Assembly: GCA_020057115.1 (NCBI GenBank)
Contig: JAGVGJ010000001.1
Coordinates: forward strand, 12,164 to 76,163
Source of the DNA: Candidatus Omnitrophota bacterium
Lineage (GTDB): Bacteria > Omnitrophota > Gorgyraeia > 2-01-FULL-45-10
DNA length: 64,000 bases
Direction of reading: 5' to 3'
A program made the position numbers and the translations under genes. Positions 1 to 64,000 of the stretch are shown here, one piece after another; position 1 is the first letter of the stretch; the number at the start of each line of letters is the position of its first letter. Under the pieces are notes generated by a model that saw only the letters and a program-made list of their open reading frames with translations, was not told where the DNA came from and ran no database searches.

Positions 1-1
1 A

Positions 2-70
2 GAAAAATTCTTCGACCAGTTCATGCAGCGCTTCAAGAAAGAACTCGATGTCAGATATGAAAAACGATAG
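2..70 (+). CDS. 3' end of an upstream gene entering the window (last ~22 codons); product unknown
   Basis: Open frame from the window edge to TAG at 68-70, overlapping the next start by 23 nt. No recognisable motif. Confidence 0.2.
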   Translation, partial: EKFFDQFMQRFKKELDVRYEKR

Positions 71-1568
71 ATTTTACAAGCGGCTTTTCGAGATCATTCC
101 CGGGTTGTTAACATGGGCAACCCTGATAGGGCTCCCCGTCCTTGCCGTAATAAAGCCGCTATGGGTAGCCATATTCGTAATAGTATTCGACCTCTACTGG
201 GCTGTAAGGGTCGGGTATCTCACGACCCTTATGCTATTTGCCTATAGAAAGCTTGAGAGGGAAAAGAAGATAGACTGGTTCTCGCGGTGCAGGACCATAG
301 GCACAGTGGGCGGGCTCGACTGGACCAATACATACCACGCGATATTGTTTCCGGCCTATAAAGAAGGGCATGATGTGATAGTCCCGTCTATAGAGGCGCT
401 TATCCATGCCAATTATCCAAAGGACAAAATGATCGTTATGATCAGCGTGGAGGAGAGGGCGGGAGAGAAGCCATGGGATGATGCCTGCGCCTTGAGGGAT
501 AAATACAAGAAAGAGTTCTTTGAATTTTTAGTGACCCGCCACCCCGACGGGATCAAAGGCGAGGTAAAGGCAAAAGGCGCCAATGCCACGTGGGGCGCCA
601 AGATATTGAAAGATTTCGTGGACCTGAAAGGCATAGATCATGAGCGCGTTATAATATCCTGTTTTGACGCGGACACATGCGCCGAGAAAGAATATTTCGG
701 CTGCCTCGCCTACCACTATATAACGAATCCGAGACGCACGCACTCAAGCTACCAGCCCATACCAGTATATAATAATAATATCTGGCATGCCCGCTCCATA
801 GCCCGCGTGCTGGAGATCGGGTCGACGTTCATGCAGATGATAGAGACGATGCGCTTAGAGAAGTTCGTGACATTTTCAAGTCATTCGATGAGCTTTAAGA
901 CGCTTGTCGACGTAGGATACTGGCCCCTCGACATGATATCAGACGATTCTGTCATATACTGGAAGTGCTTCCTGTATTTTAACGGCGACTATTCTGTCAT
1001 ACCGATGTATGTCACGGTCTCGATGGATGTCGCAACCTCGCCCAAGATCCTGCCGACGATAGTAAAACAATATAAACAGAAACGGCGTTGGGCGTGGGGG
1101 GTGGAGAATTTCCCGTATGTCATGATGGGCTTCATGGAGAATGACAGGATACCGCTCTTAAAGAAGGTCCGCCGCGCATTCAATATCCTGGAGAGCCATT
1201 ATACATGGGCGGTGTGGGCTATCATAATAACATTTATCGCGCCATTACCTATAATATTCGGGGGCGGCATATTCCGCCAAACGGCCATAGGGTACAATCT
1301 TCCGAGCATCGCCGCTGCGCTCTTCAGGATAACTATAATCACGCTCTTCATCTGCATGATCATAAGCATCAAGCTCCTGCCGCCGAGGCCGAAGGATGTC
1401 AAGCCTTCGAAGCGGCTCGTCATGACCACGCAGTGGCTCCTGGCGCCGTTCGTGGCCGCGACGATAGGGTCGATACCGGCCATCGACGCCCAGACGCGTC
1501 TCATGCTGGGCAAGTACATGCACTTCCAGGTCACAGAAAAATCCCGCCACGTACCGGTCCCCAAGTAG
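48..1568 (+). CDS. Membrane-bound processive family-2 glycosyltransferase (cellulose/chitin-synthase-like)
   Basis: 506-aa ORF with N-terminal TM helices, a DxD-like CFDADT motif, the Q(Q/R)xRW-type motif QKRRWAWG and C-terminal TM helices. Confidence 0.65.
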   Translation: MSDMKNDRFYKRLFEIIPGLLTWATLIGLPVLAVIKPLWVAIFVIVFDLYWAVRVGYLTTLMLFAYRKLEREKKIDWFSRCRTIGTVGGLDWTNTYHAILFPAYKEGHDVIVPSIEALIHANYPKDKMIVMISVEERAGEKPWDDACALRDKYKKEFFEFLVTRHPDGIKGEVKAKGANATWGAKILKDFVDLKGIDHERVIISCFDADTCAEKEYFGCLAYHYITNPRRTHSSYQPIPVYNNNIWHARSIARVLEIGSTFMQMIETMRLEKFVTFSSHSMSFKTLVDVGYWPLDMISDDSVIYWKCFLYFNGDYSVIPMYVTVSMDVATSPKILPTIVKQYKQKRRWAWGVENFPYVMMGFMENDRIPLLKKVRRAFNILESHYTWAVWAIIITFIAPLPIIFGGGIFRQTAIGYNLPSIAAALFRITIITLFICMIISIKLLPPRPKDVKPSKRLVMTTQWLLAPFVAATIGSIPAIDAQTRLMLGKYMHFQVTEKSRHVPVPK

Positions 1569-1595
1569 AGATTTTTTCGGGCGTTAAGTTACGCC

Positions 1596-1733
1596 CCTCT
1601 CGGGATGGGAAAGGTGTCTTTACGCGAACGTTCCATTCCCAGAGGGAATGTCACTCGGAAGGGCGCGATTTTCGTTGAAAAATAGCGCCCTTCGACGTCG
1701 CTCCAAGACACCTTTCCCATCCCTCGGGGGCCC
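1596..1733. repeat. Palindromic repeat element, copy A (~135 bp, + orientation)
   Basis: Outer arms cgggatgggaaaggtgtc...gacacctttcccatcccg with an internal GC hairpin (gggcgc...gcgccc) and a cttcgacgtcgctcc core. Near-identical copies at 45655-45794 and, inverted, at 1957-2081 and 56391-56515. Confidence 0.8.
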
Positions 1734-1745
1734 CTTTGAAGGCCG

Positions 1746-1956
1746 AAAAATCTCCTCAGCAAAGAGGCTTTCGAGATGAGGGACGTTTCTAAATCTGATC
1801 TTGGGACGTTTGTAAATCTAATCCTGCACCTGTCCCCGATCATTTTAGGGGACAGGTGTGATCTTAAATTTAGGGACACGTGCAGGATGGAATTTAGAAA
1901 CGTCCCTGAATTGCCTGCCAGTTTCCTTCTCTAGATTTTCGGCTCATGAGCGCCCT
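1746..1956. repeat. Central long imperfect palindrome between inverted copies A and B
   Basis: Perfect 16-bp arms agggacgtttctaaat/atttagaaacgtccct and inner 11-bp arms cacctgtcccc/ggggacaggtg, with further nested imperfect arms. Together with copies A and B it forms a ~500-bp foldback. Confidence 0.7.
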
Positions 1957-2081
1957 CGAGGGGCGGGGTGTCCTGGAGCGACGTCGAAGATCGCTAACTT
2001 ACAACGAAGTTAGCGATCTTCCGAGCGAACTTTCCTGCGGAAAGAGAGCGTTCGCGGAAGGACACCCCGTCCCGAGAGGGC
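1957..2081. repeat. Palindromic repeat element, copy B (inverted relative to A)
   Basis: gagcgacgtcgaag...cgagcgaactttcc...gacaccccgtcccgagaggg is the reverse orientation of the copy-A motif blocks; the internal hairpin sequence differs. Confidence 0.75.
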
Positions 2082-2118
2082 TCAAGAGCTGCCGAAAATA
2101 TTTATCATTAATTTTTTC

Positions 2119-2147
2119 TTGAATTGCGCGGGATCATATGGTAAACT
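2119..2147 (+). promoter_or_regulatory. Sigma70-like promoter (TTGAAT-17-TAAACT) giving a leaderless or near-leaderless transcript for the 2154 ORF
   Basis: -35 TTGAAT at 2119-2124, 17-nt spacer, -10 TAAACT at 2142-2147. The ATG at 2154 lies 7 nt after the -10 and has no Shine-Dalgarno. Confidence 0.3.
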
Positions 2148-2153
2148 TTTGCC

Positions 2154-2348
2154 ATGAGCAAGTATATAGGAATAGCAATAGGCGTCGCTCTTACTGTCCT
2201 GGGGCTTGTAGCTTTGGTGGGATGGTGGAGCGATTTTATTTCTATAATCAAAGGCTCGATACCCGCAATAATAATATTCGCCGGCATCATCGCTCTGATC
2301 GCCGGGATAAGTCAGCTGCAGGACGAACTGGTAGATAAAAAGAAGTAA
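2154..2348 (+). CDS. Small (64 aa) two-TM-helix membrane protein, hypothetical
   Basis: ORF with two strongly hydrophobic segments and a charged C-terminal tail (DELVDKKK). Promoter-like signal immediately upstream. Confidence 0.4.
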   Translation: MSKYIGIAIGVALTVLGLVALVGWWSDFISIIKGSIPAIIIFAGIIALIAGISQLQDELVDKKK

Positions 2349-2429
2349 AATTCCCGCGTTCTATCCCGTCGGTAAGCACTACTAATTGTGTTTTTCTCCG
2401 CCCAGACCACTACCCATAGTATTTTTTTC

Positions 2430-2457
2430 TTGACATTCCCGAAAGATAGGGTATACT
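2430..2457 (+). promoter_or_regulatory. Sigma70-like promoter for nrdJ (TTGACA-16-TATACT)
   Basis: -35 TTGACA at 2430-2435 and -10 TATACT at 2452-2457. Confidence 0.45.
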
Positions 2458-2486
2458 AACCACGGTATTATTTAAATGACTAGATC

Positions 2487-2524
2487 CTTCGAAAATGCAG
2501 GCGCTTTAAAACGCTTTTCGAAAG
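2487..2524 (+). promoter_or_regulatory. Nested palindrome/hairpin in the nrdJ 5' leader
   Basis: Arms ccttcgaaaa ... ttttcgaaagg enclose the inner palindrome GCGCTTTAAAACGC. Located between the promoter and the nrdJ start. Confidence 0.35.
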
Positions 2525-2559
2525 GGCGATATAGATAACGATACAGTAAACCGGGGGCA

Positions 2560-4875
2560 GTGATGGATAAGTCAGGAAGCATCAATTCTCGTTTGTCCGA
2601 TAACGCGAAAAAGGTTTTGGATAAGAGGTATTTAAAGAAGGATGATAATGGCGCATGCCTTGAGACGCCGGAAGACATGTTCCGCCGCGTGGCCAGGAAC
2701 ATAGCCACGGCAGACTCGCATTACAAAAAGTCGAAAGAAGAGATCTTAAGGACCGAGGAAGAGTTCTTCGACATGATGACGAACCTCGAGTTCCTGCCGA
2801 ACTCGCCGACCCTCATGAACGCCGGCCGCGACCTGCAGCAGCTCTCGGCGTGTTTCGTCCTGTCGATAGACGACTCGATGGAGTCGATATTCGAAACGAT
2901 AAAAGACACAGCTATCATACATAAATCAGGCGGCGGCACAGGATTCAGCTTTTCCCGCTTAAGAGGCAAGAACATGCCGGTCCGATCGACGGGCGGCATA
3001 TCTAGCGGCCCGGTCTCATTCATGAAGGTATTCAATGCCGCGACCCAGGCGGTGAAACAGGGCGGCACTCGCCGCGGCGCCAACATGGGCATCTTGAGGG
3101 TGGACCATCCGGATATCGTTGAATTCATCACATGCAAAGAGAATGACAAGGAGATCACGAACTTCAATATCTCCGTAGCCCTGACCGAAGATTTCATGAG
3201 AAGGGCGAAGAATGACGAAGAGTATGACCTCATCGATCCGCGCTCCAAGAAATCCGTAGGAAAGCTTAAGGCGCGAGAGGTCTTCGACCTTATCGTCAAG
3301 ATGGCCTGGAAGAACGGCGAGCCGGGGATCATATTCATCGACAGGATGAACAGGGGCAACCCGACGCCAAAGCTCGGTGAGATAGAATCTACCAACCCGT
3401 GCGGCGAGCAGCCTCTGTTGCCTTACGAGAGCTGCAACCTCGGATCCGTTAATGTAGCTAAGATGATCTCCGACGGCAATATCGACTGGCGTAAGTTCGG
3501 CGTGACGATAAGGAAGGCCGTCCACTTCCTTGACAATGTCATAGACATGAACTCTTATCCTTTAAAGAGGATAGAGGATACCACTAAAGGCAACCGCAAG
3601 ATAGGCTTAGGCATAATGGGCTTTGCCGACATGCTTTATATGCTCGGCATACAGTATAATTCGGACGATGCGATAAAGCTCGGCGAGAAGATCATGAAGT
3701 TCACCCTGGACGAGGCGAGAGCCGTTTCCGAGGAGCTTGCCGAGGAGCGAGGCGCTTTCCCGAATTTCAAGAACAGCGTATTCGCCGTAGCCCGCGCGAA
3801 GCCCTTGAGGAACGCGACGCTCACCACGATCGCGCCCACGGGGACATTATCGATCATAGCCAACTGTTCGAGCGGCATAGAGCCGGTATTCGCCATCTCC
3901 TATATAAGGAATATAATGGACAACACCAAGCTCGTAGAGGTCCATCCGTATTTCCAGGAAGTGGCCGAGAAGAACGGCTTCTATTCGGTCGAGCTCATGA
4001 ACCTGATAGCCCAGAAGGGGACCATAAAGGGTTTTGACGAGATACCGGGCGATATCCAGAAGATGTTCGTGACAGCCCACGATATCGAGGCTGTATGGCA
4101 TGTCAGGATGCAGGCGGCATTCCAGAGGCATACAAATAACGCCGTATCCAAGACCGTGAATCTCCCGTCGCATGCCACTACCGATGACGTAAAAGAGGTA
4201 TACATGCAGGCGTATGAGAGCGACTGCAAGGGCGTCACCATCTACAGGGATAATTCAAGGGAAGAACAGGTATTGAACATACCGGCGCACCAGGGCGCAG
4301 GCGATAAGAAGGCCCAGGCCAGGCATAAGATAATACCAAGGCCTAGACCGACCGTAACAATAGGCACGACCGCCAAGGTGTCCACAGGCTGCGGTAACCT
4401 CTATATAACGATAAACCAGGATGAGCAGGGGCTCCCTTTCGAGGTCTTCATGCATATGGGGAAGGCCGGCGGCTGCGCGATGAGCCAGCTTGAGGCTATA
4501 GGCAGGCTCGTATCCCTGGCATTCAGGAGCGGTATAGAGACCAATGCCATAATAGAACAGCTGCGCGGCATAAGATGTCCCTCCCCGAGCTGGGAGAAGG
4601 GCGGCAGAATATTCTCATGCAGCGATGCTATAGCAAGGGCCATAGAGAAGAGTATCCACAAGAAGACCAAGCCGCTGGCCGAATTAACGGAAAATACGGC
4701 TTCCCAGGCGCCGGCTGCGCCTTCCGCGGATTCCGATAGCGCTACCCAGGCCTCAAGATCCACAGATATTGAAGTCGAAAGCATAGTGGGCGTGTGTCCT
4801 GATTGCGGCGGCGCCTTATGGCATATAGAAGGCTGTATGGTCTGCAAGTCTTGCGGCTATTCGAAGTGCGGATAA
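2560..4875 (+). CDS. nrdJ: Class II (adenosylcobalamin-dependent) ribonucleotide reductase
   Basis: 771 aa with a typical NrdJ N-terminus and a C-terminal CxxC...CxxC zinc ribbon (CPDCGG...CKSCG). Confidence 0.9.
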   Translation: MMDKSGSINSRLSDNAKKVLDKRYLKKDDNGACLETPEDMFRRVARNIATADSHYKKSKEEILRTEEEFFDMMTNLEFLPNSPTLMNAGRDLQQLSACFVLSIDDSMESIFETIKDTAIIHKSGGGTGFSFSRLRGKNMPVRSTGGISSGPVSFMKVFNAATQAVKQGGTRRGANMGILRVDHPDIVEFITCKENDKEITNFNISVALTEDFMRRAKNDEEYDLIDPRSKKSVGKLKAREVFDLIVKMAWKNGEPGIIFIDRMNRGNPTPKLGEIESTNPCGEQPLLPYESCNLGSVNVAKMISDGNIDWRKFGVTIRKAVHFLDNVIDMNSYPLKRIEDTTKGNRKIGLGIMGFADMLYMLGIQYNSDDAIKLGEKIMKFTLDEARAVSEELAEERGAFPNFKNSVFAVARAKPLRNATLTTIAPTGTLSIIANCSSGIEPVFAISYIRNIMDNTKLVEVHPYFQEVAEKNGFYSVELMNLIAQKGTIKGFDEIPGDIQKMFVTAHDIEAVWHVRMQAAFQRHTNNAVSKTVNLPSHATTDDVKEVYMQAYESDCKGVTIYRDNSREEQVLNIPAHQGAGDKKAQARHKIIPRPRPTVTIGTTAKVSTGCGNLYITINQDEQGLPFEVFMHMGKAGGCAMSQLEAIGRLVSLAFRSGIETNAIIEQLRGIRCPSPSWEKGGRIFSCSDAIARAIEKSIHKKTKPLAELTENTASQAPAAPSADSDSATQASRSTDIEVESIVGVCPDCGGALWHIEGCMVCKSCGYSKCG

Positions 4876-4933
4876 AGTATTGCCAAAATAGGATTTTGTG
4901 GTAGAATTATAACAATAACACAAAGGAGGTTTT

Positions 4934-5608
4934 ATGGATCGTTTGATGGTTATTGTTGCGGATCCGGTAAGAGCGATGCTGATCAAAGTATGGGGCTATG
5001 TCCCTACTGTTGTTGCCGCCATATTGATCCTTGTCGTGGGCTGGTTCATAGCCAAGCTCGTAGAGACGATCGTCGCAAGAGTCCTTAAGATGATCCGTCT
5101 TGACATGGCAAGCGAGAAGGCCGGGATTTCCAATATGCTGGCTCAGGGCGACATAAAGGCTACTTTGTCAGAGTTGATCGGCGCGATCATATATTGGGTG
5201 GTCATATTGATAGTTATAGCCACCGCTATGAACGCCATGAACCTGACTATAGCAGCGGATATCCTCACCAGGCTAGTCGCATACGTACCTAACATACTTG
5301 GGGCGATATTCGTAATAGTTCTCGGATCATTGCTTGCTACATTCATTGCCTCTATAGTGCGCACCACCGCAGGCAATGCCGGAATAGATAATGCGAAGAC
5401 CCTCTCCGAAGTGACGAAGATCGTCATAGTGGTATTTGCCATTATAATGGCGATAGAGCAGCTCGGGATAGGGGTAGCGATAATCAATCTTGCTGTCAGC
5501 ATAGTCCTGGCATCCATAGGGCTTGCGATAGCGATAGCATTCGGCCTCGGCTGCAAGGATCTTGCGGGCAAGGCGATAGCCGATATGTTGGGCAAGATGA
5601 AGAGATAA
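4934..5608 (+). CDS. Polytopic membrane protein with repeated 'conserved TM helix' segments (MscS-associated type)
   Basis: 224 aa with several hydrophobic helices in a repeating pattern. A hairpin plus T-run terminator follows. Confidence 0.5.
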   Translation: MDRLMVIVADPVRAMLIKVWGYVPTVVAAILILVVGWFIAKLVETIVARVLKMIRLDMASEKAGISNMLAQGDIKATLSELIGAIIYWVVILIVIATAMNAMNLTIAADILTRLVAYVPNILGAIFVIVLGSLLATFIASIVRTTAGNAGIDNAKTLSEVTKIVIVVFAIIMAIEQLGIGVAIINLAVSIVLASIGLAIAIAFGLGCKDLAGKAIADMLGKMKR

Positions 5609-5630
5609 TAGATTTTATAGTATTGATAAT

Positions 5631-5665
5631 AAGGGGCGCTTCACTCGAAGCGCCCCTTATATTTT
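5631..5665 (+). terminator. Rho-independent terminator
   Basis: aaggggcgcttcactcgaagcgcccctt hairpin followed by atatttt. Confidence 0.7.
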
Positions 5666-5706
5666 GAGGTTAGCGTAAGGTATGAAAAAATTTAGTTTTT
5701 ACCCCC

Positions 5707-5734
5707 TTGTTTTTGTTCCGCTATCAGGTATAGT
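5707..5734 (+). promoter_or_regulatory. Candidate promoter (TTGTTT-16-TATAGT) for the riboswitch-containing transcript
   Basis: -35 at 5707-5712 and -10 at 5729-5734. Confidence 0.3.
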
Positions 5735-5762
5735 TATATTGTCGGAAGAAAAGCTCTTTATA

Positions 5763-5852
5763 AACTGATCAAAGGTAAACCCGGTGAAAGCCGGCGTCAC
5801 AAAACTATAGGGTCTAAATCTCTGGAGACAGGGACAAGACAGCCAGTTGCCG
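5763..5852 (+). promoter_or_regulatory. Candidate c-di-GMP-I (GEMM) riboswitch aptamer
   Basis: GGTAAAC then a ccggt-GAAA-gccgg hairpin (GNRA tetraloop), then CGTCACAAAAC, then GGGTCTAAAT (tetraloop-receptor-like), then GACAGCCAGTTGCC. This lines up with the GEMM-I consensus as recalled from memory, not from a run search: GGCAAACC-P1(GAAA)-GACGCAAAGCC...GGGUCUAA...AGCCnGnnGCC. Confidence 0.55.
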
Positions 5853-5885
5853 TTTAAGCTTACGTCAAAGCCTGGATTGAATATC

Positions 5886-5925
5886 GATCCCGATCTGCGT
5901 TCAAGACGTAGGTCGGGATTTTTTA
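5886..5925 (+). terminator. Intrinsic terminator; likely expression platform of the riboswitch
   Basis: 11-bp stem cccgatctgcg/cgtaggtcggg (two G-U pairs), loop ttcaaga, followed by attttttat. Confidence 0.6.
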
Positions 5926-5993
5926 TTGAGCAGATAATTTATGGAGCCCGAAGGGCGACGTAAAGTATAGGCCGAAGGCCGTCTGCGAAATAA

Positions 5994-6049
5994 TCCCGAA
6001 ATATACCGCTTAAAGGCACATAGTATGCAATACAAGATATATTTCGGGA
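5994..6049 (+). promoter_or_regulatory. 12-bp inverted repeat (TCCCGAAATATA ... TATATTTCGGGA, 32-bp spacer) upstream of the micro-ORF; candidate operator or leader hairpin
   Basis: Arms at 5994-6005 and 6038-6049. Ends about 20 nt before the ATG at 6071. Confidence 0.4.
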
Positions 6050-6070
6050 TATCACCATAAGGAGGGTTGT

Positions 6071-6172
6071 ATGGAATATAAATATGAACCAACGCAGCCG
6101 GAAGACGAAGGACAGTGCGATGAGTATTGTCCGTGCTGCGGTTATACGCAGTGCATATGCGGCAACGGATAG
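6071..6172 (+). CDS. Unannotated 33-aa Cys-rich micro-ORF (MEYKYEPTQPEDEGQCDEYCPCCGYTQCICGNG)
   Basis: Strong SD AAGGAGGG ending 4 nt before the ATG. Acidic N-terminal half and a C-terminal half with 6 Cys (CxxxCxCCxxxxCxC). Absent from the ORF track because it is under 60 aa. Confidence 0.45.
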   Translation: MEYKYEPTQPEDEGQCDEYCPCCGYTQCICGNG

Positions 6173-6199
6173 CATCATAAAATTTTCTTCGCCTTAGTT

Positions 6200-6400
6200 C
6201 GGCGCCCCACCCAATGGTAGGTCTGTCGCTTGACGTTCGTTCGGATTAGCCATCCTCACTCACTCCGGAAAAATTTTGATGGCCGGTCAACCCTGACTAT
6301 AAGCAAAACTATAGACAGGTTTGCCCGGCCTTTCTATATCGGCATAAAGTATCAAAATTTTTCAACGGCCGCTCCAGACCCACCATTGGGTTGGGCGCCG
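6200..6400. repeat. 26-bp terminal-inverted-repeat-bounded ~200-bp element with an internal 22-bp hairpin (MITE-like or structured RNA)
   Basis: cggcgccccacccaatggtaggtctg at 6200-6225 against cagacccaccattgggttgggcgccg at 6375-6400 (2 mismatches). Internal arms ggccggtcaaccctgactatag / ctatagacaggtttgcccggcc. Confidence 0.5.
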
Positions 6401-6579
6401 GCCTATGTCCTTATGGCAAGAACAAACCCCGAACCCAATTTAGCACATTGAAAATGTTAGGCCTTTTGGAAGTAGAAAAATGGTTATATTTAACAATTTT
6501 TTGATAATAAAAGGACCGAGGATGTTTGAGGCCTCCTCCGGAGGCCGAGTTCCGCAAGCCGCCGTAGTATTCACCAGGC

Positions 6580-6614
6580 GGCAGCCCCCGAAGGGGGCTG
6601 GTCCCCATTTTTCT
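6580..6614 (+). terminator. GC-rich hairpin plus T-run (terminator-like; possible 3' end of a small RNA)
   Basis: agcccccgaagggggct hairpin followed by ggtccccatttttc. A second hairpin, ggcctcctccggaggcc, lies just upstream. Confidence 0.35.
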
Positions 6615-6793
6615 ACTGAACAAAAGGCCGACCCTAGAGTTTAATTAGAGGGGGAACATTTTCAGTGATAAATTGGGTTCAGGGTTTGGGATATCTCGTA
6701 TAGAGTGCGGGATATCCCTACGTTCGCGTAAGATACCCCGCCTTTTTGGAACACAGGTATCTCGAGAGGCCCGCCTTAAGATGCGTGAAATTT

Positions 6794-6825
6794 TGGTTTC
6801 GAGCCGCATGCTTTTGTGTTAGAAT
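6794..6825 (+). promoter_or_regulatory. Candidate extended -10 promoter (TGtTAGAAT) for purH
   Basis: TG at 6817-6818 and TAGAAT at 6820-6825. RBS GGAGG and GTG start at 6850. Confidence 0.3.
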
Positions 6826-6849
6826 AGATGCCTAAATTGGAGGTAATTT

Positions 6850-8433
6850 GTGAAGGTAAGGCGCGCGCTTATAAGCGTTTCGGATAAGGCCGGACTTGAA
6901 GAGCTGGTCAAGGCATTGAATAAATTCAATGTCGAGATACTTTCAACGGGCGGGACCGCAAAGGCCATAAGGGCGCTTGATATACCGGTTAAGGATGTTT
7001 CGGAATATACCGGGTTCCCGGAGATGCTTGACGGAAGAGTAAAGACGCTTCATCCCAAGATACACGGCGGCCTATTGGCCCTAAGAGACTCTAAAGAGCA
7101 TATGGATACCGCCAAGAAGCATGATATCGGCATGATCGACATGGTCGTCGTCAATCTGTATCCATTCGAGAAAACCGTGGCAAAGCCAGGAGTGAAGCTC
7201 GAAGAGGCGATAGAGAATATAGATATAGGCGGGCCGTCCATGCTTAGGAGCGCGGCGAAGAATCACCGGTCTGTCTGCGTTATATGCGACCCGGCGGATT
7301 ACGGCAGGGTGATCGAAGAGCTGGAGAGGTCCGGCGGCAGCATGTCGGAAGCTCTTTTGACAGAGCTTGGGATCAAGGTGTTCGGCAGGACCGCAGAATA
7401 TGACGCGGCGATATATAATTATCTCACGAAAAATACGAGCCAGGGGCCAGGGGCCAGGGGCCAGGGTCCAGAAGAATTTCCAGAAGTACTGAGCCTGAGT
7501 TTCAAGAAGCTACAGGACTTAAGATACGGCGAGAATCCGCACCAGAAGGCCGCGTTCTATAGAGATGCCTCCATAAATGAATCGAGCGTAGCCGATTCCG
7601 TCCAGCTCCACGGAAAAGAGCTATCATTCAATAATATAATAGACCTTAATGCCGCGCTTGAGATCGTAAAAGAGTTCGACGAGCCGGCGGCCGCGATAAT
7701 AAAACACACAAACCCCTGCGGCGCAGCGACAGCAAAGACTTTAAAAGAAGCGTATCTCAATGCGCTCGACTGCGACCGCTTGAGCGCTTTTGGGAGCATA
7801 GTAGGGTTCAATAGAACCGTCGACATGGAACTTGCAAAAACGATACTGGAGGAGGCTGATTTCGTCGAATGCATGATCGCCCCGTCCTATGATGTAAAAG
7901 CCATCGAAGCGCTGAAGGTCAAAAAAAACCTGCGGCTTATCGAGGTGAAGAACTTTGCCGCAAAACCGTCCGGAAGCAATAAAGACATGAAGAAAGTCAC
8001 AGGCGGTCTTCTGGTGCAGGACAAGGATGCGGCGAGGATAAAGGAGCCCGATCTCAAGATAGTTACAAAGATCGCTCCCACGAAGGAAGAGATGCGCTCG
8101 CTCCTTTTCGGGTGGACCGTGGCAAAACATGTCAAGTCCAACGCGATAGTATTTTCCCAAGGCACTAAGACCATAGGCGTCGGCGCAGGCCAGATGTCGA
8201 GGGTCGACTCGGTGATGATAGCGGCAAAGAAAGCGGGATCCAGGGCCAAGGGCGCGACGCTGGCAAGCGACGCCTTCTTTCCGAAAGAGGATGGAGTTGA
8301 AGAGGCCGCCAGATCCGGCGTAAAAGCTATCATACAGCCCGGCGGGTCGATACGCGATAAAGAGGTCATCGCCTCAGCCGACAAGCTTGGCCTTGCGATG
8401 GTATTTACCGGCACCAGGCACTTCAAGCATTGA
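6850..8433 (+). CDS. purH: Bifunctional AICAR transformylase / IMP cyclohydrolase
   Basis: 527 aa with MGS-like and AICARFT domains (ISVSDKAGL..., TGGTAKA...). GTG start. Carries an in-frame GC-repeat segment at 7441-7470 (QGPGARGQGP). Confidence 0.95.
   Translation: MKVRRALISVSDKAGLEELVKALNKFNVEILSTGGTAKAIRALDIPVKDVSEYTGFPEMLDGRVKTLHPKIHGGLLALRDSKEHMDTAKKHDIGMIDMVVVNLYPFEKTVAKPGVKLEEAIENIDIGGPSMLRSAAKNHRSVCVICDPADYGRVIEELERSGGSMSEALLTELGIKVFGRTAEYDAAIYNYLTKNTSQGPGARGQGPEEFPEVLSLSFKKLQDLRYGENPHQKAAFYRDASINESSVADSVQLHGKELSFNNIIDLNAALEIVKEFDEPAAAIIKHTNPCGAATAKTLKEAYLNALDCDRLSAFGSIVGFNRTVDMELAKTILEEADFVECMIAPSYDVKAIEALKVKKNLRLIEVKNFAAKPSGSNKDMKKVTGGLLVQDKDAARIKEPDLKIVTKIAPTKEEMRSLLFGWTVAKHVKSNAIVFSQGTKTIGVGAGQMSRVDSVMIAAKKAGSRAKGATLASDAFFPKEDGVEEAARSGVKAIIQPGGSIRDKEVIASADKLGLAMVFTGTRHFKH
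7441..7470. repeat. GC-rich oligo-repeat (GGGGCCAGG x3 + GGGTCCAG) in-frame inside purH
   Basis: caggggccaggggccaggggccagggtccag, encoding a Gly/Pro/Gln-rich inter-domain linker. Confidence 0.8.
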
Positions 8434-9743
8434 TGGACTATCCTCAAGTATTAGCATACCTAGAGTCATTCATCGACCACGAAAAGAATACCTCCTATAA
8501 CTACAATTCTTCTTTTAAGCTCGAAAGGATGATGCGTTTTGCGGCGCTCCTCGGCGATCCGCAGAAAGGCATAAAGAGCATCCATGTCGCAGGCACCAAA
8601 GGCAAGGGCTCGACGGCGGCATTCATCCATTCCATATTGGGAAAGGCCGGATATAGGACAGGCCTCTATACCTCGCCGCATCTATTATCTTTCCGCGAGC
8701 GGATAAGGATAGGAGACTCGCTGATAAGCGAGGATGACATGGCAAGGATGATCGAAGGGATGAGACCAACTATCGATCTTTTAAAAGGCGAACAGCGTCC
8801 AAGTTTCTTCGAGGTCTATACTGCGCTTGCGTATAAATATTTTAGAGAAAAGAATGTAGATTTTGCGGTATATGAGGTCGGCCTGGGAGGAAGGCTCGAT
8901 GCCACTAACATAATAGAGCCTTTGGTATCCGTCATAACGCCTGTAAGTTACGAGCATATGGATAAACTCGGCAGCACATTGTCGCAGATAGCGTCAGAAA
9001 AGGCGGGGATAGTGAAGCATGGGATCCCTTGCGTCTCGGCTCCTCAGGAAAAAGAAGCGCTCGGCACCATCGAAAAGATATGTCAAGAGCGCTCGTCTCC
9101 GCTGGCAGTCGTCGGGAGAGATATAAATTTTAAGGAGATCGGAGCCGACGACACCGGCGAGACATTCAACGTGACAGGTATTGGCGGAAGAAGATATGCC
9201 GGCCTTAAAACATCGCTCATAGGCTCGCATCAGGTGGTGAATGCGGCTACCGCCATCGGAGCCATTGAAATACTGGAGACCTCCGGCATAAAGATCGCTC
9301 AGGATGCAGTAAGAGACGGCGTGGCCGGCGCAAGATGGGACGGGAGGCTTCAGGTGGTGGAAAGAAAGCCGCTTGTAGTATTGGACGGCGCGCAGAACCG
9401 CGCGAGCGCGGCAGTCGTCAGGAATTCAGTAAAGAAGATATTCAAATTCAGGAAACTTGCGCTCATCCTCGGCATATCAAAAGACAAAGATATCCCCGGC
9501 ATACTTGAAGAGCTCTTGCCGATAGCCGACTCCGTAATACTGACGAAATCAAGCGTCAAAGAGAGGGCGGCCGAGCCCGCTTTTATCATGGGGCTTATGG
9601 GCCCGAGGAGCGCTGTCTCTACGTCATCCGTAGAAGAGGCTTTAAAGGTCGCCAGGTCTAATGTATCGCCCGAAGACATGATCCTGGTAGCCGGGTCATT
9701 GTTCGTCGTGGGGGATGCATTAAAATTATTGAGTAAAACATAA
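8430..9743 (+). CDS. folC: Folylpolyglutamate synthase / dihydrofolate synthase
   Basis: 437 aa with the Mur-ligase-type P-loop GTKGKGST. Overlaps the purH stop by 4 nt. Confidence 0.9.
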   Translation: MMDYPQVLAYLESFIDHEKNTSYNYNSSFKLERMMRFAALLGDPQKGIKSIHVAGTKGKGSTAAFIHSILGKAGYRTGLYTSPHLLSFRERIRIGDSLISEDDMARMIEGMRPTIDLLKGEQRPSFFEVYTALAYKYFREKNVDFAVYEVGLGGRLDATNIIEPLVSVITPVSYEHMDKLGSTLSQIASEKAGIVKHGIPCVSAPQEKEALGTIEKICQERSSPLAVVGRDINFKEIGADDTGETFNVTGIGGRRYAGLKTSLIGSHQVVNAATAIGAIEILETSGIKIAQDAVRDGVAGARWDGRLQVVERKPLVVLDGAQNRASAAVVRNSVKKIFKFRKLALILGISKDKDIPGILEELLPIADSVILTKSSVKERAAEPAFIMGLMGPRSAVSTSSVEEALKVARSNVSPEDMILVAGSLFVVGDALKLLSKT

Positions 9744-9744
9744 T

Positions 9745-11181
9745 ATGATCGATCGCAATAATACCGAAGATACTATAGCAGCGATATCGTCTCCTATCGG
9801 CGAGGGCGGGATAGGCATAGTCCGCCTGAGCGGTCCGGGAGCGCGCGATATCGCTGATAAGATATTCCTGTCTAAAATCGGCAAGAAACCGTCGACATTC
9901 AAATCACATACCATGCATTATGGCCATATCGTTTCCACCCCGGACCCCGGACCCCGGCCCCTGGAACCTGGAACCTGGACCCTGGACCCTAAGATCATCG
10001 ACGAAGTCCTCCTGACCGTTATGCGCGCCCCGAAGACATATACGAAAGAGGATATAGTCGAGATAAACTGCCATGGCGGCATCCAGGCGCTCGGAGATGT
10101 CCTGGACCTTTGTATCAAAAGGGGCGCGCGGGTAGCAGAGCCAGGCGAATTCACCAGGAGGGCATTCATTAACGGCAGGATAGACCTGGCGCAGGCGGAG
10201 GCAGTCATCGACACTATACGCGCAAAGACCGAAGGCTCCCTTTCGGTAGCCATGAGCCAGCTCGAAGGCGAGCTTTCAGGAAAAATAAACGCATTGCGGG
10301 ATAAGATCATAGGTATAGCCTCGCACGTCGAAGCATCGATAGATTTTCCGGAAGAAGAGCTGGATTTATTCACTGAAGAGACGCTCAAGAGAGTGGGCGA
10401 GGCATTGGTCGAGCTGAAGGGCCTTATAGACTCATCTCGTGAAGGCATGATATTCAGGGATGGCATCCTCGCAGTGATATGCGGCAAGCCCAATGCCGGC
10501 AAATCTAGCCTCATGAACCTCCTTCTTAAAAGGGACAGGGTGATAGTGACCCCGATACCGGGGACTACGCGCGATGCCGTGGAGGAGATGATAAATTTAA
10601 AAGGCATACCGATAAGGCTTGTCGATACCGCAGGGATAGCTGACACCAAAGATGTCATTGAAAAAGAAGGCATGAGGCGATCTAAAAACTATCTCGACAG
10701 GTCTGACGTCGCGCTTCTGGTGTTGGATGGCTCGACTGAGCTGGACAGGGAGGACCTGGATATAATAAAATTGGTAGAGAAAAAGAAAAAAGTTGTTATA
10801 ATAAACAAGACAGACCTGTCTCCCGCAATAAGTGCAAAAGATGTGAAGGCGTATTTTAAGGACGAGCATATAATCGAGATATCTGTCGAAAAGAGAAAGA
10901 ATATAGACGTCCTTGAAAAAGCGATCGTGGATCTGGTGTGGAGCGGCCGCGTCCATGATAAAGAGCATGCGATAGTCGCAAATACAAGGCATAAGGCGCT
11001 CATCGAAAAGGCCTATAATAATATGGGCGCCGTCAAAAAGGCGATGGATAAAGGCTCCTGGCCGGAACTTGTTTCGATAGACCTCAAAGAAGCGGTCTTT
11101 AACCTTGGTCTGGTGGTCGGGAAATCAGTGTCGGACGATATATTGAATAAGATATTCGAACAATTCTGCATAGGAAAGTAG
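9745..11181 (+). CDS. mnmE: tRNA modification GTPase MnmE/TrmE
   Basis: 478 aa with G-domain GKPNAGKSSL and C-terminal CIGK. In-frame GC-repeat segment at 9947-9990 (PDPGPRPLEPGTWTLDP). Confidence 0.9.
   Translation: MIDRNNTEDTIAAISSPIGEGGIGIVRLSGPGARDIADKIFLSKIGKKPSTFKSHTMHYGHIVSTPDPGPRPLEPGTWTLDPKIIDEVLLTVMRAPKTYTKEDIVEINCHGGIQALGDVLDLCIKRGARVAEPGEFTRRAFINGRIDLAQAEAVIDTIRAKTEGSLSVAMSQLEGELSGKINALRDKIIGIASHVEASIDFPEEELDLFTEETLKRVGEALVELKGLIDSSREGMIFRDGILAVICGKPNAGKSSLMNLLLKRDRVIVTPIPGTTRDAVEEMINLKGIPIRLVDTAGIADTKDVIEKEGMRRSKNYLDRSDVALLVLDGSTELDREDLDIIKLVEKKKKVVIINKTDLSPAISAKDVKAYFKDEHIIEISVEKRKNIDVLEKAIVDLVWSGRVHDKEHAIVANTRHKALIEKAYNNMGAVKKAMDKGSWPELVSIDLKEAVFNLGLVVGKSVSDDILNKIFEQFCIGK
9947..9990. 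repeat. GC-rich oligo-repeat (opposite orientation: CCGGACCCC / CCTGGACCC units) in-frame inside mnmE
   Basis: ccccggaccccggaccccggcccctggaacctggaacctggaccctggaccct. Confidence 0.8.
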
Positions 11182-11190
11182 AGGAGAGCC

Positions 11191-11748
11191 ATGGATAAGC
11201 CGAAGATAGAAAAGGCCGTAAGGGACATATTGATAGCCGTCGGCGAGGACCCGAAACGGCATGACATAAAGGATACGCCCAGGCGCGTTGCCGAGATGTA
11301 TGAGGAGATCCTCGGAGGCAAGAAGATAAATCCAGAGAAAGAGCTTGAGGTGGTATTCGAGAAAGACCATGACGAGATAATACTCTTAAAGAACATACCG
11401 CTCTATTCCGTATGCGAGCACCACCTGCTTCCATTCATCGGGAAGGCGCATGTCGCTTATATCCCCAAAGACAACAGGGTGACGGGCTTGAGCAAGCTCG
11501 CAAGAGTGGTAGACGCCTATTCAAGGCGCCTGCAGGTCCAGGAGCGCCTTACTACCGATATAGCGGAACTTATCATGAGAAAGCTTAAGCCGGCGGGGGT
11601 CCTCGTGGTGATCGAGGCAGAGCATCTGTGCATGTCTATGCGCGGGGTGAAGAAACCCGGGGTTGTCACGATAACGAGCGCTGTCCGCGGCGTCTTCAGG
11701 AAGAATGAGAAGACCCGGTCAGAGGCGCTCGCCCTGATAAGAGGGTAG
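11191..11748 (+). CDS. folE: GTP cyclohydrolase I
   Basis: 185 aa with the CEHHLLPF motif. Confidence 0.9.
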
Positions 11749-11815
11749 TCTTAAAGCTTCCGCTATTAGTATTGAATAATCTACAATATTATAATATAAT
11801 ACAAAACTACCCTAT

Positions 11816-12274
11816 ATGAACAAAAATGTCAATTATTTGATAGATTTACTCAATAACGGCATATTCTGGACATCCTTTGCTTCCTGGCTGATAGCGCAGT
11901 CGATAAAGGTCGTGCTGGGCTGTTTCAGGGAGAAACGTTTCAATTTCCGGTGGTTTGTCGGGACCGGAGGGATGCCCAGCGCGCATGCGGCAGGCGTTTC
12001 GGCGCTAGCCACTTCCGTAGGCGTGACATTCGGTCTTGATTCGGCTCTATTCGCCATAACGCTCATATTTGCTTCTATAGTCATGTTCGACGCCCAGGGT
12101 GTCAGGCTTAATGCCGGCAAGCAGGCGGAGATCCTGAACAAGATGCTCGATGACATATACTGGAAGAAGAAGCTCGATGAAGATAAGCTGAAAGAGTTCC
12201 TCGGGCATACGCCTATCGAAGTATGGGCCGGCACTGTCCTCGGCATAATGGTTTCGCTCCTTCTCTATAAATAA
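11816..12274 (+). CDS. Divergent PAP2-family membrane protein (YuiD/DUF212-like)
   Basis: 152 aa with PSAHAAG and GVRLNAGKQAEILN-type motifs. Sigma70-like promoter TTGAAT-17-TATAAT upstream at about 11772-11800. Confidence 0.6.
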   Translation: MNKNVNYLIDLLNNGIFWTSFASWLIAQSIKVVLGCFREKRFNFRWFVGTGGMPSAHAAGVSALATSVGVTFGLDSALFAITLIFASIVMFDAQGVRLNAGKQAEILNKMLDDIYWKKKLDEDKLKEFLGHTPIEVWAGTVLGIMVSLLLYK

Positions 12275-12286
12275 GGGACTTAAAGC

Positions 12287-13165
12287 TTGATCGGAAAGAG
12301 AATAGTAATATTGGTTATCGGCATTGCGGCCGCAGCGCTCATTGTCTTTGCAGCTTATCAGATCTTTGCGAGTCTTAAAGGCCTGCCAAAAGTGGCGATG
12401 GGAGATGACCAGAAGGCGGTGGCTAGCCTGCGGGAGATAGCTGAAAGAGATCCCGGCTCCCGCAAGGCAGAGAAGGCTCTGTGCAGGCTGGCGTCCATAT
12501 ATGAGAGACGCGGTAATCTGGTCGGTGCCAGGGACGTCTACCAGAAGCTGATCGACATATACCCGGATTCGAAGGATGTAGCGAAGGCCGAAGCCAGGCG
12601 CGCGGAGCTCAATATCAAGCTACTCTTTTCTCCGCTGCTTACGGATGACTCTATAGAATATAATATCCAGCGCGGAGATACGCTCAGCAAGATAGCTCGG
12701 CGTTTCGGAACGACGGTCGACCTGATAGTAAGGGCGAATGGCCTCACCAGCACCAATATCATGGCTGGCCACCCCCTGAAGGTCCAGAAGGCCAGGATGA
12801 GCATCCTGGTGGACAAGTCCCAGAACACGCTGACGCTGAAGACAGACAACAGGATCATAAAGACATACAGGGTGTCAACGGGGGCCAATAATTCAACTCC
12901 TGTCGGGACATTTAAGATCACCGATAAGCTGAAGGACCCGGTGTGGTATACCACCGGCGCCGTGGTCCCGCCGGGAAGCCCGAAGAACATACTCGGGACA
13001 AGGTGGCTCGGCATATCGAAAGAGAGCTACGGCATACACGGCACTACGGACCCCGGAGCTATAGGAAAGAGCGTCACTTCGGGTTGCGTCAGGATGACCA
13101 ATCCCGAAGCCGAGGAGCTCTATGTCATAGTGCCCGAGGGGATGGAAGTAGTCATAGTAGATTAG
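12287..13165 (+). CDS. LysM-domain L,D-transpeptidase (YkuD family) with an N-terminal TM anchor and a TPR-like segment
   Basis: LysM motif YNIQRGDTLSKIARRFG and catalytic HGT...SGCVRM. TTG start. Confidence 0.75.
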   Translation: MIGKRIVILVIGIAAAALIVFAAYQIFASLKGLPKVAMGDDQKAVASLREIAERDPGSRKAEKALCRLASIYERRGNLVGARDVYQKLIDIYPDSKDVAKAEARRAELNIKLLFSPLLTDDSIEYNIQRGDTLSKIARRFGTTVDLIVRANGLTSTNIMAGHPLKVQKARMSILVDKSQNTLTLKTDNRIIKTYRVSTGANNSTPVGTFKITDKLKDPVWYTTGAVVPPGSPKNILGTRWLGISKESYGIHGTTDPGAIGKSVTSGCVRMTNPEAEELYVIVPEGMEVVIVD

Positions 13166-13186
13166 CATATTTAACGGAGCATATCG

Positions 13187-14146
13187 ATGGCGAACATGAT
13201 AGGGTTGGATTTCGAAAAACCCATAGTTGAACTCGAGAGAAAGATAGAAGAGCTAAGAGGCCTCGGAGTCGACCAGGAGATAGATCTTTCCGGAGAGATA
13301 AAGAGGCTTGAGAATAAGCTCGAGAACATAAAAAAAGATGTCTACGATACCCTGACCCCGTGGCAGCGCGTTCAGATAGCGCGTCACCCGAAGAGGCCGT
13401 ACACCCTGGATTACATAGAGATGATGATGACGGACTTTATGGAGATACACGGCGACAGGCATTTCGGAGACGATAAGGCCATCATCTGCGGTCTGGCCAA
13501 GATAGGCAATGAGAAGGTGGTGGTCATAGGCCACCAGAAGGGCAGGGACACCAAAGAGAACCTGATAAGATCGTTCGGCAGCGCGCATCCGGAAGGATAC
13601 AGGAAGGCCATGCGCATCATGAGGATGGCCGAGAAGTATGAGCTGCCCGTGATAGTCTTCATCGATACGCCGGGGGCATATCCGGGCATAGGAGCCGAAG
13701 AACGCGGCCAGGCTGAGGCGATAGCGTATAACCTGCGCGAGATGTCCACGATAAAGACCCCGATAATATGTTTCGTCATAGGCGAGGGCGGTTCGGGGGG
13801 CGCTCTCGGCATAGGGATCGGCGACAAGATATATGTCCTCGATAACGCTTACTATTCCGTCATCTCTCCCGAAGGTTGCGCGGCCATCCTCTGGAAAGAG
13901 CGGTCGAGGTCTCCAGACGCCGCCAAGTCGCTTAAACTTACCGCCAAAGATCTTTTAGAGCTTAAATTGATAGACGGCATAATAAAAGAGCCGCTTGGCG
14001 GGGCGCACAGGAACCCGCAGGAGACAGCCGAGAACATAAAGGCCGCCATCAAAAAAGAACTTGCTTCTTTTAAGAGCGTAGGTAAAGACAAACTGATAGA
14101 GTCAAGATATGATAAATTTAGGTCGATCGGGGTTTTTAAAGAATAA
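13187..14146 (+). CDS. accA: Acetyl-CoA carboxylase carboxyltransferase alpha subunit
   Basis: 319 aa. [11 protein letters not shown]... N-terminus with IDTPGAYPG and GGALG motifs. Confidence 0.9.
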
Positions 14147-14558
14147 TAAAGACAGGGCTGGGGCGATAATCATAAAGATCCCAAGCGAGATAAAGTTATT
14201 GAGGAACGTATCGTCCGAGATACTGGAGAGCCTTGCGCCTTATAAGATGGAAGACGCGGCGCTTTTCGATATCAGGCTGTGTATCGAGGAGGCTGTCAGG
14301 AATGCCATCGTCCACGGCAATAATTGCGACAAGAACCGTGACGTGGAGGTCTCTTACGTGGTCGAGCACGATAAGCTCATAATAGAAGTTGCCGACCAGG
14401 GGAAAGGGTTCGACCATAAGCATCTGCCGGATCCCACGGTAGAGGATAATATTACCAGAAATAACGGGCGCGGAGTCTACCTGATAAAGCGCCTTATGGA
14501 TATAGTTGAATATAATGAAAGCGGGAACAGGCTAAAGATGGTAAAATATCTCAAGTGA
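14109..14558 (+). CDS. Anti-sigma factor / serine protein kinase of a partner-switching module (RsbW/SpoIIAB-like HATPase)
   Basis: N-box NAIVHG and G-box ADQGKGF. The only in-frame ATG overlaps accA by 38 nt, so the exact start is uncertain. Confidence 0.7.
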
Positions 14559-14578
14559 TAACCTAAAGGGAGACGACC

Positions 14579-14914
14579 ATGGCGGTAAAGACTGAGCAGA
14601 AGAACGGATTGGCTGTATGCCATGTCGAGGGCGAGATCGACATAAATACGGCCCCTGACATAAAGAAGGCTTTCGATAAGCTGATAGGGAAGAAGGAGCC
14701 GCGGGTGGTGATAAATCTCGCAAAGGTGACCTATGTCGATTCGTCCGGCCTCGCGACCCTTGTAGAGATCCTGAAGAACATGAGGTCTTACGGCGGCAAG
14801 ATGAAGCTTTCTAACATGTCCCCGAAGATAAAGAGCCTTTTCGAGATAACGAAACTCGAAAAGCTCTTTGACATAGCCGTAAGCGAAGAAGACGCCATTT
14901 CAAAATTCGTATAA
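14579..14914 (+). CDS. Anti-sigma factor antagonist (STAS domain, RsbV/SpoIIAA-like)
   Basis: 111 aa with VDSSGLATLV and the phosphorylatable Ser region. Confidence 0.75.
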   Translation: MAVKTEQKNGLAVCHVEGEIDINTAPDIKKAFDKLIGKKEPRVVINLAKVTYVDSSGLATLVEILKNMRSYGGKMKLSNMSPKIKSLFEITKLEKLFDIAVSEEDAISKFV

Positions 14915-14929
14915 GGAAATGACCATATA

Positions 14930-15724
14930 ATGGACTTTATCGAAAACATAGGAAGGACAGTACTTGACACCTTCAGGGCCACAAGGGATGTCATGGCGCT
15001 GTTATTCGAAACTCTATACTGGCTCGTCATGGGGCCCTTCAAGAAAAAATTCTCCAAGCGCGAAGGCATATTCACTCAGATGGCATATGCCGGCGTAGAT
15101 TCGGTCATCATCGCCTTCTTCGTCTCATTCTTCACCGGGGTCGTCATAGCCATGCAGTCCGCTTACCAGCTCCAGAGGTTTGGCGCAAACATCTACGTGG
15201 CGCCGATGGTCGCTATAAGCATCGCAAGGGAGCTCGGGCCCGTATTGACGTCGCTTGTCGTCGCAGGAAGGGTCGGGGCAGCTATCACCGCAGAGCTCGG
15301 GACCATGAAGGTCTCCGAGCAGATAGAGGCGCTCGATACGATGGCGCTTAATCCTATAAGGTTCCTCGTAGTGCCGCGTTTTCTGGCGCTCTTGATCATG
15401 CTTCCGTGTCTTGTCATGTTCTCGGACCTCATGGGAATAATGGGAGGATTTTTGGTAGGCGTTTTTAACCTTCGCCTTAATCCATACAGGTATATCACAT
15501 TCTCTTTCCAATTCATGGTCTGGAAGGATGTCTGGACAGGCCTCGTGAAGAGCGCGGTCTTCGCCATGATAATAACTATGGTCGGATGCTATATGGGGCT
15601 TAAGACTAAGGGCGGGGCGGAGGGCGTCGGCAAATCAACGACAGCGAGCGTCGTCACAAGTTTCATATTGATAATATTGTTTGATTCGATATTGACGTGC
15701 GTGTTCTATTTCTTCAATACATAA
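14930..15724 (+). CDS. mlaE: Mla (phospholipid ABC transporter) permease
   Basis: 264-aa multi-TM MlaE family. A 76%-similar paralog lies at 63068-63853. Confidence 0.85.
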   Translation: MDFIENIGRTVLDTFRATRDVMALLFETLYWLVMGPFKKKFSKREGIFTQMAYAGVDSVIIAFFVSFFTGVVIAMQSAYQLQRFGANIYVAPMVAISIARELGPVLTSLVVAGRVGAAITAELGTMKVSEQIEALDTMALNPIRFLVVPRFLALLIMLPCLVMFSDLMGIMGGFLVGVFNLRLNPYRYITFSFQFMVWKDVWTGLVKSAVFAMIITMVGCYMGLKTKGGAEGVGKSTTASVVTSFILIILFDSILTCVFYFFNT

Positions 15725-15729
15725 TAATA

Positions 15730-15759
15730 GGGTCCAGGGGCCAGGGTCAAGGGTCCAGG
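15730..15759. repeat. GC-rich oligo-repeat, intergenic between mlaE and mlaF
   Basis: gggtccaggggccagggtcaagggtccagg. Confidence 0.8.
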
Positions 15760-15769
15760 ATGGAGCGAG

Positions 15770-16567
15770 ATGGAGAAGGAAGTCGTAATAAAAGCGAGTA
15801 ATGTAAAGAAGAAGTTCGGGGACAGGGCTATCCTTAACGGCATATCGCTTGAGATATACAGAGGCGAGACATTCGTCATAATGGGCGGTTCGGGCTGCGG
15901 GAAGTCGACGTTCCTGCGCCATGTGATCGGCGCGCTTAAGCCTGATTCCGGGTCCATACACCTCTTAGGTAAAGATATAAGCAAGCTAAACGAAGACGAT
16001 CTCGATAAAGTGAAGAAGCGCATAGGCATGTGTTTTCAGTCCTCGGCCCTGTTCGACTCGATGACGGTAGGCGAGAACGTAGCCCTCGCCTTAAAAGAAC
16101 ATACAAAGCTCGACAAGTCCGTTATAGATATAGTGGTCAAGATGAAGCTTGAGATGGTGGGCTTGAGGGGTTTCGAGGACTTGATGCCGAGCCAGCTTTC
16201 CGGAGGCATGAGAAAGAGGGTGGGCCTGGCGCGCGCGATAGCCATGGACCCGGAGATAGTCTTCTATGACGAGCCTACGGCGGGGCTTGATCCGATAGTC
16301 GCCGGGGTCATCGACAAACTCATAATTGACCTTTCGAAGAAGCTTGCGATAACGAGCGTCGTCGTGACGCATGACATGAAGAGCGTGTTTTCGATAGCCG
16401 ACAGGGTCGCGATGCTTTACGAAGGCAAGGTCCTCGAGGTGGGGACGCCTGCCGAGATAAAGGCGTCGAAGAACGCCATGGTACAGCAGTTCGTGAACGG
16501 CTCGCCTGACGGGCCGATAAGGTTCTTCCAGCAGAAGGACGATTACATAGAGCAGTTGCTTAAATAG
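15770..16567 (+). CDS. mlaF: Mla ABC transporter ATP-binding protein
   Basis: Walker A GGSGCGKST, signature LSGGMRKR and Walker B. Confidence 0.85.
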   Translation: MEKEVVIKASNVKKKFGDRAILNGISLEIYRGETFVIMGGSGCGKSTFLRHVIGALKPDSGSIHLLGKDISKLNEDDLDKVKKRIGMCFQSSALFDSMTVGENVALALKEHTKLDKSVIDIVVKMKLEMVGLRGFEDLMPSQLSGGMRKRVGLARAIAMDPEIVFYDEPTAGLDPIVAGVIDKLIIDLSKKLAITSVVVTHDMKSVFSIADRVAMLYEGKVLEVGTPAEIKASKNAMVQQFVNGSPDGPIRFFQQKDDYIEQLLK

Positions 16568-16587
16568 AAAACCCAAGGAGAATATCT

Positions 16588-17205
16588 ATGAAGATTACCA
16601 ATGAGCTTAAGACCGGCGCGGTGGTAGTGGCTGCCGTACTGGTCGGGGTGCTGTTCTGGTTCAAGACCGCGAACTTCAGCGCAAAACCCTATCGTGTTAA
16701 GACGTATTTCAATTTTGCAGACGGGATAAAACTGAACACCATCGTGAAGCTTTCGGGCGTTGACGCCGGGAGGGTGGAGAACATAAAGTTTAACTATGAT
16801 CCTGAGACCCGAGTAGAGTTGACGCTTTTGGTGGAAAAGGAAGCAAGGATCCACGAAGATTCCATAGCATACATCGCTACTTCCGGCCTTGTGGGAGATA
16901 CATATGTTGGGCTCACCCCGGGCTCGGCCGATAAGCCGTTCGTAAAACCCGGATCATCGGTCGGAAGCGAAGACCCGATAGAGATGCGCAAACTTATGAA
17001 GAAGGCCGAGGCGATAGCCGATAATCTGGATAAGACGCTTATAGAGGTAAGGGAGCTTGCCGGCGGCCTCGGTGGGGTCGTCAAGGACAATAGGCCGCGC
17101 GTGGATAATATAGCCGTGAACCTCGAGCAGACGGCGATCAATTTTAAAGAGTTCAGCGACGATCTTAAGAAGCATCCCTGGAAACTGCTTTCAAAAGGCA
17201 AATAG
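16588..17205 (+). CDS. mlaD: MCE-domain substrate-binding protein
   Basis: 205 aa with an N-terminal TM and an MCE fold region. Confidence 0.75.
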   Translation: MKITNELKTGAVVVAAVLVGVLFWFKTANFSAKPYRVKTYFNFADGIKLNTIVKLSGVDAGRVENIKFNYDPETRVELTLLVEKEARIHEDSIAYIATSGLVGDTYVGLTPGSADKPFVKPGSSVGSEDPIEMRKLMKKAEAIADNLDKTLIEVRELAGGLGGVVKDNRPRVDNIAVNLEQTAINFKEFSDDLKKHPWKLLSKGK

Positions 17206-17216
17206 CCCTTTTAAAG

Positions 17217-19133
17217 ATGAGATCCGGAGCCATCAGAAGCATCCTGCCTTTCTTTATACTGCCCGCCATATTTTTCGGTGTGCTCGCCTTGTCATATCTA
17301 AGGACAGCGGACAATTACGAACTTGAGACCCTGGACCTGCGTTTCAAGTTAAGGCCCCAGCCCGCTACCACCGATAAGGTGGTATTCGTAGAAATAGGAG
17401 ATGATTCCATAGCTACGCTCGGCAGGTGGCCGTTCGACAGGAATTATCACGCCCTGGTGATAAAGGCCTTGTCATCGTTCGGCGCCCGCGCCATACTCTT
17501 CGACCTCTTCTTCAGCGAGACTAACGAACAGGACAAGGATGTGGAGGCGGCCATGAAAGAGGCCGGCAATGTGTATATGCCGGTCGTCTTTGAGCTGGAC
17601 GGGAAGAACAGAAAGAGCTCGCTATCCTCAGATAAATACGCCGCTATCACCATAGACAGTTACCGTTCGGCCGTTAAGGGCGAGGGGCAGATCAACATAA
17701 TACCGGACCATGACGGCAAGTTCAGGAGGGTCCCTCTCTACATACAGGATAAAGACGTAAAGGTGCCCTACATCTCATTTTTAATAGGATGCGAATATCT
17801 CGGCATACCCCAGAAGGATATAACTTTCTTCCCCGGTAAATATATCAAGGCGGGGGAGTCTCTTACCATACCTCTCGACGAGCATTCCGATATGGTGATA
17901 AATTATTCCGGCAGGTGGGGCGCCTGTTACAAGCACTATTCCTATGTAGACGTGATACAGTCCTACATGGCGCCGATGCTTGGCCAGGATCCCATACTTA
18001 AAGCGGAAGACTTCAAGGGCAAGATATGCATCGTGGGGCTCACCGCGTCCGGAACGGTGGACCTTCATCCGAACCCGTTCGAGACGCTCTATCCGGGAAT
18101 GGGCATACACGCGGAGATGATAAATTCGCTCATCACCGGAAAGTTCATTGCCCGGGCCTCGAGAGCGGGCAATCTCGGGATACTGGCCGCGCTTCTGGCG
18201 ATCGTCACTCTCATTACCTTGAAGATGAAGCCGGTGAAGGGGCTGATTGCGCTTTGCTCGATCGCCATCGCTTATATCGTCGCAGCGGTCCTCGCATTTG
18301 ACATCTCCGGCATCTGGGTAGATATATTTTATCCTGTCGCGACTATCGGCTCGACATTCCTGGGCATCATGCTCTATAGGTATGTGGTTGAATGGAAAAA
18401 GCGCCTCATGTTCGAGAACGAGCTGTCCATAGCCAAAAAGATACAGGAGAGTTTCCTGCCGAAAGGCGTTCCCGAGATCGAAGGCGTCGAAATAGCCAAA
18501 GGCATGTTCACCGCCCACCAGGTCGGCGGCGACCTTTACGATTTCCTCAATTTCACGGATTCCCGTCTTGGCATCATGATAGGCGATGTCTCAGGCAAGG
18601 GGATCCCGGCAAGCCTGTTCATGGCCATGGTCACCGGCGAGTTCAAGTTCTTTTCCGGACAGGACACCAGGCCGCAGGAGACACTCCTTAACCTGAACGA
18701 GAAACTTATAAAGGACTCCACGTCCAACCTCTTTGTGACTATGTATTACTTGGCCCTTGACATGGCCGGCCACACCATTGCTTACGCCAACGGCGGGCAC
18801 CTGCCGATGCTGCGCGTCTCGAATAATGGCACTGAATTCCTCGATGTCATGGAGGGCGCGCCGCTCGGCCTGATGGAGGGGCCGTATTCGGGCGGGCATG
18901 CGAGTTTCGCCAAAGGCGACGTATTTATCCTGTACACTGATGGAGTTACAGAAGCCATGAACCATCGCAGGGACCTCTATGGCAAAGAGAGATTATCCGC
19001 GGTTGTACTGCGGAGCAGGGATCTGTCGTCAAAAGAGATATTGAACGCTATCGCGCGGGATGTCAAAAAGTTCGAATCCGGCGCTGGCCAGCATGATGAC
19101 ATGACCATTATCGTGATAAAAATAAACCGTTAA
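17217..19133 (+). CDS. CHASE2 sensor / PP2C (SpoIIE/RsbU-type) serine phosphatase
   Basis: N-terminal periplasmic CHASE2-like region, then TM helices, then a PP2C core (GDVSGKGIPASLFMA ... DGVTEA). Confidence 0.75.
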   Translation: MRSGAIRSILPFFILPAIFFGVLALSYLRTADNYELETLDLRFKLRPQPATTDKVVFVEIGDDSIATLGRWPFDRNYHALVIKALSSFGARAILFDLFFSETNEQDKDVEAAMKEAGNVYMPVVFELDGKNRKSSLSSDKYAAITIDSYRSAVKGEGQINIIPDHDGKFRRVPLYIQDKDVKVPYISFLIGCEYLGIPQKDITFFPGKYIKAGESLTIPLDEHSDMVINYSGRWGACYKHYSYVDVIQSYMAPMLGQDPILKAEDFKGKICIVGLTASGTVDLHPNPFETLYPGMGIHAEMINSLITGKFIARASRAGNLGILAALLAIVTLITLKMKPVKGLIALCSIAIAYIVAAVLAFDISGIWVDIFYPVATIGSTFLGIMLYRYVVEWKKRLMFENELSIAKKIQESFLPKGVPEIEGVEIAKGMFTAHQVGGDLYDFLNFTDSRLGIMIGDVSGKGIPASLFMAMVTGEFKFFSGQDTRPQETLLNLNEKLIKDSTSNLFVTMYYLALDMAGHTIAYANGGHLPMLRVSNNGTEFLDVMEGAPLGLMEGPYSGGHASFAKGDVFILYTDGVTEAMNHRRDLYGKERLSAVVLRSRDLSSKEILNAIARDVKKFESGAGQHDDMTIIVIKINR

Positions 19134-19145
19134 AAGAAAGGTCTT

Positions 19146-20306
19146 ATGGGCGCAAAAAAGAGCACGAGAGACAATGCGGCTAGAGTTCTTTTACACGTGA
19201 GCAGGATAATGAGTTCATCTCCAGAACTTGATACGGTGAATGACGCCATACTGCGGGAGTCAAGAAAGGCGCTTGGGGCTGACCACGTGTCATTGTTCCT
19301 CCTCGACCAGGAGACAGGATACCTTGACCTTATCAAGGCCGAGGGGTTTACCGCAGACCAGATAGACAACCTGAAGCTTCTCGGCAGCTGGGAGGTCATA
19401 AACGAACAGCTTGTGGAGAAGAAAAAGATCGTCGTGGCCAATGATGTCCGGAAGAGCCAGTTATTCAAGGATAAGACGCTGCCATTCTCTTCCGAGAGGC
19501 TTCCGATCCACTCATTTCTTGCCGCGCCGCTGGTAAAGGACGGCGCGACTGTCGGGGCCCTGATAGTAAGCAATAAAAAGCGGTCGAACCACCATTTTAC
19601 GAAACATGACGCGGATTTCTTGAGCACCCTCTCAAATTACATCGCCATAGCGCTTATCAGCGCCAAGCTCTACATAAAGCTGAAAGAGCTCTTCATAACC
19701 ACCGTAAAGTCCCTCGTAAAGGCTGTCGACGCCAAGGACCAGTATACTAGTGGCCATTCGGAGAGGGTGATGAAATACGCCTACACGATCGGCAAGGAGA
19801 TGGGGCTCGGCCACGATACGATGGAGAACCTGAAATTATCGAGCCTCCTGCATGATATAGGCAAGCTCGGCATAAAAGAGAGCGTTCTCTCCAAGCCCGG
19901 AAAGCTCTCCGCCCGCGAGAGGCGCCAGGTGAGCCATCATCCTGCGATCGGAGTAAAGATAGTGGATTCCATAGCCGATTCCCACAAGATAATACGGGGC
20001 ATACTCGAGCATCACGAACACTTTGACGGGAAGGGTTACCCGAACGGGCTTAAGGCAGGCGAGATATCGCTGGAAGGGCGGATAATAGCCGTTGCCGATA
20101 CATTCGACGCCATGACCACAGCCAGGCCGTACAACAGGAAATATTCGCCCGAAGAAGCGCGCCTTATGGTGAAGAAGGGCTCGGGGACGCAGTTCGATCC
20201 CCATGTGGTGCGGGTTTTTATGAGGTCATATTCGAAACATCCGGAAGTCTGGCAGGCTCTGGCATGGGCGGGACACGGCCTGGCCGAGGGCGTTGACATT
20301 TGGTAG
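19146..20306 (+). CDS. GAF-domain HD-GYP phosphodiesterase (c-di-GMP)
   Basis: HDIGKLGI and HHEHFDGKGYPNGL motifs. Confidence 0.8.
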   Translation: MGAKKSTRDNAARVLLHVSRIMSSSPELDTVNDAILRESRKALGADHVSLFLLDQETGYLDLIKAEGFTADQIDNLKLLGSWEVINEQLVEKKKIVVANDVRKSQLFKDKTLPFSSERLPIHSFLAAPLVKDGATVGALIVSNKKRSNHHFTKHDADFLSTLSNYIAIALISAKLYIKLKELFITTVKSLVKAVDAKDQYTSGHSERVMKYAYTIGKEMGLGHDTMENLKLSSLLHDIGKLGIKESVLSKPGKLSARERRQVSHHPAIGVKIVDSIADSHKIIRGILEHHEHFDGKGYPNGLKAGEISLEGRIIAVADTFDAMTTARPYNRKYSPEEARLMVKKGSGTQFDPHVVRVFMRSYSKHPEVWQALAWAGHGLAEGVDIW

Positions 20307-20332
20307 GCTCGCTGTTATAATTATTCGTTTGC

Positions 20333-20406
20333 GGGGCTGTGGTGAAGAGGGATCACATCACAATGGCATTGTGAGGTCACGAGTTCGATTCTCGTCAGCT
20401 CCACCA
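20333..20406 (+). tRNA. tRNA-Ala (anticodon GGC)
   Basis: Hand-folded cloverleaf. Acceptor ggggctg/cagctcc with the G3-U70 wobble (AlaRS identity element), anticodon loop aTGGCat, T-arm acgag-ttcgatt-ctcgt, encoded CCA. Confidence 0.8.
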
Positions 20407-20465
20407 AACTCTGCCTTGACAGCTGCCTGTGGCGGCTAAAGGCATTTTTTTTCGGAAGAAAATTC

Positions 20466-20552
20466 GCTGGAGTGGCGGAACTGGCATACGCGCCGGTCTC
20501 AAAAACCGGTAGTCGCAAGGCTGTGTGGGTTCAAGTCCCACCTCCAGCACCA
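20466..20552 (+). tRNA. tRNA-Leu (anticodon CAA), type II with a long variable arm
   Basis: Acceptor gctggag/ctccagc, anticodon stem ccggt/accgg with loop cTCAAaa, long variable arm, T-arm gtggg-ttcaagt-cccac, encoded CCA. Confidence 0.85.
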
Positions 20553-20557
20553 AAAAT

Positions 20558-21403
20558 ATGCGCATTGGTGTTCACGTATCGATAGCTGGCCATATTTACG
20601 AATCGCTCGACAGGGCTAAGGCGCTCGGCTGCGATACTATGCAGATCTTCAGCCGCAACCCGCGCGGCTGGCAGGCAGCGGAACTTGCGGCCAGCGACAT
20701 AGAAGAGTTCAGGAAGCTTAAAGCAATCTATCGCATAAGCCCGGTCGTCGTGCACATACCGTACCTTATAAATCTTGCGTCTCCCGACGATGATCTTTAC
20801 AGGAAGTCGATAGGCGCTTATATAGACGACATAAAAAGGGCCGATTCGCTCGGAGCCGAATATTTCGTGACGCACCTGGGAAGCCACGTAGGTTCAGGTG
20901 AGGATAATGGCATCAAGCGTTTTTCGGCAGCGCTCAACAAGATAATAAAAACGGCCAGGCCCAAGACCACGATACTTCTTGAGAATACGGCCGGTTCGGG
21001 CGATTCCATAGGATCGAAGTTCGGGCATATAAAAAGGATAATAGGCTCGCTCGATGACGCGTCAAAAGTGGCCGTATGCCTTGATACGGCCCACACATTC
21101 GAGGCGGGTTATGATATTAAGAGCGAGAAGGGTTTTAAGAAGACTTTTAAGGAGTTCGACGATATGCTGGGGCTCGGCCTTATCAAAGTAGTACATTTCA
21201 ATGATTCTCTTTCTCCGATCGGGTCGCATTCAGACAGGCACGAGCATCTGGGCAAGGGGAAGATAGGATTAACGGCCCTCGCGAGGGTGATAAACCACCC
21301 GAAGCTCGAAAATGCCGCTTTCATCATGGAGACCCCGAAGGATACGGATAAAGACGATATAATGAACTTAAAGACAGCAAGAAAGATGTGTAAGACAAGA
21401 TGA
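20558..21403 (+). CDS. nfo: Endonuclease IV (AP endonuclease)
   Basis: TIM-barrel xylose-isomerase-like protein with the HxxYLINLAS motif. Start chosen as ATG 20558 (MRIGVH...) because the upstream in-frame ATG lies inside tRNA-Leu. Confidence 0.85.
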   Translation: MRIGVHVSIAGHIYESLDRAKALGCDTMQIFSRNPRGWQAAELAASDIEEFRKLKAIYRISPVVVHIPYLINLASPDDDLYRKSIGAYIDDIKRADSLGAEYFVTHLGSHVGSGEDNGIKRFSAALNKIIKTARPKTTILLENTAGSGDSIGSKFGHIKRIIGSLDDASKVAVCLDTAHTFEAGYDIKSEKGFKKTFKEFDDMLGLGLIKVVHFNDSLSPIGSHSDRHEHLGKGKIGLTALARVINHPKLENAAFIMETPKDTDKDDIMNLKTARKMCKTR

Positions 21404-23907
21404 TAGAAGATACGAGACAATATCCATTTAATGAGATAGAGTCCAAGTGGCAGGAGTACTGGCGCCAGATGAGGCTCTTTAATGTAGATACCAAAGAATA
21501 CAAGAACAAATACTACTGCCTCATGATGTTCCCGTATCCGTCGGCAGCGCTGCATGTGGGCCACGGCAGGAACTATATAATAGGCGATGCCGTCGCGCGC
21601 TATAAGATGATGCGGGGATATGATGTCCTGACCCCCATGGGATTTGACGCATTCGGCCTTCCCGCAGAGAATGCCGCTATTAAGAGCGGCGTCCATCCCG
21701 AGACATCCACGCTTAATAATATAAGCACCATGAGGCGGCAGTTCAGCCAGTGGGGCGTAGAATACGACTGGGACAGGGAGGTGGTATCATGCCTTCCGGA
21801 TTATTATAAATGGACCCAGTGGATATTCCTTAAGCTTTACGGGAAGGGCCTTGCCTACAAGAAGAAAGCGTTCGTTAACTGGTGCCCTTCATGCAAGACT
21901 GTGCTTGCCAACGAGCAGGTCGTTGACAATGCCTGCGAAAGATGCTCGACAGAAGTCACCCAGAAGGACCTTGAGCAGTGGTTTTTCAAGATAACCCATT
22001 ATGCCGACAGGCTCTTAAAGGATATCGGCAAGCTTACGGAATGGCCCGAGCGCGTCAAGACAATGCAGTGCAACTGGATAGGGAAGAGCGAAGGCGTGGA
22101 GATAGATTTTAAGATAGACGGCTCAAGCGATACGCTAAAGTGTTTCACCACAAGGATAGACACGATATTCGGCGCCACCTTTATAGCCCTCGCCCCGGAG
22201 CATCCTCTTGTAGAAAAGTTCGTCAAGGGATCGAAGGAAGAAAAGGCCGTAGCCGAGCTTGTGCGGAAGATGCGGGATGAATCGAAGATCGAGCGCTCTG
22301 ACGCGAATGTCGAGAAAGAAGGCGCATTTACGGGTAAATATGTGATCAACCCTGTAAACGGCAAGAAGGTCCCGATATGGGTCGCCAATTATATACTCAT
22401 GGAATACGGCACGGGTGCCATTATGGCAGTCCCTGCCCATGACCAGAGGGATTTTGAATTCGCTAAGAAATACAAACTGCCGATCGAGGTAGTTATCGAC
22501 GACCCGAAGAGCCCTCTTAAGGTCGAGGCCATGAAAGAGGCCTATATGGGCGAGGGCATCATGGCTAATTCCGCACAGTTCAATGGCCTTGATTCAAGCG
22601 TTTCCATAACGAAGATAGCCGAGTTTTTTGAAGAAAAGGGTTATGGAAAGAGGACTACTCAATATAAGTTGAGGGATTGGCTCATCTCCCGCCAGAGATA
22701 CTGGGGAGCGCCCATACCGATAATATATTGCAATAAGTGCGGGGTCGTGCCTGTCCCGGAAAAGGACCTGCCGGTGCTATTGCCTAAGAATGTGGAGTTC
22801 AGGCCTACCGGCGAGTCTCCGCTCAAATTCTCTGAGAGTTTTGTCAATACAAAGTGCCCGAAATGCGGCGGCCAGGCGACGAGAGAGACCGACACCATGG
22901 ACACGTTCGTCGATTCAAGCTGGTATTACTTGCGTTATATAACGCCTAAACTGGATCAAAAGCCGTTTGATGCAGAACTGGTAAATAAGTGGCTGCCGGT
23001 CGATCAGTACATCGGCGGCGTTGAGCATGCGATACTGCATCTATTGTATTCCAGGTTCATAACGAAATTCTTAAAAGATATCGGATGCGTGGGGTTTGAC
23101 GAGCCGTTTAAGAACCTGTTCACCCAGGGCATGATAACAAAGAATGGCATCAAGATGTCCAAGTCGAAGGGTAACACCGTATCCCCGGATGATCTGATAG
23201 CCAGTTACGGGGCCGATACAGTGAGGTTATATACGCTTTTTATCGGTCCACCGGAGAAAGATGCCGAATGGTCGGATCGGGGAGTGGAAGGAGCGTATCG
23301 GTTCCTCGGGAGGGTGTGGAGGCTGGTAGAGAAGGGTCCAGGGTCCAGGGTCTCCCGCCCGGCAGACATAGAGGGGCGGGACAGGCAGGGTCCAGGAAAA
23401 GATAAAGAAGATGCCACTTTGAGACGCAAGATCCACTCCACCATCAAAAAAGTCACCGAGGATCTGGACGGAGGATTCCATTTCAATACCGCCATAAGCG
23501 CCGTAATGGAACTCGTCAATGAAACATATGACCGCTTAGCTCAGTCTACGGATGGTTCGTCTGGGGGTGGTGCGGTAGCCGAGGCCATCGAGACTGTTGT
23601 TATGCTCCTCTCGCCATTCGTCCCGCATATCGCCGAAGAGATGTGGCAGAAGCTCGGGAAAAAGAACAGCATATTCAGGGCGAGCTGGCCGCCTTATGAC
23701 GAGAAGGCGCTCGCAGCCGACGTATTTACGATGGTCATACAGGTGAACGGAAGGATGCGGTCCAAGATCGATGTGCCGGCCGGCATGAAAGACGACAAGA
23801 TAAAAGAGATAGCGCTATCCGACCCGAAGGTCCAGCCGTTCATCAAGGACAAGACCGTAAGACAGGTAGTGGTGGTCCCGAAGAAGTTAGTCAACATAGT
23901 AGCTTAA
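21400..23907 (+). CDS. leuS: Leucyl-tRNA synthetase
   Basis: 835 aa with HVGH (HIGH) and KMSKS motifs. In-frame GC-repeat segments at 23333-23355 and 23388-23396. Confidence 0.95.
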   Translation: MIEDTRQYPFNEIESKWQEYWRQMRLFNVDTKEYKNKYYCLMMFPYPSAALHVGHGRNYIIGDAVARYKMMRGYDVLTPMGFDAFGLPAENAAIKSGVHPETSTLNNISTMRRQFSQWGVEYDWDREVVSCLPDYYKWTQWIFLKLYGKGLAYKKKAFVNWCPSCKTVLANEQVVDNACERCSTEVTQKDLEQWFFKITHYADRLLKDIGKLTEWPERVKTMQCNWIGKSEGVEIDFKIDGSSDTLKCFTTRIDTIFGATFIALAPEHPLVEKFVKGSKEEKAVAELVRKMRDESKIERSDANVEKEGAFTGKYVINPVNGKKVPIWVANYILMEYGTGAIMAVPAHDQRDFEFAKKYKLPIEVVIDDPKSPLKVEAMKEAYMGEGIMANSAQFNGLDSSVSITKIAEFFEEKGYGKRTTQYKLRDWLISRQRYWGAPIPIIYCNKCGVVPVPEKDLPVLLPKNVEFRPTGESPLKFSESFVNTKCPKCGGQATRETDTMDTFVDSSWYYLRYITPKLDQKPFDAELVNKWLPVDQYIGGVEHAILHLLYSRFITKFLKDIGCVGFDEPFKNLFTQGMITKNGIKMSKSKGNTVSPDDLIASYGADTVRLYTLFIGPPEKDAEWSDRGVEGAYRFLGRVWRLVEKGPGSRVSRPADIEGRDRQGPGKDKEDATLRRKIHSTIKKVTEDLDGGFHFNTAISAVMELVNETYDRLAQSTDGSSGGGAVAEAIETVVMLLSPFVPHIAEEMWQKLGKKNSIFRASWPPYDEKALAADVFTMVIQVNGRMRSKIDVPAGMKDDKIKEIALSDPKVQPFIKDKTVRQVVVVPKKLVNIVA
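23333..23396. repeat. GC-rich oligo-repeat segments in-frame inside leuS
   Basis: gggtccagggtccagggtctcc ... cagggtccagg, encoding EKGPGSRVSRPADIEGRDRQGPGK. Confidence 0.75.
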
Positions 23908-23929
23908 TACCCCCGCCAAAAAAATAAGA

Positions 23930-24289
23930 ATGTTCGATCTCGAAAGACAAGAACGGATCATCGTCATTTTTCTGGTCCTGGCGCTCGTCCTGGGCCTGGG
24001 CCTGTCAGCCTATAGATATTCCCGGTCAAAGGTCACGGTACAGATAGGCCGCTTCAATGCCGCAGATCATTCCCGGGGAAACGCTCTCGTCCGGAGGCAG
24101 ATAAATGTAAATGAGGCATCCTCCGAAGAGCTCGAGAGTCTTGCCGGCATCGGCAAGGCCCTCGCAGGACGCATAGTCGAATACCGCGCCAGGAACGGCT
24201 ATTTTATCTCCAAAGAAGAGGTGAAAAAGGTCAATGGCATAGGCCCGGCACTCTTCGACAGGATCAAGGACGATATAACCACAGAATGA
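23930..24289 (+). CDS. comEA: ComEA-like helix-hairpin-helix DNA-binding protein
   Basis: N-terminal TM and tandem HhH motifs (LESLAGIGKALAGRIVEYR...VNGIGPALFDRI). Confidence 0.8.
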   Translation: MFDLERQERIIVIFLVLALVLGLGLSAYRYSRSKVTVQIGRFNAADHSRGNALVRRQINVNEASSEELESLAGIGKALAGRIVEYRARNGYFISKEEVKKVNGIGPALFDRIKDDITTE

Positions 24290-26706
24290 AAGCCCCGCTC
24301 GCATATCTTGCCGTTCTTATGATCCTCGGGATATCCCTGGCAGGGGTATTCGATATTCCGCTAGCGCATATATTCATTCTCTCCGCGGCATTGTCCGTGG
24401 CCGCATTCATATCCCTGAAAAATAGACATATATCCCACGCCTGTCTTTACCTTGCGATCTTCTTTTTAGGGGTCCTGTCGTTTCGCGCGTCAGACATACT
24501 GCCTGCCGATCACATCTCCAGGATCGTATCCGCTAAAGGCGAAAAGATATTTTTGAAGGGCATAGTGGCGGACGATCCTTCTACCGTAAAGACATTCTAC
24601 GGCGGCTATAAGACGATTTTTACATTGCGCTCTTCTTCATGCAAGACAAAGGACGCGTGGCAGGATGTTAAAGGCCTCGTAAAGGTCGATATCAATTCAA
24701 AGACCTTAGGTTGCGACATCGCATCCGGGGATGAACTTCTGGTTTACGGTTTCGCGTCAAGGCCCCGGGGATTAAAGAATCCGGGCCTCTTCGACTATTC
24801 AAAATATCTAGAGCTTAACAGGATATACCTGGAGCTAAAGGCAAAAGGCTTCTCTTCGGCCAGGGTCATAGGACGCTCCGGACCCGGCCCGGTCAGGGTC
24901 TCGGCCTATAGATTAAGGCATAAGATCTTGAACTTTTTGGGAGAGCATTTCGACGAACCGTATTCCGGCTTCTTAAAAGCGATACTTATAGGCGATAGGA
25001 CATGCCTCGACAGGTCGCTTGATGAAGATTTCATGAAGACCGGGACCATCCACATATTATCCGTAAGCGGCACGCATGTGGCGCTTATCGCATGCGTGAT
25101 CATATTCATCTTCAGATTACTGCGGATACCAAAAAAGACGGGCATGTTCCTCGCGGCGCTCTTGCTGGCATTCTATTCTTTCTCTGCCGGGCTGAACGTG
25201 CCGATAGTAAGGTCTGTTATCATGTTCGCCATATTCGCTTTGGGTTATATACTCGACAGGGAGAGCGACATATTGAACAGCCTGGCCGCGGCATGCTTTA
25301 TAATACTCCTGTGGAACCCGAAAGAGCTTTTCGACCCGAGCTTCCAACTGTCATTCGGTTCCATAGCGGCCATAGTCATCATATCGCCGGCGATAGACCG
25401 CCTGTTCGGTCTAGAGGCAAAGGGGAGGCTCTCCGGATCCGATAAAGCGAGATTTTATTTCATGAAGAGCGTCTCCGTTTCTATGGCCGCCTGGATCGGA
25501 GTGGCGCCGGTAGTATCTTTCTATTTTAATATGACCTCTCCGGTCTCCGTGATAGCGAACCTCGTTGTGATACCGGCGATATCTTTAGTGATGGTAATGT
25601 CCCTTATCTTTTTGTCGGTCGGCCCATTCTCGAGCTTTTTCGCAGCCGCTTCGGCACTCTGCATACAGTCTGCCTCGGCCTCGCTCTTTTGGATAAACCA
25701 TCTTCTGTCCGAAGTGCCGCTGGCTTACTTCCGGACGCCGGCGCCGTCCGCCCCATTTTTATTGAGTTTTTATCTTTTGCTCGCGCTTTTTATAATGCCG
25801 AAACCGATAATATTCCGGCGCATGAAGATCGAATCAAAGCACATATTGATATTAACGCTGCTCATTGCGAACATATTCATATGGCAGGGCTACTTCGCGT
25901 CTTTCGGCAAGATCCTTAAGATGGATATCCTAGACGTGGGAAGCGCAGATGCCATACTGGTTCGATTTCCCGGGAAAGGCGTGATGCTCGTTGACGCCGG
26001 CACCGGAGGCAAAGACAGGTTCGACGCCGCCCGCGCCGTAGTGGCGCCGTTCCTCTGGAACAGGGGCCTGAGGAGGATAGACGCGGTGGTGGTCACGCAT
26101 CCTCACGCCGACCACCTCGGAGGCGTTCCGTATATTTTAAATAACTTCGAGGTCGGCTGTGTGATCGATAATGGCGCAGGTTTTGACGGAAGAGAGGCTC
26201 TCGAGCGGGATTATCTCGGGATAATAAAAAAGAAAAATATCCCGCGCATACGGGCGAGGGAAGGCGATACGATCGAGGGATTTTCCGGAGTGAAGATATT
26301 CGTATTGAACCCTCCGGGTTCGGAAGACGGATCCGATCCGAACAGGTCTTCGATAGTCATGAAGATAGTTTACGGAAGATCGAGCGCGCTTTTATGCGGC
26401 GATCTCTCGGGAGAGGCGATAGAGAAGATCCTGTCGTACGGAAAGTTTTTAAAGTCGGACATCTTTAAGGTGCCGCATCATGGCGGTTCTTTCGGAGGCG
26501 AGGAGAGGGTTGCGGCGCTCTTCAATGCCGTCGCTGCCGGAGCTTGCATGGTAAGCTCAGGAGAGGGCAATAGGCCAGATCGCGCAGTAAATAACATGTT
26601 AAAAGCGTCAAACTTTATTTCCTATGAAACAAAGAAAGACGGCGCTATAAATGTATTTCTCGACGGGAAAAGTTTCAGTGTAAAAGTGTATAGGAAGAAA
26701 AACTAG
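24286..26706 (+). CDS. comEC: DNA internalisation competence protein ComEC/Rec2 with a C-terminal metallo-beta-lactamase domain
   Basis: 806 aa with a polytopic competence domain and VVTHPHADHLGG. Overlaps the comEA stop. Confidence 0.85.
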   Translation: MKAPLAYLAVLMILGISLAGVFDIPLAHIFILSAALSVAAFISLKNRHISHACLYLAIFFLGVLSFRASDILPADHISRIVSAKGEKIFLKGIVADDPSTVKTFYGGYKTIFTLRSSSCKTKDAWQDVKGLVKVDINSKTLGCDIASGDELLVYGFASRPRGLKNPGLFDYSKYLELNRIYLELKAKGFSSARVIGRSGPGPVRVSAYRLRHKILNFLGEHFDEPYSGFLKAILIGDRTCLDRSLDEDFMKTGTIHILSVSGTHVALIACVIIFIFRLLRIPKKTGMFLAALLLAFYSFSAGLNVPIVRSVIMFAIFALGYILDRESDILNSLAAACFIILLWNPKELFDPSFQLSFGSIAAIVIISPAIDRLFGLEAKGRLSGSDKARFYFMKSVSVSMAAWIGVAPVVSFYFNMTSPVSVIANLVVIPAISLVMVMSLIFLSVGPFSSFFAAASALCIQSASASLFWINHLLSEVPLAYFRTPAPSAPFLLSFYLLLALFIMPKPIIFRRMKIESKHILILTLLIANIFIWQGYFASFGKILKMDILDVGSADAILVRFPGKGVMLVDAGTGGKDRFDAARAVVAPFLWNRGLRRIDAVVVTHPHADHLGGVPYILNNFEVGCVIDNGAGFDGREALERDYLGIIKKKNIPRIRAREGDTIEGFSGVKIFVLNPPGSEDGSDPNRSSIVMKIVYGRSSALLCGDLSGEAIEKILSYGKFLKSDIFKVPHHGGSFGGEERVAALFNAVAAGACMVSSGEGNRPDRAVNNMLKASNFISYETKKDGAINVFLDGKSFSVKVYRKKN

Positions 26707-26723
26707 CTTTTTTCTTTCTTACC

Positions 26724-26752
26724 TTGACAAATATATCGATTCATGATATAGT
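26724..26752 (+). promoter_or_regulatory. Sigma70-like promoter (TTGACA-17-TATAGT) for the PilZ gene
   Basis: -35 at 26724-26729 and -10 at 26747-26752. Confidence 0.45.
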
Positions 26753-26836
26753 TTACACAGAAAATCAAAGTAACAGAGAGTTTAAGAACTCATAGATATA
26801 TTCAATTTTTACAAGGCCACTACAAAGGAGGGCCAA

Positions 26837-27208
26837 TTGGACGCAAAATCTGGTAATCGCGTGGATGAGAGAAGAAGGTATCCAAGAGCGGAAACCAATC
26901 TGCCCATCAGCTACAAAAACTTAAGAAGCGTAGGCGAGGCCCCGGTCAGCTCTTCGACCCGGGACATCAGTGAGGGCGGAGCCCGCTTCAAAACGAACGA
27001 ATTTATATCGCTTGCCTGTCGTCTCGTGTTGGAGATATCGATACCCACGTCTCCGAAACCCGTAAAGGCGATATCCAAGGTTGCGTGGATCAAGAAGCTT
27101 CCGACCGGTGATAATTACGAGATAGGGAACCATTTCCTGGAGATCACCAAGGAAGACAAGTCACGCATCATGGATTACATGAATAATGCGGTCAAGGAAA
27201 TCCTCTAA
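26837..27208 (+). CDS. PilZ-domain c-di-GMP-binding protein
   Basis: RRYPRAE (RxxxR) and DISEGGARF (DxSxGG) motifs. TTG start with SD AAGGAGGG. Confidence 0.65.
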   Translation: MDAKSGNRVDERRRYPRAETNLPISYKNLRSVGEAPVSSSTRDISEGGARFKTNEFISLACRLVLEISIPTSPKPVKAISKVAWIKKLPTGDNYEIGNHFLEITKEDKSRIMDYMNNAVKEIL

Positions 27209-27284
27209 AGGCGCCTTCCGCGAGGCAACACCAGGACCTTCCAGAACATCTTAATAATTAATTATCTATTATAGCCTATTCTTT

Positions 27285-27313
27285 TTGACCAATTATCCGT
27301 TACATGGTATAAT
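27285..27313 (+). promoter_or_regulatory. Near-consensus sigma70 promoter (TTGACC-17-TATAAT) for bamD
   Basis: -35 at 27285-27290 and -10 at 27308-27313. Confidence 0.5.
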
Positions 27314-27337
27314 CCATTTATCAATTTTAGGAGTGTC

Positions 27338-28345
27338 ATGAAGAGACGTATATCCCTTATCATCCTGTCTAACCTCATCGCGGTAAGCCTGGCCTTAAGC
27401 ACGGCGAACGCCTATTGGCTATGGACCCCGGAGACCAAAAAGTTCATCAACCCCAAATACGCGGTAAAGGACAGTCCCAAAGAACAATATGAATGGGCCA
27501 TGAGCTTTTACAATGCCGGCGACTATACCCGCGCCGCCGCCGAATTCGAAAAGCTGGTCAAGAATTACGAGTATTCCGAATACGCCGCCAAGTCCCAATA
27601 TTACACAGGCCTCTGCTTTGAGAACCAGGGCAAGTACTTTACCGCATACCAGAACTACCAGAAGGCCATAGAGAACTTCCCGCACAGCGACAATATCGAC
27701 GAGATAATAGCGAGAGAATACAATATAGGCAATCTCTTCATGGCGAAGGTGAGCCCGAGGCTGATGGGCAACGACATACTTCCGCCGCTCGACAGGGCCA
27801 TAGAGATATATAAGAAGGTCGTCGATAACGCGCCCTTCGGAAGGCTCGCTCCCGAGGCGCAATTCCGCCAGGGCGAGGCGCTCAAGAAGTCCGAGAGGTA
27901 TGACGAGGCTATCGAAGTTTTCCAGAAGGTCGTCGATGACTATAAGGACTCGCAATATTACGAAAAGGCGAGGTACGAGATGGCTTACTGCGCCTATAAA
28001 TCATCGCTTAAACCCGCCTATGATGCCGCCCCCACGGATAAGGCCGTAAAAGCTTTCAGGGAATTCACGGACGCCAACCAGGATAAGGAGCTCTCGAAGA
28101 TAGCCGACATCACGATACTCCGCCTTAAGGATAAGGGCGCCGAGAAGTCTTTCGAGACAGCGAAGTTCTACGAAGGCGTAAAGCAGTATGGCTCAGCCCT
28201 TATATATTATAAGGATATCGTGAAGAGGTTCCCCGACAGCTCCTTCACGCCCGAGGCGAAGATAAAGATAAAGATATTGTCCGGCAGGCTTGCGCGGACT
28301 GCTTCAAAGAATAGCGGTGACAAAAAGTGGTTCAATATATTTTAA
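27338..28345 (+). CDS. bamD: Outer-membrane assembly lipoprotein BamD/YfiO-like (TPR)
   Basis: Signal peptide and TPR-like repeats rich in Y/A/K/E. Typical BamD size and context upstream of lptE. Confidence 0.65.
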   Translation: MKRRISLIILSNLIAVSLALSTANAYWLWTPETKKFINPKYAVKDSPKEQYEWAMSFYNAGDYTRAAAEFEKLVKNYEYSEYAAKSQYYTGLCFENQGKYFTAYQNYQKAIENFPHSDNIDEIIAREYNIGNLFMAKVSPRLMGNDILPPLDRAIEIYKKVVDNAPFGRLAPEAQFRQGEALKKSERYDEAIEVFQKVVDDYKDSQYYEKARYEMAYCAYKSSLKPAYDAAPTDKAVKAFREFTDANQDKELSKIADITILRLKDKGAEKSFETAKFYEGVKQYGSALIYYKDIVKRFPDSSFTPEAKIKIKILSGRLARTASKNSGDKKWFNIF

Positions 28346-28361
28346 ACCGGAGTCAAATACG

Positions 28362-28901
28362 ATGCTTAAAAGGTACTGTTCGTTAATAGCAGTTTTCATG
28401 TTATTCGTAGCGGGCTGCGGGTATACCACGCACTCGCTTTTGCCTTCAAACTATAAGACCATCTACGTCGACAGTTTCGGCAACAAGATAAAAGTCACGG
28501 CGGAACAGTCAAATATAAGGATGTACCGCGGATACAGGCCCGGCCTCGAAGGCGACATAACAAAGGCCACCATAGACAGGTTCCTCTTCGACGGTAACTT
28601 AAGGATAGCCCCCGAAAATACCGCAAATCTTATCCTCAAAGGAGAGCTCATAGACTTCAGGAAAGAGCCGCTGAGATACGACGCGAACGACAACATAGAG
28701 GAATACAGGCTGGTGCTCACCGTGAACATGGAACTCATAGACCCTGCTACGGATAAGGTCGTCTGGAAAGAAAACAGCTTTTCTGGAGAGACCACCTACA
28801 CGACGGGCGGCAGCCTTGCCAAAGATGAGTCCACCGCTGTCGTTGACGGGGTCAATGACCTGGCAAGACGCATAGTAGAGAGAACTATCGAAGCATGGTA
28901 A
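28362..28901 (+). CDS. lptE: LPS-assembly lipoprotein LptE-like
   Basis: Lipoprotein signal LFVAGCGY. Conserved leuS...lptE-holA neighbourhood. Start set at ATG 28362 rather than the upstream in-frame ATG. Confidence 0.6.
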   Translation: MLKRYCSLIAVFMLFVAGCGYTTHSLLPSNYKTIYVDSFGNKIKVTAEQSNIRMYRGYRPGLEGDITKATIDRFLFDGNLRIAPENTANLILKGELIDFRKEPLRYDANDNIEEYRLVLTVNMELIDPATDKVVWKENSFSGETTYTTGGSLAKDESTAVVDGVNDLARRIVERTIEAW

Positions 28902-29854
28902 ATCCGGACGCCTCGGTATTTTTGTTCATCGGAAGCGAAGCGTATCTCAAAGAAAACGCGTTGAACAAGTTAAGGGCGTCTCTTTCCGCAGCCCCTTCTC
29001 TCGACCTGGACTACAAGATATTCCACGGAAGCCAATCTACCGCAAGAGAGATATTGGACCACGCCGCCACATTCCCTTTATTCTCCTCAAAGAAACTGAT
29101 CGTCATAAAAGAGTTCGACAGTCTTCCGAAAGAAGACCGCTCGCGCATTGCGGAATACCTGAAAGCCCCGGCCAGATCGACATATGTCGTAATAGACGCC
29201 GAGGAGGATGATGACGTAAAAGAGGTAAGCGCCTCTGTGCGCAATTCAAAGATAATGAGGTTCTCGAGTCCCGGCGAAGGGGAGCTGTCGAACTGGATAA
29301 CGAAATACCTCGCTGCGAAAGGCAAGTCGGTAGAGACTGGCGCGGTAGATATGCTCAAGGATCTTAAGGGGCCTGACCTTACGGCCCTTACGCAGGAGCT
29401 GGAGAAACTGATAAGTTTTGTCGGCCAAAGGACCTCGGTCAATGCTTCCGATGTCGAGACGCTTGTCGGCAAGAGCGCCGTAGAGTCGGCTTTTGAGCTT
29501 GGGTGGGCCATAGGGGATAAGGATGTCGCTAAGGCCATGAAGGTAGTCTCGGGTCTCATGCTTGAGGGAAATAGGCCGCATGAGACTATCGGGCTTATCT
29601 CATGGCACTTGAACCGCATACTGAAAGCGAAATTGCTCCAGAAGAGAGGCGAATCCGCGTCATCCATATCGGGGATATTGAAGATAGCCAGAAGACATCA
29701 GGACCATTTTTTCAGGCAGGCAGGTTCGTTCAGTCTTGAACGGATACAGAAGAAGATGGACGTGCTGCTCGAGGCGGACCTGGACATAAAGAGGACGAGG
29801 TTTGACCCCGTCCTCGTGCTTGAGCTTGCCATCGTGAGATTATGCCTTGGATGA
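28895..29854 (+). CDS. holA: DNA polymerase III delta subunit
   Basis: 319-aa delta-subunit family protein. Overlaps the lptE stop. Confidence 0.8.
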   Translation: MVNPDASVFLFIGSEAYLKENALNKLRASLSAAPSLDLDYKIFHGSQSTAREILDHAATFPLFSSKKLIVIKEFDSLPKEDRSRIAEYLKAPARSTYVVIDAEEDDDVKEVSASVRNSKIMRFSSPGEGELSNWITKYLAAKGKSVETGAVDMLKDLKGPDLTALTQELEKLISFVGQRTSVNASDVETLVGKSAVESAFELGWAIGDKDVAKAMKVVSGLMLEGNRPHETIGLISWHLNRILKAKLLQKRGESASSISGILKIARRHQDHFFRQAGSFSLERIQKKMDVLLEADLDIKRTRFDPVLVLELAIVRLCLG

Positions 29855-30109
29855 AAGGCCGAGCCTTTTTGTCAGGCGGGAGACCTTTCTTGAGGCGGCG
29901 TTCTTGTGAAGCATGCCCTTTGAAGCGGCCTTATCTAATGTAGCGACAAGCATGCTTAGATATTTCTTTGCGTCATCTATTTTCTTGTCGATAAGGAGCT
30001 TTTCGAACTTCTTTATAGAAGTCTTGAGATCCGACTTTAAGGATATGTTCCTTAAGTGTCTTTTTTTGGATTTTCGTAACTCTTTGTAAGCAGACCGTTT
30101 ATGTGGCAA
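29840..30109 (-). CDS. rpsT: 30S ribosomal protein S20
   Basis: 89-aa basic protein MPHKRSAYKELRKSKKRHLRN... Confidence 0.9.
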   Translation of the reverse strand: MPHKRSAYKELRKSKKRHLRNISLKSDLKTSIKKFEKLLIDKKIDDAKKYLSMLVATLDKAASKGMLHKNAASRKVSRLTKRLGLSSKA

Positions 30110-30206
30110 TTGTAAACCCTCCGTTTTGCTGTTGTTTCAAGATATAGCTTAAGTTTATGAAGGCATGATTATAGCACCTCGAGAGCCGGGAGGTCAATAC
30201 TTTTAT

Positions 30207-31739
30207 ATGAGTAAAAAGGGACTTATAAAGTCTACAGGCGTAATATCGTTGGCCACGGCTTTAAGCAGGGTGCTGGGGTTCGTCCGGGATATAGTCATAG
30301 CCAATTATTTCGGCACGGCTATATATGCCCAGGCCTTTGTGGTGGCCTTCAGGATCCCGAACCTCATGAGGGATCTTGTAGGGGAGGGCGCGGCTAACGC
30401 GGCATTTGTGCCGGTCCTTACCGAAGAGCTTACAAAGAAGGGTAAGGGCGACTTCTTTAAGCTCGCGCAGGTGATATTAAATCTCCTCTTCTGGACGCTT
30501 CTTGTCATGACAGCCATAGGCATGTTTGCCTCTCCTTTGATAGTGAGGCTGATGGCTCCCGGCTTCCTGGCGGATCAAGCGAAGTTCGATGTGACTGTCC
30601 AGCTTACGAGGATGCTCTTCCCGTTCCTGGTTCTTGTGGGGCTATGGGCCTATGCTATGGGGGTCCTGAATACGCTCGGCCATTTCGCGGCCCCGGCCTT
30701 CGGCTCATGCCTGCTCAATATATCAATGATACTGTGCGCGATGTGGTTCGGCGAGAATGTCTTCGGACTTTCCGCAGGCGTCCTGGCCGGAGGGACGCTC
30801 CAGCTATTCATGCAATTCCCGCCGCTTTACGCGCACGGATGGAAGATGCGCTTAACCGGCGACTTTTCTCATCCTAAGGCCAGGAAGGTGGGGGCTCTTC
30901 TGTTGCCGCGCGCCCTCGGCGCGTGCGTATACCAGATAAACGTATTCATATCCACGATACTTGCTTCATTATCGTCCATAGTGGGTGATGGCGCAGTCGC
31001 GGCTCTCTATTATGCCAATAGGATATGGCAGCTTCCTCTGGCGATATTCGGCATCGCGCTCGCCCAGGCTATATTGCCGGCCATGTCAAGGCATGTGGCT
31101 TTGAATGACCACGGCAAGCTGAAGGACATGCTCTCATTCTCGCTCAATATCTTATTTTTTATATTAATACCATCAACGGTCGGGCTTATAATGCTGGGCG
31201 AGCCGATCACTAAAGTGCTGCTCCAGAGAGGGCTATTTACTGCCTATTCGACGCAGATAACCGCATCGGCCCTTGTCTTCTACTCGCTCGGGCTCGTGGC
31301 CTGCGGAGGCATAAAGATCCTCGTCAGCGCCTTCTATTCGATGCATGATACCATGACGCCGCTTAAATGCGCAGGGTGGTCGCTTGCGGCGAACATATTA
31401 TTCAACATAGCATTGATGTATCCGCTAAAAGTAGGCGGTCTTGCGCTGGCAACCTCAGCATCTGCCGTGGTCAATTTCGTCATGCTCTACATCATGCTCA
31501 GGAAGAAGATCGGGGATTTCGGGTCGAAGGGCATAGCCGACTCATTTTTAAGGGTCATGGTATCGTCGCTTGTAATGGCCGCAGCGCTGAAGATGCTCGC
31601 GCTGCGTTTTTCCGTTACAACAGCAGTCAATCTCGGTCTGGCCATAATAACAGGCCTGGCGGTATTTCTTCTCTCATCCTACCTGTTAAACGTAAAAGAG
31701 ATGAAGGACTTCCTCGGATGGGCATTAAAGAGAAGGTAA
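30207..31739 (+). CDS. murJ: Lipid II flippase MurJ/MviN
   Basis: About 510 aa with 14 TM helices and a typical MurJ N-terminus (GVISLATALSRVLGFVRD). Start set at ATG 30207 (MSKKGL...) rather than 30165. Confidence 0.85.
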   Translation: MSKKGLIKSTGVISLATALSRVLGFVRDIVIANYFGTAIYAQAFVVAFRIPNLMRDLVGEGAANAAFVPVLTEELTKKGKGDFFKLAQVILNLLFWTLLVMTAIGMFASPLIVRLMAPGFLADQAKFDVTVQLTRMLFPFLVLVGLWAYAMGVLNTLGHFAAPAFGSCLLNISMILCAMWFGENVFGLSAGVLAGGTLQLFMQFPPLYAHGWKMRLTGDFSHPKARKVGALLLPRALGACVYQINVFISTILASLSSIVGDGAVAALYYANRIWQLPLAIFGIALAQAILPAMSRHVALNDHGKLKDMLSFSLNILFFILIPSTVGLIMLGEPITKVLLQRGLFTAYSTQITASALVFYSLGLVACGGIKILVSAFYSMHDTMTPLKCAGWSLAANILFNIALMYPLKVGGLALATSASAVVNFVMLYIMLRKKIGDFGSKGIADSFLRVMVSSLVMAAALKMLALRFSVTTAVNLGLAIITGLAVFLLSSYLLNVKEMKDFLGWALKRR

Positions 31740-33130
31740 AAAAGCTTCCTGGATCGCCGGGCGTATATCTCATGAAAGATAACCACGGCGCAGTCCTGTA
31801 TGTCGGCAAGGCCGTGAACCTTAAGAAAAGGGTCGCAAGCTATTTCCGGCATAATGCCAGCCACGCCCAGCGCATAGCTTCTATGGTATCCCAGGTCGAA
31901 GATATCGACTGCATGCCGACCAACACCGAAGCCGAGGCGCTCATATATGAGAATAGCCTTATAAAGCAGTTCTCGCCAAAATACAATGTCGCCTTGAAGG
32001 ATGGCAAGAGCTATCCTTTGCTAAAACTCACGGCCAGTGAAAAATTCCCGCGCCTTCTGATCACAAGAGAGAAGAAAGACGACGACGCAGATTACTTCGG
32101 GCCGTATTCTAACGCGAAGCTCCTCAGGAGCGCGGTCACTATAATGAAGCGCATATTCCAGCTAAGGACATGCGCCAAGATGCCTAAGTCGGTCTGTTTA
32201 AATTACCATATAAAGCAATGTCTCGGACCATGTGAGGGCAAGATAGACGAGAAAAGATACAAAGATATTATAACTGAATTAAAGATGTTCCTGCGCGGCA
32301 GGAAGAAGGAACTTTTGGATCTACTCTCAGAGAAGATGGTATCAGCCTCGAAGCGTGAGGATTATGAGGAGGCCTTAAGGCTCAGGGACAGGATCGAGGC
32401 GCTAGGTTCTATACGATCAGATAAGGTCATATATGGCCCGATGAGCGAGCTCTCCGAGCTTAAAGAGATGCTGGGCCTAAAAAGCGACATAGATCTCATA
32501 GAGGCATTCGATATATCTAATATAATGGGCGAAGAGGCGGTCGGCTCCATGATATCTTTCCATAAAGGTAAACCCAATAAAAGCGGTTACCGGAAATTCA
32601 GGATACGATCGGTTGAAGGTATAGATGATTACAGCATGATGCGCGAAGTGGTCAGAAGGCGCTATCAGATGGCCCTTAAAGAAGGTTCGGCCATGCCGGA
32701 CCTTATATTGATAGACGGTGGGAAGGGCCATCTTTCCGTAACCCTTGAAGAGTTAAAGAAGCTTGGGTTGTCCGGAATACCGGCCATAGGGATAGCCAAG
32801 GAGTTCGAGCATATATATTTAAAGGACAGGAAAGACCCGGTGGTCCTCCCCGAAGGGTCTAAGGCCCTCCATCTTTTAGAACGCATAAGGGATGAAGCTC
32901 ACAGGTTCGCGATAACTTACCATAAGAAGCTGATGTCAAAAAGGGTGGGCCTGTCTGAGCTTAATGGTATTCCGGGCGTGGGGCCGAAACGGAGAAAGGC
33001 GCTAATGCTCAAGTTCGGGTCGGTCGAAGGCATAAAGAGCGCTACTTTAGAAGAACTGATAAAACTGGACGGAATGGATGCGAGATCGGCAAAGAATATT
33101 ATCGAGCATTTTAAAGGACAAAAGCTTTAG
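31718..33130 (+). CDS. uvrC: Excinuclease ABC subunit C
   Basis: GIY-YIG N-terminus (GVYLMKDNHGAVLYVGKA), UVR and endonuclease domains, C-terminal HhH. Start at ATG 31718; the track ORF extends upstream into murJ in the same frame. Confidence 0.85.
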   Translation: MGIKEKVKKLPGSPGVYLMKDNHGAVLYVGKAVNLKKRVASYFRHNASHAQRIASMVSQVEDIDCMPTNTEAEALIYENSLIKQFSPKYNVALKDGKSYPLLKLTASEKFPRLLITREKKDDDADYFGPYSNAKLLRSAVTIMKRIFQLRTCAKMPKSVCLNYHIKQCLGPCEGKIDEKRYKDIITELKMFLRGRKKELLDLLSEKMVSASKREDYEEALRLRDRIEALGSIRSDKVIYGPMSELSELKEMLGLKSDIDLIEAFDISNIMGEEAVGSMISFHKGKPNKSGYRKFRIRSVEGIDDYSMMREVVRRRYQMALKEGSAMPDLILIDGGKGHLSVTLEELKKLGLSGIPAIGIAKEFEHIYLKDRKDPVVLPEGSKALHLLERIRDEAHRFAITYHKKLMSKRVGLSELNGIPGVGPKRRKALMLKFGSVEGIKSATLEELIKLDGMDARSAKNIIEHFKGQKL

Positions 33131-33389
33131 CGGTTTCGAGAAGGCTGTTTATAGAGCTGTCTTCGGGATACCGAAAGGCCAGACCCGCTCATATGCCTGG
33201 GTAGCAAAGACGATCGGCTGCCCGCGCGCATCCAGGGCCGTTGGGAATGCATTAAATAGAAACCCGTATCCGGGTCCGATACCATGCCATCGCGTCATAA
33301 GGTCTGACGGATCCATGGGAGGATATGCGGAAGGTTGCCGCAAAAAGCGGAGGTTGCTTAAAGACGAGGGTGCTGGTATAATCGGTTAG
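33078..33389 (+). CDS. Methylated-DNA-protein-cysteine methyltransferase family protein (MGMT DNA-binding domain, PCHRV active site)
   Basis: PCHRV motif and helix-turn-helix region. Start uncertain because it overlaps the uvrC 3' end by 52 nt. Confidence 0.65.
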   Translation: MRDRQRILSSILKDKSFSGFEKAVYRAVFGIPKGQTRSYAWVAKTIGCPRASRAVGNALNRNPYPGPIPCHRVIRSDGSMGGYAEGCRKKRRLLKDEGAGIIG

Positions 33390-33417
33390 ACTATTATTAG
33401 GAATAAGGGCATACTCT

Positions 33418-34540
33418 ATGATACAAGAGCTGAATAATGACATAAAACTGAGCGAAGAGAAGCTGAAAGAGCTCAGAGGTTATCTTTGACGTCGATAACA
33501 AGCTAAAGAGGATAACTGTCCTTGAGGAAGAGATCTCCAGGCCAGATTTTTGGAGCAATGAAACACGTTCCAAAGAGGTCATCAGAGAGCTCAAATACTT
33601 AAAAGCCATAGCAGAGCCGTTCTCAAAGCTCACAAGTGATCTTAAAGATATAAAAGAGATAGTCTCCATAGCCGAATCCGGCGACGCGGAATCACTGAAA
33701 CACTTCAAAGAAGAGCTTTCCAGGATAAAACTCAAGATAGATGATATAGAGTTCAGAAGCCTTCTGGGAGAGGAAGCGGATAGTTGTAATGCAATAATGA
33801 GTATCAATGCCGGAGCCGGGGGCACCGAATCATGCGATTGGGCGGGTATGTTGCTGAGGATGTATACCAAGTGGGCCGAGGCAAGAGGATGCGAGATCGA
33901 AAGGATAGACCAGCTCGCAGGTGAAGAGGCGGGCATAAAGAATGTCACGGTGCTCATAAAAGGCGATTATGCTTACGGGTACCTCAAGAGCGAGTCAGGC
34001 GTCCATCGTCTTGTCAGGATCTCGCCTTTCGATTCAAATAAGAGGCGCCACACTTCATTTGCTTCCGTTGATGTCATACCCGAAGTGTCCGACGATATCC
34101 AGATAGACGTAAAGGAACAGGATCTAAAGATAGACACTTATCGCGCCGGAGGCAAGGGCGGCCAGCATGTCAATAAGACCGACTCCGCTGTCAGGATAAC
34201 GCATATTCCTTCAGGCATAGTCGTCCAGTGCCAGAACGAAAGATCGCAGGGCAAGAACAAGGCGATGGCGTTTAAGCTGTTGAGGGCGAAACTTTATGAG
34301 AAAGAGCGTCTTGCCAAAGAGAAGCTGGTGGCTAGCGCTTACGATTCAAAGAAGGAGATCGCCTGGGGCAGCCAGATAAGGTCTTATGTGCTCCATCCGT
34401 ATTCCATGGTAAAGGACCACAGGACAGGCTGTGAGACAGGGAATGCCGAGGCGGTCCTTGAAGGGAAGATAGACGCGTTCATCGAGGCATATTTAAAAAG
34501 GGGCAAGGGTCCGGGGTCTGGGGTCCAGGAGAAGGGGTAG
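33418..34540 (+). CDS. prfB: Peptide chain release factor 2 with a programmed +1 ribosomal frameshift: join(33418..33486, 33488..34540)
   Basis: Frame 0 encodes [23 protein letters not shown] and ends at the canonical AGAGG-UAU-CUU-UGA-C frameshift site (SD-like plus CUU UGA C). The +1 frame continues DVDNKLK... through the SPF and GGQ motifs. The GC-repeat at 34501-34530 encodes the C-terminal [12 protein letters not shown]. Confidence 0.85.
34501..34530. repeat. GC-rich oligo-repeat at the 3' end of prfB (in-frame)
   Basis: gggcaagggtccggggtctggggtccagga. Confidence 0.75.
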
Positions 34541-34541
34541 A

Positions 34542-37289
34542 ATGTTAAATTTCATAATGAAGAAGATAATAGGGACGCAGAACGAGAGGGCCTTGAGGCC
34601 TTTAAGGCCTGTCGTCGATAAGATAAATTCTTTTGAGCCGGCGATATCGAAGCTGTCTGACTCCGGACTTCGCGCCAAGACAGACGAGTTCAGAACTAAG
34701 ATAGCCGCGCGGCATAAGGAGATGGCCGACGAGCTAAAGGAGATGGAGGCGGCGTATCTGGCCTCTACAGCGCCCACCGAAAAGGAGAGGCTGAAGCGAA
34801 AACTCCGGGATATGAAGAACCGGATATTCGATGACGTCCTGCCGGAAGCTTTTGCGGTCGTAAGGGAGGTCTCGAAGCGCGTCAATAAGATGAGGCACTT
34901 CGACGTCCAGCTCATGGGCGGAATGGTCCTCCACCAGGGCAAGATATCCGAGATGGCTACGGGCGAGGGAAAGACTCTTGTGGCCACGCTTCCGGTGTAT
35001 CTTAATGCCCTGACCGGCGAAGGTGTCCATGTAGTCACGGTTAACGATTACCTGGCCAAGAGAGATCGCAATTGGATGGGGCCGATATATGAATTCTTGG
35101 GGCTTACGGTCGGCGTGATACAGCATGATATTGGACAAGAGGCCCGCAAGCAGGCATATGGCGCGGATATAACTTACGGGACGAATAACGAATTCGGGTT
35201 CGACTATCTTCGGGACAACATGGTGGTCCGCAAAGAGGATATGGTCCAAAGGGGATTGAATTATGCGATCGTTGACGAGGTCGATTCGATACTTGTCGAT
35301 GAGGCGAGGACGCCGCTTATCATATCAGGCCCTGCGGAAGAATCTACGGATAAGTATTACATCATAAACAAGATAGTCCCGCGCCTTAAAGGTAAGATAA
35401 CAACCGACAAGGAAGAGATCGAAGCGAAGTATAAGGGGTTGGACCTTGAAAAAGGCATAGATTATGTGGTGAACGAAAAGAACCATACGGTGAACCTGAC
35501 CGAAGAGGGCGTCACCAAATGCCAGGACATGATAGGGGTGAAGAACCTTTATGATGACATACAATCCGAATGGGAGCACCACATAAGGCAGGCCTTAAGG
35601 GCGCATGTCCTATACAAGAAAGACGTAGATTACGTTGTTAAGGACGGCGAGGTTATGATAGTCGATGAATTCACCGGCCGTCTTATGCCGGGAAGGCGGT
35701 GGTCCGACGGTCTTCATCAGGCTGTGGAGGCGAAGGAGGGAGTTAAGATAGAGCGGGAGAACCAGACCCTCGCCACTATAACATTCCAGAACTACTTCAG
35801 GATGTACCGCAAGCTCGCAGGCATGACCGGAACCGCCGAAACCGAAGCTGTCGAGTTCGAGAAGATATACGGGCTCGATGTCGTAGTGATGCCTACAAAC
35901 CAGCCTATGAAGAGGTCAAATTTCCCGGATATCATATATAAGACGGAAAGGGAGAAGTTCAATGCCGTAGTCTCCGAAATAGCGGAACTCCATAAGGTCG
36001 GAAGGCCGGCCCTTGTCGGAACTATCTCGATCGAAAAATCGGAGATGCTCTCCAGCTTATTAAAACGCAGCGGTATTCCTCACCATGTCTTGAACGCAAA
36101 ATATCATGAAATGGAAGCCGAGATCATAGCCAATGCCGGGCAGAAACATACCATAACTATCGCCACTAACATGGCGGGTCGCGGCACTGACATAGTCCTG
36201 GGCGAGGGTATAGCCGCGCTCGGGGGGCTTCATGTCCTCGGGACGGAGCGGCACGAATCTCGCCGCATCGATAATCAGCTGCGCGGCCGTTCGGGCCGCC
36301 AGGGTGATCCTGGCTCGAGCAGATTCTACCTATCCCTCGAAGACGATCTCATGAGGATATTCGGCTCCGACAAGATCAAGAATGTCATGGAAAGGCTCGG
36401 CATGGAGGAAGGCCAGGATATCCAGCATCCCTTCATAACCAGGGCCATAGGCACAGCCCAGAAGCGCGTTGAGCAGCATAACTTTGATATAAGAAAACAT
36501 ATCCTCGAGTATGACAATGTCATGAACCGCCAGAGGGAGGTCATATACGACGAAAGGCGCAAGATACTCTTCGGAGAGGACCTGAAAGGTTATATACATG
36601 ATGTCATGGAAGAGGTCATTGAAGGCGCGCTCGACACCTATCTGAATGAAAAACTGCGGTTCGATGAGTGGGATTTTGAGGGCTTAAGACAGTATCTTGA
36701 GCTGGGATTTGGCATCAAGGCTAAAGACCTCAACCTCGAAGAGACGCCCAGGCCCGGTATAATGGATGCGATATTGGAGAGGATGAAGGCCACATATGAA
36801 TTGAAGGAAAAGTCTCTCGGAGGACCGATGATGAGGCATCTTGAGAGGATGATACTCCTCCAGGTGGTGGATTCAAGATGGAAAGACCATCTTTATGCCA
36901 TGGACAGCCTTAGAGAGGGCATAGGATTGAGGGCATACGGCCAGCGCGACCCATTGATAGAATATCAGCATGAAGGATACGGCATGTTCATGGATATGAT
37001 AGACAGGATCAAAGAAGAGACTCTCGAATATCTCTTTCGGGTCCAGACCGTTCAAGAAGAGGCAAAGTCCGCAGTATTCGATTTTTCCAAACAGAACCTG
37101 GTCCACGAAGAGAAGAGCCAGTTCCAGGATGTGCCCTCCGAAGAAGGCGGCCAGGCGGCAATGTCTTATGCCGGGCAATTGCCGGAACAAAAGGCAGAGA
37201 CTTATAAGAGGGAAGAGCCCAAGGTGGGCCGTAATGACCCCTGTCCGTGCGGCAGCGGCAAGAAATATAAGAAGTGTTGCGGCGAATGA
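34542..37289 (+). CDS. secA: Preprotein translocase ATPase SecA
   Basis: 915 aa with DEAD-like motor domains and a C-terminal zinc-binding [14 protein letters not shown]. Confidence 0.95.
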
Positions 37290-38869
37290 ACAAAAAAGAA
37301 GATGTCTCAAATTTAATATTTCGCATGGCCCTTGCGTCGGTATCGGCGCTCCTCCTGGTCCTCGCATTTCCAGGCTTCAACCTCTCGTTCCTGGCCTGGA
37401 TAGGCATGGTGCCGCTATTCTTCGCCCTTGAAGGCAAGAAGGCGGGGGAGGCTTTTCTTATAGCATACACGGCCGGCATAGTATTCTTTCTCGGGACGGT
37501 CTGGTGGCTTATCCACGTCACGCTCCCCGGCATGATAGTCCTGGTCCTGTATCTCGGGCTATTCTTCGGAGGATTCGGGGCCATAGCTTCGCTCGGCCTC
37601 TCGCCCTCAAAAAATATCTCCAACCGCGCGCTCGATTATATGGCGCTATTCCTCATACCGGCCGCCTGGGTTACCTGTGAGTGGATGCGATCGACCCTAT
37701 TCAGCGGCTTCGGATGGGTGGCCTTAGGCTATTCGCAGAGCTCAAGCCTTCCGGTCATCCAGATAGCCGACATAACCGGCGTTTACGGAGTAAGTTTTAT
37801 AATAGTGATGGTAAACATAGCGATATTCATAACCCTAAAGAGCCAGCAGGAGAGGGGCGCCACTATAGATATCTCCATGGCGCTCGCGATAATCATCGTA
37901 TTTATCTCGCTCGGCTACGGTTATTTTAGGATGAACAATATATTTACGGGTGAGAAGATAAAGGTAAGCGTTATACAGGGGAACATACCCCAGGACAAGA
38001 AATGGGATTCCGCCTTCAGATCATTCATCATGGACAAATACGAGGACCTGACGAAGAAGGCCGTCAAGCGGAAGGTCGATCTCGTGGTCTGGCCGGAGAC
38101 ATCTGTGCCGGGCTTTGTCGAATCCGAGCCGGACCTGTTCGAAAGAATACAAAAGCTTGCTATTGATGGCAATACCCCGCTTCTTGTCGGCACTTTGAGA
38201 GAGGACAGGAATGTGAGAGAAAGGTATTATAATAGCGCAAGCCTTTTCCTGGGGAACGGGAATATTGAGGCGACATACGATAAGATACATCTCGTGCCTT
38301 TCGGAGAATATATACCGCTTAAAAAAGTATTTTCATTCGTAGAAAAGATCGCTCCCGCTCCTATCGGGGACGTGACTAATGGTAAGGATCATACGGTATT
38401 CTCCTTTATCGTAAAGAGAGTGTCGAAAGACGAGGATGTCACGTTAAAGCTCACAAAGAAGATCAAGTTCTCCTGCCTGGTATGCTTCGAGGATATGTTC
38501 CCGGAGATAGCAAGAGAGTTCGTCAAGAGGGGCGCCGGTTTTCTTGTCAATATAACTAATGACGCCTGGTATAAGAAGACCTCCGCCGCGTGGCAGCATG
38601 CGCAAGGCTCCATCTTCAGGGCTGTAGAGAACAGGGTCGCGGTCGTTCGCGCGACCAATACAGGCATATCCTGTTTTATAGACCAGAAGGGCAGGGTCAC
38701 GAGCGTCATCCAGGACAATAAAGAGAGCCTCTTCGTCGACGGCTATGGGCAGGACGATGTATTGATAACAAATATCCGAACATTTTACAATCTCTACGGC
38801 GATGTATTTGCATACATATGCATATTTGCGACGATATTATTACTATATGCAGCCATATTGTTAAAATAG
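37274..38869 (+). CDS. lnt: Apolipoprotein N-acyltransferase
   Basis: N-terminal polytopic domain plus a C-terminal CN-hydrolase domain with catalytic E...K...C (CLVCFED). Confidence 0.85.
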
Positions 38870-38890
38870 AAAAAAGGTTAATTTTAGCTA

Positions 38891-38918
38891 TTGCAACTTG
38901 TTTAATAAGTGATATACT
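38891..38918 (+). promoter_or_regulatory. Sigma70-like promoter (TTGCAA-16-TATACT) upstream of the hypothetical gene at 38996
   Basis: -35 at 38891-38896 and -10 at 38913-38918. Confidence 0.4.
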
Positions 38919-38995
38919 AATAATGAAGAAGGAATTTTTTTTGGGGATAAAGTAAATAGTTTTAAAAAGTTATTAGAAATCCGAAGAGGAAGAAA

Positions 38996-39358
38996 ATGAA
39001 ACTCAAAACGATCTTCACATTAATAGGAGTGATGGCTCTGACCATTACGATGGCCAGTCCTGCTTCCTTCTGCAACGGCGCGGGGGCGTCTAACAGCGCC
39101 AACTACGTGTCCGATCTGCAGAACAAGCAGGAGTCCGTCACTTCTATTAAAGAAGATACGGTAAATATACAGAAGGAGCTTTTAAGGAAGATCGATGAGA
39201 CAGGGGTGGTATGTTCCCCGGGAGGGCAGTTTTCCAAACTGGAAGTTTCCGGCAAGGAGCTTATCGAGCTTGTCCCGCCTAGCGCAAGGATATATCTGGA
39301 AGCTTGCAGGATGTCAGGCACTCTGACGCCGCAGGCGGACACCAAGAAAAAGAAGTAA
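38996..39358 (+). CDS. Hypothetical secreted protein (signal peptide), 120 aa
   Basis: N-terminal hydrophobic signal and a Lys-rich C-terminus. No recognisable domain. Confidence 0.4.
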   Translation: MKLKTIFTLIGVMALTITMASPASFCNGAGASNSANYVSDLQNKQESVTSIKEDTVNIQKELLRKIDETGVVCSPGGQFSKLEVSGKELIELVPPSARIYLEACRMSGTLTPQADTKKKK

Positions 39359-39365
39359 TCCCGCC

Positions 39366-39863
39366 CTATTTTTTCTTCAGCATCTTATTATTCTCTGATA
39401 TCGCTTTTACTGCTATGAGGCTCAAGTTGTTTATATTGGCCTTGGTGAGCTCTATGACATTTATTGTGGCAGGGTCCTTCATCTCCGAGCGCGCTTCGTC
39501 GAGATAGATGGAATCTTTTTCGCAATATTTTTTGATGAACTGAAGCCAGCCGTTGAAGACATCCACCATATCTTTATTTATCCTGCCCTCGGACGATACG
39601 GCGATCTTGATCATCTTAAAATATGCCTCGATAGTGGTGAGGGCATAGGTGTTTATCTCGTAGACGCGCTCAAGCGTCCTCATCTCGTTGTTCTTCGTAT
39701 TCTTGATCATGTCAGGCATTTTGGCGCCGAGCTCTGCCATCGACGTGCGCAGGCCGTCAAGTTCTTTTATATGGTCCTGGCCAAAAGAGAGGGATGCTCC
39801 AAAGGTTATAAGGAGCAGGGATGAGATTATAAAAGTTTTTATAAATCTATCGATCGTATTCAC
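39366..39863 (-). CDS. Hypothetical secreted/periplasmic protein, 165 aa
   Basis: Signal-peptide-like N-terminus. No recognisable motif. Confidence 0.45.
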   Translation of the reverse strand: MNTIDRFIKTFIISSLLLITFGASLSFGQDHIKELDGLRTSMAELGAKMPDMIKNTKNNEMRTLERVYEINTYALTTIEAYFKMIKIAVSSEGRINKDMVDVFNGWLQFIKKYCEKDSIYLDEARSEMKDPATINVIELTKANINNLSLIAVKAISENNKMLKKK

Positions 39864-39927
39864 GATTTATAGTCCAAGTATAGCATAAGAACGCATTTTT
39901 TCAACATTAAGATTAAATATTAATAGA

Positions 39928-40398
39928 ATGCGCGCGCCCCGCAAGTTGAATATGTTAATATTATATGCTATACTTCATAATATAATTATGAGACAAAAAC
40001 TCGCTATTTTGCTTATATCGGTCGCATTATTTTCAAGCCTGAAATTCACAAAACAAGAGCTCTCCTTAAAACTCCCGCCACCCGGCGGAGATGAAATATC
40101 CAGCTACGAAAAACGCTTTTCCAGGCTTAAAGATATCATTCCTCCCGGAGCTGTTGCAGGTTATGTCGCGGATATGCCCAACAAGGATGTGGTATCAGAC
40201 GCCAGAGCGCTTGCGCGGTATTTTGTTGCGCAGTATGCTTTGGCGCCGGTTATTGTCGAAAATACCATAGACCGATCTATAGTTATCGGTGATTTTTACG
40301 GTGACCCGTCTGTTTTAAATAAAGACGCCATTTCTGAGCTTATGCCGCTAATGGACTTTGGAGACGGGGTCTTTCTCTTTGCTAGAAAGGAAAGATGA
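39928..40398 (+). CDS. Hypothetical exported/membrane-anchored protein, first gene of a 3-gene overlapping operon
   Basis: Hydrophobic N-terminal segment. Stop overlaps the next start (ATGA). Confidence 0.4.
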   Translation: MRAPRKLNMLILYAILHNIIMRQKLAILLISVALFSSLKFTKQELSLKLPPPGGDEISSYEKRFSRLKDIIPPGAVAGYVADMPNKDVVSDARALARYFVAQYALAPVIVENTIDRSIVIGDFYGDPSVLNKDAISELMPLMDFGDGVFLFARKER

Positions 40399-41792
40399 TA
40401 CTTCCTTTATTGAATTCGCTGCTTGACCCTATCATGGCAGGCCTTATTTTGGCGGCTCTTTTGTGGCCGAAACAGAAAGTCTCCGGTCCCGATTGTCTTA
40501 TAATAGCTTTTCTTGCAGCCGGATGCGGCTTAGGCATTATATCACTTATCTATTTTATCTGGCTTGCGGCCGCATGGCCCTTCAGCCTGTTCATATTATC
40601 GGAGATAGCTATCCTTGCGGCGCTCGGTTGGCTTATCTATCACGCCTATAAAAATAAAAAACTGCCGCAATACGTTGGTTTTGACACGGATATATTGCCG
40701 AAGACAAAGATAGATATGTTTGCCGCAGCAGCCCTTATTGTAATGATATGCGCATCAGTCGTATTCTATGTCCATTATTCGTTCAGGATGCCGCATGGCG
40801 AATGGGATGCCTGGGCCATATGGAACATGCGCGCCAGATTCCTGTTCAGGGAAGGATCGATATTTAAAAGCACTTTTTCGCCGGCTCTTTTTTGGTCGCA
40901 TCCGGACTATCCTCTTCTTCTGCCAGCTTCTATAGTTAGATTTTGGAATTACATAGGCAAGGAAACGCAGCTTGTCCCGGCCGTCATGAGCGCGGTATTC
41001 ACATTTTCAACCGCGGGACTAGTCTTCTCTTCGCTGTTCAAATTGCGCGGCATGCGCGAGGCGCTACTTGGAGCGATAGTCCTTTTAGGGACGCAGGTAT
41101 TCATGATGACAGGTGCTTCGCAATATGCCGATGTTCCGCTGTCATATTTCATCCTTGCGACATTGGTCCTATTCTGCCTTCACGACAGGTTGGAGATTCC
41201 GGCCCGCGGATTTTTAATCCTTTCCGGTGTAATGGCAGGCCTGGCGGGTTGGACAAAGAACGAAGGGTTATTATTCTTAATGCTTGTGGTTTTTGTCCGC
41301 TTCGTGACGGTCGCGATATTCAATGGCCGGAAAAAAGCCCTCGTTGAGCTTTTAATATTTTCTTCCGGCGCGCTGCCTGTTCTGGCTGTTATCATATATT
41401 TTAAGCTGCGTTTTGCGCCTCCCAATGATCTGTTTTCGCAGGGACCGGCCGCGATAATGGTGAAACTGACGGATCTATCGATCTATTATCCTATTCTTAA
41501 AGTAGTATGGGGTAGGCTTCTGGGGTTTGGGGCTCCTATTCTTGGGGTGATACCCCTCTTAGCGGCATACCTTTCTCTGGCGGGTGTTAGGGTCGAAAAG
41601 AAAGATCTTCCTATGGTAGCTGTCTGGCTTGGCGTATCAGGCATGATGTTGTTATTATATATCGGCGTGTATGCGATCAGTCCTTATAATGCAGCATGGT
41701 TAATAAGCACATCCATAGACCGCCTGATATCGCAACTCTGGCCGAGCACAGTATTCATGGTCTTTCTTATAATTCGGAATGACGCTTCATGA
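40395..41792 (+). CDS. Polytopic membrane protein, possible GT-C-fold glycosyltransferase
   Basis: 465 aa with about 11 predicted TM helices and periplasmic loops with aromatic-rich motifs. Translationally coupled to its neighbours. Confidence 0.5.
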   Translation: MILPLLNSLLDPIMAGLILAALLWPKQKVSGPDCLIIAFLAAGCGLGIISLIYFIWLAAAWPFSLFILSEIAILAALGWLIYHAYKNKKLPQYVGFDTDILPKTKIDMFAAAALIVMICASVVFYVHYSFRMPHGEWDAWAIWNMRARFLFREGSIFKSTFSPALFWSHPDYPLLLPASIVRFWNYIGKETQLVPAVMSAVFTFSTAGLVFSSLFKLRGMREALLGAIVLLGTQVFMMTGASQYADVPLSYFILATLVLFCLHDRLEIPARGFLILSGVMAGLAGWTKNEGLLFLMLVVFVRFVTVAIFNGRKKALVELLIFSSGALPVLAVIIYFKLRFAPPNDLFSQGPAAIMVKLTDLSIYYPILKVVWGRLLGFGAPILGVIPLLAAYLSLAGVRVEKKDLPMVAVWLGVSGMMLLLYIGVYAISPYNAAWLISTSIDRLISQLWPSTVFMVFLIIRNDAS

Positions 41793-43315
41793 CCGAATCT
41801 CACAAGATCCAGGTATCCATCTTTATAATTATCATAGCCCTGTCAGGTTTTGTCGTTTATCTAAATTCGCTTCCCGGTCCATTTCTGTGGGATGACATAA
41901 ATCTTATAAGCAATAATCCATATATAGGTAATCTGGCAAGCGCGCCCAAGATATTATTTGGCGATATCGGTTCCGGCTCCCGCCAGAATTACGGATTTTA
42001 CAGGCCGCTACAGATATTCAGCTATCTCGTAGACTATCATATCTGGGGCTCCGAGGTGATGGGATACCATTTAACGGGGGTCCTGTTGCATATACTGGTC
42101 GCGCTTTCGGTGTTCTGGCTGGCGCTCGTATTATTTAAGGACGAGATACTCTCTTTCTTCGCGGGTCTGTTATACGCGGTCCATCCCATACACACCGAGG
42201 CCGTGGCATATATATCCGGCAGGACTGATCCGCTCTCGGCGCTATTTTTGCTCGTTGCAGCTGTCTTTTATATAAGAGCCATAGAAACCCCCAGGATACT
42301 GTTTTATGCGCTGACATTGTTCAGCTTTTTTTTAGCGCTCCTTTCAAGAGAATACAGCCTGATATTTCCTGTTCTTATGCTCGTCTATCATTACGCTTTC
42401 AGGAAGAGGGTAGATGCCAAATTTTTTGTTTCTGTGATCATAGTGTCGTTGCTCTACCTGGTATTGAGAGGGTCTGTCATGACATTCGGCCTCTCGCAGT
42501 TGGCCAAGAACCCATCGCCGATAGAAAGGGTCCCGGGATTCTTTGCGGCGATCGCCGAGTATTGCAGGCTTATCGTGTTGCCGCTTGATATCCACATGGC
42601 ATATGGGCAGAAGACATTCTATTTTACCGATATTCAGGCGCTGATAGGCCTTGCGATATTTGCGGGGATGCTGGTATTTATGCTCAAGTCTAAAGATAAA
42701 CTTGTGAAATTTTCCATCGCGTGGTTTTTGGTGGCGCTTGTTCCAGTTTCGAACATACTGCCGCAGTTGAATGCGGTCATGGCCGCGCACTGGCTCTATC
42801 TCCCGTCGATAGGGATATTCATCCTTGCGGGGAAGGGTCTGTCCGTCTTATATAATAACTCCAATACAAAAAAAATCAGCTTGATGCTGTTGGCATTTCT
42901 CCTGATATTTTATTCCATCCTTACGATAGAACAGAACAACTATTGGAATGACCCGAAGGCTTTCTTCGAAAGGACGATTAAATACGCGCCGGAAAGTTAC
43001 AGCTGGAAGTTATATTATCATCTTGCCAATGAGCGCTTGAAAGTCGGAAAGACCAAAGAAGCGATAGCCTTATACAAGAAATCATTATCCCTGAACGGTC
43101 AGTTTGCCGATACCTATAACAAGCTGGGTGAGGCTTATGCCGAGACAGGGGACGTGGATAGGGCTATATTTGTCTATAAAAAAGCTTTATGGATCGATCC
43201 GTCATTCACAGCGGCATACAAAAATCTTGCTGTGATATATCGCAAGCTTGGGCGCGCCGACCTCGCCGTGAAATATGATGACCTTGCCGGAAACCTCACG
43301 CAATACGCGGAATAA
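41789..43315 (+). CDS. TMTC/PMT-like membrane protein with C-terminal TPR repeats (GT-C-type, DUF1736-like)
   Basis: WDD motif in the first loop (PFLWDDINLI), multiple TM helices, and C-terminal TPR units (AIALYKKSLSLNGQFADTYNKLGEAYAETGD...). Confidence 0.6.
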   Translation: MTESHKIQVSIFIIIIALSGFVVYLNSLPGPFLWDDINLISNNPYIGNLASAPKILFGDIGSGSRQNYGFYRPLQIFSYLVDYHIWGSEVMGYHLTGVLLHILVALSVFWLALVLFKDEILSFFAGLLYAVHPIHTEAVAYISGRTDPLSALFLLVAAVFYIRAIETPRILFYALTLFSFFLALLSREYSLIFPVLMLVYHYAFRKRVDAKFFVSVIIVSLLYLVLRGSVMTFGLSQLAKNPSPIERVPGFFAAIAEYCRLIVLPLDIHMAYGQKTFYFTDIQALIGLAIFAGMLVFMLKSKDKLVKFSIAWFLVALVPVSNILPQLNAVMAAHWLYLPSIGIFILAGKGLSVLYNNSNTKKISLMLLAFLLIFYSILTIEQNNYWNDPKAFFERTIKYAPESYSWKLYYHLANERLKVGKTKEAIALYKKSLSLNGQFADTYNKLGEAYAETGDVDRAIFVYKKALWIDPSFTAAYKNLAVIYRKLGRADLAVKYDDLAGNLTQYAE

Positions 43316-43332
43316 AGTAGCCTATGGTATTA

Positions 43333-44865
43333 TCACCCCCATAGATTCCTGTCCAGGCTCCTGTACGAAATCGCCTCCGAGACATGGTGTGCTTCGATGA
43401 TGTCTTTACCGTCAAGGTCTGCGATCGTGCGGGAGACTTTAAGTATCTTGTCATAGGCCCTTGCGGATATACCAAGCTCCAGTATCGCAAGTTTTAAGAG
43501 CTCTTCACCTTCCTTGTCCATTATGCAATACTTTTCAAGCTCTTTAGACTCAAGCCTTGAATTAAAATGCGCGGCGGCATCTTTATAACGATCTCTCTGG
43601 AGCTCGCGCGCCTTGTCGACGCGCTTTCTTATCTCGGAGGACGGCTCGCCGCACCTCTTTGAGGTCAGATGGTCCAAGTTTAGCCGCGGCACCTCGAGAT
43701 GTATGTCTATCCGGTCTAGTAGCGGCCCGGATATCTTCGATAGGTATCTCTGTATCTGCACAGGCGTGCAGTGGCATTCGCGTTTTGGGTCGGTAAAATA
43801 TCCGCAAGGACAGGGGTTCATGGCAGAAACGAGCATGAACTTGGAAGGGTATGTCTCGCTGCCTGATACCCGCGTCACCGTCATCGCGCCTTCCTCAAGA
43901 GGCTGCCTTAATACTTCAAGGACATTTCTTTTAAATTCCGGAAGCTCGTCGAGAAAAAGGACGCCGTTATGGGCAAGAGATATCTCACCCGGCGTAGGGT
44001 AAGTGCCGCCGCCCACAAGGGCCGCGTCGGAGATCGTGTGGTGCGGAGAGCGGAAGGGCCTAGTCCCTATAAGCCCTTTACCCTGGATGAGGTTCCCGGC
44101 AATAGAATGTATCTTGGATGTTTCCAGGGCCTCTTCAAATGTCATCTCCGATAATATGGTAGGAAGCCTCTTTGCCATCATGCTTTTACCGGAACCCGGA
44201 GGGCCTATCAACAGGACGTTGTGGCCTCCGGCGGCTGCGACCTCAAGGCCGCGCTTCACATGCTCCTGGCCCTTGACATCATTAAAATCGATCTTATGTT
44301 TGGAATTTCGCTTAAAGACCTGCTCGGCGCTTGATTCGACAGGCTTGATATCCGTTACCTTATTAAGGAAGTCCACGACCTCTTTTAATGTGGCTGCAGG
44401 ATATGCCTCTACATCCTTTACCAAGGCGGCTTCTTTCGAATTATCTTTGGGGATCACGAACTTTGTCTTGTTCAGTTTCTTCAGGCCTATAGCCATGGGG
44501 AGGACGCCCCTTACGGGTTTTAACCGTCCGTCGAGCGATAGTTCGCCCACAAAAACGAAATCCTGGAGGTCCGTACGGTCAAGGAGCCCTTCCTGGGAAA
44601 GGACCGATAATGCAATGGGGAGGTCAAATGAAGCGCCTTCCTTCTTTATGCTCGCAGGCGCGAGGTTGATGGTCAGTTTCTTGGCGGGGAATGACAGGCC
44701 GGAATTCTTCATGGCGGCTTTTATCCTTTCGCGGGATTCTTTTATAGCTGTGTCAGGGAGCCCCACTATATTAAATGCAGGTAGTCCCGCTCCAATGTCA
44801 GCCTCGACCATGACTTCGTGGGTATCAAGGCCTATTACGCAACATGAATAGATGCAAGAGATCAT
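43333..44865 (-). CDS. comM: Mg-chelatase-like AAA+ ATPase YifB/ComM
   Basis: 510 aa with Walker A GPPGSGKS and a ChlI-type C-terminal region. Confidence 0.9.
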   Translation of the reverse strand: MISCIYSCCVIGLDTHEVMVEADIGAGLPAFNIVGLPDTAIKESRERIKAAMKNSGLSFPAKKLTINLAPASIKKEGASFDLPIALSVLSQEGLLDRTDLQDFVFVGELSLDGRLKPVRGVLPMAIGLKKLNKTKFVIPKDNSKEAALVKDVEAYPAATLKEVVDFLNKVTDIKPVESSAEQVFKRNSKHKIDFNDVKGQEHVKRGLEVAAAGGHNVLLIGPPGSGKSMMAKRLPTILSEMTFEEALETSKIHSIAGNLIQGKGLIGTRPFRSPHHTISDAALVGGGTYPTPGEISLAHNGVLFLDELPEFKRNVLEVLRQPLEEGAMTVTRVSGSETYPSKFMLVSAMNPCPCGYFTDPKRECHCTPVQIQRYLSKISGPLLDRIDIHLEVPRLNLDHLTSKRCGEPSSEIRKRVDKARELQRDRYKDAAAHFNSRLESKELEKYCIMDKEGEELLKLAILELGISARAYDKILKVSRTIADLDGKDIIEAHHVSEAISYRSLDRNLWG

Positions 44866-44880
44866 CTTTTTGTTCCTTTC

Positions 44881-45261
44881 TTATCTGTAATCATCTTCTG
44901 TAACTGCGTTCTCGAAAAGCTCTATATTTTCAGGTGCATAGTTCTCGCCCAGCTTTACTGACACCACATCAATGCGCCAAAACGAGTCTACGCGGCCGCG
45001 CCTTTTTAGATAACAGAGGGCATTCTTGATGATATGGCGCTTCTTCTTCCATGTCATGTTAAGGTAGGGAGGGCCGAGAGAAGAAGTGGCTCTGGTCTTT
45101 ACTTCGACGAATACGGTGTAAGGACCCTTTCTGGCGATGATGTCCAGCTCGCCAAAATAGGTCCTGTAATTCGTTTCAAGTATCCTGTAGCCCTTGGACT
45201 TTAGGAAGCCGCAAGCGATCTTCTCACCCGAGGCGCCAAGCAACTTGTTCTCCCGGCCCAT
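44881..45261 (-). CDS. yraN: YraN-family (UPF0102) endonuclease-like protein
   Basis: GELDIIA...FVEVKTR motif. Confidence 0.8.
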   Translation of the reverse strand: MGRENKLLGASGEKIACGFLKSKGYRILETNYRTYFGELDIIARKGPYTVFVEVKTRATSSLGPPYLNMTWKKKRHIIKNALCYLKRRGRVDSFWRIDVVSVKLGENYAPENIELFENAVTEDDYR

Positions 45262-45266
45262 GCTAA

Positions 45267-45530
45267 CTACCCTCCATACGCCTCTAAAACGAGCTTCGCT
45301 ATCTCATCCTTTATCTCCCGTTTCAGAGGGTTGACCGTGTTATACCACTTACCATCCTTGCTGCTCTCGCTAGGCATGCTGACGAAGAGCCCGTCCTTGC
45401 CTTCGACCACTCGGAAGCCTTTTATCTCAAGGCTATCGAGTATGGTCACGTCGCAGAAGGCCTTGGTCGCGCCCGAGCCGTCCAGCTTGTGCATCCTTGA
45501 TACAGCCAATCCTAGTTCATTCTCTGCCAT
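45267..45530 (-). CDS. spoVG: SpoVG-family regulator
   Basis: DGLFVSMPS...PLKREIKDEIAKLVLEAY aligns to the SpoVG family. Start set at ATG 45530 with SD AGGAGG upstream. Confidence 0.75.
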   Translation of the reverse strand: MAENELGLAVSRMHKLDGSGATKAFCDVTILDSLEIKGFRVVEGKDGLFVSMPSESSKDGKWYNTVNPLKREIKDEIAKLVLEAYGG

Positions 45531-45586
45531 TTTTATGTCACCTCCTTTCAAATCCTTTAATTTGGGGATTTTGCACCCCTACTATA

Positions 45587-45616
45587 TAAGACGCTCAAAA
45601 TGCCCAAATTGTTGCA
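45587..45616 (-). promoter_or_regulatory. ECF-sigma-type promoter (TGCAAC-N17-CGTCTTA), copy 1, upstream of spoVG-yraN-comM
   Basis: Minus-strand -35 TGCAAC (plus 45611-45616) and -10 CGTCTTA (plus 45587-45593). Part of a 43-bp repeat also found at 47193-47240. Confidence 0.5.
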
Positions 45617-45654
45617 AATTATTTTAAAATATTTTTCGGATGTGCGCTTCTTCC

Positions 45655-45794
45655 CCCTCTCGGGATGGGTAAGGTGTCTTTCCGCGAACGCTCCATTCTC
45701 GGAGGGAATGTCGCTCGGAAGGCCGCAATTTTCGGTGAAAAATCGCGGCCTTCGACGTCGCTCCAAGACACCTTACCCATCCCTCGGGGGCCCC
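45655..45794. repeat. Palindromic repeat element, copy C (same orientation as A)
   Basis: cgggatgggtaaggtgtc...cttcgacgtcgctccaagacaccttacccatccctcg, about 90% identical to copy A. Confidence 0.8.
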
Positions 45795-45871
45795 GCATCG
45801 AGGACCGAAAAAGTAGGAGGGTGGAACTGGAGGGGGAGATTTACTTCTTGAATTATTTCACGGACCGTACT

Positions 45872-46711
45872 ATGATATTTCGTGATATGGGGATATTTGA
45901 GAAAGCGCAGATAGATTTTCTCACCGGGTTCTTCTTAAGGGAATCCTTCGGCCAGTTCCTCGAAAAGGCTATGCGCGAGGCCACGGCCACAAGCGGCGTA
46001 GTTACGCTTGCGCTAGTTGACCTTGACCACTTCAAAAATTTCAACGATAAATTCGGCCATGACTTCGGCGACGAGATCCTGAAGTATTCCGCCAGCACCA
46101 TCAGGCTCACTATGGACGAGAACCAGACCTATTTCTTCCGTTACGGAGGCGATGAATTTATCGTGGTCTTTGCAGGCAAGACGCAGAAAGAGGCCCTCCA
46201 GCTGTTAAAATACTGCAGGCATAACCTCCTCCACAGGCCTTTCCTCTTAAAGAATAAATTCCAGAAGATCACCATGAGTATCGGCGTCGCAAGCTTCCCG
46301 CATGACGCCCAGACCGTGGAGGACCTGATCGCGAAGGCTGATAATGCCATGTACTATTCCAAACGCCACGGACGCAACCGCATAACAATGTGGAGCTCTA
46401 TAAGCCATCTCAAGGCGCGAAATTATTTTATCCTGTTCGGCACCCTGGCCATCATGGTGCTTTCCACTTTCGTAGCGGCATATGTGCCGCCGATCAAAGA
46501 AAGCATAATGGCCTTTATCGGTAACATCAAAGAGCTCCGAAAGGTCTCTTTTGACAAGATCGTGCTTAAGAGCGGCGCTGTGTTTGAAGGCAGGATAGTG
46601 AACGAGGATGCCACTACTATATTTTTGCAATTGAACCTAAAAGAGGGGGAAGGGTCGCTCAAGCTTGACAAGTCTAAGGTGTCAAAGATAATACGCGCCA
46701 AATCTCGTTAG
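45872..46711 (+). CDS. GGDEF-domain diguanylate cyclase with a C-terminal TM helix and ~90-aa tail
   Basis: RYGGDEF motif. Start set at ATG 45872 because the track ORF extends upstream into the palindromic repeat. Promoter TTGAAT-17-TATGAT immediately upstream, so possibly leaderless. Confidence 0.7.
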   Translation: MIFRDMGIFEKAQIDFLTGFFLRESFGQFLEKAMREATATSGVVTLALVDLDHFKNFNDKFGHDFGDEILKYSASTIRLTMDENQTYFFRYGGDEFIVVFAGKTQKEALQLLKYCRHNLLHRPFLLKNKFQKITMSIGVASFPHDAQTVEDLIAKADNAMYYSKRHGRNRITMWSSISHLKARNYFILFGTLAIMVLSTFVAAYVPPIKESIMAFIGNIKELRKVSFDKIVLKSGAVFEGRIVNEDATTIFLQLNLKEGEGSLKLDKSKVSKIIRAKSR

Positions 46712-46739
46712 GGTCAAGGGGCCAGGGTCCGGGGTCCAG
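46711..46739. repeat. GC-rich oligo-repeat immediately after the GGDEF gene stop
   Basis: gggtcaaggggccagggtccggggtccag. Confidence 0.8.
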
Positions 46740-46746
46740 TCGGATA

Positions 46747-47187
46747 TTAAAATCCTATCTTATTACGGCTATTAAATCTCTCAAGCACTTTCGATGCTTC
46801 TTTTTCGCCGCCTTGCTTCCACGCCTCGTTTATCATCACTAGCATCTTGGTCGTTTTTGAATCTACCACCCACTTTGCCCCCAAAATAAGAGTAGCAACG
46901 AGCAGCTGCAGGAAGTATCTCGGGGTAAGGAATGAGAGCGTGAATGATATAATAGCCAGCACCAGATATATGTTTATGCGTTTCATGAAATTACCCTTTC
47001 TGTTTTTAAGTTTCGTATCTTTTAGGAATTCTTCTACGGAATCGAATGCGCACACGGCTTTCTCCAGGCAGCTAGGACAGCTTGCCAGGTGCCCGGCCAG
47101 CTCTTCTCTTTTTTTGCCGCGCAAGGCTCCGCTAAGATAATCCGCCACCTCTATGTCGCTCGGGTGCTTTATTCCGGTATAGGTCAT
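46747..47187 (-). CDS. Zinc-finger (ZAS-like) single-TM anti-sigma factor
   Basis: HxxxCxxC motif (HLASCPSCLEKAVCAF) and a central TM helix. Strong SD AGGGGGA. ATG overlaps the sigma gene stop (ATGA). Confidence 0.6.
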   Translation of the reverse strand: MTYTGIKHPSDIEVADYLSGALRGKKREELAGHLASCPSCLEKAVCAFDSVEEFLKDTKLKNRKGNFMKRINIYLVLAIISFTLSFLTPRYFLQLLVATLILGAKWVVDSKTTKMLVMINEAWKQGGEKEASKVLERFNSRNKIGF

Positions 47188-47849
47188 TTTTGTCCCCCTA
47201 CTATATAAGACGCTAAAAACGGGCAAATTGTTGCAAAAAAAGTTAAAAAACATTTTAAAGCGGCGCGCAGCCTCTCTTTTCCCCGTCGGACGTGGCTTGA
47301 AACAGTGTTCTTAGGCATGCGGGTCATCTTCGCTATCTCGTGGTATTTCTTGCCGTGCAGCAGGTGCAGTTTGATCACCAATTTTTCCACGCTTGGCAAG
47401 TCCTCTATGGACTGGTCTATCTTTTTTGACAGCTCCTGCCTGGAGAGTTCGTCTGCGGGCACAGAGCCGCCGGCAAAAAGGCTAGAGATCAAGTCGACCT
47501 CATCCCCCGTATCCGTATGCGGCAGTATCTCATATCGAACCCCGCGCCTGGCCTTCCTCAAATGCGACACAGCCGCATTCTGCGCGAGCATCGAGATCCA
47601 GCAGGGGAGGCTTGAGATATTGTCGAGAGAAGCCATCTTATCGCTGCGCCACATCGAAGAGAGCGCATCCTGCAGGATATCATCGACGTCATGCGATGTG
47701 GTCTCAAAGCCGCACCGCCTCAGGCGTTTTTCGATCGATATCCGCATGAGGCGGGAATACTTTTTCGTGAAGGCTTCCCAAGCCGCGATATCCCGCGCGG
47801 CACAGCCTTCGATAATGGCCTTATCGTCTTCAAAACGTTCGGTAGGCAT
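47184..47849 (-). CDS. ECF-type RNA polymerase sigma-70 factor
   Basis: Region 2 and region 4 signatures (...LQDALSSMW..., ...LHGKKYHEIAKMTRMPKNTVSSHVRRGKERL). Start taken at the internal ATG (MPTERFED). Confidence 0.8.
   Translation of the reverse strand: MPTERFEDDKAIIEGCAARDIAAWEAFTKKYSRLMRISIEKRLRRCGFETTSHDVDDILQDALSSMWRSDKMASLDNISSLPCWISMLAQNAAVSHLRKARRGVRYEILPHTDTGDEVDLISSLFAGGSVPADELSRQELSKKIDQSIEDLPSVEKLVIKLHLLHGKKYHEIAKMTRMPKNTVSSHVRRGKERLRAALKCFLTFFATICPFLASYIVGGQK
47206..47235 (-). promoter_or_regulatory. ECF-sigma-type promoter (TGCAAC-N17-CGTCTTA), copy 2, inside the 3' end of the sigma gene just upstream of the anti-sigma gene
   Basis: Minus-strand -35 from plus 47230-47235 and -10 from plus 47206-47212. 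39/43 identical to copy 1. Confidence 0.45.
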
Positions 47850-48021
47850 TCCATAGAAGATATCATCTATATGTAAAAATGTCAATTATATTTTATTTTT
47901 AATCAAACAATGGAACCGGCTATTTTTATCCGGGATGTTGCCTATTTAGATTATTATGATATAATTATAACGCTAATCATAAGGACAGTCCATGAACCTT
48001 TTCCACAGATAAAATTTTTGT

Positions 48022-48057
48022 AACAACTCTTCCGGGAACGAAGAGTTGTTTTTTTCC
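48022..48057 (+). terminator. 11-bp perfect hairpin plus T7 run in the leader of the large signalling gene (terminator/attenuator-like)
   Basis: aacaactcttc-cgggaac-gaagagttgtt followed by ttttttt, ending 14 nt before the 48071 start. Confidence 0.4.
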
Positions 48058-48070
48058 CCAAGAGGAGCCG

Positions 48071-51000
48071 ATGGCAGGACCCTACAGCAGGCTATTCGAA
48101 TTCACCAGAGACGGCATATACAGCTACACGTTTGCCGACGGGAAGATACTATCCGCGAACCACGGTTTTATCAGGATCCTTGACCTCGACTGCAAGCCAC
48201 CCGAAGTCGAAGGAAGGCTCCTTAAAGACGTGATGACCTATGTCGAAAAGGAGGGTACGGTCCGGAGGCTCCTGGAAGAGAAAGGAGAACTTCATAACTA
48301 TGAATACCACTTTAAGACGCTGAAGGGCGAGGACAGGTGGGTCATCTACGATTCATTCCTTTCCGTGGATCCGGTGACCGGCGAGAGAGTGGTAGAGACG
48401 ATAGTAAAAGATATAACCGACCGTAAGAAGAAGGAAGATGAGGCCAGGCGGTACCGCGCCCATCTCGAGGAGCTTGTAAAGGAGCGCATAGAAGAGTTGA
48501 AAGCCCTCAATGAACAGTTGAGGCGCGAAGTCGCGGAGCGCAAGGAGGCGGAGGAGAGGCTTGCCAAGATAAACAGCTGCTTCCTGAAATTCGGTTCCGA
48601 CTCGCTTGAGAATATAAAGCTGTTGACAGCCCTCTTGGGCGAAACTATGGGCGCGACATGCGCCCTTTATAACCGGCTGGAAGAGGGCATGCTATGCTCT
48701 ATAGGGCAATGGAACACCCCTTCCGATTATAACGCTATCGATAAACCCGAAGGGCATTTATGCTATGACGTTATAAGGCACGGTACCGACATACCTTTCA
48801 TAGTAAATAATCTTCCGGGAACGCCTTATGCGGCTACAGATTCCAATGTAGCCAGATATAACCTGCGCACTTATGTCGGCGTGGCTGTAAAGTCCGGCGG
48901 CAGGTACATAGGCTCGCTTTGCGCTGTTTATCAGAAAGACGTCATCCTTACGGAAGACGATAAGAAGCTGATAGGGTTGATCGCCACAGCCGTGGGCATA
49001 GAGGAAGAGAGATTGAGGATGGAGGGCGACATACTTGAGTCGAAAGAGTATCTCTCCAAGATCATAAATTCTATCGGCGATCCCGTGTTCGTAAAAGACA
49101 GGCAGCATCGCCTGATACTGGTAAATGACGCCGAATGCCGTCTTGCAGGCCATTTGAGAGAAGATGTTACAGGAAAGACGGATTATGACTTCTTCCCGAA
49201 AGAGCAGGTCGACATATTCTGGAAGAAGGATGAGATGGTGTTCGAGACCGGCGAAGAGAATATAAACGAGGAGACGATCACCGATGCCCAAGGCGTGACT
49301 CACACTATCATCACGAAGAAGACGCGCTATATCGACCCGGAGGGTAATAAATTCATAGTCGGCATCATAAGGGATATAACAGACCGCAAGGCGACCGAAG
49401 AACAACTCCAACAGAACTACGATATCCAGAAAGCCGTAAACTCTCTCCTCAACCTTTCGCTAAGAGACATGCCTTTAGAGGAATTCCTTAAAAATACGCT
49501 CGACCTCATAATGTCCATCCCCAGGCTTTCGCTTGAATCGCGCGGCGGCATATTTCTGACGGAAGATCATTCTGATACCCTGAGGCTAAAGGTGCATAAC
49601 GGCCTTACCGAGCAGATACAGAAGGCATGCGGGAGCGTCCCATTCGGCAAATGTCTCTGCGGCAAGGCGGCGCTGACAAAAAAGACGCAGTTTGCCGCAT
49701 CTATCGACGAGCGTCATGAGACAACTTATGAAGGCATCATCCCTCACGGCCATTACTGCGTTCCGGTGCTATGGGCAGACAAGGTCCTCGGAGTAATAAA
49801 CTTTTACTTGAAAGAGGGGCATCCCTATAAAAAGAGTGAAGAAGATTTTCTGGTTGCCGTAGCTAACACCCTGGCCGGCGTCATAGAGCGCAAGCGCGTG
49901 GAGGAAGAACTAAAGAAGAGCGAGGCGAGTCTCGCGGAAGCCCAGAGGATAGCGCGCCTGGGGAACTGGGAGTGGGATATAAAGGCCAATAGCATAAAAT
50001 GGTCGGCCGAGGTATACCGCATATTCGGGAGAGCGCCGTCTGATTTTAACGGCACGCTCGAAGCATTCCTGGAATATATTCATCCCGCCGACAGAGGATT
50101 CGTTAAAGAAGCGTTGGATGACGCGCTGCACAAGCAAGAGAACTACTCCATAGACCACAGCATCCTGCTGCCGAACGCAGTGGAGAGGATAGTCCACGAG
50201 CAGGGAGAGATCACCTATGACGGGAACGGCGAGCCCGTGCGCATGGTAGGGACTGTCAATGACATAACCGAACGAAAGATCATGGAGGGTGAGCTCAGGA
50301 AGCATCGTGACCACCTTGAGGACTTGGTCAAGCAGCGCGCCGCCCAGATCATCGAGGTCAATGAGAGCCTCCAGCGCGAAGTCGCCGAGCGTAAGCGCGT
50401 CGAAGAGGCGTTGAGGGAGTCGGGGGAGAATTACAAGACCCTGTTCGAGCATTCTCCTATAGCGCTCTTCCAGGAAGATTGCTCCGGCATGAAGAAGTAT
50501 ATAGACAGTCTTAAGGCGACCAGCGGCGCTGACCTGAAGAAATATTTTGAAGACCATCCCGAAGTCTTAAAGGAGTGCATAGAAGCGATAAAGATAGCAG
50601 ATGCCAATAAGCAGGCCTTAATGCTTTTCGACGCGAGGGATAAAGAAGAGCTTTACAGGGCGGTCAAAAATATACTCATCGCCGATGCTTATAGCGATTT
50701 TGCGGAGGCGATCGTAGCTTCTAGCGAAGGAAAGTATGCTCTCGAACACGAGACCAGCATACATACGCTTACCGGAGCCAAGAAATATTGCACTGTCAAG
50801 ATATCGACCGTTGCGGGAAGCGAGACGACATGGGCGAAAGTATTGATATCTATGGTCGATATAACGGAGCGCAAGCTTGTAGAGGAAGCGCTCGAGATAT
50901 CGGAGGCAAACTACCGCGCCATATTCGATACGGCCAATGACGCCATATTCGTCTTTGATATTAAGACAGGGGTTATAATCGACGCCAACAGGAAGGGCTG

Positions 51001-52867
51001 CGAGATGTACTGCTATTCCAGGGACGAGATACGCTCTCTGGGCATAGACATGCTAAGTTCAGGCGAGCATATCTATACGAAAGACGGCGCGGACAGCTGG
51101 ATACAGAGAGCCTCTAACGGAGAGCCGCAGATAGTAGAGTGGCTTTCGAAAGATAAGGCCGGCCGCCTATTCTGGGTCGAGATAAACCTGCGCAGGGCCA
51201 TAGTCGGCTCCAAATACTGCCTTCTTGCGGTAGTGCGCGACATAACTGAGCGCAAAGAGTCCGAAGAGAAGCTGAGAGAGAGCGATCTCAGATTCAGGAA
51301 AGCCGTATTCGATGCGACCTTCCCGATAATGATCCATTCGGAAGACGGCGACGTCATGCTTCTCAATAAGGCCTGGACGGAATTATCCGGTTATACCCAG
51401 GAAGACATACCGACCACCTCTGTTTGGGCGGAGAAAGCCTATGGCAGTAAAAAGGCCATCGTAAAAGCCGATATCGACAAGTTGTACAAGCTGGATGAGA
51501 GGGTCAAGGAGGGCGAGTATGTCATAACCGCCAAGACCGGCGAAAAGAGGGTATGGGATTTCAGCGCCGCCCCTCTCGGGGCCCTTCCTAACGGCAAGCG
51601 TATCGTCATGTCTATGGCGATGGATATCACCGAGCGTAAGGGCGCGGAGAATCAGATCAAGGAGCTTAACAGGGAGCTCCTTAAGACGAATAACATGCTT
51701 AAGCAGCTGGCACTCAAGGATTCCCATACCGGGCTTTACGGCCACAGGTATCTGGCGGAGGCGATCCTCAAGGAATTTTCCAGGGCCAAGAGAGAGGCCA
51801 CGCCACTCTCAGTCATAATGCTCGATATCGATTATTTTAAATCGATAAACGATGTCTACGGCCATCAGTTCGGCGATATTGTTTTAAAGCAGTTCGCTGC
51901 GCACCTGAAAAAGGCGGTGCGGATATACGACATAGTCATACGTTACGGCGGAGAGGAGTTCATAATAATATCTCCGGGTTCGGACAGGGCGGGCGCCCTG
52001 GTGCTCGCCAGGAGGATATTGAATACTGTGAGCCTGGCCCGTTTTGGCGACAAAGAGCATAGCGTGAAAATGAAGATGAGCGCGGGCGCGGTCTCTTACC
52101 CGGAGGACCGGGCCGTGAAGGCCATGGACCTCGTTAATTTCGTCGACAAGATACTGAATAAGGCCAAGGAAGAAGGCGGCAACAGGGTATGCTCGTCTGT
52201 CGACATGAAGAGGCCCAAGGCATCCGTTACCATGGAAGAGGAAGAGGATATAACGGACGTAAAGCTCCTCAAAGAAAAGATAGAGAAGCTTACCAAGCGC
52301 GGCAACCAGAGCCTTATCGAGGCCATATTCGCCTTCGCGAAGACCATAGAAGTTAAGGATAATTATACGGGAGAGCATGTCGAAAAGGCCGTCCATTACG
52401 CGACCGAGATAGCCAAGGAGCTCAATCTTTCAAAGAACGAGATAGAGCTGATAAAGAAGGCCGCGGCGCTTCATGATCTCGGCAAGGTGGGGATAAGCGA
52501 TAAGATACTGCGCAAGAAGTCAAAGCTTACCGAAAAAGAGTTTGAAGAGATAAAGAGGCATTCGCAGATAGGTGTCGATATATTGAGGCCCGTCCACTTC
52601 ATGCATGACATAATACCCCTGATCCTCCACCATCATGAAAGATGGGACGGTAAAGGATATCCCGACAAGCTTAGAGGCGACGAGATACCGATCGGCGCGC
52701 GCATAATCTCCGTGTCAGACGCCTATGACGCTCTTACGTCGAACAGGCCTTACCGTAAAGCATACCGCAAGAACAAAGCCATCGAGATCATAAAGAGGGC
52801 TTCCGGGACGATGTATGACCCCAGGATCATAAATGCCTTCTTCAAAGTCCTGAAAGATGGAAAATAG
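48071..52867 (+). CDS. Large multi-domain c-di-GMP signalling protein: multiple PAS domains, GAF, coiled coils, GGDEF, HD-GYP
   Basis: 1598 aa with repeated PAS signatures, RYGGEEF (GGDEF) and HDLGKVGI...HHHERWDGKGYPD (HD-GYP). Confidence 0.85.
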   Translation: MAGPYSRLFEFTRDGIYSYTFADGKILSANHGFIRILDLDCKPPEVEGRLLKDVMTYVEKEGTVRRLLEEKGELHNYEYHFKTLKGEDRWVIYDSFLSVDPVTGERVVETIVKDITDRKKKEDEARRYRAHLEELVKERIEELKALNEQLRREVAERKEAEERLAKINSCFLKFGSDSLENIKLLTALLGETMGATCALYNRLEEGMLCSIGQWNTPSDYNAIDKPEGHLCYDVIRHGTDIPFIVNNLPGTPYAATDSNVARYNLRTYVGVAVKSGGRYIGSLCAVYQKDVILTEDDKKLIGLIATAVGIEEERLRMEGDILESKEYLSKIINSIGDPVFVKDRQHRLILVNDAECRLAGHLREDVTGKTDYDFFPKEQVDIFWKKDEMVFETGEENINEETITDAQGVTHTIITKKTRYIDPEGNKFIVGIIRDITDRKATEEQLQQNYDIQKAVNSLLNLSLRDMPLEEFLKNTLDLIMSIPRLSLESRGGIFLTEDHSDTLRLKVHNGLTEQIQKACGSVPFGKCLCGKAALTKKTQFAASIDERHETTYEGIIPHGHYCVPVLWADKVLGVINFYLKEGHPYKKSEEDFLVAVANTLAGVIERKRVEEELKKSEASLAEAQRIARLGNWEWDIKANSIKWSAEVYRIFGRAPSDFNGTLEAFLEYIHPADRGFVKEALDDALHKQENYSIDHSILLPNAVERIVHEQGEITYDGNGEPVRMVGTVNDITERKIMEGELRKHRDHLEDLVKQRAAQIIEVNESLQREVAERKRVEEALRESGENYKTLFEHSPIALFQEDCSGMKKYIDSLKATSGADLKKYFEDHPEVLKECIEAIKIADANKQALMLFDARDKEELYRAVKNILIADAYSDFAEAIVASSEGKYALEHETSIHTLTGAKKYCTVKISTVAGSETTWAKVLISMVDITERKLVEEALEISEANYRAIFDTANDAIFVFDIKTGVIIDANRKGCEMYCYSRDEIRSLGIDMLSSGEHIYTKDGADSWIQRASNGEPQIVEWLSKDKAGRLFWVEINLRRAIVGSKYCLLAVVRDITERKESEEKLRESDLRFRKAVFDATFPIMIHSEDGDVMLLNKAWTELSGYTQEDIPTTSVWAEKAYGSKKAIVKADIDKLYKLDERVKEGEYVITAKTGEKRVWDFSAAPLGALPNGKRIVMSMAMDITERKGAENQIKELNRELLKTNNMLKQLALKDSHTGLYGHRYLAEAILKEFSRAKREATPLSVIMLDIDYFKSINDVYGHQFGDIVLKQFAAHLKKAVRIYDIVIRYGGEEFIIISPGSDRAGALVLARRILNTVSLARFGDKEHSVKMKMSAGAVSYPEDRAVKAMDLVNFVDKILNKAKEEGGNRVCSSVDMKRPKASVTMEEEEDITDVKLLKEKIEKLTKRGNQSLIEAIFAFAKTIEVKDNYTGEHVEKAVHYATEIAKELNLSKNEIELIKKAAALHDLGKVGISDKILRKKSKLTEKEFEEIKRHSQIGVDILRPVHFMHDIIPLILHHHERWDGKGYPDKLRGDEIPIGARIISVSDAYDALTSNRPYRKAYRKNKAIEIIKRASGTMYDPRIINAFFKVLKDGK

Positions 52868-52905
52868 CGGCCTTCGACGTCGCTCCAGGGTGCTCTACCC
52901 CGCAT
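52866..52905. repeat. Truncated copy of the palindromic repeat element
   Basis: gcggccttcgacgtcgctccagg matches the internal right half of copies A/C. Confidence 0.5.
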
Positions 52906-52931
52906 GGATCTAAGCGCTTCCGTCTTTCGTA

Positions 52932-52960
52932 TTGACACCCTATCTTGCCCAATATATAAT
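52932..52960 (+). promoter_or_regulatory. Consensus sigma70 promoter (TTGACA-17-TATAAT) for lysS
   Basis: -35 at 52932-52937 and -10 at 52955-52960. Confidence 0.55.
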
Positions 52961-52984
52961 CGATTAAAAATATGAAGGGTAGAT

Positions 52985-54445
52985 ATGCTCGAAAATATTC
53001 AAGATAATGATCTGATAAAGCAAAGATTCGCTAAATTAGATAATATAAAGAAGGCCGGCGTGCACCCTTATGGGCAGAGGTTCGATACGACCTCGAACAT
53101 CGGGGCCCTTAAAGAGAATTTCGCGGAAGGCGCGAAGGCCGTTGTCGCAGGACGCGTAATGGCATGCCGGGAGCATGGTAAGTCCAGGTTCTACGATATA
53201 AAAGACGTCTCAGGGAAGATCCAGGCTTATGTGCAGAAGGATACTGTGGGCGAGGAGATATTCAATTTCCTGAACAATCTCGATATAGGCGATTTTATAG
53301 GCGTTGAGGGCGAGACTTTTAAGACAAGGACCGGCGAGCCGACGCTTAAAGTGACAAAGGTCGATATCCTCTCAAAGTCTTTGAGGCCGCTTCCCGAAAA
53401 GTGGCACGGGCTTACAAATGTCGAGACCAGATACCGTCAGCGCTATGTAGACCTTACCATGAATGATGATGTTAAGAAGGTCTTCGTCCTGCGGTCCAGG
53501 ATCGTATCAGAGATACGCAAGTTCCTAGACGCCAAAGGGTTTATCGAGGTCGAAACGCCGATGATGCAGTCTCTGGCCGGAGGAGCGGCGGGCAAGCCGT
53601 TCAGGACGCATCACGAGGCGCTCGGGGTCGACCTTTACTTGAGGATCGCCCCGGAGCTGTTTTTGAAGCGCCTGCTCGTAGGCGGCATGGACAGGGTATA
53701 TGAAGTCAACAGGAGCTTCCGCAATGAAGGCATCTCCACACGCCACAATCCCGAATTCACGATGCTTGAGCTCTACCAGGCCTATTCTGACTGTGAAGGC
53801 ATGATCGAGATCACCGAAGAGATGGTGACGATGCTTGTGAAAAATATCCACGGCACATTACAGATAGAATATAACGGCAAAGCAATAGATTTTTCCAAGT
53901 GGGAGAGGATATCGTTCGCCGAGCTTATGAAAGAGCAGTTCGGGATAGTTCCGGAAGATCCTGCGGCGAGCTGGGTGTCGAAGCTTAAAGCCAAGGGAAT
54001 CGCTATCGAAGGTACCGAGCCTTCGAAGACCCAGATCATAAATATCGTAGGAGAACTGATCGAACCTAAGGCGGGGAACCATCCGGTCTTCGTGGTCGAT
54101 ATGTTCAAGGAGATGTGCCCGCTTGCGAAGACCAAGAAGGATAACCCGCTCCTTACAGACCGCTTTGAGCTGTACATGGGAGGCATGGAGATCGCCAATG
54201 CCTACTCAGAGTTAAATGACCCGATCGAACAGAGGGCGAGGTTCGAGGACGAGCTCGAAGGCGCCAAGGACAAAGCCCGCAACATCGACGAGGATTTTGT
54301 CCGCGCGCTCGAGTATGGCATGCCGCCCGCGGGTGGGCTCGGCATCGGAATAGACAGGCTGGTCATGATACTTACGAATTCGCCATCCATAAGGGATGTC
54401 ATACTTTTCCCGCAGCTAAAGCCGGAAGCCCGGACAGAAGAGTGA
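52985..54445 (+). CDS. lysS: Lysyl-tRNA synthetase, class II
   Basis: 486 aa with an N-terminal OB fold and class II motifs 1-3. Confidence 0.95.
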   Translation: MLENIQDNDLIKQRFAKLDNIKKAGVHPYGQRFDTTSNIGALKENFAEGAKAVVAGRVMACREHGKSRFYDIKDVSGKIQAYVQKDTVGEEIFNFLNNLDIGDFIGVEGETFKTRTGEPTLKVTKVDILSKSLRPLPEKWHGLTNVETRYRQRYVDLTMNDDVKKVFVLRSRIVSEIRKFLDAKGFIEVETPMMQSLAGGAAGKPFRTHHEALGVDLYLRIAPELFLKRLLVGGMDRVYEVNRSFRNEGISTRHNPEFTMLELYQAYSDCEGMIEITEEMVTMLVKNIHGTLQIEYNGKAIDFSKWERISFAELMKEQFGIVPEDPAASWVSKLKAKGIAIEGTEPSKTQIINIVGELIEPKAGNHPVFVVDMFKEMCPLAKTKKDNPLLTDRFELYMGGMEIANAYSELNDPIEQRARFEDELEGAKDKARNIDEDFVRALEYGMPPAGGLGIGIDRLVMILTNSPSIRDVILFPQLKPEARTEE

Positions 54446-54446
54446 G

Positions 54447-55628
54447 ATGAACTGGCAACTGTTCGTTAGCTTCAGATATCTTACCTCAAAACGCAAAGAG
54501 AAGTTCATATCCATAATAAGCTTCATATCGATAATCGGCGTCGCCATAGGCGTCGGGGCCCTTATCATAGTCCTCGGCGTCATGAGCGGGTTCGACAGTG
54601 AGCTTAAAGAGAAGCTGATAGGCACGACTTCGCACATATCGGTCGAGTCCGAATACGGCATGGCTCCTACCGCAGAATTCCTTTCGAAGATAACCGGGAC
54701 AAAACACGTTACGGCGGCCTCCTTCTTTGTCAACGGGCAGGGGCTTATCCGGCGCAATGAGGATGCGGTCGGCGTTATATTGAAAGGCATAGTCCCGCAA
54801 GACGAAGTCAAGGTGACAAAGCTTGGCGAGTATCTGAAGCGGGGCACTCTTGATATCGGCAAGGACGGTATGGTCGTCGGAAGCGAGCTGGCTTCAAGGT
54901 TCGGCCTGAAGCTTGGCGATAAGGTCAACGTGATAACATCCGCTGAGTCGAAAGGCAAAGAGTTCCGCGTCGTCGGCGTATTCACGTCCGGCATGTATGA
55001 ATATGACGCCAACATGGCTTATATAGACATAGGCCGCGCAGAAGAGCTGTTTAACGTACCCGGCCTCGTGAGCGGGGCTACGGTGAAGATAGACGATGCC
55101 ATGAATGCCCCAGAGGTGAAGGCCTCGCTGATACAACAGATGCGCGGGCTTGCCATGGTAAGGACATGGATGGATATGAACAAGAACCTCCTGTCGGCGC
55201 TGCAGCTTGAGAAGACCGTGATGTTCATAATACTGACGCTCATAGTCATGGTCGCGTGTTTCAATATCGTAAGTACCCTCATCATGACTGTTCTCGAAAA
55301 GACGAAGGATATAGGCATCCTTAAGGCGATCGGCTCGACGAGCGGCAATGTCATGGCCATATTCGCCATGCAGGGAGCCATGATAGGGTTTTTGGGGACA
55401 GCTCTCGGGGCCGCAATAGGAGTCGCGCTCGCATGGCTGCTCAAGACATATAAATTCATAAGCCTGCCGAGCGACATATATTATATAGACAAACTTCCGG
55501 TTAAGCTGGAGCTTCAGGATATAGCGCTCGTAGTCATTTCGAGTTTTCTGATAAGCCTGGTAGCTACTGTCTACCCGTCTTACAAAGCGTCCAAGCTCGA
55601 CCCTGTAGAGGCCTTAAGATATGAGTAA
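54447..55628 (+). CDS. lolC: Lipoprotein-releasing system permease (FtsX/MacB-type)
   Basis: 393 aa with 4 TM helices and a large periplasmic loop. Confidence 0.8.
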   Translation: MNWQLFVSFRYLTSKRKEKFISIISFISIIGVAIGVGALIIVLGVMSGFDSELKEKLIGTTSHISVESEYGMAPTAEFLSKITGTKHVTAASFFVNGQGLIRRNEDAVGVILKGIVPQDEVKVTKLGEYLKRGTLDIGKDGMVVGSELASRFGLKLGDKVNVITSAESKGKEFRVVGVFTSGMYEYDANMAYIDIGRAEELFNVPGLVSGATVKIDDAMNAPEVKASLIQQMRGLAMVRTWMDMNKNLLSALQLEKTVMFIILTLIVMVACFNIVSTLIMTVLEKTKDIGILKAIGSTSGNVMAIFAMQGAMIGFLGTALGAAIGVALAWLLKTYKFISLPSDIYYIDKLPVKLELQDIALVVISSFLISLVATVYPSYKASKLDPVEALRYE

Positions 55629-56292
55629 CGCATTAGTCGCTGCAAGAGGATTATCCAAGACCTATACGAACGGCGCTAAACAGGTCAGGGCCGTGAATGG
55701 GATCGATCTCGAGATAGGAAAGGGCGAGGCGCTTGCCATAGTGGGCCCGTCGGGCGCGGGGAAGTCCACGCTCATGCATCTATTGGGCGGGCTTGATATG
55801 CCGACGCACGGGAAGGTCTTATTCGATAATGTCGATATCTACTCGCTCTCTGACAAGAACCGCGCGAAGGTGCGCAATTCGCGCGTGGGTTTCGTCTTCC
55901 AGTTCTACCATCTTCTGCCGGAGTTCACGGCTCTTGAGAATGTGATGCTTCCCGGGATGATACAAGGAGACGCTTCCATGCTTAAGGAACGGTCCGCCGG
56001 GCTTTTAAAAGCGGTCGGCCTTGAGAATCGTATGGCCCACAGGCCGGGAGAGCTTTCCGGAGGGGAGTCCCAAAGGGTGGCCATAGCAAGGGCGCTCATA
56101 AACGAACCTGCTATAATCCTTTGCGATGAACCTACGGGAAATCTTGATTCCAAGACCAGCCAGGCCATTTATGAGCTATTGATAGAATTGAAGGATAAGA
56201 AAGGCATGACCATAGTAGTTGTGACGCACGACGAAAAGCTTGCGGCAAAGATGGATCGCCAGATACATATGAGAGATGGCAAGCTGGTGTAG
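55621..56292 (+). CDS. lolD: Lipoprotein-releasing system ATP-binding protein
   Basis: Walker A GPSGAGKST, LSGGESQR, Walker B. Confidence 0.9.
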   Translation: MSNALVAARGLSKTYTNGAKQVRAVNGIDLEIGKGEALAIVGPSGAGKSTLMHLLGGLDMPTHGKVLFDNVDIYSLSDKNRAKVRNSRVGFVFQFYHLLPEFTALENVMLPGMIQGDASMLKERSAGLLKAVGLENRMAHRPGELSGGESQRVAIARALINEPAIILCDEPTGNLDSKTSQAIYELLIELKDKKGMTIVVVTHDEKLAAKMDRQIHMRDGKLV

Positions 56293-56324
56293 GGGGTAGG
56301 GGGAAAACAGGATTTACGGAGTAC

Positions 56325-56351
56325 GGCCGGAGCGATCCGGCCTTCTTTTTT
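56325..56351 (+). terminator. Rho-independent terminator after lolD
   Basis: ggccgga-gcga-tccggcc hairpin followed by ttcttttttcc. Confidence 0.65.
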
Positions 56352-56390
56352 CCAGCTTCCCCTTTAAATTTTTCGGCCTATGGATGCCAT

Positions 56391-56515
56391 TGAGGGGTAA
56401 GGTGTCCTGGAGCGACGTCGAAGGGCGCAATCTTTCAGAGAAGATTGCGCCCTTCCGAGCGAACTTTCCTCTGGAAAGAGAGCGTTCGCGCAAGGACACC
56501 TTACCCCTCAAGGGC
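56391..56515. repeat. Palindromic repeat element, copy D (same orientation as B)
   Basis: gaggggtaaggtgtcctggagcgacgtcgaag...ccgagcgaactttcc...caaggacaccttacccctc. Confidence 0.8.
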
Positions 56516-56595
56516 TTCAAGGAGCTTCCGAAAAATTATCCCTCATTCCTATTTGACATAATATGCTTTATTATATATACTTATAATACTTAATT

Positions 56596-57501
56596 ATGAC
56601 AAGTGCGGCATCAGTCAAGAAGGAGAAGACGGCTTTGAAGATATATTTTAACGGGGAGCTTATAGATAAAGAGAAGGCCTGTGTCTCGGTATTCGATCAT
56701 GGCCTCCTATACGGGGATGGGGTATTCGAGGGGATACGCACATACGGCAGCCTTGTCTTCAGGCTCAAAGAACATATCGACAGGCTCTATAAGTCAGCCG
56801 ATGCCATAGAGCTTAAGATACCGATGACCAAGCTCGAGATGATGGATGCCGTCATAATGACGCTTAAAGCCAACTCCTTAAAAGACGCGTACATAAGGCT
56901 TGTCATCACAAGAGGCCCGGGCGATCTGGGGCTTGATCCTAGAAAGTGCAAGAAGCCGACCATATTCATCATAACCGACAAGATAACGCTTTATCCGAAA
57001 GAGTTCTATCAGAAGGGCCTTGAGATAATAACAGCCACTACGCGCCGGAACCTTCCGCAGGCGCTCGATCCCAGGATAAAATCGCTCAATTATCTGAATA
57101 ATATACTCGGTAAGATCGATGCCATAAAAGCCGGGACCGTGGAAGCCATAATGCTCTCCTACGACGGCCACGTGGCGGAATGTACGGGAGACAATATCTT
57201 CATCGTTAAAAAGGGGGAGCTCATCACCCCTCCCGTAGAGGTCGGCGCGCTTGAGGGCATCACAAGGGACGCTGTTATAGACCTTGCCAAGGATCTTGAC
57301 ATGCCTTTCTATGCGAAGATGCTCAAGATGGACGATGTCTACGAGTCTGAAGAGGTGTTCCTCACCGGGACGGCGGCAGAGATAGTGCCTGTCATCAAGA
57401 TAGACGATAGAGTTATCGGGGACGGCAAGCCCGGGAAGTCCACGCTTAAGCTGACAACGGCATTCAGGGAATTGACGAAGACCGACGGAGTGAGGTATTA
57501 G
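56596..57501 (+). CDS. ilvE: Class IV aminotransferase (branched-chain amino acid / D-amino acid aminotransferase)
   Basis: 301-aa fold-type IV PLP enzyme with motifs EGIRTY and catalytic K in RNLPQALDPRIKSLNYL. Confidence 0.8.
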   Translation: MTSAASVKKEKTALKIYFNGELIDKEKACVSVFDHGLLYGDGVFEGIRTYGSLVFRLKEHIDRLYKSADAIELKIPMTKLEMMDAVIMTLKANSLKDAYIRLVITRGPGDLGLDPRKCKKPTIFIITDKITLYPKEFYQKGLEIITATTRRNLPQALDPRIKSLNYLNNILGKIDAIKAGTVEAIMLSYDGHVAECTGDNIFIVKKGELITPPVEVGALEGITRDAVIDLAKDLDMPFYAKMLKMDDVYESEEVFLTGTAAEIVPVIKIDDRVIGDGKPGKSTLKLTTAFRELTKTDGVRY

Positions 57502-57502
57502 C

Positions 57503-58036
57503 ATGCTATGCGACATATGCGGTAAAAAAGAAGCTACGGTGCATCTCACGGAGATAATAAACGAACAGATGTCAAAGCTCCATCTTTGCGAGGAGTGCGC
57601 TAAGGATAAAGGCGCCGAGATGGAAGAGCATTTCGGGCTCAACGATCTTTTGGCGGGATTGGCAGGGCTGGGGGCCTCGATCACCTCCGGCCCCGGCGTT
57701 CAGTCGACAAAAGCGGTCGAGTCGATAAAGTGTCCCGGATGCTCCTTCACGTACCAGAATTTTACTAAGATAGGAAGGTTCGGTTGCGGCGAATGTTATG
57801 ATGCGTTCAAGAAACATATCGGGCCGCTCTTAAAGAGGATACACGGCTCTGACAAGCATCTCGGAAAGGTCCCTCTTACGGCCGGAAAGACGCCCAAGGA
57901 TACGAAGAACATGCAGGAGCTGAGAGCGAAGCTTGATAAGGCGATCCAGTCCGAAGAGTTCGAAGAGGCGGCCAGGTTAAGGGATAAGATAAAAGAGCTT
58001 GATCTGAAGACCGGCTCCGATAAAGGTCAAAAATGA
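57503..58036 (+). CDS. mcsA: McsA-like protein (zinc fingers plus UVR domain)
   Basis: CxxC...CxxC pairs (CDICGK...CEECA; CPGCSF...CGECYDAF) and a UVR motif (EEFEEAARLRDKIKEL). Confidence 0.75.
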   Translation: MLCDICGKKEATVHLTEIINEQMSKLHLCEECAKDKGAEMEEHFGLNDLLAGLAGLGASITSGPGVQSTKAVESIKCPGCSFTYQNFTKIGRFGCGECYDAFKKHIGPLLKRIHGSDKHLGKVPLTAGKTPKDTKNMQELRAKLDKAIQSEEFEEAARLRDKIKELDLKTGSDKGQK

Positions 58037-59079
58037 TCATAGACGATTTTCTTTACCAGTCGAGCGAATGGCTTAAGGGCACAGGCCCGAGCTCTGAAAT
58101 AGTCATGTCTTCCAGGACGCGGCTGGCGCGCAATATCGACAAATATCCGTTCGCCCACTGGGCCAAAGATAAACAGCTTGTCGAGATAATTGATGCCGTG
58201 AAAGATGCGGCCGATTCGATAGACATGCTGAAGGACTCGCTCTTCCTGAAGCTCAAGGACGTAAGCGAGGTGGACAGGGTATTTCTTGTAGAGCGCCATC
58301 TTATGAGCCCCGAACATGCCAAGGACGTAGAGTTTAAGGCGCTTATCATAGACCCTAAAGAGATCGTCAGCATAATGATCAACGAAGAAGATCACTTGAG
58401 GATACAGGTGCTTAAATCCGGCCTCGACCTTATGGATGCCTGGAAGATCATAGATAAGCTCGATACGGAATTCTCGAAGAGGCTGCCGTTCGCATTCTCG
58501 TCCAAATGGGGTTATCTTACGGCATGCCCTACAAATACCGGCACAGGATTGAGGGGCTCTGTCATGTTCCATCTGCCGGCGCTGGTATTCTCCGGGCAGA
58601 TAAACAAGATCCTGCAGGCTACGGCGAAGCTCGGACTCAATGTAAGGGGATTGTACGGAGAAGGGACGGAGGCCTCCGGCAACCTTTTTCAGGTATCGAA
58701 TCAGGTCGCCCTCGGTAGGACCGAGGAAGACATGATAGACAATATCCAGCGGATAACGAACCAGATAGTGACGCGGGAAGAGACGATGAGAAAAGGCATC
58801 CTGGCGAAGAGCAAGGAGGCCCTGTCCGACAGGGTGTGGCGCGCTTACGGGACATTGAAGAGCGCTCACATAATAACCTCGAGCGAGACGATAGGCCTTC
58901 TTTCGGCAATACGCCTAGGGATCGAGCTCGGCATCGTGAAGGATATCGATGCGGAGACGGTGAACGAACTTATCATATTGACGCAGCCGGCGCACCTTCA
59001 GAAGCTCGAAGGCAAGGCGCTGAATTCCGAAGAGCGGGACGTGAAGCGGGCGAATCTTATTCGAGAAAAATTGAAATAG
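58033..59079 (+). CDS. mcsB: Protein arginine kinase McsB (ATP:guanido phosphotransferase)
   Basis: [11 protein letters not shown] active-site motif of the phosphagen-kinase-like domain. Confidence 0.85.
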
Positions 59080-59147
59080 GGTCAAGAGTCCAGGGTCAAG
59101 GGTCCAGAAAATTTTACTGGACCCAGGCCCCTGGCCCCTGGACCCTG
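59079..59147. repeat. GC-rich oligo-repeat in inverted pair (hairpin) between mcsB and clpC
   Basis: gggtcaagagtccagggtcaagggtccag ... ctggacccaggcccctggcccctggaccctg. Confidence 0.8.
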
Positions 59148-59170
59148 CCAATAGACGGAGGGTGTTACAC

Positions 59171-61600
59171 ATGCCAATGTTCAACAGATTTACGGAGCGC
59201 GCAAGAAAGGTGATACTGCTGGCCAAGGAAGAGGCCAAGAGGTTTAACCACGACTACATAGGAACGGAGCATATACTCCTCGGGCTTGTGAGGGAGGGCG
59301 AGGGCGTCGCGGCGGCGGTGCTGGCAAATTTCGGTTTAAGTCCGGATAAGATAAGGGTCGAGGTCGAAAAGCTCGTTCAGCCGGGCCCGGCCACGGTGAT
59401 ATCGGGGGATCTGCCTTTCACCCCTAAGGCCAAGAAGGTTATAGAGCTTGCGATGGACGAGGCCAGGGCGCTCGGGCATAATTATGTCGGTACCGAGCAT
59501 CTCCTCCTGGGCCTGATCCGCGAAGGCGAAGGCGTCGCTTCGCAGGTCCTTATGAATATGGGCCTTGAGCTTGACAAGGTAAGGGAGGAGGTCATGAACC
59601 TTCTCGGGTCCGAGATCCCGGGTTATGAGATGGGGCAGAAGATAGCTCCTACCAAAACGCCTGCGCTCGATGCCTTCGGAAGGGATCTCACGAAACTTGC
59701 CAAGGACAATAAGCTCGATCCGGTCATAGGAAGGAAGAACGAGATAGAGCGCGTCATACAGATACTTTCGCGCCGCACCAAGAACAACCCGGTCCTCCTC
59801 GGCGAGGCCGGCGTAGGAAAGACCGCTATCGTCGAAGGGCTCGCCCAGAAGATAGTCGCAAACGACGTCCCGGAAATATTGAGGGATAAGAGGCTTATAA
59901 TACTGGACCTCGCGCTTATGGTCGCCGGTACAAAGTACAGGGGGCAATTCGAGGAGCGCATAAAGGCGGTAATGGACGAGATAAAACGCTCCGAGGACGT
60001 CATCGTATTTATCGACGAGCTGCATACGCTGGTCGGCGCCGGCGGGGCGGAGGGGGCCATAGACGCGTCGAATATATTAAAGCCGGCCCTTTCCAGAGGC
60101 GAAATACAGTGTATCGGGGCGACGACGCTCGATGAGTACAGGAAACACATAGAGAAAGACGCAGCGCTTGAGAGGCGCTTCCAGACCATAATGGTAGAGC
60201 CGCCGAGCGTCGAGGAGACCATTGAGATATTGAAGGGCCTGAGGGACAGGTACGAGGCCCACCACAAAGTCAAATTCACCGACGAAGCCGTGGAAGCCGC
60301 CGCGAAGTTTTCCGACAGGTACATAAGCGGAAGATACCTCCCGGACAAGGCGATAGACCTTATAGATGAATCAGGCGCGCGCGCCAGGCTGTCGGTCATG
60401 ACAGCCCCTCCCGACGTGAAGCATATCGAGGCGAAGATGGAGATCGTGCGCAAAGAGAAGGAGTCCGCCGTAAAGAACCAGGACTTTGAGAAGGCGGCAA
60501 AGATAAGGGATGAGGAGCGCAAGCTTAAAGATGAGCTCTCAAAGATAAAGAAGGAATGGAAAGAGTCCCGCGGCAAATTCGAGCCAAAGGTGACGGATGA
60601 TGACATCGCCTATATAGTTTCAAAGTGGACCGGCATACCCATAATCAAGCTTGAGGAGAAGGAGCAGGCAAAATTCCTCAAGATGGAGGATGGGCTCCAC
60701 AAGCGCGTTATAGGACAGGATGAGGCGATAAGCGCGATAGCCCATGCCGTCAGGCGCTCGAGGGCCGGAATAAAAGACCCGCGGCGGCCGATAGGCTCGT
60801 TCATATTTTTAGGCCCCACAGGAGTCGGAAAGACGCTCGTAGCAAGGGCGCTGGCGGAGTTCATGTTCGGCGACGAGGATGCCATAATACAGATCGACAT
60901 GTCCGAATATATGGAGAAGTTCAATGTCTCAAGGCTCGTTGGCGCGCCCCCCGGATATGTTGGCTACGAAGAGGGCGGGCAGCTCACTGAAAAGGTGAGG
61001 CGCCGTCCGTATTCGGTCGTCCTGTTGGACGAGATAGAGAAGGCCCATCCGGACGTCTTTAACCTGCTATTGCAGATGCTCGAGGATGGCCGGCTTACCG
61101 ATTCTTTTGGAAGAAAGGTCGATTTCAAGAACACGATCATCATAATGACCTCGAATATAGGCGCCGAGATGCTGAAGAAACAGGGCTCGATAGGATTCAA
61201 GTCGCAGGCCGAAGAGACGACTTATCAGGCCATGAAGGAGAGGCTTCTTGACGAGGTCAAGAAGGTGTTCAAGCCCGAGTTCCTGAACAGGGTCGATGAC
61301 ATCATCGTCTTCAGGTCGCTCACGAAAGAGGACCTGGATCACATAGTCGAGCTTGAGATAAAGGGCGTAGAGTCCCGCCTTAAGGAGCAGGATATAACCA
61401 TCACCCTCACCAAGGAAGCCAAAGACTTCCTCGTTGAGAGGGGGTTTGACAAGACGTTCGGCGCGCGGCCGCTCAAGAGGACGATACAGAGGTTTCTCGA
61501 AGACCCTCTGGCCGAAGATATCATAAGGGGCAGTTTCAAGAAGGGCACCAAGATACACGTGATAGCAAAACCGGACCGGCTGGAATTCCAGACGACCTAA
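59171..61600 (+). CDS. clpC: ATP-dependent Clp protease ATP-binding subunit ClpC
   Basis: Two Clp-N repeats, two AAA+ modules ([16 protein letters not shown]) and a UVR linker. Start at ATG 59171 with SD GGAGGG. Confidence 0.95.
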
Positions 61601-61609
61601 CGGAGGCCG

Positions 61610-63064
61610 ATGAGGCACATAAGAGCCAGAAGGCGCTTTAAGGCCATACTCATAGCGCTCCTCGTATTCAGCTTTATACTTTTCTTCGAATCGAGAGTGG
61701 AGTCTTTCGCGCCGCAGATAAGGAATATCGTAGAATACAAGGTCGGCGAGGCGCTTGGAAAGAACATGAAGCTCTCGATAGGCGACCTGGACGGAGGGAT
61801 ATTCCGCCCATTCATATTGAATGACGTGAAGATAGCCGGCAAGGAAGACTCGGCGGTATTCTCTTCATTCGAGATAAAGAGCATAAGGTCGAATTACAGG
61901 ATATGGGACGTTCTCCTGAAAGGAAAAGAGTATAAGCCGATCTTAAACATGTTGCGGGAAGAGCCCTGCATATACGTCGACTTCGTAACGAAAAATAAGG
62001 AATTGTCCGGCTACGTAAAGCTCGAAGGAGACATGGAAAGCGCGGATATCCAGGGCTACCTCATACTTTTTGAGAAGCGAAGGATAGACATAAACGGGAA
62101 GCTTAAGGCAAAGTCTTTCTACGTCGAGCTAAGGCCCAGGTCCGGTTCTCTGAAGATAGAGGGTAAGAGGGATTCGGACGGCAGTTTCCTGACGAATATA
62201 AAGGCCGATCATCTCAGATTTTCGGGTATCGACATAGTCTGCGAGGCCAGCCTCAAGAACAGGGTATTTAAGCCGGCAGGCGATAAGCTCGGCGGTTATG
62301 TGGAAGGCCAGATAGAGACCAAAAGCCTCGTATTGAACTACTCATTATTTCCGGACGTCAAGGCTTCGTACAGGGTCTATAACGGCCTTCTGGATATAGC
62401 GAACCTGGATGTCGGAAAGGACCTTAAGGTCAAAGGCCGCGCCAGCCTGCGCGATCCCTATAACCTGAATTTTACGTGCATGACGGATAATGCAAGCCTC
62501 GGGGCCGTGCTCTCATGTTTCGGCATACATTGCAAAGACGCGGTCTCCGGCACGCTGAATGCCAAGATCGAACTTAAAGGCCCGGCGAAGAACCTTAAGA
62601 CATCGGCCCGCATCTCGGTGAGGCAGGGGACTCTCGGCCCGCTCGATTTCGAGAGCCTAGAGGCTGTCCTTAAAGGCGATGGCCCGATCATGAGGATAGA
62701 GGAGTCGAGGATATCCAGGTCGAGCGGGCACTTCTCCATTGCCGGCGAGATAGATTTGAGGAAGATCGGCAAATCCACCGTCTTCCAGCAGCTTAGCATC
62801 GTATCCGAAGACAACGCGATAGCGTGGGATGGATGGAATTCGGTCAATATCCAGGGTGTTCAGGAGATCACTATGACGAAGCGGGTGAACCAGGATATAA
62901 ACGTGGGTTTTAAGAAGTTCATGCCGGACAAGCAGATCGATGAGAGCATGAGGAACAAGGAAGAGATGGAGCTCGAATATAAGCTCCAGCCCAACGATAG
63001 CCTGAAACTGATGATAGGAGACGACAAGAACTTCTTCGGGCTGGAGCATAAGGATAAATTCTAA
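61610..63064 (+). CDS. Hypothetical membrane-anchored periplasmic protein (484 aa) upstream of the second Mla locus
   Basis: N-terminal Arg-rich segment plus a TM anchor; the remainder is beta-rich. No recognisable catalytic motif. Confidence 0.5.
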   Translation: MRHIRARRRFKAILIALLVFSFILFFESRVESFAPQIRNIVEYKVGEALGKNMKLSIGDLDGGIFRPFILNDVKIAGKEDSAVFSSFEIKSIRSNYRIWDVLLKGKEYKPILNMLREEPCIYVDFVTKNKELSGYVKLEGDMESADIQGYLILFEKRRIDINGKLKAKSFYVELRPRSGSLKIEGKRDSDGSFLTNIKADHLRFSGIDIVCEASLKNRVFKPAGDKLGGYVEGQIETKSLVLNYSLFPDVKASYRVYNGLLDIANLDVGKDLKVKGRASLRDPYNLNFTCMTDNASLGAVLSCFGIHCKDAVSGTLNAKIELKGPAKNLKTSARISVRQGTLGPLDFESLEAVLKGDGPIMRIEESRISRSSGHFSIAGEIDLRKIGKSTVFQQLSIVSEDNAIAWDGWNSVNIQGVQEITMTKRVNQDINVGFKKFMPDKQIDESMRNKEEMELEYKLQPNDSLKLMIGDDKNFFGLEHKDKF

Positions 63065-63067
63065 GAG

Positions 63068-63853
63068 ATGAAAGATTTCATTGTGATGCTGGGCAGGCGG
63101 TTCATGAATTTCGTCAAATACGCCGGAGGCGTGTCGATACTTTTGGGCGAAACGCTATTCTGGATACCGATGCCCCCTTTAAGGCGCAAGCAGGTGGTCG
63201 AGCAGATGTCGAAGATAGGCGTCGACAGCCTGCCGATAGTGGCGATGATAAGCCTATTTACGGGCATGGTCCTGGCGCTTCAGAGCGCGTACCAGATGCA
63301 GCGCTTCGCCGCGGAGATGTACATAGCGGCCCTGGTGGCGGTATCGATGTCAAGGGAGCTTGGGCCAGTCCTGACAGCGCTCATCGTAGCCGGCCGTGTC
63401 GGCGCATCCATTACCGCTGAACTCGGGACGATGAAGGTCACCGAGCAGATAGACGCGCTTGAGACCCTGGCGACCAACCCGATAAAGTATCTTGTGGTGC
63501 CGCGTTTCCTGGCTCTCATAGTGATGCTCCCGATCCTTACGCTCTTCGCAGACGTCATAGGGGGCCTGGGCGGCTACATCATCGGAACGATGAAACTCAA
63601 CATCTCCCACGGCATGTACATGAAGAACACGTGGGAGCCGTTAAAATACAAGGACATATATACAGGCCTCATAAAGAGTTTCTTCTTCGGCATCATAATA
63701 TGCATAACGGCCTGTTATGAAGGGATGAAGACAGAAGGCGGCGCTGAAGGAGTGGGGCGTTCGACGACCGCAAGCGTAGTCGTGAGCTTTATCCTGATAA
63801 TAGCGTCGGACTGCTTCTTTACGGCGTTATTCTATTTTGTGGGGAAACAATAG
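63068..63853 (+). CDS. MlaE-family ABC permease (paralog of 14930-15724)
   Basis: 261 aa with high identity to the first mlaE across conserved TM blocks. Confidence 0.85.
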   Translation: MKDFIVMLGRRFMNFVKYAGGVSILLGETLFWIPMPPLRRKQVVEQMSKIGVDSLPIVAMISLFTGMVLALQSAYQMQRFAAEMYIAALVAVSMSRELGPVLTALIVAGRVGASITAELGTMKVTEQIDALETLATNPIKYLVVPRFLALIVMLPILTLFADVIGGLGGYIIGTMKLNISHGMYMKNTWEPLKYKDIYTGLIKSFFFGIIICITACYEGMKTEGGAEGVGRSTTASVVVSFILIIASDCFFTALFYFVGKQ

Positions 63854-64000
63854 ATGATAGAGATAATAGACCTCTGTAAATCTTTCGACGGCCACAAGGT
63901 GCTCGACAACCTTAATCTGAGGATCAATACCGGCGACACGACCGTCATAATCGGCCGTTCCGGGTGCGGCAAGAGCGTACTTTTAAAACATATCATAGGG
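63854..64000 (+). CDS. MlaF-family ABC ATPase, 5' fragment (runs off the window)
   Basis: MIEIIDLCKSF...GRSGCGKS Walker A. Confidence 0.7.
   Translation, partial: MIEIIDLCKSFDGHKVLDNLNLRINTGDTTVIIGRSGCGKSVLLKHIIG

Follow-up and report, generated by a model that had tools for sequence, protein, structure and literature searches.

A c-di-GMP-I riboswitch and a conserved 33-codon gene for a putative metal-binding mini-protein in an Omnitrophota accessory cassette

Upstream of purH in the genome of a Candidatus Omnitrophota bacterium (GenBank assembly GCA_020057115.1, contig JAGVGJ010000001.1), we describe a unit at positions 5707-6172 that is probably a riboswitch-controlled gene for a putative metal-binding mini-protein, this judgment applying to the unit itself and not to the direction in which the riboswitch switches or to the partner-binding role discussed below for the product. 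The peptide constitutes a new small-protein family, currently with two members, and is the cargo of a known riboswitch class; that its 33-codon micro-ORF is a real coding gene serving as the riboswitch's cargo we regard as quite likely. The DNA analyzed, here called the window, is a stretch of 64,000 nucleotides from that contig, and all coordinates refer to it unless another contig is named (Table 1). Proteins encoded beside the unit match proteins of an 86,430-bp NCBI contig at 100% identity, and the MAGs that contain their relatives are named Candidatus Omnitrophota/Omnitrophica.

Table 1. Features of the riboswitch/micro-ORF unit and its surroundings (window coordinates)
Feature	Positions	Strand	Description and basis
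MscS-like membrane protein gene	4934-5608		Upstream of the unit; own terminator hairpin at 5629-5660
Putative cassette promoter	5707-5734	+	-35-like TTGTTT (5707-5712), 16-nt spacer, -10 TATAGT (5729-5734); sequence reading
c-di-GMP-I (GEMM-I) riboswitch aptamer	5764-5854	+	RF01051, 64.6 bits (gathering threshold 35), E 9e-12
Intrinsic terminator (expression platform)	5886-5926	+	16-pair stem and T-run; terminator scan
Lineage-specific 5' UTR insertion	about 5925/5927-6058	+	134 nt; no counterpart in L006
Shine-Dalgarno sequence	6059-6066	+	AAGGAGGG, 4 nt 5' of the ATG; identical AAGGAGGG before the L006 ATG
Micro-ORF	6071-6172	+	33 aa, encodes MEYKYEPTQPEDEGQCDEYCPCCGYTQCICGNG; stop TAG at 6170-6172
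Two adjacent long imperfect hairpins	6185-6688		6185-6420 and 6423-6688, between the micro-ORF and the purH promoter
purH promoter	6797-6825	+	TTTCGA-17-TAGAAT with TGTG extended -10; conserved block in relatives
purH	6850-8433		Downstream of the unit; followed by folC, mnmE, and folE

The micro-ORF was found as the sequence-only reading had described it, with a strong ribosome-binding site immediately before its ATG and, in its peptide, exactly the pattern of six cysteines in 15 residues that had been reported (CxxxCxCCxxxxCxC, laid out as C16-x3-C20-x-C22-C23-x4-C28-x-C30). Cysteine accounts for 18% of the peptide, with CxC and CC motifs; the N-terminal half is acidic (seven D/E and one K), the C terminus reads CPxCGYxQCxCGNG, and the net charge is about -6. 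The ORF had also been called unannotated, and the exact 33-aa peptide indeed has no record as a called gene, nor any in a collection of 15 billion proteins. Exact look-ups of PurH and of the neighboring protein P0001 likewise gave no record. ORFs of 25 to 79 aa are numerous in the surrounding intergenic DNA, so the length of the micro-ORF alone is within chance. Combinations of a Shine-Dalgarno sequence and a start codon number about 59 in the window, and stretches with at least five Cys in 18 residues number five over the six frames of the 64 kb, the micro-ORF being the sole one of these five that also has a Shine-Dalgarno sequence and a start codon. What lifts it above chance, as read from the two genomes compared below, is cross-species conservation.

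When 1.84 billion representative proteins were searched exhaustively with phmmer, a single true homologue emerged, the 34-aa protein P0122 (MDYIDDRIDQPEDDNQSDEYCPVCGYSQCTCGNG; E 1.2e-6 in 1.84e9 proteins); the other match, P0121, is a spurious repeat protein. A 67-aa query in which the two peptides were combined with padding gave no candidate, in an index of words that perhaps holds no such short proteins. P0122 is encoded on L006, a 4.8-kb Logan contig from a related Omnitrophota metagenome, where its micro-ORF adjoins purH-folC-mnmE, the same neighborhood as in the window. Nucleotide identity is 76.7% over the segment with promoter, aptamer, and terminator (L006 4407-4645 versus window 5674-5924) and 74% over the ribosome-binding site and ORF (L006 4658-4773 versus window 6059-6171), and the two peptides are identical at 64% of positions overall and at 76% over the last 25 aa.

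The codon alignment of the two ORFs contains 30 nucleotide differences, which fall 6/7/17 on codon positions 1/2/3 (binomial P=0.007 for at least 17 at any one position), and the same skew is present in the C-terminal 26 codons (3/4/12, P = 0.007). The lone indel between them is 3 nt long and in frame, and both ORFs retain the ATG, the Shine-Dalgarno sequence, and the position of the stop after GNG. Nei-Gojobori dN/dS is about 0.25/1.7 overall (approximately 0.15) and 0.16/1.56 in the C-terminal part (0.10), with the N-terminal half as the least conserved portion (dN of 0.60 versus 0.16), all of these statistics coming from one pairwise comparison of two family members. Given the clustering of differences at third positions, the in-frame indel, and the kept start, stop, and ribosome-binding site, the micro-ORF is very probably translated and under purifying selection, as judged from these two sequences. 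The sequence-only reading had taken the ORF for a real coding sequence and had named frame conservation and synonymous bias in relatives as the way to check it; both are found in the L006 homologue.

The same comparison bears on the possibility, in our estimate a slim one, that the unit is a riboswitch-controlled noncoding RNA whose ORF is there by accident or is translated only at a low level. Stop codons interrupt neither frame 0 nor frame +1 in the two genomes, some 500 nt of extremely structured sequence follow the window's copy, and the gene callers left the ORF uncalled in the window's own record, each of which would suit a noncoding RNA. However, the +1 frame has no Shine-Dalgarno sequence and reading it would shift the bulk of the differences to second positions of codons, whereas frame 0 has the third-position bias, the in-frame indel, a Shine-Dalgarno sequence at optimal spacing, and a conserved start and stop position; moreover, L006 does not share the structured sequence downstream, and its transcript would be little beyond riboswitch, ORF, and terminator. 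In the window, that region is made up of the two long hairpins of Table 1 (fold z-scores of -11.4 on the plus strand and -13.3 on the minus strand), which have no Rfam match, occur as a single copy in the window, and are absent from L006 and the other relatives, while further families of hairpin repeats are present in the genome. On these grounds (absence from L006 and the other hairpin repeats), we rejected the hairpins as a riboswitch-controlled structured RNA, and they probably lie outside the conserved cassette.

The c-di-GMP riboswitch upstream of the micro-ORF, put forward earlier as a candidate, is borne out by a full-length match to RF01051 (model positions 1-87) well above the gathering threshold and by the terminator that follows; the aptamer carries a GNRA (GAAA) tetraloop hairpin. 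The homologous aptamer of L006 (4497-4576) scores 59.7 bits against the same model, and the terminator stem is kept there with one compensatory change from a G-C to an A-U pair. The two aptamers alike have a G aligned to consensus position 11 of RF01051; in the GEMM-Ib literature, a G here is associated with c-di-GMP and an A with cGAMP, which we use as a lead only. Genes for c-di-GMP turnover, of the GGDEF and HD-GYP types, are present in the window. For the start of the transcript we infer a weak sigma-70-type promoter at 5707-5734, whose hexamers and spacing are conserved in L006 (TTGTTT-16-TATATT); a consensus scan did not flag it, the -35 being too weak. The ATG of the micro-ORF lies approximately 145 nt beyond the terminator T-run in the window; the sequence-only reading had given about 150 nt.

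The orientation of the unit differs between the two genomes that carry it. On L006, the cassette is directed away from purH, with the end that carries its promoter directly against the promoter region of purH. L005, a contig from the same sample, carries an MscS-like gene 80% identical to that of the window and ends just past this gene, and the last 30 nt at the 3' end of L006, including an 18-nt palindrome, are the same as the end of L005. From this overlap, we infer that the order in the L006 genome is the MscS-like gene, a bidirectional terminator on which the MscS-like gene and the micro-ORF converge, then the riboswitch, and finally purH reading away from it, i.e., a cassette in the orientation opposite to that in the window. 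Six other relatives have the same MscS-like/purH gene order with neither riboswitch nor micro-ORF: the intergenic region measures 612 nt in L001 (GCA_041643025.1), 487 nt in L003, 273 nt in L232-235, 295 nt in L236 (GCA_016929115.1), and 109 nt in L237, in which the terminator is directly followed by the promoter. The purH promoter block is conserved in L001, L003, and L006 and is also visible in L232, L236, and L237.

Because the unit is flipped in L006 and missing in six relatives, and because purH has its own promoter, the unit reads as a self-contained accessory cassette in a variable intergenic spot and not as a purH leader. Likewise, since its promoter is its own and conserved, purH is not the riboswitch's target, and the micro-ORF is, on this comparison of gene orders, the riboswitch's only cargo. 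The earlier proposal that the micro-ORF is the riboswitch-controlled gene gains from the fact that riboswitch, terminator, ribosome-binding site, and ORF stay linked in L006 despite the flip.

This arrangement also speaks to whether the peptide could be a Cys-sensing leader peptide or attenuator, in which genes farther downstream would be regulated by ribosomes that stall at clustered Cys codons, a type of control for which mycobacterial polycysteine sORFs offer a precedent (bioRxiv 10.1101/834739). Such a device would have what is seen here, namely six Cys codons, two of them side by side, upstream of a highly structured region and of purH/folC. It is nonetheless extremely unlikely: in L006, the ORF converges with its neighbor on a shared bidirectional terminator, so that there is no downstream gene to attenuate, which contradicts this explanation; furthermore, the CC pair is VC in P0122, purH has its own conserved promoter, and the flanking genes are unrelated to cysteine.

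A bolder variant of the cassette reading, which we consider rather improbable, would make the unit a mobile or invertible c-di-GMP-responsive cassette and its peptide a new second-messenger effector, either a metal-loaded partner switch or a RiPP/chalkophore-like product of a distantly encoded maturase. The cues for mobility are that the cassette faces opposite ways in the two genomes that carry it, that six relatives with the same gene order lack it, and that its boundaries bear A/T-rich repeats; the unit would land in the gap that separates a terminator from the promoter after it, and candidate partners would be a pilus, a secretion machine, or a cell-envelope machine. At the cassette boundaries, there is only short A/T-rich, low-complexity similarity, and flanking repeats were rejected as proof of mobility, the similarity found being weak and of that kind only. 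The mobility facts are explained equally well by a unit that was already there in the ancestor and was later lost and, once, inverted.

The distance between terminator and micro-ORF is itself specific to the window's lineage. On L006, the ribosome-binding site AAGGAGGG lies approximately 10 nt past the terminator T-run and the ORF begins approximately 20 nt past the terminator, with no counterpart of the 134-nt insertion. In the window, this insertion holds two small GC hairpins (5946-5956 and 5970-5980) and an inverted repeat of ATCCCGAAATATA (5993-6005) and TATATTTCGGGAT (6038-6050), complementary at 13 of 13 positions across a 32-nt spacer; by our own estimate, about 0.002 perfect 13-mer pairs within 100 nt are expected by chance in 1.3 kb. 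The sequence-only reading had reported this repeat as 12 bp long and had seen in it a repressor site flanking a presumptive promoter, or else a leader hairpin. The repeat itself is there, one base pair longer, and the operator role is not supported: the segment is absent from L006, so the palindrome is not a conserved operator, arms 32 nt apart are unusual for a dimeric operator, and a consensus scan detected no promoter between the arms. As RNA, the repeat folds into a 13-bp stem that ends 8 nt before the Shine-Dalgarno sequence (-21.4 kcal/mol for the segment 5985-6075), and we judge it rather likely that the palindrome is an RNA hairpin in a lineage-specific insertion, dispensable for the unit. 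Its outer stem (ATCCCGA/TCGGGAT) and a CAAGA motif resemble the terminator hairpin; the palindrome may have arisen as a partial copy of it that has since decayed, and it may affect mRNA stability in the window's lineage.

Turning to the peptide, the columns invariant between the two members are M1, Y3, Q-P-E-D, Q, D-E-Y-C-P, C-G-Y, Q-C, and C-G-N-G. Four of the six cysteines are conserved, as CPxCGYxQCxCGNG, while C16 and C22 of the window peptide are S and V in P0122. The knuckle C20-P-x-C23-G is invariant in both members, and the second Cys pair, C28-x-C30, follows four residues past the first, which is not classical zinc-ribbon geometry. Both peptides are strongly acidic, with D/E counts of 7 and 9 versus one K/R. 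No Pfam or NCBIfam family matches the micro-ORF peptide at threshold, and P0122 has a sub-threshold similarity to A2L_zn_ribbon (E 0.03; 14.5 bits versus a cutoff of 22.9). A profile of the two sequences run against the PDB returned local matches only, which fall on CPxCG knuckles, those of rubredoxin and, at E 0.0045, of rubrerythrin; a match to Starmaker is spurious, arising from acidic repeats. AlphaFold (AF2), given the two-sequence alignment, produced no confident fold (pLDDT 55). From the conserved residues, we lean slightly toward the reading that the four thiolates form a single tetrathiolate site, for Zn or Fe, similar to that of a rubredoxin or a zinc knuckle and set on a tiny acidic scaffold.

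In this likeness, DEYCPxCGY locally matches the rubrerythrin segments CPICGYT and EYCPVCG, as well as rubredoxin, whose Fe(Cys)4 knuckles it resembles. Rubredoxin and rubrerythrin domains, however, have two CxxC knuckles approximately 12 to 30 residues apart on a beta scaffold, and the micro-protein is too short for their fold; a second CxxC knuckle on a separate beta-hairpin, together with a family-model match, was not found in the micro-ORF peptide. By motif, and not by sequence homology, the micro-protein can also be likened to the haloarchaeal one-domain CPxCG zinc-finger small proteins, such as Brz of Halobacterium salinarum (PMC2253796) and those of the Haloferax volcanii small proteome (PMC10117724), which are likewise very small and stand-alone, with Cys pairs containing a CPxCG knuckle as their only recognizable feature. 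Annotation often misses these proteins, and some of them are regulatory (PMC2253796, PMC10117724). They differ in being archaeal, usually 40 to 70 aa long, and equipped with two CPxCG-type knuckles and a longer spacer, whereas the micro-protein has one CPxCG and a CxCG four residues away, belongs to a bacterium, and would be under riboswitch control.

The four-Cys core likewise bears on the suggestion that the product is a mini-metallothionein or metal buffer that sequesters or delivers a soft metal (Zn, Cd, or Cu(I)) instead of forming a structural finger that binds a partner, and through which c-di-GMP would link metal handling to lifestyle. The cysteine content of the window's version, with its CxC and CC motifs, would fit such a role, as would the CPxCGYxxCxCG that it shares with a free-standing 43-aa protein on a metagenome contig (L225). 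Its CGYTQCIC also aligns at five of eight positions with CGHTGCNC, which we take to be a metal-ligand segment at the C terminus of cyanobacterial SmtA and use as a lead only. This function is unlikely, though: the Pfam model for bacterial metallothioneins (Metallothio_Pro) does not match, no metal-responsive regulator or transporter lies nearby, control is by c-di-GMP and not by metal, and four conserved cysteines suffice for one ion, against the nine Cys and two His of an SmtA-type cluster. SmtA and BmtA thus resemble the micro-protein as Cys-rich small proteins with the C-terminal spacing CG(H/Y)TxCxC and differ from it in their nine conserved Cys and their His ligands, the micro-protein having four Cys and no His. 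Of the earlier description as a metallothionein-like metal-binding peptide, the metal-binding part is retained, through the four conserved cysteines and the closer reading of their motif, and the assignment to the metallothionein family is not, for want of a Pfam match.

Another proposal for the same residues is that the peptide is a RiPP precursor, with the acidic N-terminal half as leader and a Cys-rich core that a maturase from another locus would cross-link or heterocyclize, in the manner of SCIFF/ranthipeptides, thiopeptides, or methanobactin. The peptide is indeed short, with an acidic N terminus and a Cys-rich, conserved C terminus; some RiPP families have conserved cores, and the best single-sequence match in the PDB, although nonsignificant (E 0.85), is the tricyclic peptide MS-271. 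This proposal is very unlikely on several counts. No precursor model in NCBIfam or Pfam matches even at an E value of ≤10, and no radical-SAM, YcaO, LanB/C/M, DUF692, or MbnB-type gene occurs on L006 or among the 41 large ORFs of the 64-kb window (those taken as genes, minus overlapping ones, MnmE, and FolE), which encode housekeeping and envelope functions and c-di-GMP turnover proteins; the sequence-only reading had already remarked that no maturase gene is adjacent. The cassette moves or inverts without a partner gene. Between the two sequences, two of the six Cys are unconserved while the CPxCG metal knuckle is kept, and the supposed leader is the least conserved portion, the opposite of what is seen in most RiPP families. 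SCIFF/ranthipeptide precursors share with the micro-protein its shortness and, in the window's copy, six Cys; unlike them, it comes without a model match, an adjacent radical-SAM maturase, or a conserved Cys count. The six-Cys, RiPP-like core proposed from the sequence is not supported, with C16 and C22 unconserved between the two sequences and no precursor model matched, and we retain the tetrathiolate reading for the product.

The family appears confined to a narrow Omnitrophota lineage among the matches listed in our scans, and divergent members may exist. Degenerate DNA scans for C-P-x-C-G-[YF]-x2-C-x-C-G over 185,579 species-representative genomes, metagenome contigs, and viral contigs produced 105 hits in the genomes, at least 120 in the metagenome contigs, and seven in the viral contigs; no further homologue of the micro-ORF is among the listed matches, which are chance frames or the mini-motif in unrelated proteins. 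The motif CPxCG[YF]xxCxCG also occurs at the extreme C terminus of unrelated proteins and in tandem within type I HsdR-like proteins, and the 43-aa protein of L225 is Cys-rich and acidic and has its own promoter.

In the mechanism that we propose, positions 5707-6172 would form one transcription unit, with a weak sigma-70-type promoter, riboswitch, terminator, strong ribosome-binding site, and 33-codon gene, in which the level of c-di-GMP would determine whether transcription continues past the terminator to the micro-ORF. By direct reading, a possible antiterminator is CUUACGUC (5858-5865), which can base-pair with GACGUAGG (5905-5912), the 3' arm of the terminator, and ACGUCAA (5861-5867), which overlaps it, can pair with the 3' tail of the aptamer, UUGCCGU (5846-5852). 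Because 5858-5865 pairs with the terminator 3' arm and 5846-5852 with 5861-5867, an ON switch is favored, in which the ligand-bound aptamer would free the antiterminator; we hold this direction with low confidence, the sequence of the expression platform being invariant between the window and L006 and hence without covariation. The product would be a metal-stabilized acidic mini-protein, acting as a binding module for a partner (a role to which we likewise attach low confidence) or as a metal-binding effector of the c-di-GMP response, and would not be a precursor for posttranslational tailoring.

In its layout, the unit resembles the c-di-GMP-I riboswitches Vc2 of Vibrio cholerae and Cd1 of Clostridioides difficile with terminator platforms, in which an aptamer is followed by a Rho-independent terminator and then by the regulated ORF. 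Unlike known c-di-GMP-I systems, it controls no adhesin, transcription factor, or operon for pili or flagella, but one gene of 33 codons that belongs to a new family; it also stands alone as an accessory cassette whose orientation differs between genomes. As far as we found, the literature describes no c-di-GMP riboswitch whose only cargo is a protein of approximately 33 residues.

The micro-ORF is a clean example of a conserved gene overlooked at the length limit of gene callers. If confirmed, the unit would be a minimal natural output module for c-di-GMP, with promoter, sensor, terminator, and ORF in approximately 365 nt, and would add a new family of four-Cys micro-proteins to the effectors of this second messenger. 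Riboswitches for c-di-GMP are known, and their regulons in uncultivated phyla are not; confirmation would thus provide a concrete handle on c-di-GMP signaling in Omnitrophota.

The interval between the micro-ORF, which encodes the 33-residue Cys-rich peptide, and the promoter of purH is occupied by two long hairpins, whose combined span (6185-6688) folds with z-scores of -11.4 on the plus strand and -13.3 on the minus strand. These hairpins occur only once within the window, had no match in an Rfam search and no counterpart in the relatives examined, and they could be DNA of the MITE type or else belong to a structured 3' UTR. Long hairpins are also present at the intergenic spot between the MscS-like gene and purH in L001 and L003, two relatives that lack the riboswitch cassette, and the end pieces common to both are inverted in order and orientation between the two. 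From these inverted ends, this intergenic spot seems to undergo segment inversion repeatedly, the cassette itself being another case. Closer to purH, about 100 nt upstream of its promoter, lies the perfect 10-bp palindrome GGGATATCCC, part of which is formed by one of three copies of GGGATATC; these repeats could represent a protein-binding site or the remnant of a repeat.

Palindromic MITE-like repeats seem to be abundant in this organism's genome: four elements of ~136 nt, with 33-nt arms and a 70-nt loop, were detected in the window, at least three of them located between large ORFs. Hairpin repeats are present in the interval separating the glycosyltransferase and ribonucleotide reductase genes (about 1570-2560), in place of the gene for a 63-aa MamI-matching protein (PF26391) that sits there in L001, L003 and L005 (a contig from the sample of L006, the relative with the oppositely oriented cassette). 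The MnmE homologue of the window is 478 aa long, against 457-469 aa for the homologues in relatives, and near residue 65 it contains an insertion rich in Pro and Gly (…STPDPGPRPLEPGTWTLDPK…).

The Cys mini-motif of the micro-ORF, CPxCG[YF]xxCxCG, is not confined to this locus. Among the scan matches listed, it was seen again in unrelated proteins, where it sits at the very C-terminal end, and inside proteins resembling type I restriction R subunits, which carry it in tandem form (CxxCGxxPCxC plus CPxCGYxxCxCG). No Pfam family covering the mini-motif was found, and it may constitute an undescribed 11-residue metal-binding module.

Features of the window and of related contigs (window coordinates unless a contig is named)
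Feature	Location	Description
Hairpin pair	6185-6420; 6423-6688	Imperfect, directly adjacent, nested sub-hairpins
Shared hairpin ends	L001 5754-5787 / 6181-6205; L003 6041-6074 / 5763-5787	
GGGATATC	6046, 6689, 6710	Regions 6045-6053, 6688-6718
GGGATATCCC	6709-6718	
~136-nt elements	1595-1730; 1952-2081; 45655-45790; 56383-56518	
63-aa protein	L001 2154-2345; L003 2188-2379; L005 89-280	
MnmE homologue	9745-11181	
Mini-motif contigs	L013, L010, L052, L108	HsdR-like
Mini-motif contigs	L100/L035/L194	MazG-like
Mini-motif contigs	L040=L179; L094; L120=L243; L205/L215/L172; L225	Further
c-di-GMP turnover gene	19146-20306	GAF + HD-GYP-type HD_5
c-di-GMP turnover gene	45665-46711	GGDEF
c-di-GMP turnover gene	48071-52867	PAS/GAF-GGDEF-HD_5, 1598 aa

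Given the c-di-GMP turnover genes encoded in the window, the organism is predicted both to make and to degrade the messenger that its riboswitch senses.

Follow-up and report, generated by a model that had tools for sequence, protein, structure and literature searches.

G-rich Heptanucleotide Repeat Arrays Between and Within Genes of a Candidatus Omnitrophota Genome

Eight tandem arrays of one G-rich 7-nt unit, GGGKCMR (most commonly GGGTCCA), are found at seven loci in 64 kb of a Candidatus Omnitrophota MAG. These arrays are probably best explained as local heptanucleotide simple sequence repeats that are sized by slippage, seeded by copying and filtered by selection, and that belong to a known dispersed class. 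That class is common across Omnitrophota and has been described in Xanthomonas, Nostoc, other cyanobacteria and Beggiatoaceae; the arrays are a fresh example of published bacterial heptamer repeats, not a novel element type. Throughout, "the window" means the whole 64-kb stretch analyzed (GCA_020057115.1, contig JAGVGJ010000001.1, positions 12,164 to 76,163, forward strand).

Results

Repeat Unit, Abundance and Array Size

The seven loci listed in an initial annotation of this DNA are all present where it placed them, and TRF reports a period of 7 for every array (Table 1). The annotation had taken the unit to be 8-9 nt long; the 9-mers it recorded each consist of a full unit and the GG that opens the following one. 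Variants in the window are GGGTCCA, GGGGCCA, GGGTCAA and GGGTCCG, and across 34 units the first three positions are G in 34, 33 and 32 cases and the fifth is C in 34, with K, M and R at the remaining positions. When one mismatch is allowed, GGGKCMRGGGKCMRG has 24 matches in the window compared with 0.29 ± 0.54 expected from 100 dinucleotide shuffles, none of which reached 24, which upholds the claim of a frequency above chance. A three-unit pattern with up to three mismatches gave 23 matches (0.21 expected). All of these fall inside the seven loci, so the locus list is complete, and the pattern revealed no decayed extra copies of GGGKCMR in the 64 kb. The arrays are real and non-random.

The arrays have between about 3 and 7.7 units, six of the eight consisting of four units plus G or GG. 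Array lengths concentrate at 24-33 nt and dip at 21-23 nt. Of 9 segments, 8 have the canonical GGGTCCA as their final full unit, compared with 5 of 25 at other unit positions. Units lie in coding and non-coding DNA, on both strands and in every codon phase, in agreement with the proposal of a repeat family at the DNA level. Four of the seven loci are in ORFs; array density is 0.71/kb in intergenic and 0.067/kb in genic sequence, making spacers ~11-fold denser. Alignment of the array flanks in the window showed no terminal inverted repeats, target-site duplications or conserved flanks, no Rfam 15 covariance model matched over any window array at gathering score, and no transposase, RAYT or reverse transcriptase was found among the ORFs of the window.

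Table 1. Repeat arrays and associated segments in the window (window coordinates; units written on the G-rich strand).
Feature	Position	Strand	Composition	TRF period-7 interval
purH array	7439..7471	+	gCCA (GGGGCCA)x3 GGGTCCA G; 4.7 units, 33 nt	7439-7471
mnmE array	9937..9990	-	(GGGTCCA)2 (GGTTCCA)2 GGGGCCG (GGGTCCG)2 GGG; 7.7 units, 54 nt	9937-9990
mlaE/mlaF spacer array	15729..15759	+	GGGTCCA GGGGCCA GGGTCAA GGGTCCA GG	15729-15759
leuS composite	23333..23396	+	63 nt; repeat interrupted by GC hairpin insert	23333-23352
leuS composite, left	23334-23352		GGGTCCA GGGTCCA GGGTC	
leuS composite, middle	23353-23385		unique 33-nt GC hairpin insert, TCCCGCCC...GGGCGGGACAGG	
leuS composite, right	23386-23396		CA GGGTCCA GG	
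prfB tail array	34500..34529	+	GGGGCAA GGGTCCG GGGTCTG GGGTCCA GG	34507-34526
Array 3' of GGDEF gene	46710..46739	+	GGGTCAA GGGGCCA GGGTCCG GGGTCCA G	46710-46739
mcsB/clpC left arm	59078..59107	+	GGGTCAA GAGTCCA GGGTCAA GGGTCCA G	59078-59104
Loop between mcsB/clpC arms	59108..59116	.	AAAATTTTA	
mcsB/clpC right arm	59117..59147	-	GGGTCCA GGGGCCA GGGGCCT GGGTCCA G	59117-59147

Intergenic Arrays

All three intergenic loci start 0-5 nt after the upstream stop. The mlaE/mlaF array begins 5 nt past the mlaE stop, its first G completing an in-frame TAG, and takes up 30 nt of a 45-nt spacer. The syntenic relatives L001 and L002 lack it, a presence/absence difference of the kind that the initial annotation had proposed looking for. 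The first G of the array likewise supplies the G of the TAG stop of the GGDEF gene (46709-46711) and of mcsB (59077-59079). The two arms between mcsB and clpC, the left with one broken G-tract (GAG) and the right ending 15 nt ahead of the clpC-type GTG at 59162, form an imperfect hairpin of -41.3 kcal/mol (-19.9 ± 3.4 in shuffles; z about -6). This is the only inverted pair among the seven loci, the other six being single direct arrays. The view that the intergenic copies are hairpins thus holds for mcsB/clpC but not for the mlaE/mlaF and post-GGDEF arrays.

Intragenic Arrays

NCBIfam agrees with the gene names first assigned (purH, mnmE, leuS, prfB, mlaE, mlaF, GGDEF, mcsB and clpC-type), and the intragenic peptides quoted with them were correct. 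The purH array encodes QGPGARGQGPE in the linker joining the IMP cyclohydrolase and AICAR transformylase domains, where PDB homologues align with an 11-aa gap. In mnmE the G-rich strand is antisense to the gene, and the 16-residue peptide DPGPRPLEPGTWTLDP, which with the preceding proline becomes the 17-residue PDPGPRPLEPGTWTLDP of the initial annotation, lies in an N-terminal-domain loop flanked by two strands. PDB homologues have a 14-aa gap here, and residues 68-79 of the predicted structure have pLDDT < 50 between strands 56-64 and 83-93. The leuS composite encodes GPGSRVSRPADIEGRDRQGPG, in a segment that varies among other LeuRS; minus its 33-nt insert it is a canonical array of four units plus GG. 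Homology of RF2 stops at ...AYLK, 13 aa ahead of the stop, and the prfB array with its immediately flanking bases makes up this 13-aa C-terminal extension, the TAG lying at 34538-34540 and the secA start just past it at 34542.

The reading of these segments as insertions therefore stands for PurH and MnmE relative to PDB homologues, while in prfB the array is a terminal extension, not an internal insertion. Most Omnitrophota orthologues have short loops at the array sites, and orthologues carry unrelated sequence or no insert there, in keeping with the suggestion of linker-like additions at tolerant positions. Judged by these alignments and the predicted structure, the intragenic arrays occupy tolerant, non-conserved positions, namely the PurH linker, the MnmE loop, a variable segment of LeuS and the RF2 tail. 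Except in mnmE, the G-rich strand is in the mRNA (three of four arrays).

Omnitrophota Relatives and Other Phyla

Of 34 strong tandem arrays in 826 kb of syntenic Omnitrophota DNA, 29 have a period of 7. Among 45 strong Omnitrophota arrays, 26 lie between co-directional genes (26 of the 29 intergenic arrays), 2 between divergent and 1 between convergent genes, and 13 (29%) are in ORFs; 91% of the sequence is coding. The nearest relatives of the window share only about 70-83% protein identity. The unit sequence differs by lineage, and the feature that is constant across the phylum is the 7-nt period. The PurH linker holds the heptamer GGGGCCA in the window and GGGTATC in L002; the MnmE loop holds GGGATAY plus a C-rich arm in L002 and GGTTNTC plus ACCGAAA in L001. 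Unrelated heptamers in the same linker and loop across lineages point to recurrent seeding filtered by selection. Inverted and nested pairs occur in L158, L149, L167, L144 and L176, and relatives whose heptamers are AT-rich and lack G-tracts have arrays at comparable sites with the 24-33 nt size preference retained.

Nostoc, Lysobacterales, Acidobacteriota, Planctomycetota, Chloroflexota, Streptomyces and others have GGGKCMR arrays too, and of the 128 cross-phylum arrays counted, 60 are 4 units long and 16 are 5 units long. The description of the family as lineage-specific consequently fits the unit sequence among Omnitrophota relatives but not the wider picture, in which GGGKCMR arrays are found in many other phyla and heptamer arrays with other units pervade Omnitrophota.

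Discussion

Comparison With Known Repeat Systems

Published examples of dispersed heptamers come from Xanthomonas and Nostoc (Rehm et al., 2015; PMC4692102) and from Beggiatoaceae (MacGregor, 2015; PMC4679880), so the arrays are not the rare genome-level phenomenon they were first thought to be. The Xanthomonas GGGAATC and Nostoc GGGGAYT repeats are G-rich heptameric, G4-forming simple sequence repeats with four units preferred, 70-75 convergent pairs and 89-93% intergenic copies; they lie mostly between aligned ORFs near the upstream ORF, slippage has been hypothesized, and oligonucleotides of this class fold as G4 in vitro (Rehm et al., 2015; PMC4692102). The window shares with them dispersed 7-nt units opening with a G3-4 tract, the four-unit preference, convergent inverted pairs, non-coding enrichment between co-directional ORFs, sense-strand G-rich repeats close to the upstream stop, and ordinary housekeeping genes, not surface or contingency genes, as neighbors. 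The L002 unit GGGTATC even conforms to the GGGNATC formula of the Xanthomonas/Nostoc repeats. The differences are the unit GGGKCMR itself, the new phylum, the in-ORF share (4 of 7 window loci and 13 of 45 Omnitrophota arrays, compared with 7-11%), intragenic copies mostly on the coding strand, and sister lineages that use AT-rich heptamer arrays of equal size. Given these AT-rich heptamers, G4 capacity is not the common denominator.

The cyanobacterial STRR heptanucleotides of Calothrix and Anabaena, reportedly described as intergenic by Mazel et al. in 1990, resemble those of Omnitrophota in being dispersed tandem heptanucleotides with several unit families per genome and lineage-specific units; they differ in that the window has in-frame copies in essential genes and the unit sequences are unrelated. 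TAACTGA direct repeats of Beggiatoaceae, cyanobacteria and Bacteroidetes form arrays of 2-6 copies in short intergenic spacers, mainly directly upstream of start codons and often overlapping the upstream stop codon, with occasional copies in ORFs limited to the protein periphery (MacGregor, 2015; PMC4679880). Short-spacer heptamer arrays overlapping stops and in-ORF copies at peripheral protein sites are common to both systems, and the (TAACTAA)6.9 array of L167 is one mismatch from TAACTGA. TAACTGA has stops in all forward frames and in that orientation is never ORF-internal, whereas GGGKCMR is stop-free on either strand, save GGGTCAA in antisense.

Rickettsia palindromic elements (RPE) of 100-150 bp, attributed to Ogata et al. 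in 2000, are said to insert in frame in protein-coding genes. Like the window arrays they are in-frame repeats in housekeeping genes at surface-exposed sites that spare the fold, but the window elements are heptamer arrays of 30-63 nt, not palindromes, and have no sequence or structural relationship to RPE. REP/REPIN elements are mobilized by RAYT transposases (Bertels and Rainey, 2011; PMC3116915). They too are short, abundant extragenic repeats with hairpin-forming inverted doublets between co-directional genes; however, a REP has a fixed, imperfectly palindromic sequence some 20-40 nt long and usually comes in inverted doublets, whereas the window has periodic direct repeats with a doublet at one of seven loci and no RAYT gene among its ORFs. 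A MITE does not fit the flank alignment, which showed neither terminal inverted repeats nor target-site duplication. Nor do the arrays match phase-variable (contingency) SSRs, which sit at surface or virulence genes and switch expression by gaining or losing units: the host genes are purH, mnmE, leuS and prfB, in which a 7-nt change would shift the frame lethally instead of switching expression.

Origin and Persistence of the Arrays

Under the explanation we favor, arrays would lengthen and shorten in 7-nt steps via slipped-strand mispairing, new sites would be seeded through a copying process, and purifying selection would settle where arrays persist. Slippage alone cannot put one 7-mer at seven loci in 64 kb; therefore a dispersal step is required. 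Persistence would be mostly in the tiny intergenic spacers of a compact genome. Within an ORF it would depend on a unit that is stop-free in all three phases, because a 7-nt repeat cycles through every frame per 21 nt, on a net length that is a multiple of 3, and on a site in a linker, surface loop or C-terminal tail. The earlier point that copies are tolerated only in frame was overstated, since keeping the frame follows trivially when the gene is essential and under selection. We read the intragenic copies as most plausibly tolerated by-products, not adaptations, and the most likely putative function is that of a structured element at the RNA level (a hairpin, possibly a G-quadruplex) at cistron 3' ends. 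The conserved final GGGTCCA and the clustering at 24-33 nt hint at a discrete module or polar addition as opposed to free slippage, and the absence of decayed copies in the window implies fast turnover or maintenance.

Alternative Explanations

A miniature mobile element, REP/REPIN-like or MITE-like, that is mobilized in trans and inserts a discrete module of roughly 30 nt is unlikely, though several features would suit it: one unit sequence at seven loci, a discrete size (six arrays of four units plus G/GG) with a conserved 3'-terminal unit, the mlaE/mlaF presence/absence difference from syntenic relatives, a single REPIN-like inverted doublet and no decayed copies in the window. The "invasive" character initially proposed is nevertheless not supported, given the missing terminal inverted repeats, target-site duplications and conserved flanks and the lack of a transposase, RAYT or reverse transcriptase among the window ORFs. 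Copy number also varies within the family, six loci are single direct arrays and not palindromes, and what is constant phylum-wide is a period, not a sequence that a transposase could recognize. A selected G-quadruplex, in which four G3 tracts with 4-nt loops would act as DNA or RNA on transcription, translation or mRNA decay of the neighbors, we regard as improbable. Exactly four GGG tracts at 7-nt spacing, the canonical G3N4 motif, are present in 6 of 8 arrays, and the sense-strand position just past stops is that of the Xanthomonas/Nostoc class with its in vitro G4 (PMC4692102). G4 is nevertheless the minimum-energy fold (ViennaRNA with G4 energies) in only 3 of 8 arrays (prfB, GGDEF-3' and, in antisense, mnmE), and the energies of single arrays differ from those of shuffles by no more than about 1-1.5 sd. 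A tract is broken in one arm, two of the mnmE units read GGTTCCA, and three of the four intragenic arrays are G-rich in the mRNA, an orientation to avoid if G4s formed and stalled ribosomes. The AT-rich heptamers of relatives, at similar sites and with the four-unit size preference but no G-tracts, weaken the G-quadruplex explanation of that preference.

It is very improbable that selection on the protein for flexible Gly/Pro/Gln-rich linkers produced the DNA repetition as a side effect. Such selection would account for intragenic copies in linkers and loops and for peptides rich in G/P/Q/R/S, but identical DNA units in non-coding spacers effectively refute it, the mnmE array, on the other strand, gives a different peptide, and orthologues have unrelated sequences or no insert. 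Because a 7-nt repeat runs through each of the three codon phases in turn, the peptide repeats follow the DNA repeat, not the reverse. The probability of chance clustering or an assembly artefact is close to negligible against the shuffle result (24 matches, 0.29 expected, 24 reached by no shuffle) and the analogous arrays in numerous independent NCBI, ENA and JGI assemblies.

Significance

To our knowledge, heptameric repeats are the only class of long bacterial microsatellites that is consistently over-represented. The window and its relatives bear on the origin, dispersal and function of these repeats, and extend the class to an uncultured phylum of the PVC group whose genomes are very compact. 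Beyond the literature, the in-ORF share is larger (29% phylum-wide; 4 of 7 window loci), and AT-rich units without G-tracts keep the 24-33 nt size preference. We offer as a long shot that Omnitrophota, and perhaps other phyla with heptamer arrays, have a generator that is specific for the period but not for the sequence and makes arrays of about four units (24-33 nt), with one heptamer "dialect" per lineage. It might work by stuttering of a polymerase or primase, or by a templated addition whose polarity runs towards the 3' end of the G-strand, and would place arrays again and again at cistron 3' ends and in the same permissive protein loops. If so, the published four-unit rule for G-rich repeats would reflect the generator and not G-quadruplex selection. 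For work on candidate phyla, the arrays are spurious low-complexity insertions in alignments of phylogenomic markers (LeuRS, RF2, MnmE and PurH) and potential frameshift hot-spots in MAG assemblies. For Omnitrophota themselves, the arrays in essential genes reveal protein positions that tolerate 10-20 extra residues.

The repeat unit and its arrays

Every array in the window has a period of 7 nt (Tandem Repeats Finder), with G-tracts spaced 7 nt apart in tandem at all seven sites, for example at 7443, 7450, 7457 and 7464. The units of 8–9 nt described in the initial annotation each consist of one heptamer and the beginning of the next. The 34 full units give the consensus G34 G33 G32 (T25/G9) C34 (C28/A5/T1) (A27/G6/T1), that is GGGKCMR, and the commonest unit is GGGTCCA (13 of 34). 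Exactly four units followed by G or GG make up six of the arrays. GGGTCCA is the last full unit in 8/9 segments, compared with 5/25 at other positions.

Coordinates of the heptamer arrays and other features of the window
Feature	Position (nt)	Copies	Basis
c-di-GMP-I riboswitch (+)	5764-5854		Rfam RF01051, 64.6 bits
23-nt direct repeat, spacer	1780-1823	1.9	
purH array	7439-7471	4.7	Tandem Repeats Finder
mnmE array	9937-9990	7.7	Tandem Repeats Finder
mlaE/mlaF spacer array	15729-15759	4.4	Tandem Repeats Finder
GAF-HD_5 protein gene	19146-20306		
tRNA gene (+)	20333-20403		Rfam RF00005
tRNA gene (+)	20466-20549		Rfam RF00005
leuS array, first part	23333-23352	2.9	Tandem Repeats Finder
leuS GC hairpin	23353-23385		
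prfB CTTTGAC (+)	33484-33490		
prfB array	34507-34526	2.9	Tandem Repeats Finder
GGDEF gene	45665-46711		
Array after GGDEF gene	46710-46739	4.3	Tandem Repeats Finder
PAS/GAF/GGDEF/HD-GYP protein gene	48071-52867		
mcsB/clpC left arm	59078-59104	3.9	Tandem Repeats Finder
mcsB/clpC right arm	59117-59147	4.4	Tandem Repeats Finder
484-aa ORF (+)	61610-63064		

The repeats far exceed chance expectation in the window, as the initial annotation had supposed: allowing ≤1 mismatch, the pattern of two units, GGGKCMRGGGKCMRG, is matched 24 times, where shuffles give 0.29 ± 0.54. A pattern of three units, allowing ≤3 mismatches, is matched 23 times against 0.21 expected, all within the seven loci, so the original list of loci is complete and the window holds no decayed copies. 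There was no convincing signal of a 21-nt super-period in the window arrays (identity of units 1 and 4 is 0.88, that of other unit pairs 0.78–0.86, and unit identity at lags 1, 2 and 3 is 0.82, 0.79 and 0.78), and no Rfam family overlaps an array.

Placement among genes

NCBIfam models confirm purH, mnmE, leuS, prfB, mlaE, mlaF, the GGDEF cyclase, mcsB and the clpC/clpB-type ATPase gene. The nearest MnmE relatives are only 69% identical, and the named matches are Candidatus Omnitrophota MAGs. Coding sequence fills ~93% of the window, and the median spacer is 45 nt long; nearly all genes lie on the + strand, whose GC skew is positive throughout, and in 7/9 segments the G-rich strand of the array is the sense strand. 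Array density per kb is ~11-fold greater in the spacers of the window than in its genes. All three intergenic arrays start at a stop codon: in the GGDEF gene and in mcsB the array's first G is the last base of the TAG, and the mlaE/mlaF array is preceded by TAA TAA TAG in frame. Between mcsB and clpC, two convergent four-unit arrays flank AAAATTTTA, and this inverted pair folds at -41.3 kcal/mol compared with -19.9 ± 3.4 for shuffles. As the dominant fold, a G-quadruplex is unsupported by the energy model for 5/8 arrays; hairpins are preferred there, owing to the partial self-complementarity of GGKCC units.

The 3′ ends of two arrays (GGTCCAGGA...; 34527-34544 and 15756-15772) give an AGGA/AGGAG Shine-Dalgarno-like sequence 8–12 nt upstream of the secA and mlaF starts. 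Judged from sequence, the arrays before these two genes may therefore contribute candidate ribosome-binding sites.

Several other features were noted in the window. Besides the c-di-GMP-I riboswitch it is rich in c-di-GMP genes, among them the GGDEF gene, one for a 1598-aa PAS/GAF/GGDEF/HD-GYP protein and one for a GAF-HD_5 protein. Two tRNA genes separate the GAF-HD gene from the one that precedes leuS. The 23-nt direct repeat GGGACGTTTCTAAATCTAATCTT is unrelated to the heptamer family. The 484-aa ORF lies downstream of the clpC-type gene and matches no Pfam family at E <= 1e-5.

Arrays within proteins

PDB alignments and the MnmE model bear out the earlier proposal that the intragenic arrays are in-frame additions, which lie at a loop, a linker and a tail. 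The 33-nt purH array encodes QGPGARGQGPE; the best PDB homologue, 9ou7, has a gap opposite these 11 residues, which lie in the interdomain linker between the end of the IMP cyclohydrolase domain and the LRYGENPHQ motif. The sense strand of the 54-nt mnmE array is rich in C and codes for the 16 residues DPGPRPLEPGTWTLDP, which become the 17-residue PDPGPRPLEPGTWTLDP of the initial annotation when the proline before them is included. Nostoc MnmE (3geh) has 14 gap positions opposite the surrounding segment, and in an AlphaFold2 model (mean pLDDT 70.5) the insert lies between strands 56-64 and 83-93 without secondary structure, with pLDDT < 50 at residues 68-79. RF2 homology, judged from the prfB model and all solved RF2 structures, stops at ...AYLK; the array, together with the bases immediately on either side, codes for a 13-aa tail, and the secA start lies 1 nt past the stop.

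In LeuS the array segment is also variable in other bacteria. The window segment is longer by 4 aa than that of Neisseria LeuRS, by 6 aa than that of its closest relative, the Omnitrophota locus L124, and by 12 aa than those of three other Omnitrophota. The leuS site is a composite in which a canonical four-unit + GG array (with 'CA' counted as array) is split by a 33-nt GC hairpin, TCCCGCCC-GGCAGACATAGAG-GGGCGGGA-CAGG. The hairpin breaks the array exactly in register and in frame. Neither the window nor a set of 203 loci holds a second copy, apart from unrelated matches in four GC-rich genomes.

The intragenic units are all free of stop codons, yet this is uninformative as a discriminator, because 69% of all heptamers are stop-free and the intragenic call already needs an open frame. 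In prfB, CTTTGAC is the classical programmed +1 frameshift motif and precedes the first in-frame ATG in the long RF2 frame by ~310 nt, hence the listed ORF spans only RF2 residues 120-353.

Heptamer arrays in Omnitrophota relatives

Relatives were sampled as contigs with MnmE orthologues and 80 metagenomic loci found with MlaE. They keep the gene order purH, folC, mnmE, folE ... mlaE, mlaF. In locus L002, the linker codons of purH that correspond to the window array are occupied by (GGGTATC)4.9, and in the mnmE loop (GGGATAY)4 precedes an array of four C-rich units. The mlaE/mlaF spacer of this locus is ~18 nt long and without an array. The mnmE loop of L001 carries (GGTYNTC)3.6 and (ACCGAAA)5. 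Most orthologues have a minimal MnmE loop and a short PurH linker; most of these linkers lack the residual period-7 signal of a decayed array, and only that of L167 shows a suggestive remnant. Two MnmE orthologues (P0028 and P0102) have a second insertion of 16-30 residues after the G-domain motif NKxD...L (columns ~391-420 of the MnmE alignment) which is missing from all other aligned orthologues.

Across 826 kb of the phylum (the window and 82 loci), period 7 accounts for 56/96 arrays with >=3 copies and 29/34 strong arrays, and exact arrays of >=4 copies have period 7 only. The units of relatives differ extremely in sequence, and AT-rich ones are common (GTAAAAA, GAAAAAC, GATATAC, GTTATTA, GAGTATC). 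Of 45 strong arrays, co-directional genes flank 26, divergent genes 2 and convergent genes 1; another 13 fall within ORFs (10 internal and 3 in C-terminal tails), in sequence that is 91% coding. With a lowered Tandem Repeats Finder threshold, period-7 lengths are bimodal, with a chance-level shoulder at 14–20 nt, a trough at 21–23 nt (9 arrays) and a mode at 24–33 nt (56); array lengths for periods 5, 6, 8 and 9 fall monotonically. Units without a G3/C3 tract show the same plateau at 3–4.5 copies and then drop. Inverted or nested pairs are frequent. The folC/mnmE spacer of L158 (4187-4347; also in L159) consists almost wholly of four-unit arrays, which form A-B-loop-B′-A′ followed by a fifth array, and L149 has four arrays within 250 nt (1790-2039), so whole spacers can be built of them. 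In L167, (TAACTAA)6.9 lies directly upstream of a start codon (11654-11701).

A known class of dispersed heptamers

A scan for (GGGKCMR)3GGG across one genome per GTDB species gave at least 120 stretches. The matches listed include Nostoc, Lysobacterales, Acidobacteriota, Planctomycetota, Chloroflexota, Verrucomicrobiota, Streptomyces and others, so the repeats are not of a lineage-restricted kind. These are real heptamer arrays, of GGGGCAG in Nostoc and GGGTCAG in Planctomycetota and Chloroflexota. Among the matches listed, GGGTCCA itself occurs in one Blastocatellia and one Syntrophobacterales MAG, and four units are found in 60/128 arrays and five in 16/128.

Nor is the phenomenon rare at the genome level, as had been suggested, since the same class has been published for Xanthomonas and Nostoc (Rehm et al., 2015; PMC4692102). 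The GGGAATC and GGGGAYT repeats reported there are 89–93% intergenic, mostly between aligned ORFs, and 7–11% intragenic; they lie on average 28 nt from the upstream ORF and form G-quadruplexes by CD, with no function found (PMC4692102). The Omnitrophota arrays resemble them in the 7-nt unit started by G, dispersal, four units, convergent pairs, enrichment in co-directional spacers and closeness to the upstream stop. In Beggiatoaceae, cyanobacteria and Bacteroidetes, arrays of the heptamer TAACTGA often extend over the upstream stop codon, with ORF-internal copies limited to the protein periphery (MacGregor, 2015; PMC4679880), and the L167 array is one mismatch away from them. A literature search for Omnitrophica or Omnitrophota with heptamer or tandem repeats found nothing relevant. 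Cyanobacterial STRR heptamers were described earlier still. The window arrays are thus an Omnitrophota instance of this known class and have its testable defining features.

Origin and persistence

The arrays would change length through slipped-strand mispairing, with selection filtering them afterwards; heptamer slippage has been tied to the polymerase footprint in a hypothesis of Mrazek (cited in PMC4692102). As a 7-nt repeat cycles through all three codon phases per 21 nt, persistence in an ORF would need a unit that is stop-free in every phase, a net length that is a multiple of 3 and a site tolerant of a floppy insert. The unusually large genic share of surviving arrays would reflect the tiny spacers. 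Slippage leaves the spread of the same heptamer to new sites unexplained. Three features, namely the conserved 3′-terminal unit, the narrow range of the main size class and the lack of decayed copies in the window, sustain an alternative in which a discrete module or polar generator would produce the arrays. The mobility implied by the invasive family of the initial annotation is unsupported in the window: a search there found no mobilising enzyme, and its arrays lack visible terminal inverted repeats, target duplications and conserved flanks. Selection for G-quadruplexes could account for four-unit arrays, and the sequence motif is present in them; this reading is weakened because the AT-rich heptamers of sister lineages match in size and placement and because 3/4 intragenic arrays have the G-rich strand in the mRNA. 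What is modestly new for this class of repeats is that the same protein loops are recurrently occupied by different heptamers, and that the preference for four units is independent of G tracts.

Follow-up and report, generated by a model that had tools for sequence, protein, structure and literature searches.

Between lnt and a comM gene on the minus strand, the window (the whole stretch of 64,000 nucleotides analysed here, from a Candidatus Omnitrophota bacterium) carries a cluster of five open reading frames, ORF1 to ORF5 (Table 1). An earlier, sequence-only reading had located the cluster between these flanks, and the ORF list returned the five frames with exactly the coordinates and strands it had given (for ORF3, those of the longer form). 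It had also reported the 4-nt overlap of ORF4 with ORF5, seen here as ATGA. A like overlap of ORF3 with ORF4 was absent from it. ORF1, ORF2 and ORF3 each contain one N-terminal hydrophobic segment and, as had been stated, lack a recognisable domain, no Pfam or NCBIfam match being found above threshold.

Table 1. Coordinates of the genes and features of the locus within the window.
Feature	Position	Strand	Remarks
lnt	37274-38869		flank of the five-ORF cluster
ORF1	38996-39358	+	120 aa (ORF list)
ORF2	39366-39863	-	165 aa (ORF list)
Divergent intergenic region	39864-39987		AT-rich, GC ~0.40
Promoter-like site for ORF2	39904-39877	-	predicted (consensus scan)
Promoter-like site for the ORF3-4-5 operon	39946-39974	+	predicted (consensus scan)
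ORF3	39988-40398	+	136 aa; alternative start 39928 (39928-40398, 156 aa)
ORF3/ORF4 overlap	40395-40398		4 nt
ORF4	40395-41792	+	465 aa (ORF list)
ORF4 Asp138	40806-40808	+	predicted catalytic residue
ORF4 stop/ORF5 start overlap	41789-41792		ATGA
ORF5	41789-43315	+	508 aa (ORF list)
ORF5 membrane domain	41789-42952	+	aa 1-388
ORF5 W34-D35-D36	41888-41896	+	just after TM1
ORF5 C-terminal periplasmic TPR domain	42953-43315	+	aa 389-508
comM	43333-44865	-	flank of the five-ORF cluster

The shorter form of ORF3, starting with an ATG, is the most likely one, since the JGI call agrees with it, the promoter-like site of the operon falls inside the longer reading, and the upstream extension of the orthologous DNA in locus L002 contains a stop codon. 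Public gene callers place the start of ORF4 later (443 or 452 aa). We favour the start given in Table 1 because family-wide conservation includes residues 1-25 and because overlap or abutment of the ORF3 stop and the ORF4 start is normal in other genomes.

The lnt-comM backbone and its variable slot

ORF1 consists of a signal peptide followed by the conserved segment NG[AT]GASxSANYVSDLQNKQESV, and it matched no Pfam or NCBIfam family. Two candidate signals were rejected for lack of conservation among orthologues: Cys26 as a lipobox cysteine (it is Ala in L001) and the N-terminal KTIFTLIG as a prepilin motif. ORF2 also carries a signal peptide, and its Pfam and NCBIfam matches were all sub-threshold. 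Orthologues of both proteins are found in L001 and L002 (63-72% identity for ORF1, 68-70% for ORF2). More distant orthologues of ORF1 adjoin lnt in L091 and L092 (39-48% identity), with no GT-C gene adjacent, while those of ORF2 occur in L091-L097 (48-59% identity) in the absence of ORF3, ORF4 and ORF5, adjoining comM in L091 and L093-L096. The backbone genes ORF1 and ORF2 encode lineage-specific exported proteins that are not specific components of GT-C units and have no consistent link to GT-C enzymes.

The space between ORF2 and comM, which ORF3-5 fill in the window, is a variable slot. In relatives with the order lnt-ORF1-ORF2-comM this slot is empty, holds an IS200-like transposase or holds unrelated genes. 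The cluster had been described as an accessory insertion, with a comparison of presence and absence across related genomes as the proposed check. That comparison upholds the description for ORF3-5; since ORF1 and ORF2 belong to the backbone, it does not extend to them.

ORF4 and its small partner ORF3

According to Pfam and to its AF2 model, ORF4 is a GT-C protein with an ArnT/PMT_2-like core preceded by three extra N-terminal TM helices. PMT_2 was its only Pfam match (29 bits), no NCBIfam model matches it, and a few of its homologues have precomputed PF02366 matches. It has no soluble domain, its last TM helix ending 6 residues before the protein end. Asp138, the predicted catalytic residue, closely follows the first core TM helix, within the motif PHGxWDAW, and is invariant among 40 sequences. 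We also noted a metagenomic ORF4-like protein fused to a GT2 domain (P0178). Separately, in six loci the neighbourhood of the ORF3-ORF4 module includes a GT2 gene, which in at least two of them follows directly downstream. Both observations may hint at a polyprenyl-phosphate-linked sugar donor.

ORF3 is predicted to consist of an N-terminal membrane anchor or signal, a variable, Pro-containing linker and a periplasmic domain of ~100 aa. Its family comprises at least 815 clusters at 50% identity (E<=0.001), nearly all of 130-150 aa, and was found in 139 species-level genomes. The conserved motifs are E-x-R-F, GY, YYLTQYALAP, (V/I)GNF and DFGNGV; the conserved residues G58, Y59, Q82, Y83, P87 and G127 fall in such folded-domain motifs, and no Ser or Thr is invariant or nearly so. 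ORF3 had no Pfam or PDB sequence match, and its profile showed no similarity to any PDB chain. Two neighbouring single-chain GT-C proteins have soluble C-terminal regions; these showed no similarity to the profile either (hhalign probability ~0.1%).

In 78 of the 80 ORF3-anchored loci, across many phyla, the gene directly downstream is an ORF4 homologue in the same orientation; contig ends truncate the remaining two. The ORF4-anchored loci L001, L007/L008 and L009/L010 show this pairing as well. A candidate ORF4 start is found at offset -4, -1 or 0 from the ORF3 stop in 58/70 loci. In L083, from a MAG, the two genes are fused in frame, with a topology that fits an outside N-terminus for ORF4; the fusion ORF contains a later in-frame stop. 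The module occurs in Acidobacteriota, Desulfobacterota, Myxococcota, Omnitrophota, Nitrospirota, Methylomirabilota, Gemmatimonadota, Binatota and Bacteroidota, and possibly in archaea, two loci being binned to archaeal MAGs. This two-gene module is the new element of the locus, in which ORF3, previously undescribed, is by its gene neighbourhoods an obligate partner of ORF4.

Strict adjacency across phyla would also be expected if ORF3 were the dedicated acceptor substrate of ORF4, as in the enzyme-substrate pair pilA-tfpW, which sets a precedent for conserved adjacency of this kind; the variable linker behind the anchor is compatible with such a role. However, the conservation of ORF3 resides in folded-domain motifs and not in a Ser or Thr, and the overlapping or abutting codons, together with the in-frame fusion, suggest stoichiometric co-assembly. 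In addition, a partner protein could supply the soluble domain that ORF4 lacks. We think that a substrate role is unlikely, and that strict co-inheritance, usual overlap or abutment, the fusion and the absence of an invariant Ser/Thr fit a subunit better. For ORF3, the earlier suggestion that the small secreted proteins are glycosylation substrates is thus not supported.

ORF5 and its relation to the ORF3-ORF4 pair

The membrane domain of ORF5 is an 11-TM GT-C core of TMTC type. AF2 helices and the distribution of charges in the loops place the TPRs outside. The WDD motif that had been noticed in loop 1 lies directly after TM1; among 43 homologues D36 is invariant and D35 is at least 90% conserved. 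Further motifs are Y71-R72-P73, AVHPIHTEAV (130-139) and H334-W335-L336-Y337. In the family, EL5 reads A-E-H-W-L-Y-L-P, with His334 at least 90% conserved. The C-terminal domain contains three TPRs plus capping helices, in agreement with the TPR array proposed before: Pfam TPR_1 matched three stretches (E 1.2e-17) within residues ~405-507, AF2 helices span 389-507, and the region matches consensus TPR and OGT TPR structures in the PDB. DUF1736 gave no Pfam match to ORF5 at E<=1, and none of the 120 homologues listed had it as a precomputed Pfam domain.

Both large proteins had been proposed as GT-C enzymes, with profile searches and structure prediction as the checks. The profiles gave PMT_2 on ORF4 but not DUF1736 on ORF5, while AF2 predicted GT-C folds for both (pTM 0.91 and 0.92). 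Both present the features of GT-C_A proteins, namely an N-terminal module with TM1, a long first external loop and juxtamembrane helices, and an acidic residue opening external loop 1 (D36/D35 in ORF5, D138 in ORF4). PMC7801869 describes this position in related sugar transferases as critical for catalysis. The GT-C assignment is therefore confirmed for both, and the WDD motif, the periplasmic TPRs, the 11 TM helices and the shared TMTC motifs bear out the TMTC/PMT-like character of ORF5.

The ORF5 family is separate, is expanded in Omnitrophota and normally stands alone, no conserved neighbours being found around its members elsewhere. Several ORF5-like paralogues are often present on one Omnitrophota contig, and bacterial TMTC-like enzymes are numerous.

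The five genes had been read as a single, integrated system for protein glycosylation, whose enzymes ORF4 and ORF5 would act together on ORF1-3. In the window ORF3, ORF4 and ORF5 are indeed translationally coupled, L001 has all five genes near lnt, a Ser-rich stretch follows the signal peptide of ORF1, and the substrate pilin gene of TfpW lies directly upstream of that GT-C/TPR enzyme. However, ORF5-like genes occur near the ORF3-ORF4 module in only 2/80 loci, and the two units of L001 run towards each other, uncoupled. In L002, ORF3-ORF4 has been cleanly deleted and ORF5 kept; the 31-codon scar joins the ORF3 start to the ORF4 end and still overlaps the ORF5 start. ORF1 and ORF2 are likewise poor candidates for substrates: in relatives they lie beside lnt and comM with no adjacent GT-C gene, and both are absent from L003, where an ORF5 orthologue is present. 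ORF3-ORF4 and ORF5 are distributed separately, and the five genes do not form a single system with its substrates alongside. We regard the integrated system as very unlikely, although the 4-nt coupling of ORF4 and ORF5 could reflect a functional link in this lineage. Least probable is that ORF4, ORF5 or both are TPR adaptors or inactive GT-C-fold scaffolds like PIG-U of the GPI transamidase: against this speak the conserved acidic residues of loop 1, many more invariant polar residues in the periplasmic loops, and the active enzymes that are the best structural matches of both proteins.

Proposed activities and comparison with known systems

We consider it rather probable that the locus holds two evolutionarily independent periplasm-facing GT-C units, joined in this lineage in one ORF3-ORF4-ORF5 operon within the variable slot. 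The first would be a 1:1 complex of ORF3 and ORF4, which we infer from gene order and the one fusion. In it, ORF4 would be the polytopic ArnT/PMT_2-like transferase, with its invariant Asp in the first periplasmic loop, and ORF3 an auxiliary subunit that may stabilise the enzyme or position the acceptor, by analogy with Pbn1/PIG-X for Gpi14/PIG-M. Such a complex would take one sugar from a polyprenyl-phosphate sugar and attach it to an acceptor in the envelope; with low confidence, we suppose this acceptor to be a glycolipid or glycan sooner than a protein. The archaeal binning of two loci, if real, argues against an LPS-specific acceptor. The second unit would be ORF5 by itself, a TMTC-like enzyme characterised by its 11 TM helices, the DD motif of the first periplasmic loop and a set of three periplasmic TPRs. 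These TPRs may select periplasmic or secreted protein acceptors, which ORF5 would O-glycosylate from a polyprenyl-phosphate sugar, as proposed for the TMTCs. A bacterial donor of this kind, if any, would not be dolichol-based. The annotated parts of the window, ~1-14 kb and 21-56 kb, revealed no gene for a polyprenyl-phosphate sugar synthase or flippase; ~13 ORFs, at 14.1-21.4 kb and at 56.6-63.9 kb, lie beyond this annotation.

GT-C enzymes build and decorate envelopes: they modify lipid A, carry out O- and N-glycosylation of proteins, and make arabinan and mannan. More tentatively, it is tempting to propose that ORF3 and ORF4 represent a class of heterodimeric GT-C enzymes that is widespread in prokaryotes and has not been described before, in which ORF3 would be an obligatory subunit and the pair would modify an envelope molecule. 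The pairing offers a testable hypothesis of a two-subunit bacterial GT-C, and module members in Acidobacteriota and Myxococcales, lineages with cultured species, provide an experimental handle. It is a gene-family finding and introduces no new principle. TPR domains of the ORF5 type suggest acceptor-specific protein glycosylation in uncultured phyla; we found no functional study of bacterial TMTC-like enzymes in the literature, apart from the architecturally similar TfpW.

ORF5 resembles the eukaryotic O-mannosyltransferases TMTC1-4, which are of GT105 type and belong to the GT-C/PMT clan, in its 11 TM helices, cytoplasmic N-terminus, non-cytoplasmic C-terminal TPRs, DD and YRP in loop 1, and a near-identical AVHPIHTE at TM3/EL2; these three motifs are described in PMC7801869. 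It differs in being bacterial and having only three TPRs, in an EL4 of ~50 aa with no DUF1736 match where TMTCs have a DUF1736 region of ~75 aa, and in EL5, where His334 replaces the Arg of 'AERV' that contacts the donor phosphate. TfpW, the pilin D-arabinofuranosyl transferase of Pseudomonas aeruginosa, is needed for pilin glycosylation and, its role having been shown genetically, provides a bacterial precedent. Like ORF5, it is an inner-membrane GT-C protein with 11 predicted TM helices, a periplasmic DDX and C-terminal periplasmic TPRs. However, tfpW immediately follows pilA, the gene of its substrate, whereas ORF5 has no pilin neighbour; its upstream genes are ORF4 and ORF3, so that it is not of TfpW type by position.

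PMTs (GT39) are described in PMC7759382 as carrying a MIR beta-trefoil domain within a luminal loop. Neither ORF4 nor ORF5 matches MIR or the N-terminal PMT domain (PF02366) in Pfam, nor does either AF2 model contain a beta-rich loop domain, and membership of GT39 was rejected for both. ArnT, the undecaprenyl-phosphate-L-Ara4N:lipid A transferase of GT83, has a C-terminal periplasmic domain after its PMT_2-type core. ORF4 has no such domain and no NCBIfam ArnT match, and was rejected as an ArnT; it differs further in its three extra N-terminal TM helices and in always being paired with ORF3.

The GPI mannosyltransferase I combines the GT-C enzyme Gpi14/PIG-M with a single-pass auxiliary protein, Pbn1/PIG-X, described as essential. 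Pfam assigns ORF4 to PMT_2 only and the ORF3 profile has no PDB match, and neither result places the pair in the PIG-M/PIG-X families. The likeness is one of layout only, the ORF3-ORF4 complex being itself putative, and Pbn1 is much larger and has a C-terminal anchor, whereas ORF3 has ~135 aa and an N-terminal one. Among the GT-C enzymes compared, this eukaryotic system is the one for which a catalytic-plus-auxiliary layout is documented; if our proposal is true, that layout extends to prokaryotes.

Gene layout and genomic surroundings

The window is ordinary chromosome. Upstream of the cluster lie leuS, comEC, a BamD-like gene, lptE, holA, murJ, uvrC, prfB, secA and lnt, and after it come comM, a UPF0102 (yraN-like) gene, spoVG and GGDEF genes. 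Most homologues bearing a source name come from Candidatus Omnitrophota, and no paralogues of ORF4 or ORF5 were found elsewhere in the window. Our ORF listing reproduced exactly the coordinates of the five ORFs in the sequence-only reading, together with its 4-nt overlap between ORF4 and ORF5, where stop and start codons both fall within a shared ATGA. The same overlap, absent from that reading, joins ORF3 to ORF4. ORF1, ORF2 and ORF3 had been described as small signal-peptide proteins without recognisable domains, which agrees with our data: each contains one N-terminal hydrophobic segment and none matches a Pfam or NCBIfam family above threshold.

Open reading frames of the cluster, in window positions
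Feature	Position	Strand	Length	Remark
ORF1	38996-39358	+	120 aa	
ORF2	39366-39863	-	165 aa	
ORF3	39928-40398	+		alternative start 39988 (136 aa)
ORF4	40395-41792	+	465 aa	
ORF5	41789-43315	+	508 aa	

Public calls for ORF3 differ (136 aa at JGI vs 148 aa at NCBI). The true start is probably the ATG at 39988, giving 136 aa, because the JGI gene call begins there, a promoter-like site (39946-39974) falls within the longer reading, and a stop codon interrupts the would-be N-terminal extension in the orthologous DNA of the relative L002. The public ORF4 calls, of 443 aa (NCBI) and 452 aa (JGI), do not use the start at 40395 that overlaps the ORF3 stop; the 465-aa length is backed by family conservation.

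Some neighbouring genes deserve mention. The prfB gene (release factor 2) is split at 33418-34540 (+): a 23-codon ORF (33418-33489) ends in LRGYL and a stop, and the RF-1/PCRF domains follow in another frame (33797-34540), an arrangement resembling the classical programmed +1 frameshift. The longest uvrC ORF runs ~370 nt into the end of murJ (30165-31739; overlap 31367-31739). Its real start is probably internal, since the GIY-YIG domain begins only at residue 131. A 1598-aa multidomain signalling protein (48071-52867, +) has several PAS domains along with GAF, GGDEF and an HD (HD_5) domain; upstream of it lie a sigma-70 family factor (47184-47885, -) and a 168-aa ORF without family matches (46747-47253, -).

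ORF4 and its small partner

ORF4 is a predicted GT-C glycosyltransferase, as the sequence-only reading had suspected. It matches Pfam PMT_2 with 29.0 bits, just above the gathering score of 26.1, and its AlphaFold2 model, made with 40 homologues in the alignment, is confident (pLDDT 88.9, pTM 0.92). D138, in PHGxWDAW, is invariant in the family alignment and directly follows the first core helix; D171-Y172-P173, Q243/D246, W286-K288-N289-E290-G291 and R443 are also invariant. In contrast to ArnT, ORF4 has three additional N-terminal TM helices (residues 1-86), conserved among its family. The protein ends six residues past its last helix and thus carries no soluble domain.

ORF3 is the obligate partner of ORF4. 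Around ORF4 homologues in L001, L007/L008 and L009/L010, an ORF of ~137-141 aa overlaps the GT-C start by 4 nt, and these small proteins show 29-36% identity to ORF3. A word-indexed homologue search returned ORF3 alone; the family was recovered by an exhaustive HMMER search, giving 815 ORF3-like clusters at 50% identity, almost all of 130-150 aa, and by a pattern scan. Scanning the ORF3 alignment against one genome per species gave 139 genomes, from which we retrieved 80 loci. An ORF4 homologue follows immediately on the same strand in 78 of these, the remaining two being cut by a contig edge, and a candidate ORF4 start lies at offset -4, -1 or 0 from the ORF3 stop in 58/70 loci. The majority of ORF3 loci belong to Acidobacteriota; further hosts are Syntrophaceae and other delta-proteobacteria, Myxococcales, Omnitrophota, Nitrospirae, Methylomirabilota, Gemmatimonadota, Binatia and Chitinophagales, and two contigs were binned to archaea. 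Shared neighbours of the module were seen only in Acidobacteria, as lineage-restricted synteny that takes in a radical-SAM-like gene and a large repeated ORF family.

In a Deltaproteobacteria MAG (L083:4884-6800, JACQEL010000075.1), an ORF3-like sequence, a ~30-residue linker and an ORF4-like sequence occupy a single reading frame. One in-frame stop ~525 codons in, much further on than the junction, may be a sequencing error or mark a pseudogene. Such a fusion implies that the ORF4 N-terminus must be periplasmic; the same orientation is predicted by the three additional helices together with the loops at 23-30 and 87-104, which are rich in Lys/Arg. This is the only in-frame fusion; L074_4676_6700 was rejected because coordinate and frame arithmetic points to a long open frame overlapping ORF3 out of frame.

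The sequence-only reading had proposed the small secreted proteins as substrates. For ORF3, the family alignment contains no conserved Ser/Thr, and conservation is concentrated in fold-type motifs (E-x-R-F, GY, YYLTQYALAP, GNF and DFGNGV). For this reason a subunit role, judged from the alignment, fits better than a role as glycosylation substrate. The idea that ORF3 is the split-off C-terminal soluble domain of single-chain GT-Cs is unsupported: a 38-sequence ORF3 profile aligned by hhalign to the C-terminal regions of L009_524 and L007_447, each a single sequence, gave a probability of ~0.1%. Comparison of the ORF3 profile with PDB sequences yielded chance matches only. Since ORF3 has no Pfam or NCBIfam model and no PDB relative in sequence searches, and our limited literature search found nothing on the module, the strictly paired ORF3-ORF4 module appears to be undescribed so far. 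We regard it as a clear, testable family-level hypothesis, with an inferred function and no new principle.

ORF5 as a separate unit and the variable slot

ORF5 is also a predicted GT-C glycosyltransferase. Its model has pLDDT 92.1 and pTM 0.91, and helix positions and loop charges indicate 11 TM helices, a cytoplasmic N-terminus and periplasmic TPRs. All conserved residues assignable to loops are periplasmic: W34-D35-D36, Y71-R72-P73, AVHPIHTEAV (130-139), E188 and H334-W335-L336-Y337-P339. Within AVHPIHTEAV, P133 is invariant and H132 and H135-V139 are at least 90% conserved. Both the TMTC-like assignment made earlier and the WDD motif placed in the first periplasmic loop are thus borne out by the 11-TM model, the DD, YRP and AVHPIHT motifs and the periplasmic TPRs.

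ORF5 is a unit separate from ORF3-ORF4. An ORF5-like gene lies within 5 kb of the module in only 2/80 loci, and elsewhere family members are solitary or form tandem paralogue arrays with unrelated neighbours; single Omnitrophota contigs often hold several paralogues. In L001 the ORF5 orthologue (49% identity) is convergent with the ORF3-ORF4 pair. In L002, where ORF5 has 60% identity, a 31-codon mini-ORF at 3580-3675, MRQKLATLLLVSQLWSSAVFMAFLVVRNDKT, is what remains of the module: the ORF3 start is joined in frame to the last ~22 ORF4 codons, and the mini-ORF has kept its overlap with the beginning of the ORF5 orthologue. This is a clean deletion scar. Therefore, the L002 ancestor had the arrangement of the window, then lost ORF3-ORF4 and kept ORF5, and the 4-nt ORF4/ORF5 coupling is a lineage-specific juxtaposition. 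The single five-gene system of the sequence-only reading is not supported by these observations.

Tandem ORF5-family arrays of two or three genes occur at L004:10001-13548 and L006:6258-12159. TPR counts differ strongly within them (the L006 proteins have 558, 834 and 558 aa), consistent with diversification of acceptor specificity. A third GT-C-like family, absent from the window, comprises polytopic proteins of 480-524 aa with an HDEA motif in the first loop and a C-terminal soluble region (L002:5219-6661 and L009:7436-9010; 37% mutual identity); Pfam gives only a sub-threshold PMT_2 match (E 0.012). In other Omnitrophota it follows ORF5 (L002) and the ORF3-ORF4 module (L009); in L007 a TMEM260-like GT-C lies ahead of the module. 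Different GT-C types thus cluster sometimes, and not as a general rule.

ORF1 and ORF2 belong to the backbone lnt-ORF1-ORF2-comM, and ORF3-5 fill a variable slot between ORF2 and comM. Identity of ORF1 and ORF2 to their counterparts in L001 and L002 is 63-72%. A metagenome scan with ORF2 alone gave zero loci, and an alignment-based repeat gave seven further ORF2 loci. L091 has the order lnt, ORF1, ORF2, IS200-like transposase, comM, the transposase (Y1_Tnp, 1104-1583) occupying the slot. In L093 the slot holds a 782-aa protein with MFS and spermine-synthase-like matches, in L094 and L095 ORF2 and comM are ~110-145 nt or less apart, and L092 shows secA, lnt, ORF1 and ORF2 followed by unrelated genes. 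ORF3, ORF4 and ORF5 are absent from these five loci. The slot looks like a gene-gain hotspot. Consequently, the accessory insertion of the sequence-only reading stands for ORF3-5 and not for ORF1 and ORF2. We dropped the view that it fails because lnt-ORF5 recurs in L001-L003, given that L091-L096 show lnt-ORF1-ORF2-comM without ORF3-5. The converse case is L003, where the gene directly after lnt is the ORF5 orthologue and both ORF1 and ORF2 are missing. The co-occurrence with GT-C genes expected of dedicated substrates is not seen for ORF1 and ORF2 (L091-L095, L003). ORF1 was also rejected as a lipoprotein, its Cys not being conserved, and as a pilin, its FTLIG-like segment not being conserved.

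Proposed mechanism and known systems

We hypothesize that ORF3 and ORF4 are co-produced from their overlapping genes and come together in the inner membrane. ORF4 would bind a polyprenyl-phosphate sugar there and, via D138, hand the sugar over to an acceptor at the periplasmic side, and ORF3 could stabilise ORF4 or shape the acceptor site. An envelope glycolipid or glycan is somewhat more likely as acceptor than a protein, given that the core is ArnT-like, that a protein-binding domain is lacking and that most hosts are diderm. If the binning of the two archaeal contigs is correct, they speak against a role confined to LPS. ORF5 would act alone, its TPR domain recruiting periplasmic or exported proteins and D35/D36 catalysing their O-glycosylation with a polyprenyl-phosphate sugar as donor.

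Among the annotated genes, which cover ~1-14 kb and 21-56 kb of the window and not the ~13 ORFs of 14.1-21.4 and 56.6-63.9 kb, no gene for donor synthesis turned up. In the metagenomic protein P0178 (749 aa, on a JGI contig of 3481 bp), an ORF4-like GT-C core is fused at its C-terminal side to a Glycos_transf_2 domain (residues 507-664). This single instance may hint at a GT2 enzyme as the source of the lipid-linked donor, or could be a gene-calling artefact; GT2 genes also lie near the module in six loci, and the two observations are weak hints of a GT2-made donor.

The conserved motifs of ORF5 match those described for TMTCs by Eisenhaber et al. (PMC7801869), namely the DD active-site motif and SHKSYRP, and the human TMTC3 sequence quoted there contains FAVHPIHT. 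However, two TMTC hallmarks are missing: DUF1736, a domain that the sequence-only reading named as one to search for, has no Pfam match in ORF5 or among its listed homologues, and the arginine of the EL5 AERV motif is a histidine. For this reason, ORF5 is best called TMTC-like and not a TMTC member; unlike TMTCs, it also has only three TPRs. It belongs to the already known prokaryotic TMTC-like GT-C/TPR enzymes, whose existence was noted in PMC7801869. The closest experimentally studied bacterial protein of this architecture is Pseudomonas aeruginosa TfpW, which is predicted to have 11 TM helices, carries a DDX motif as well as C-terminal TPRs, and is needed for pilin glycosylation (bioRxiv 10.1101/2020.04.19.049825). 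The Synechococcus pilin glycosyltransferase Ogt was discarded as a comparison, being a GT41 and not a GT-C enzyme.

For ORF3 and ORF4, the best analogy is GPI mannosyltransferase I, a 1:1 heterodimer of the GT-C protein Gpi14/PIG-M and the single-pass auxiliary protein Pbn1/PIG-X (PMC12653191, PMC9306709). Gpi14 ranks third among the structural matches of ORF4. The likeness of the bacterial pair to Gpi14/PIG-M and Pbn1/PIG-X is one of layout, not of homology.
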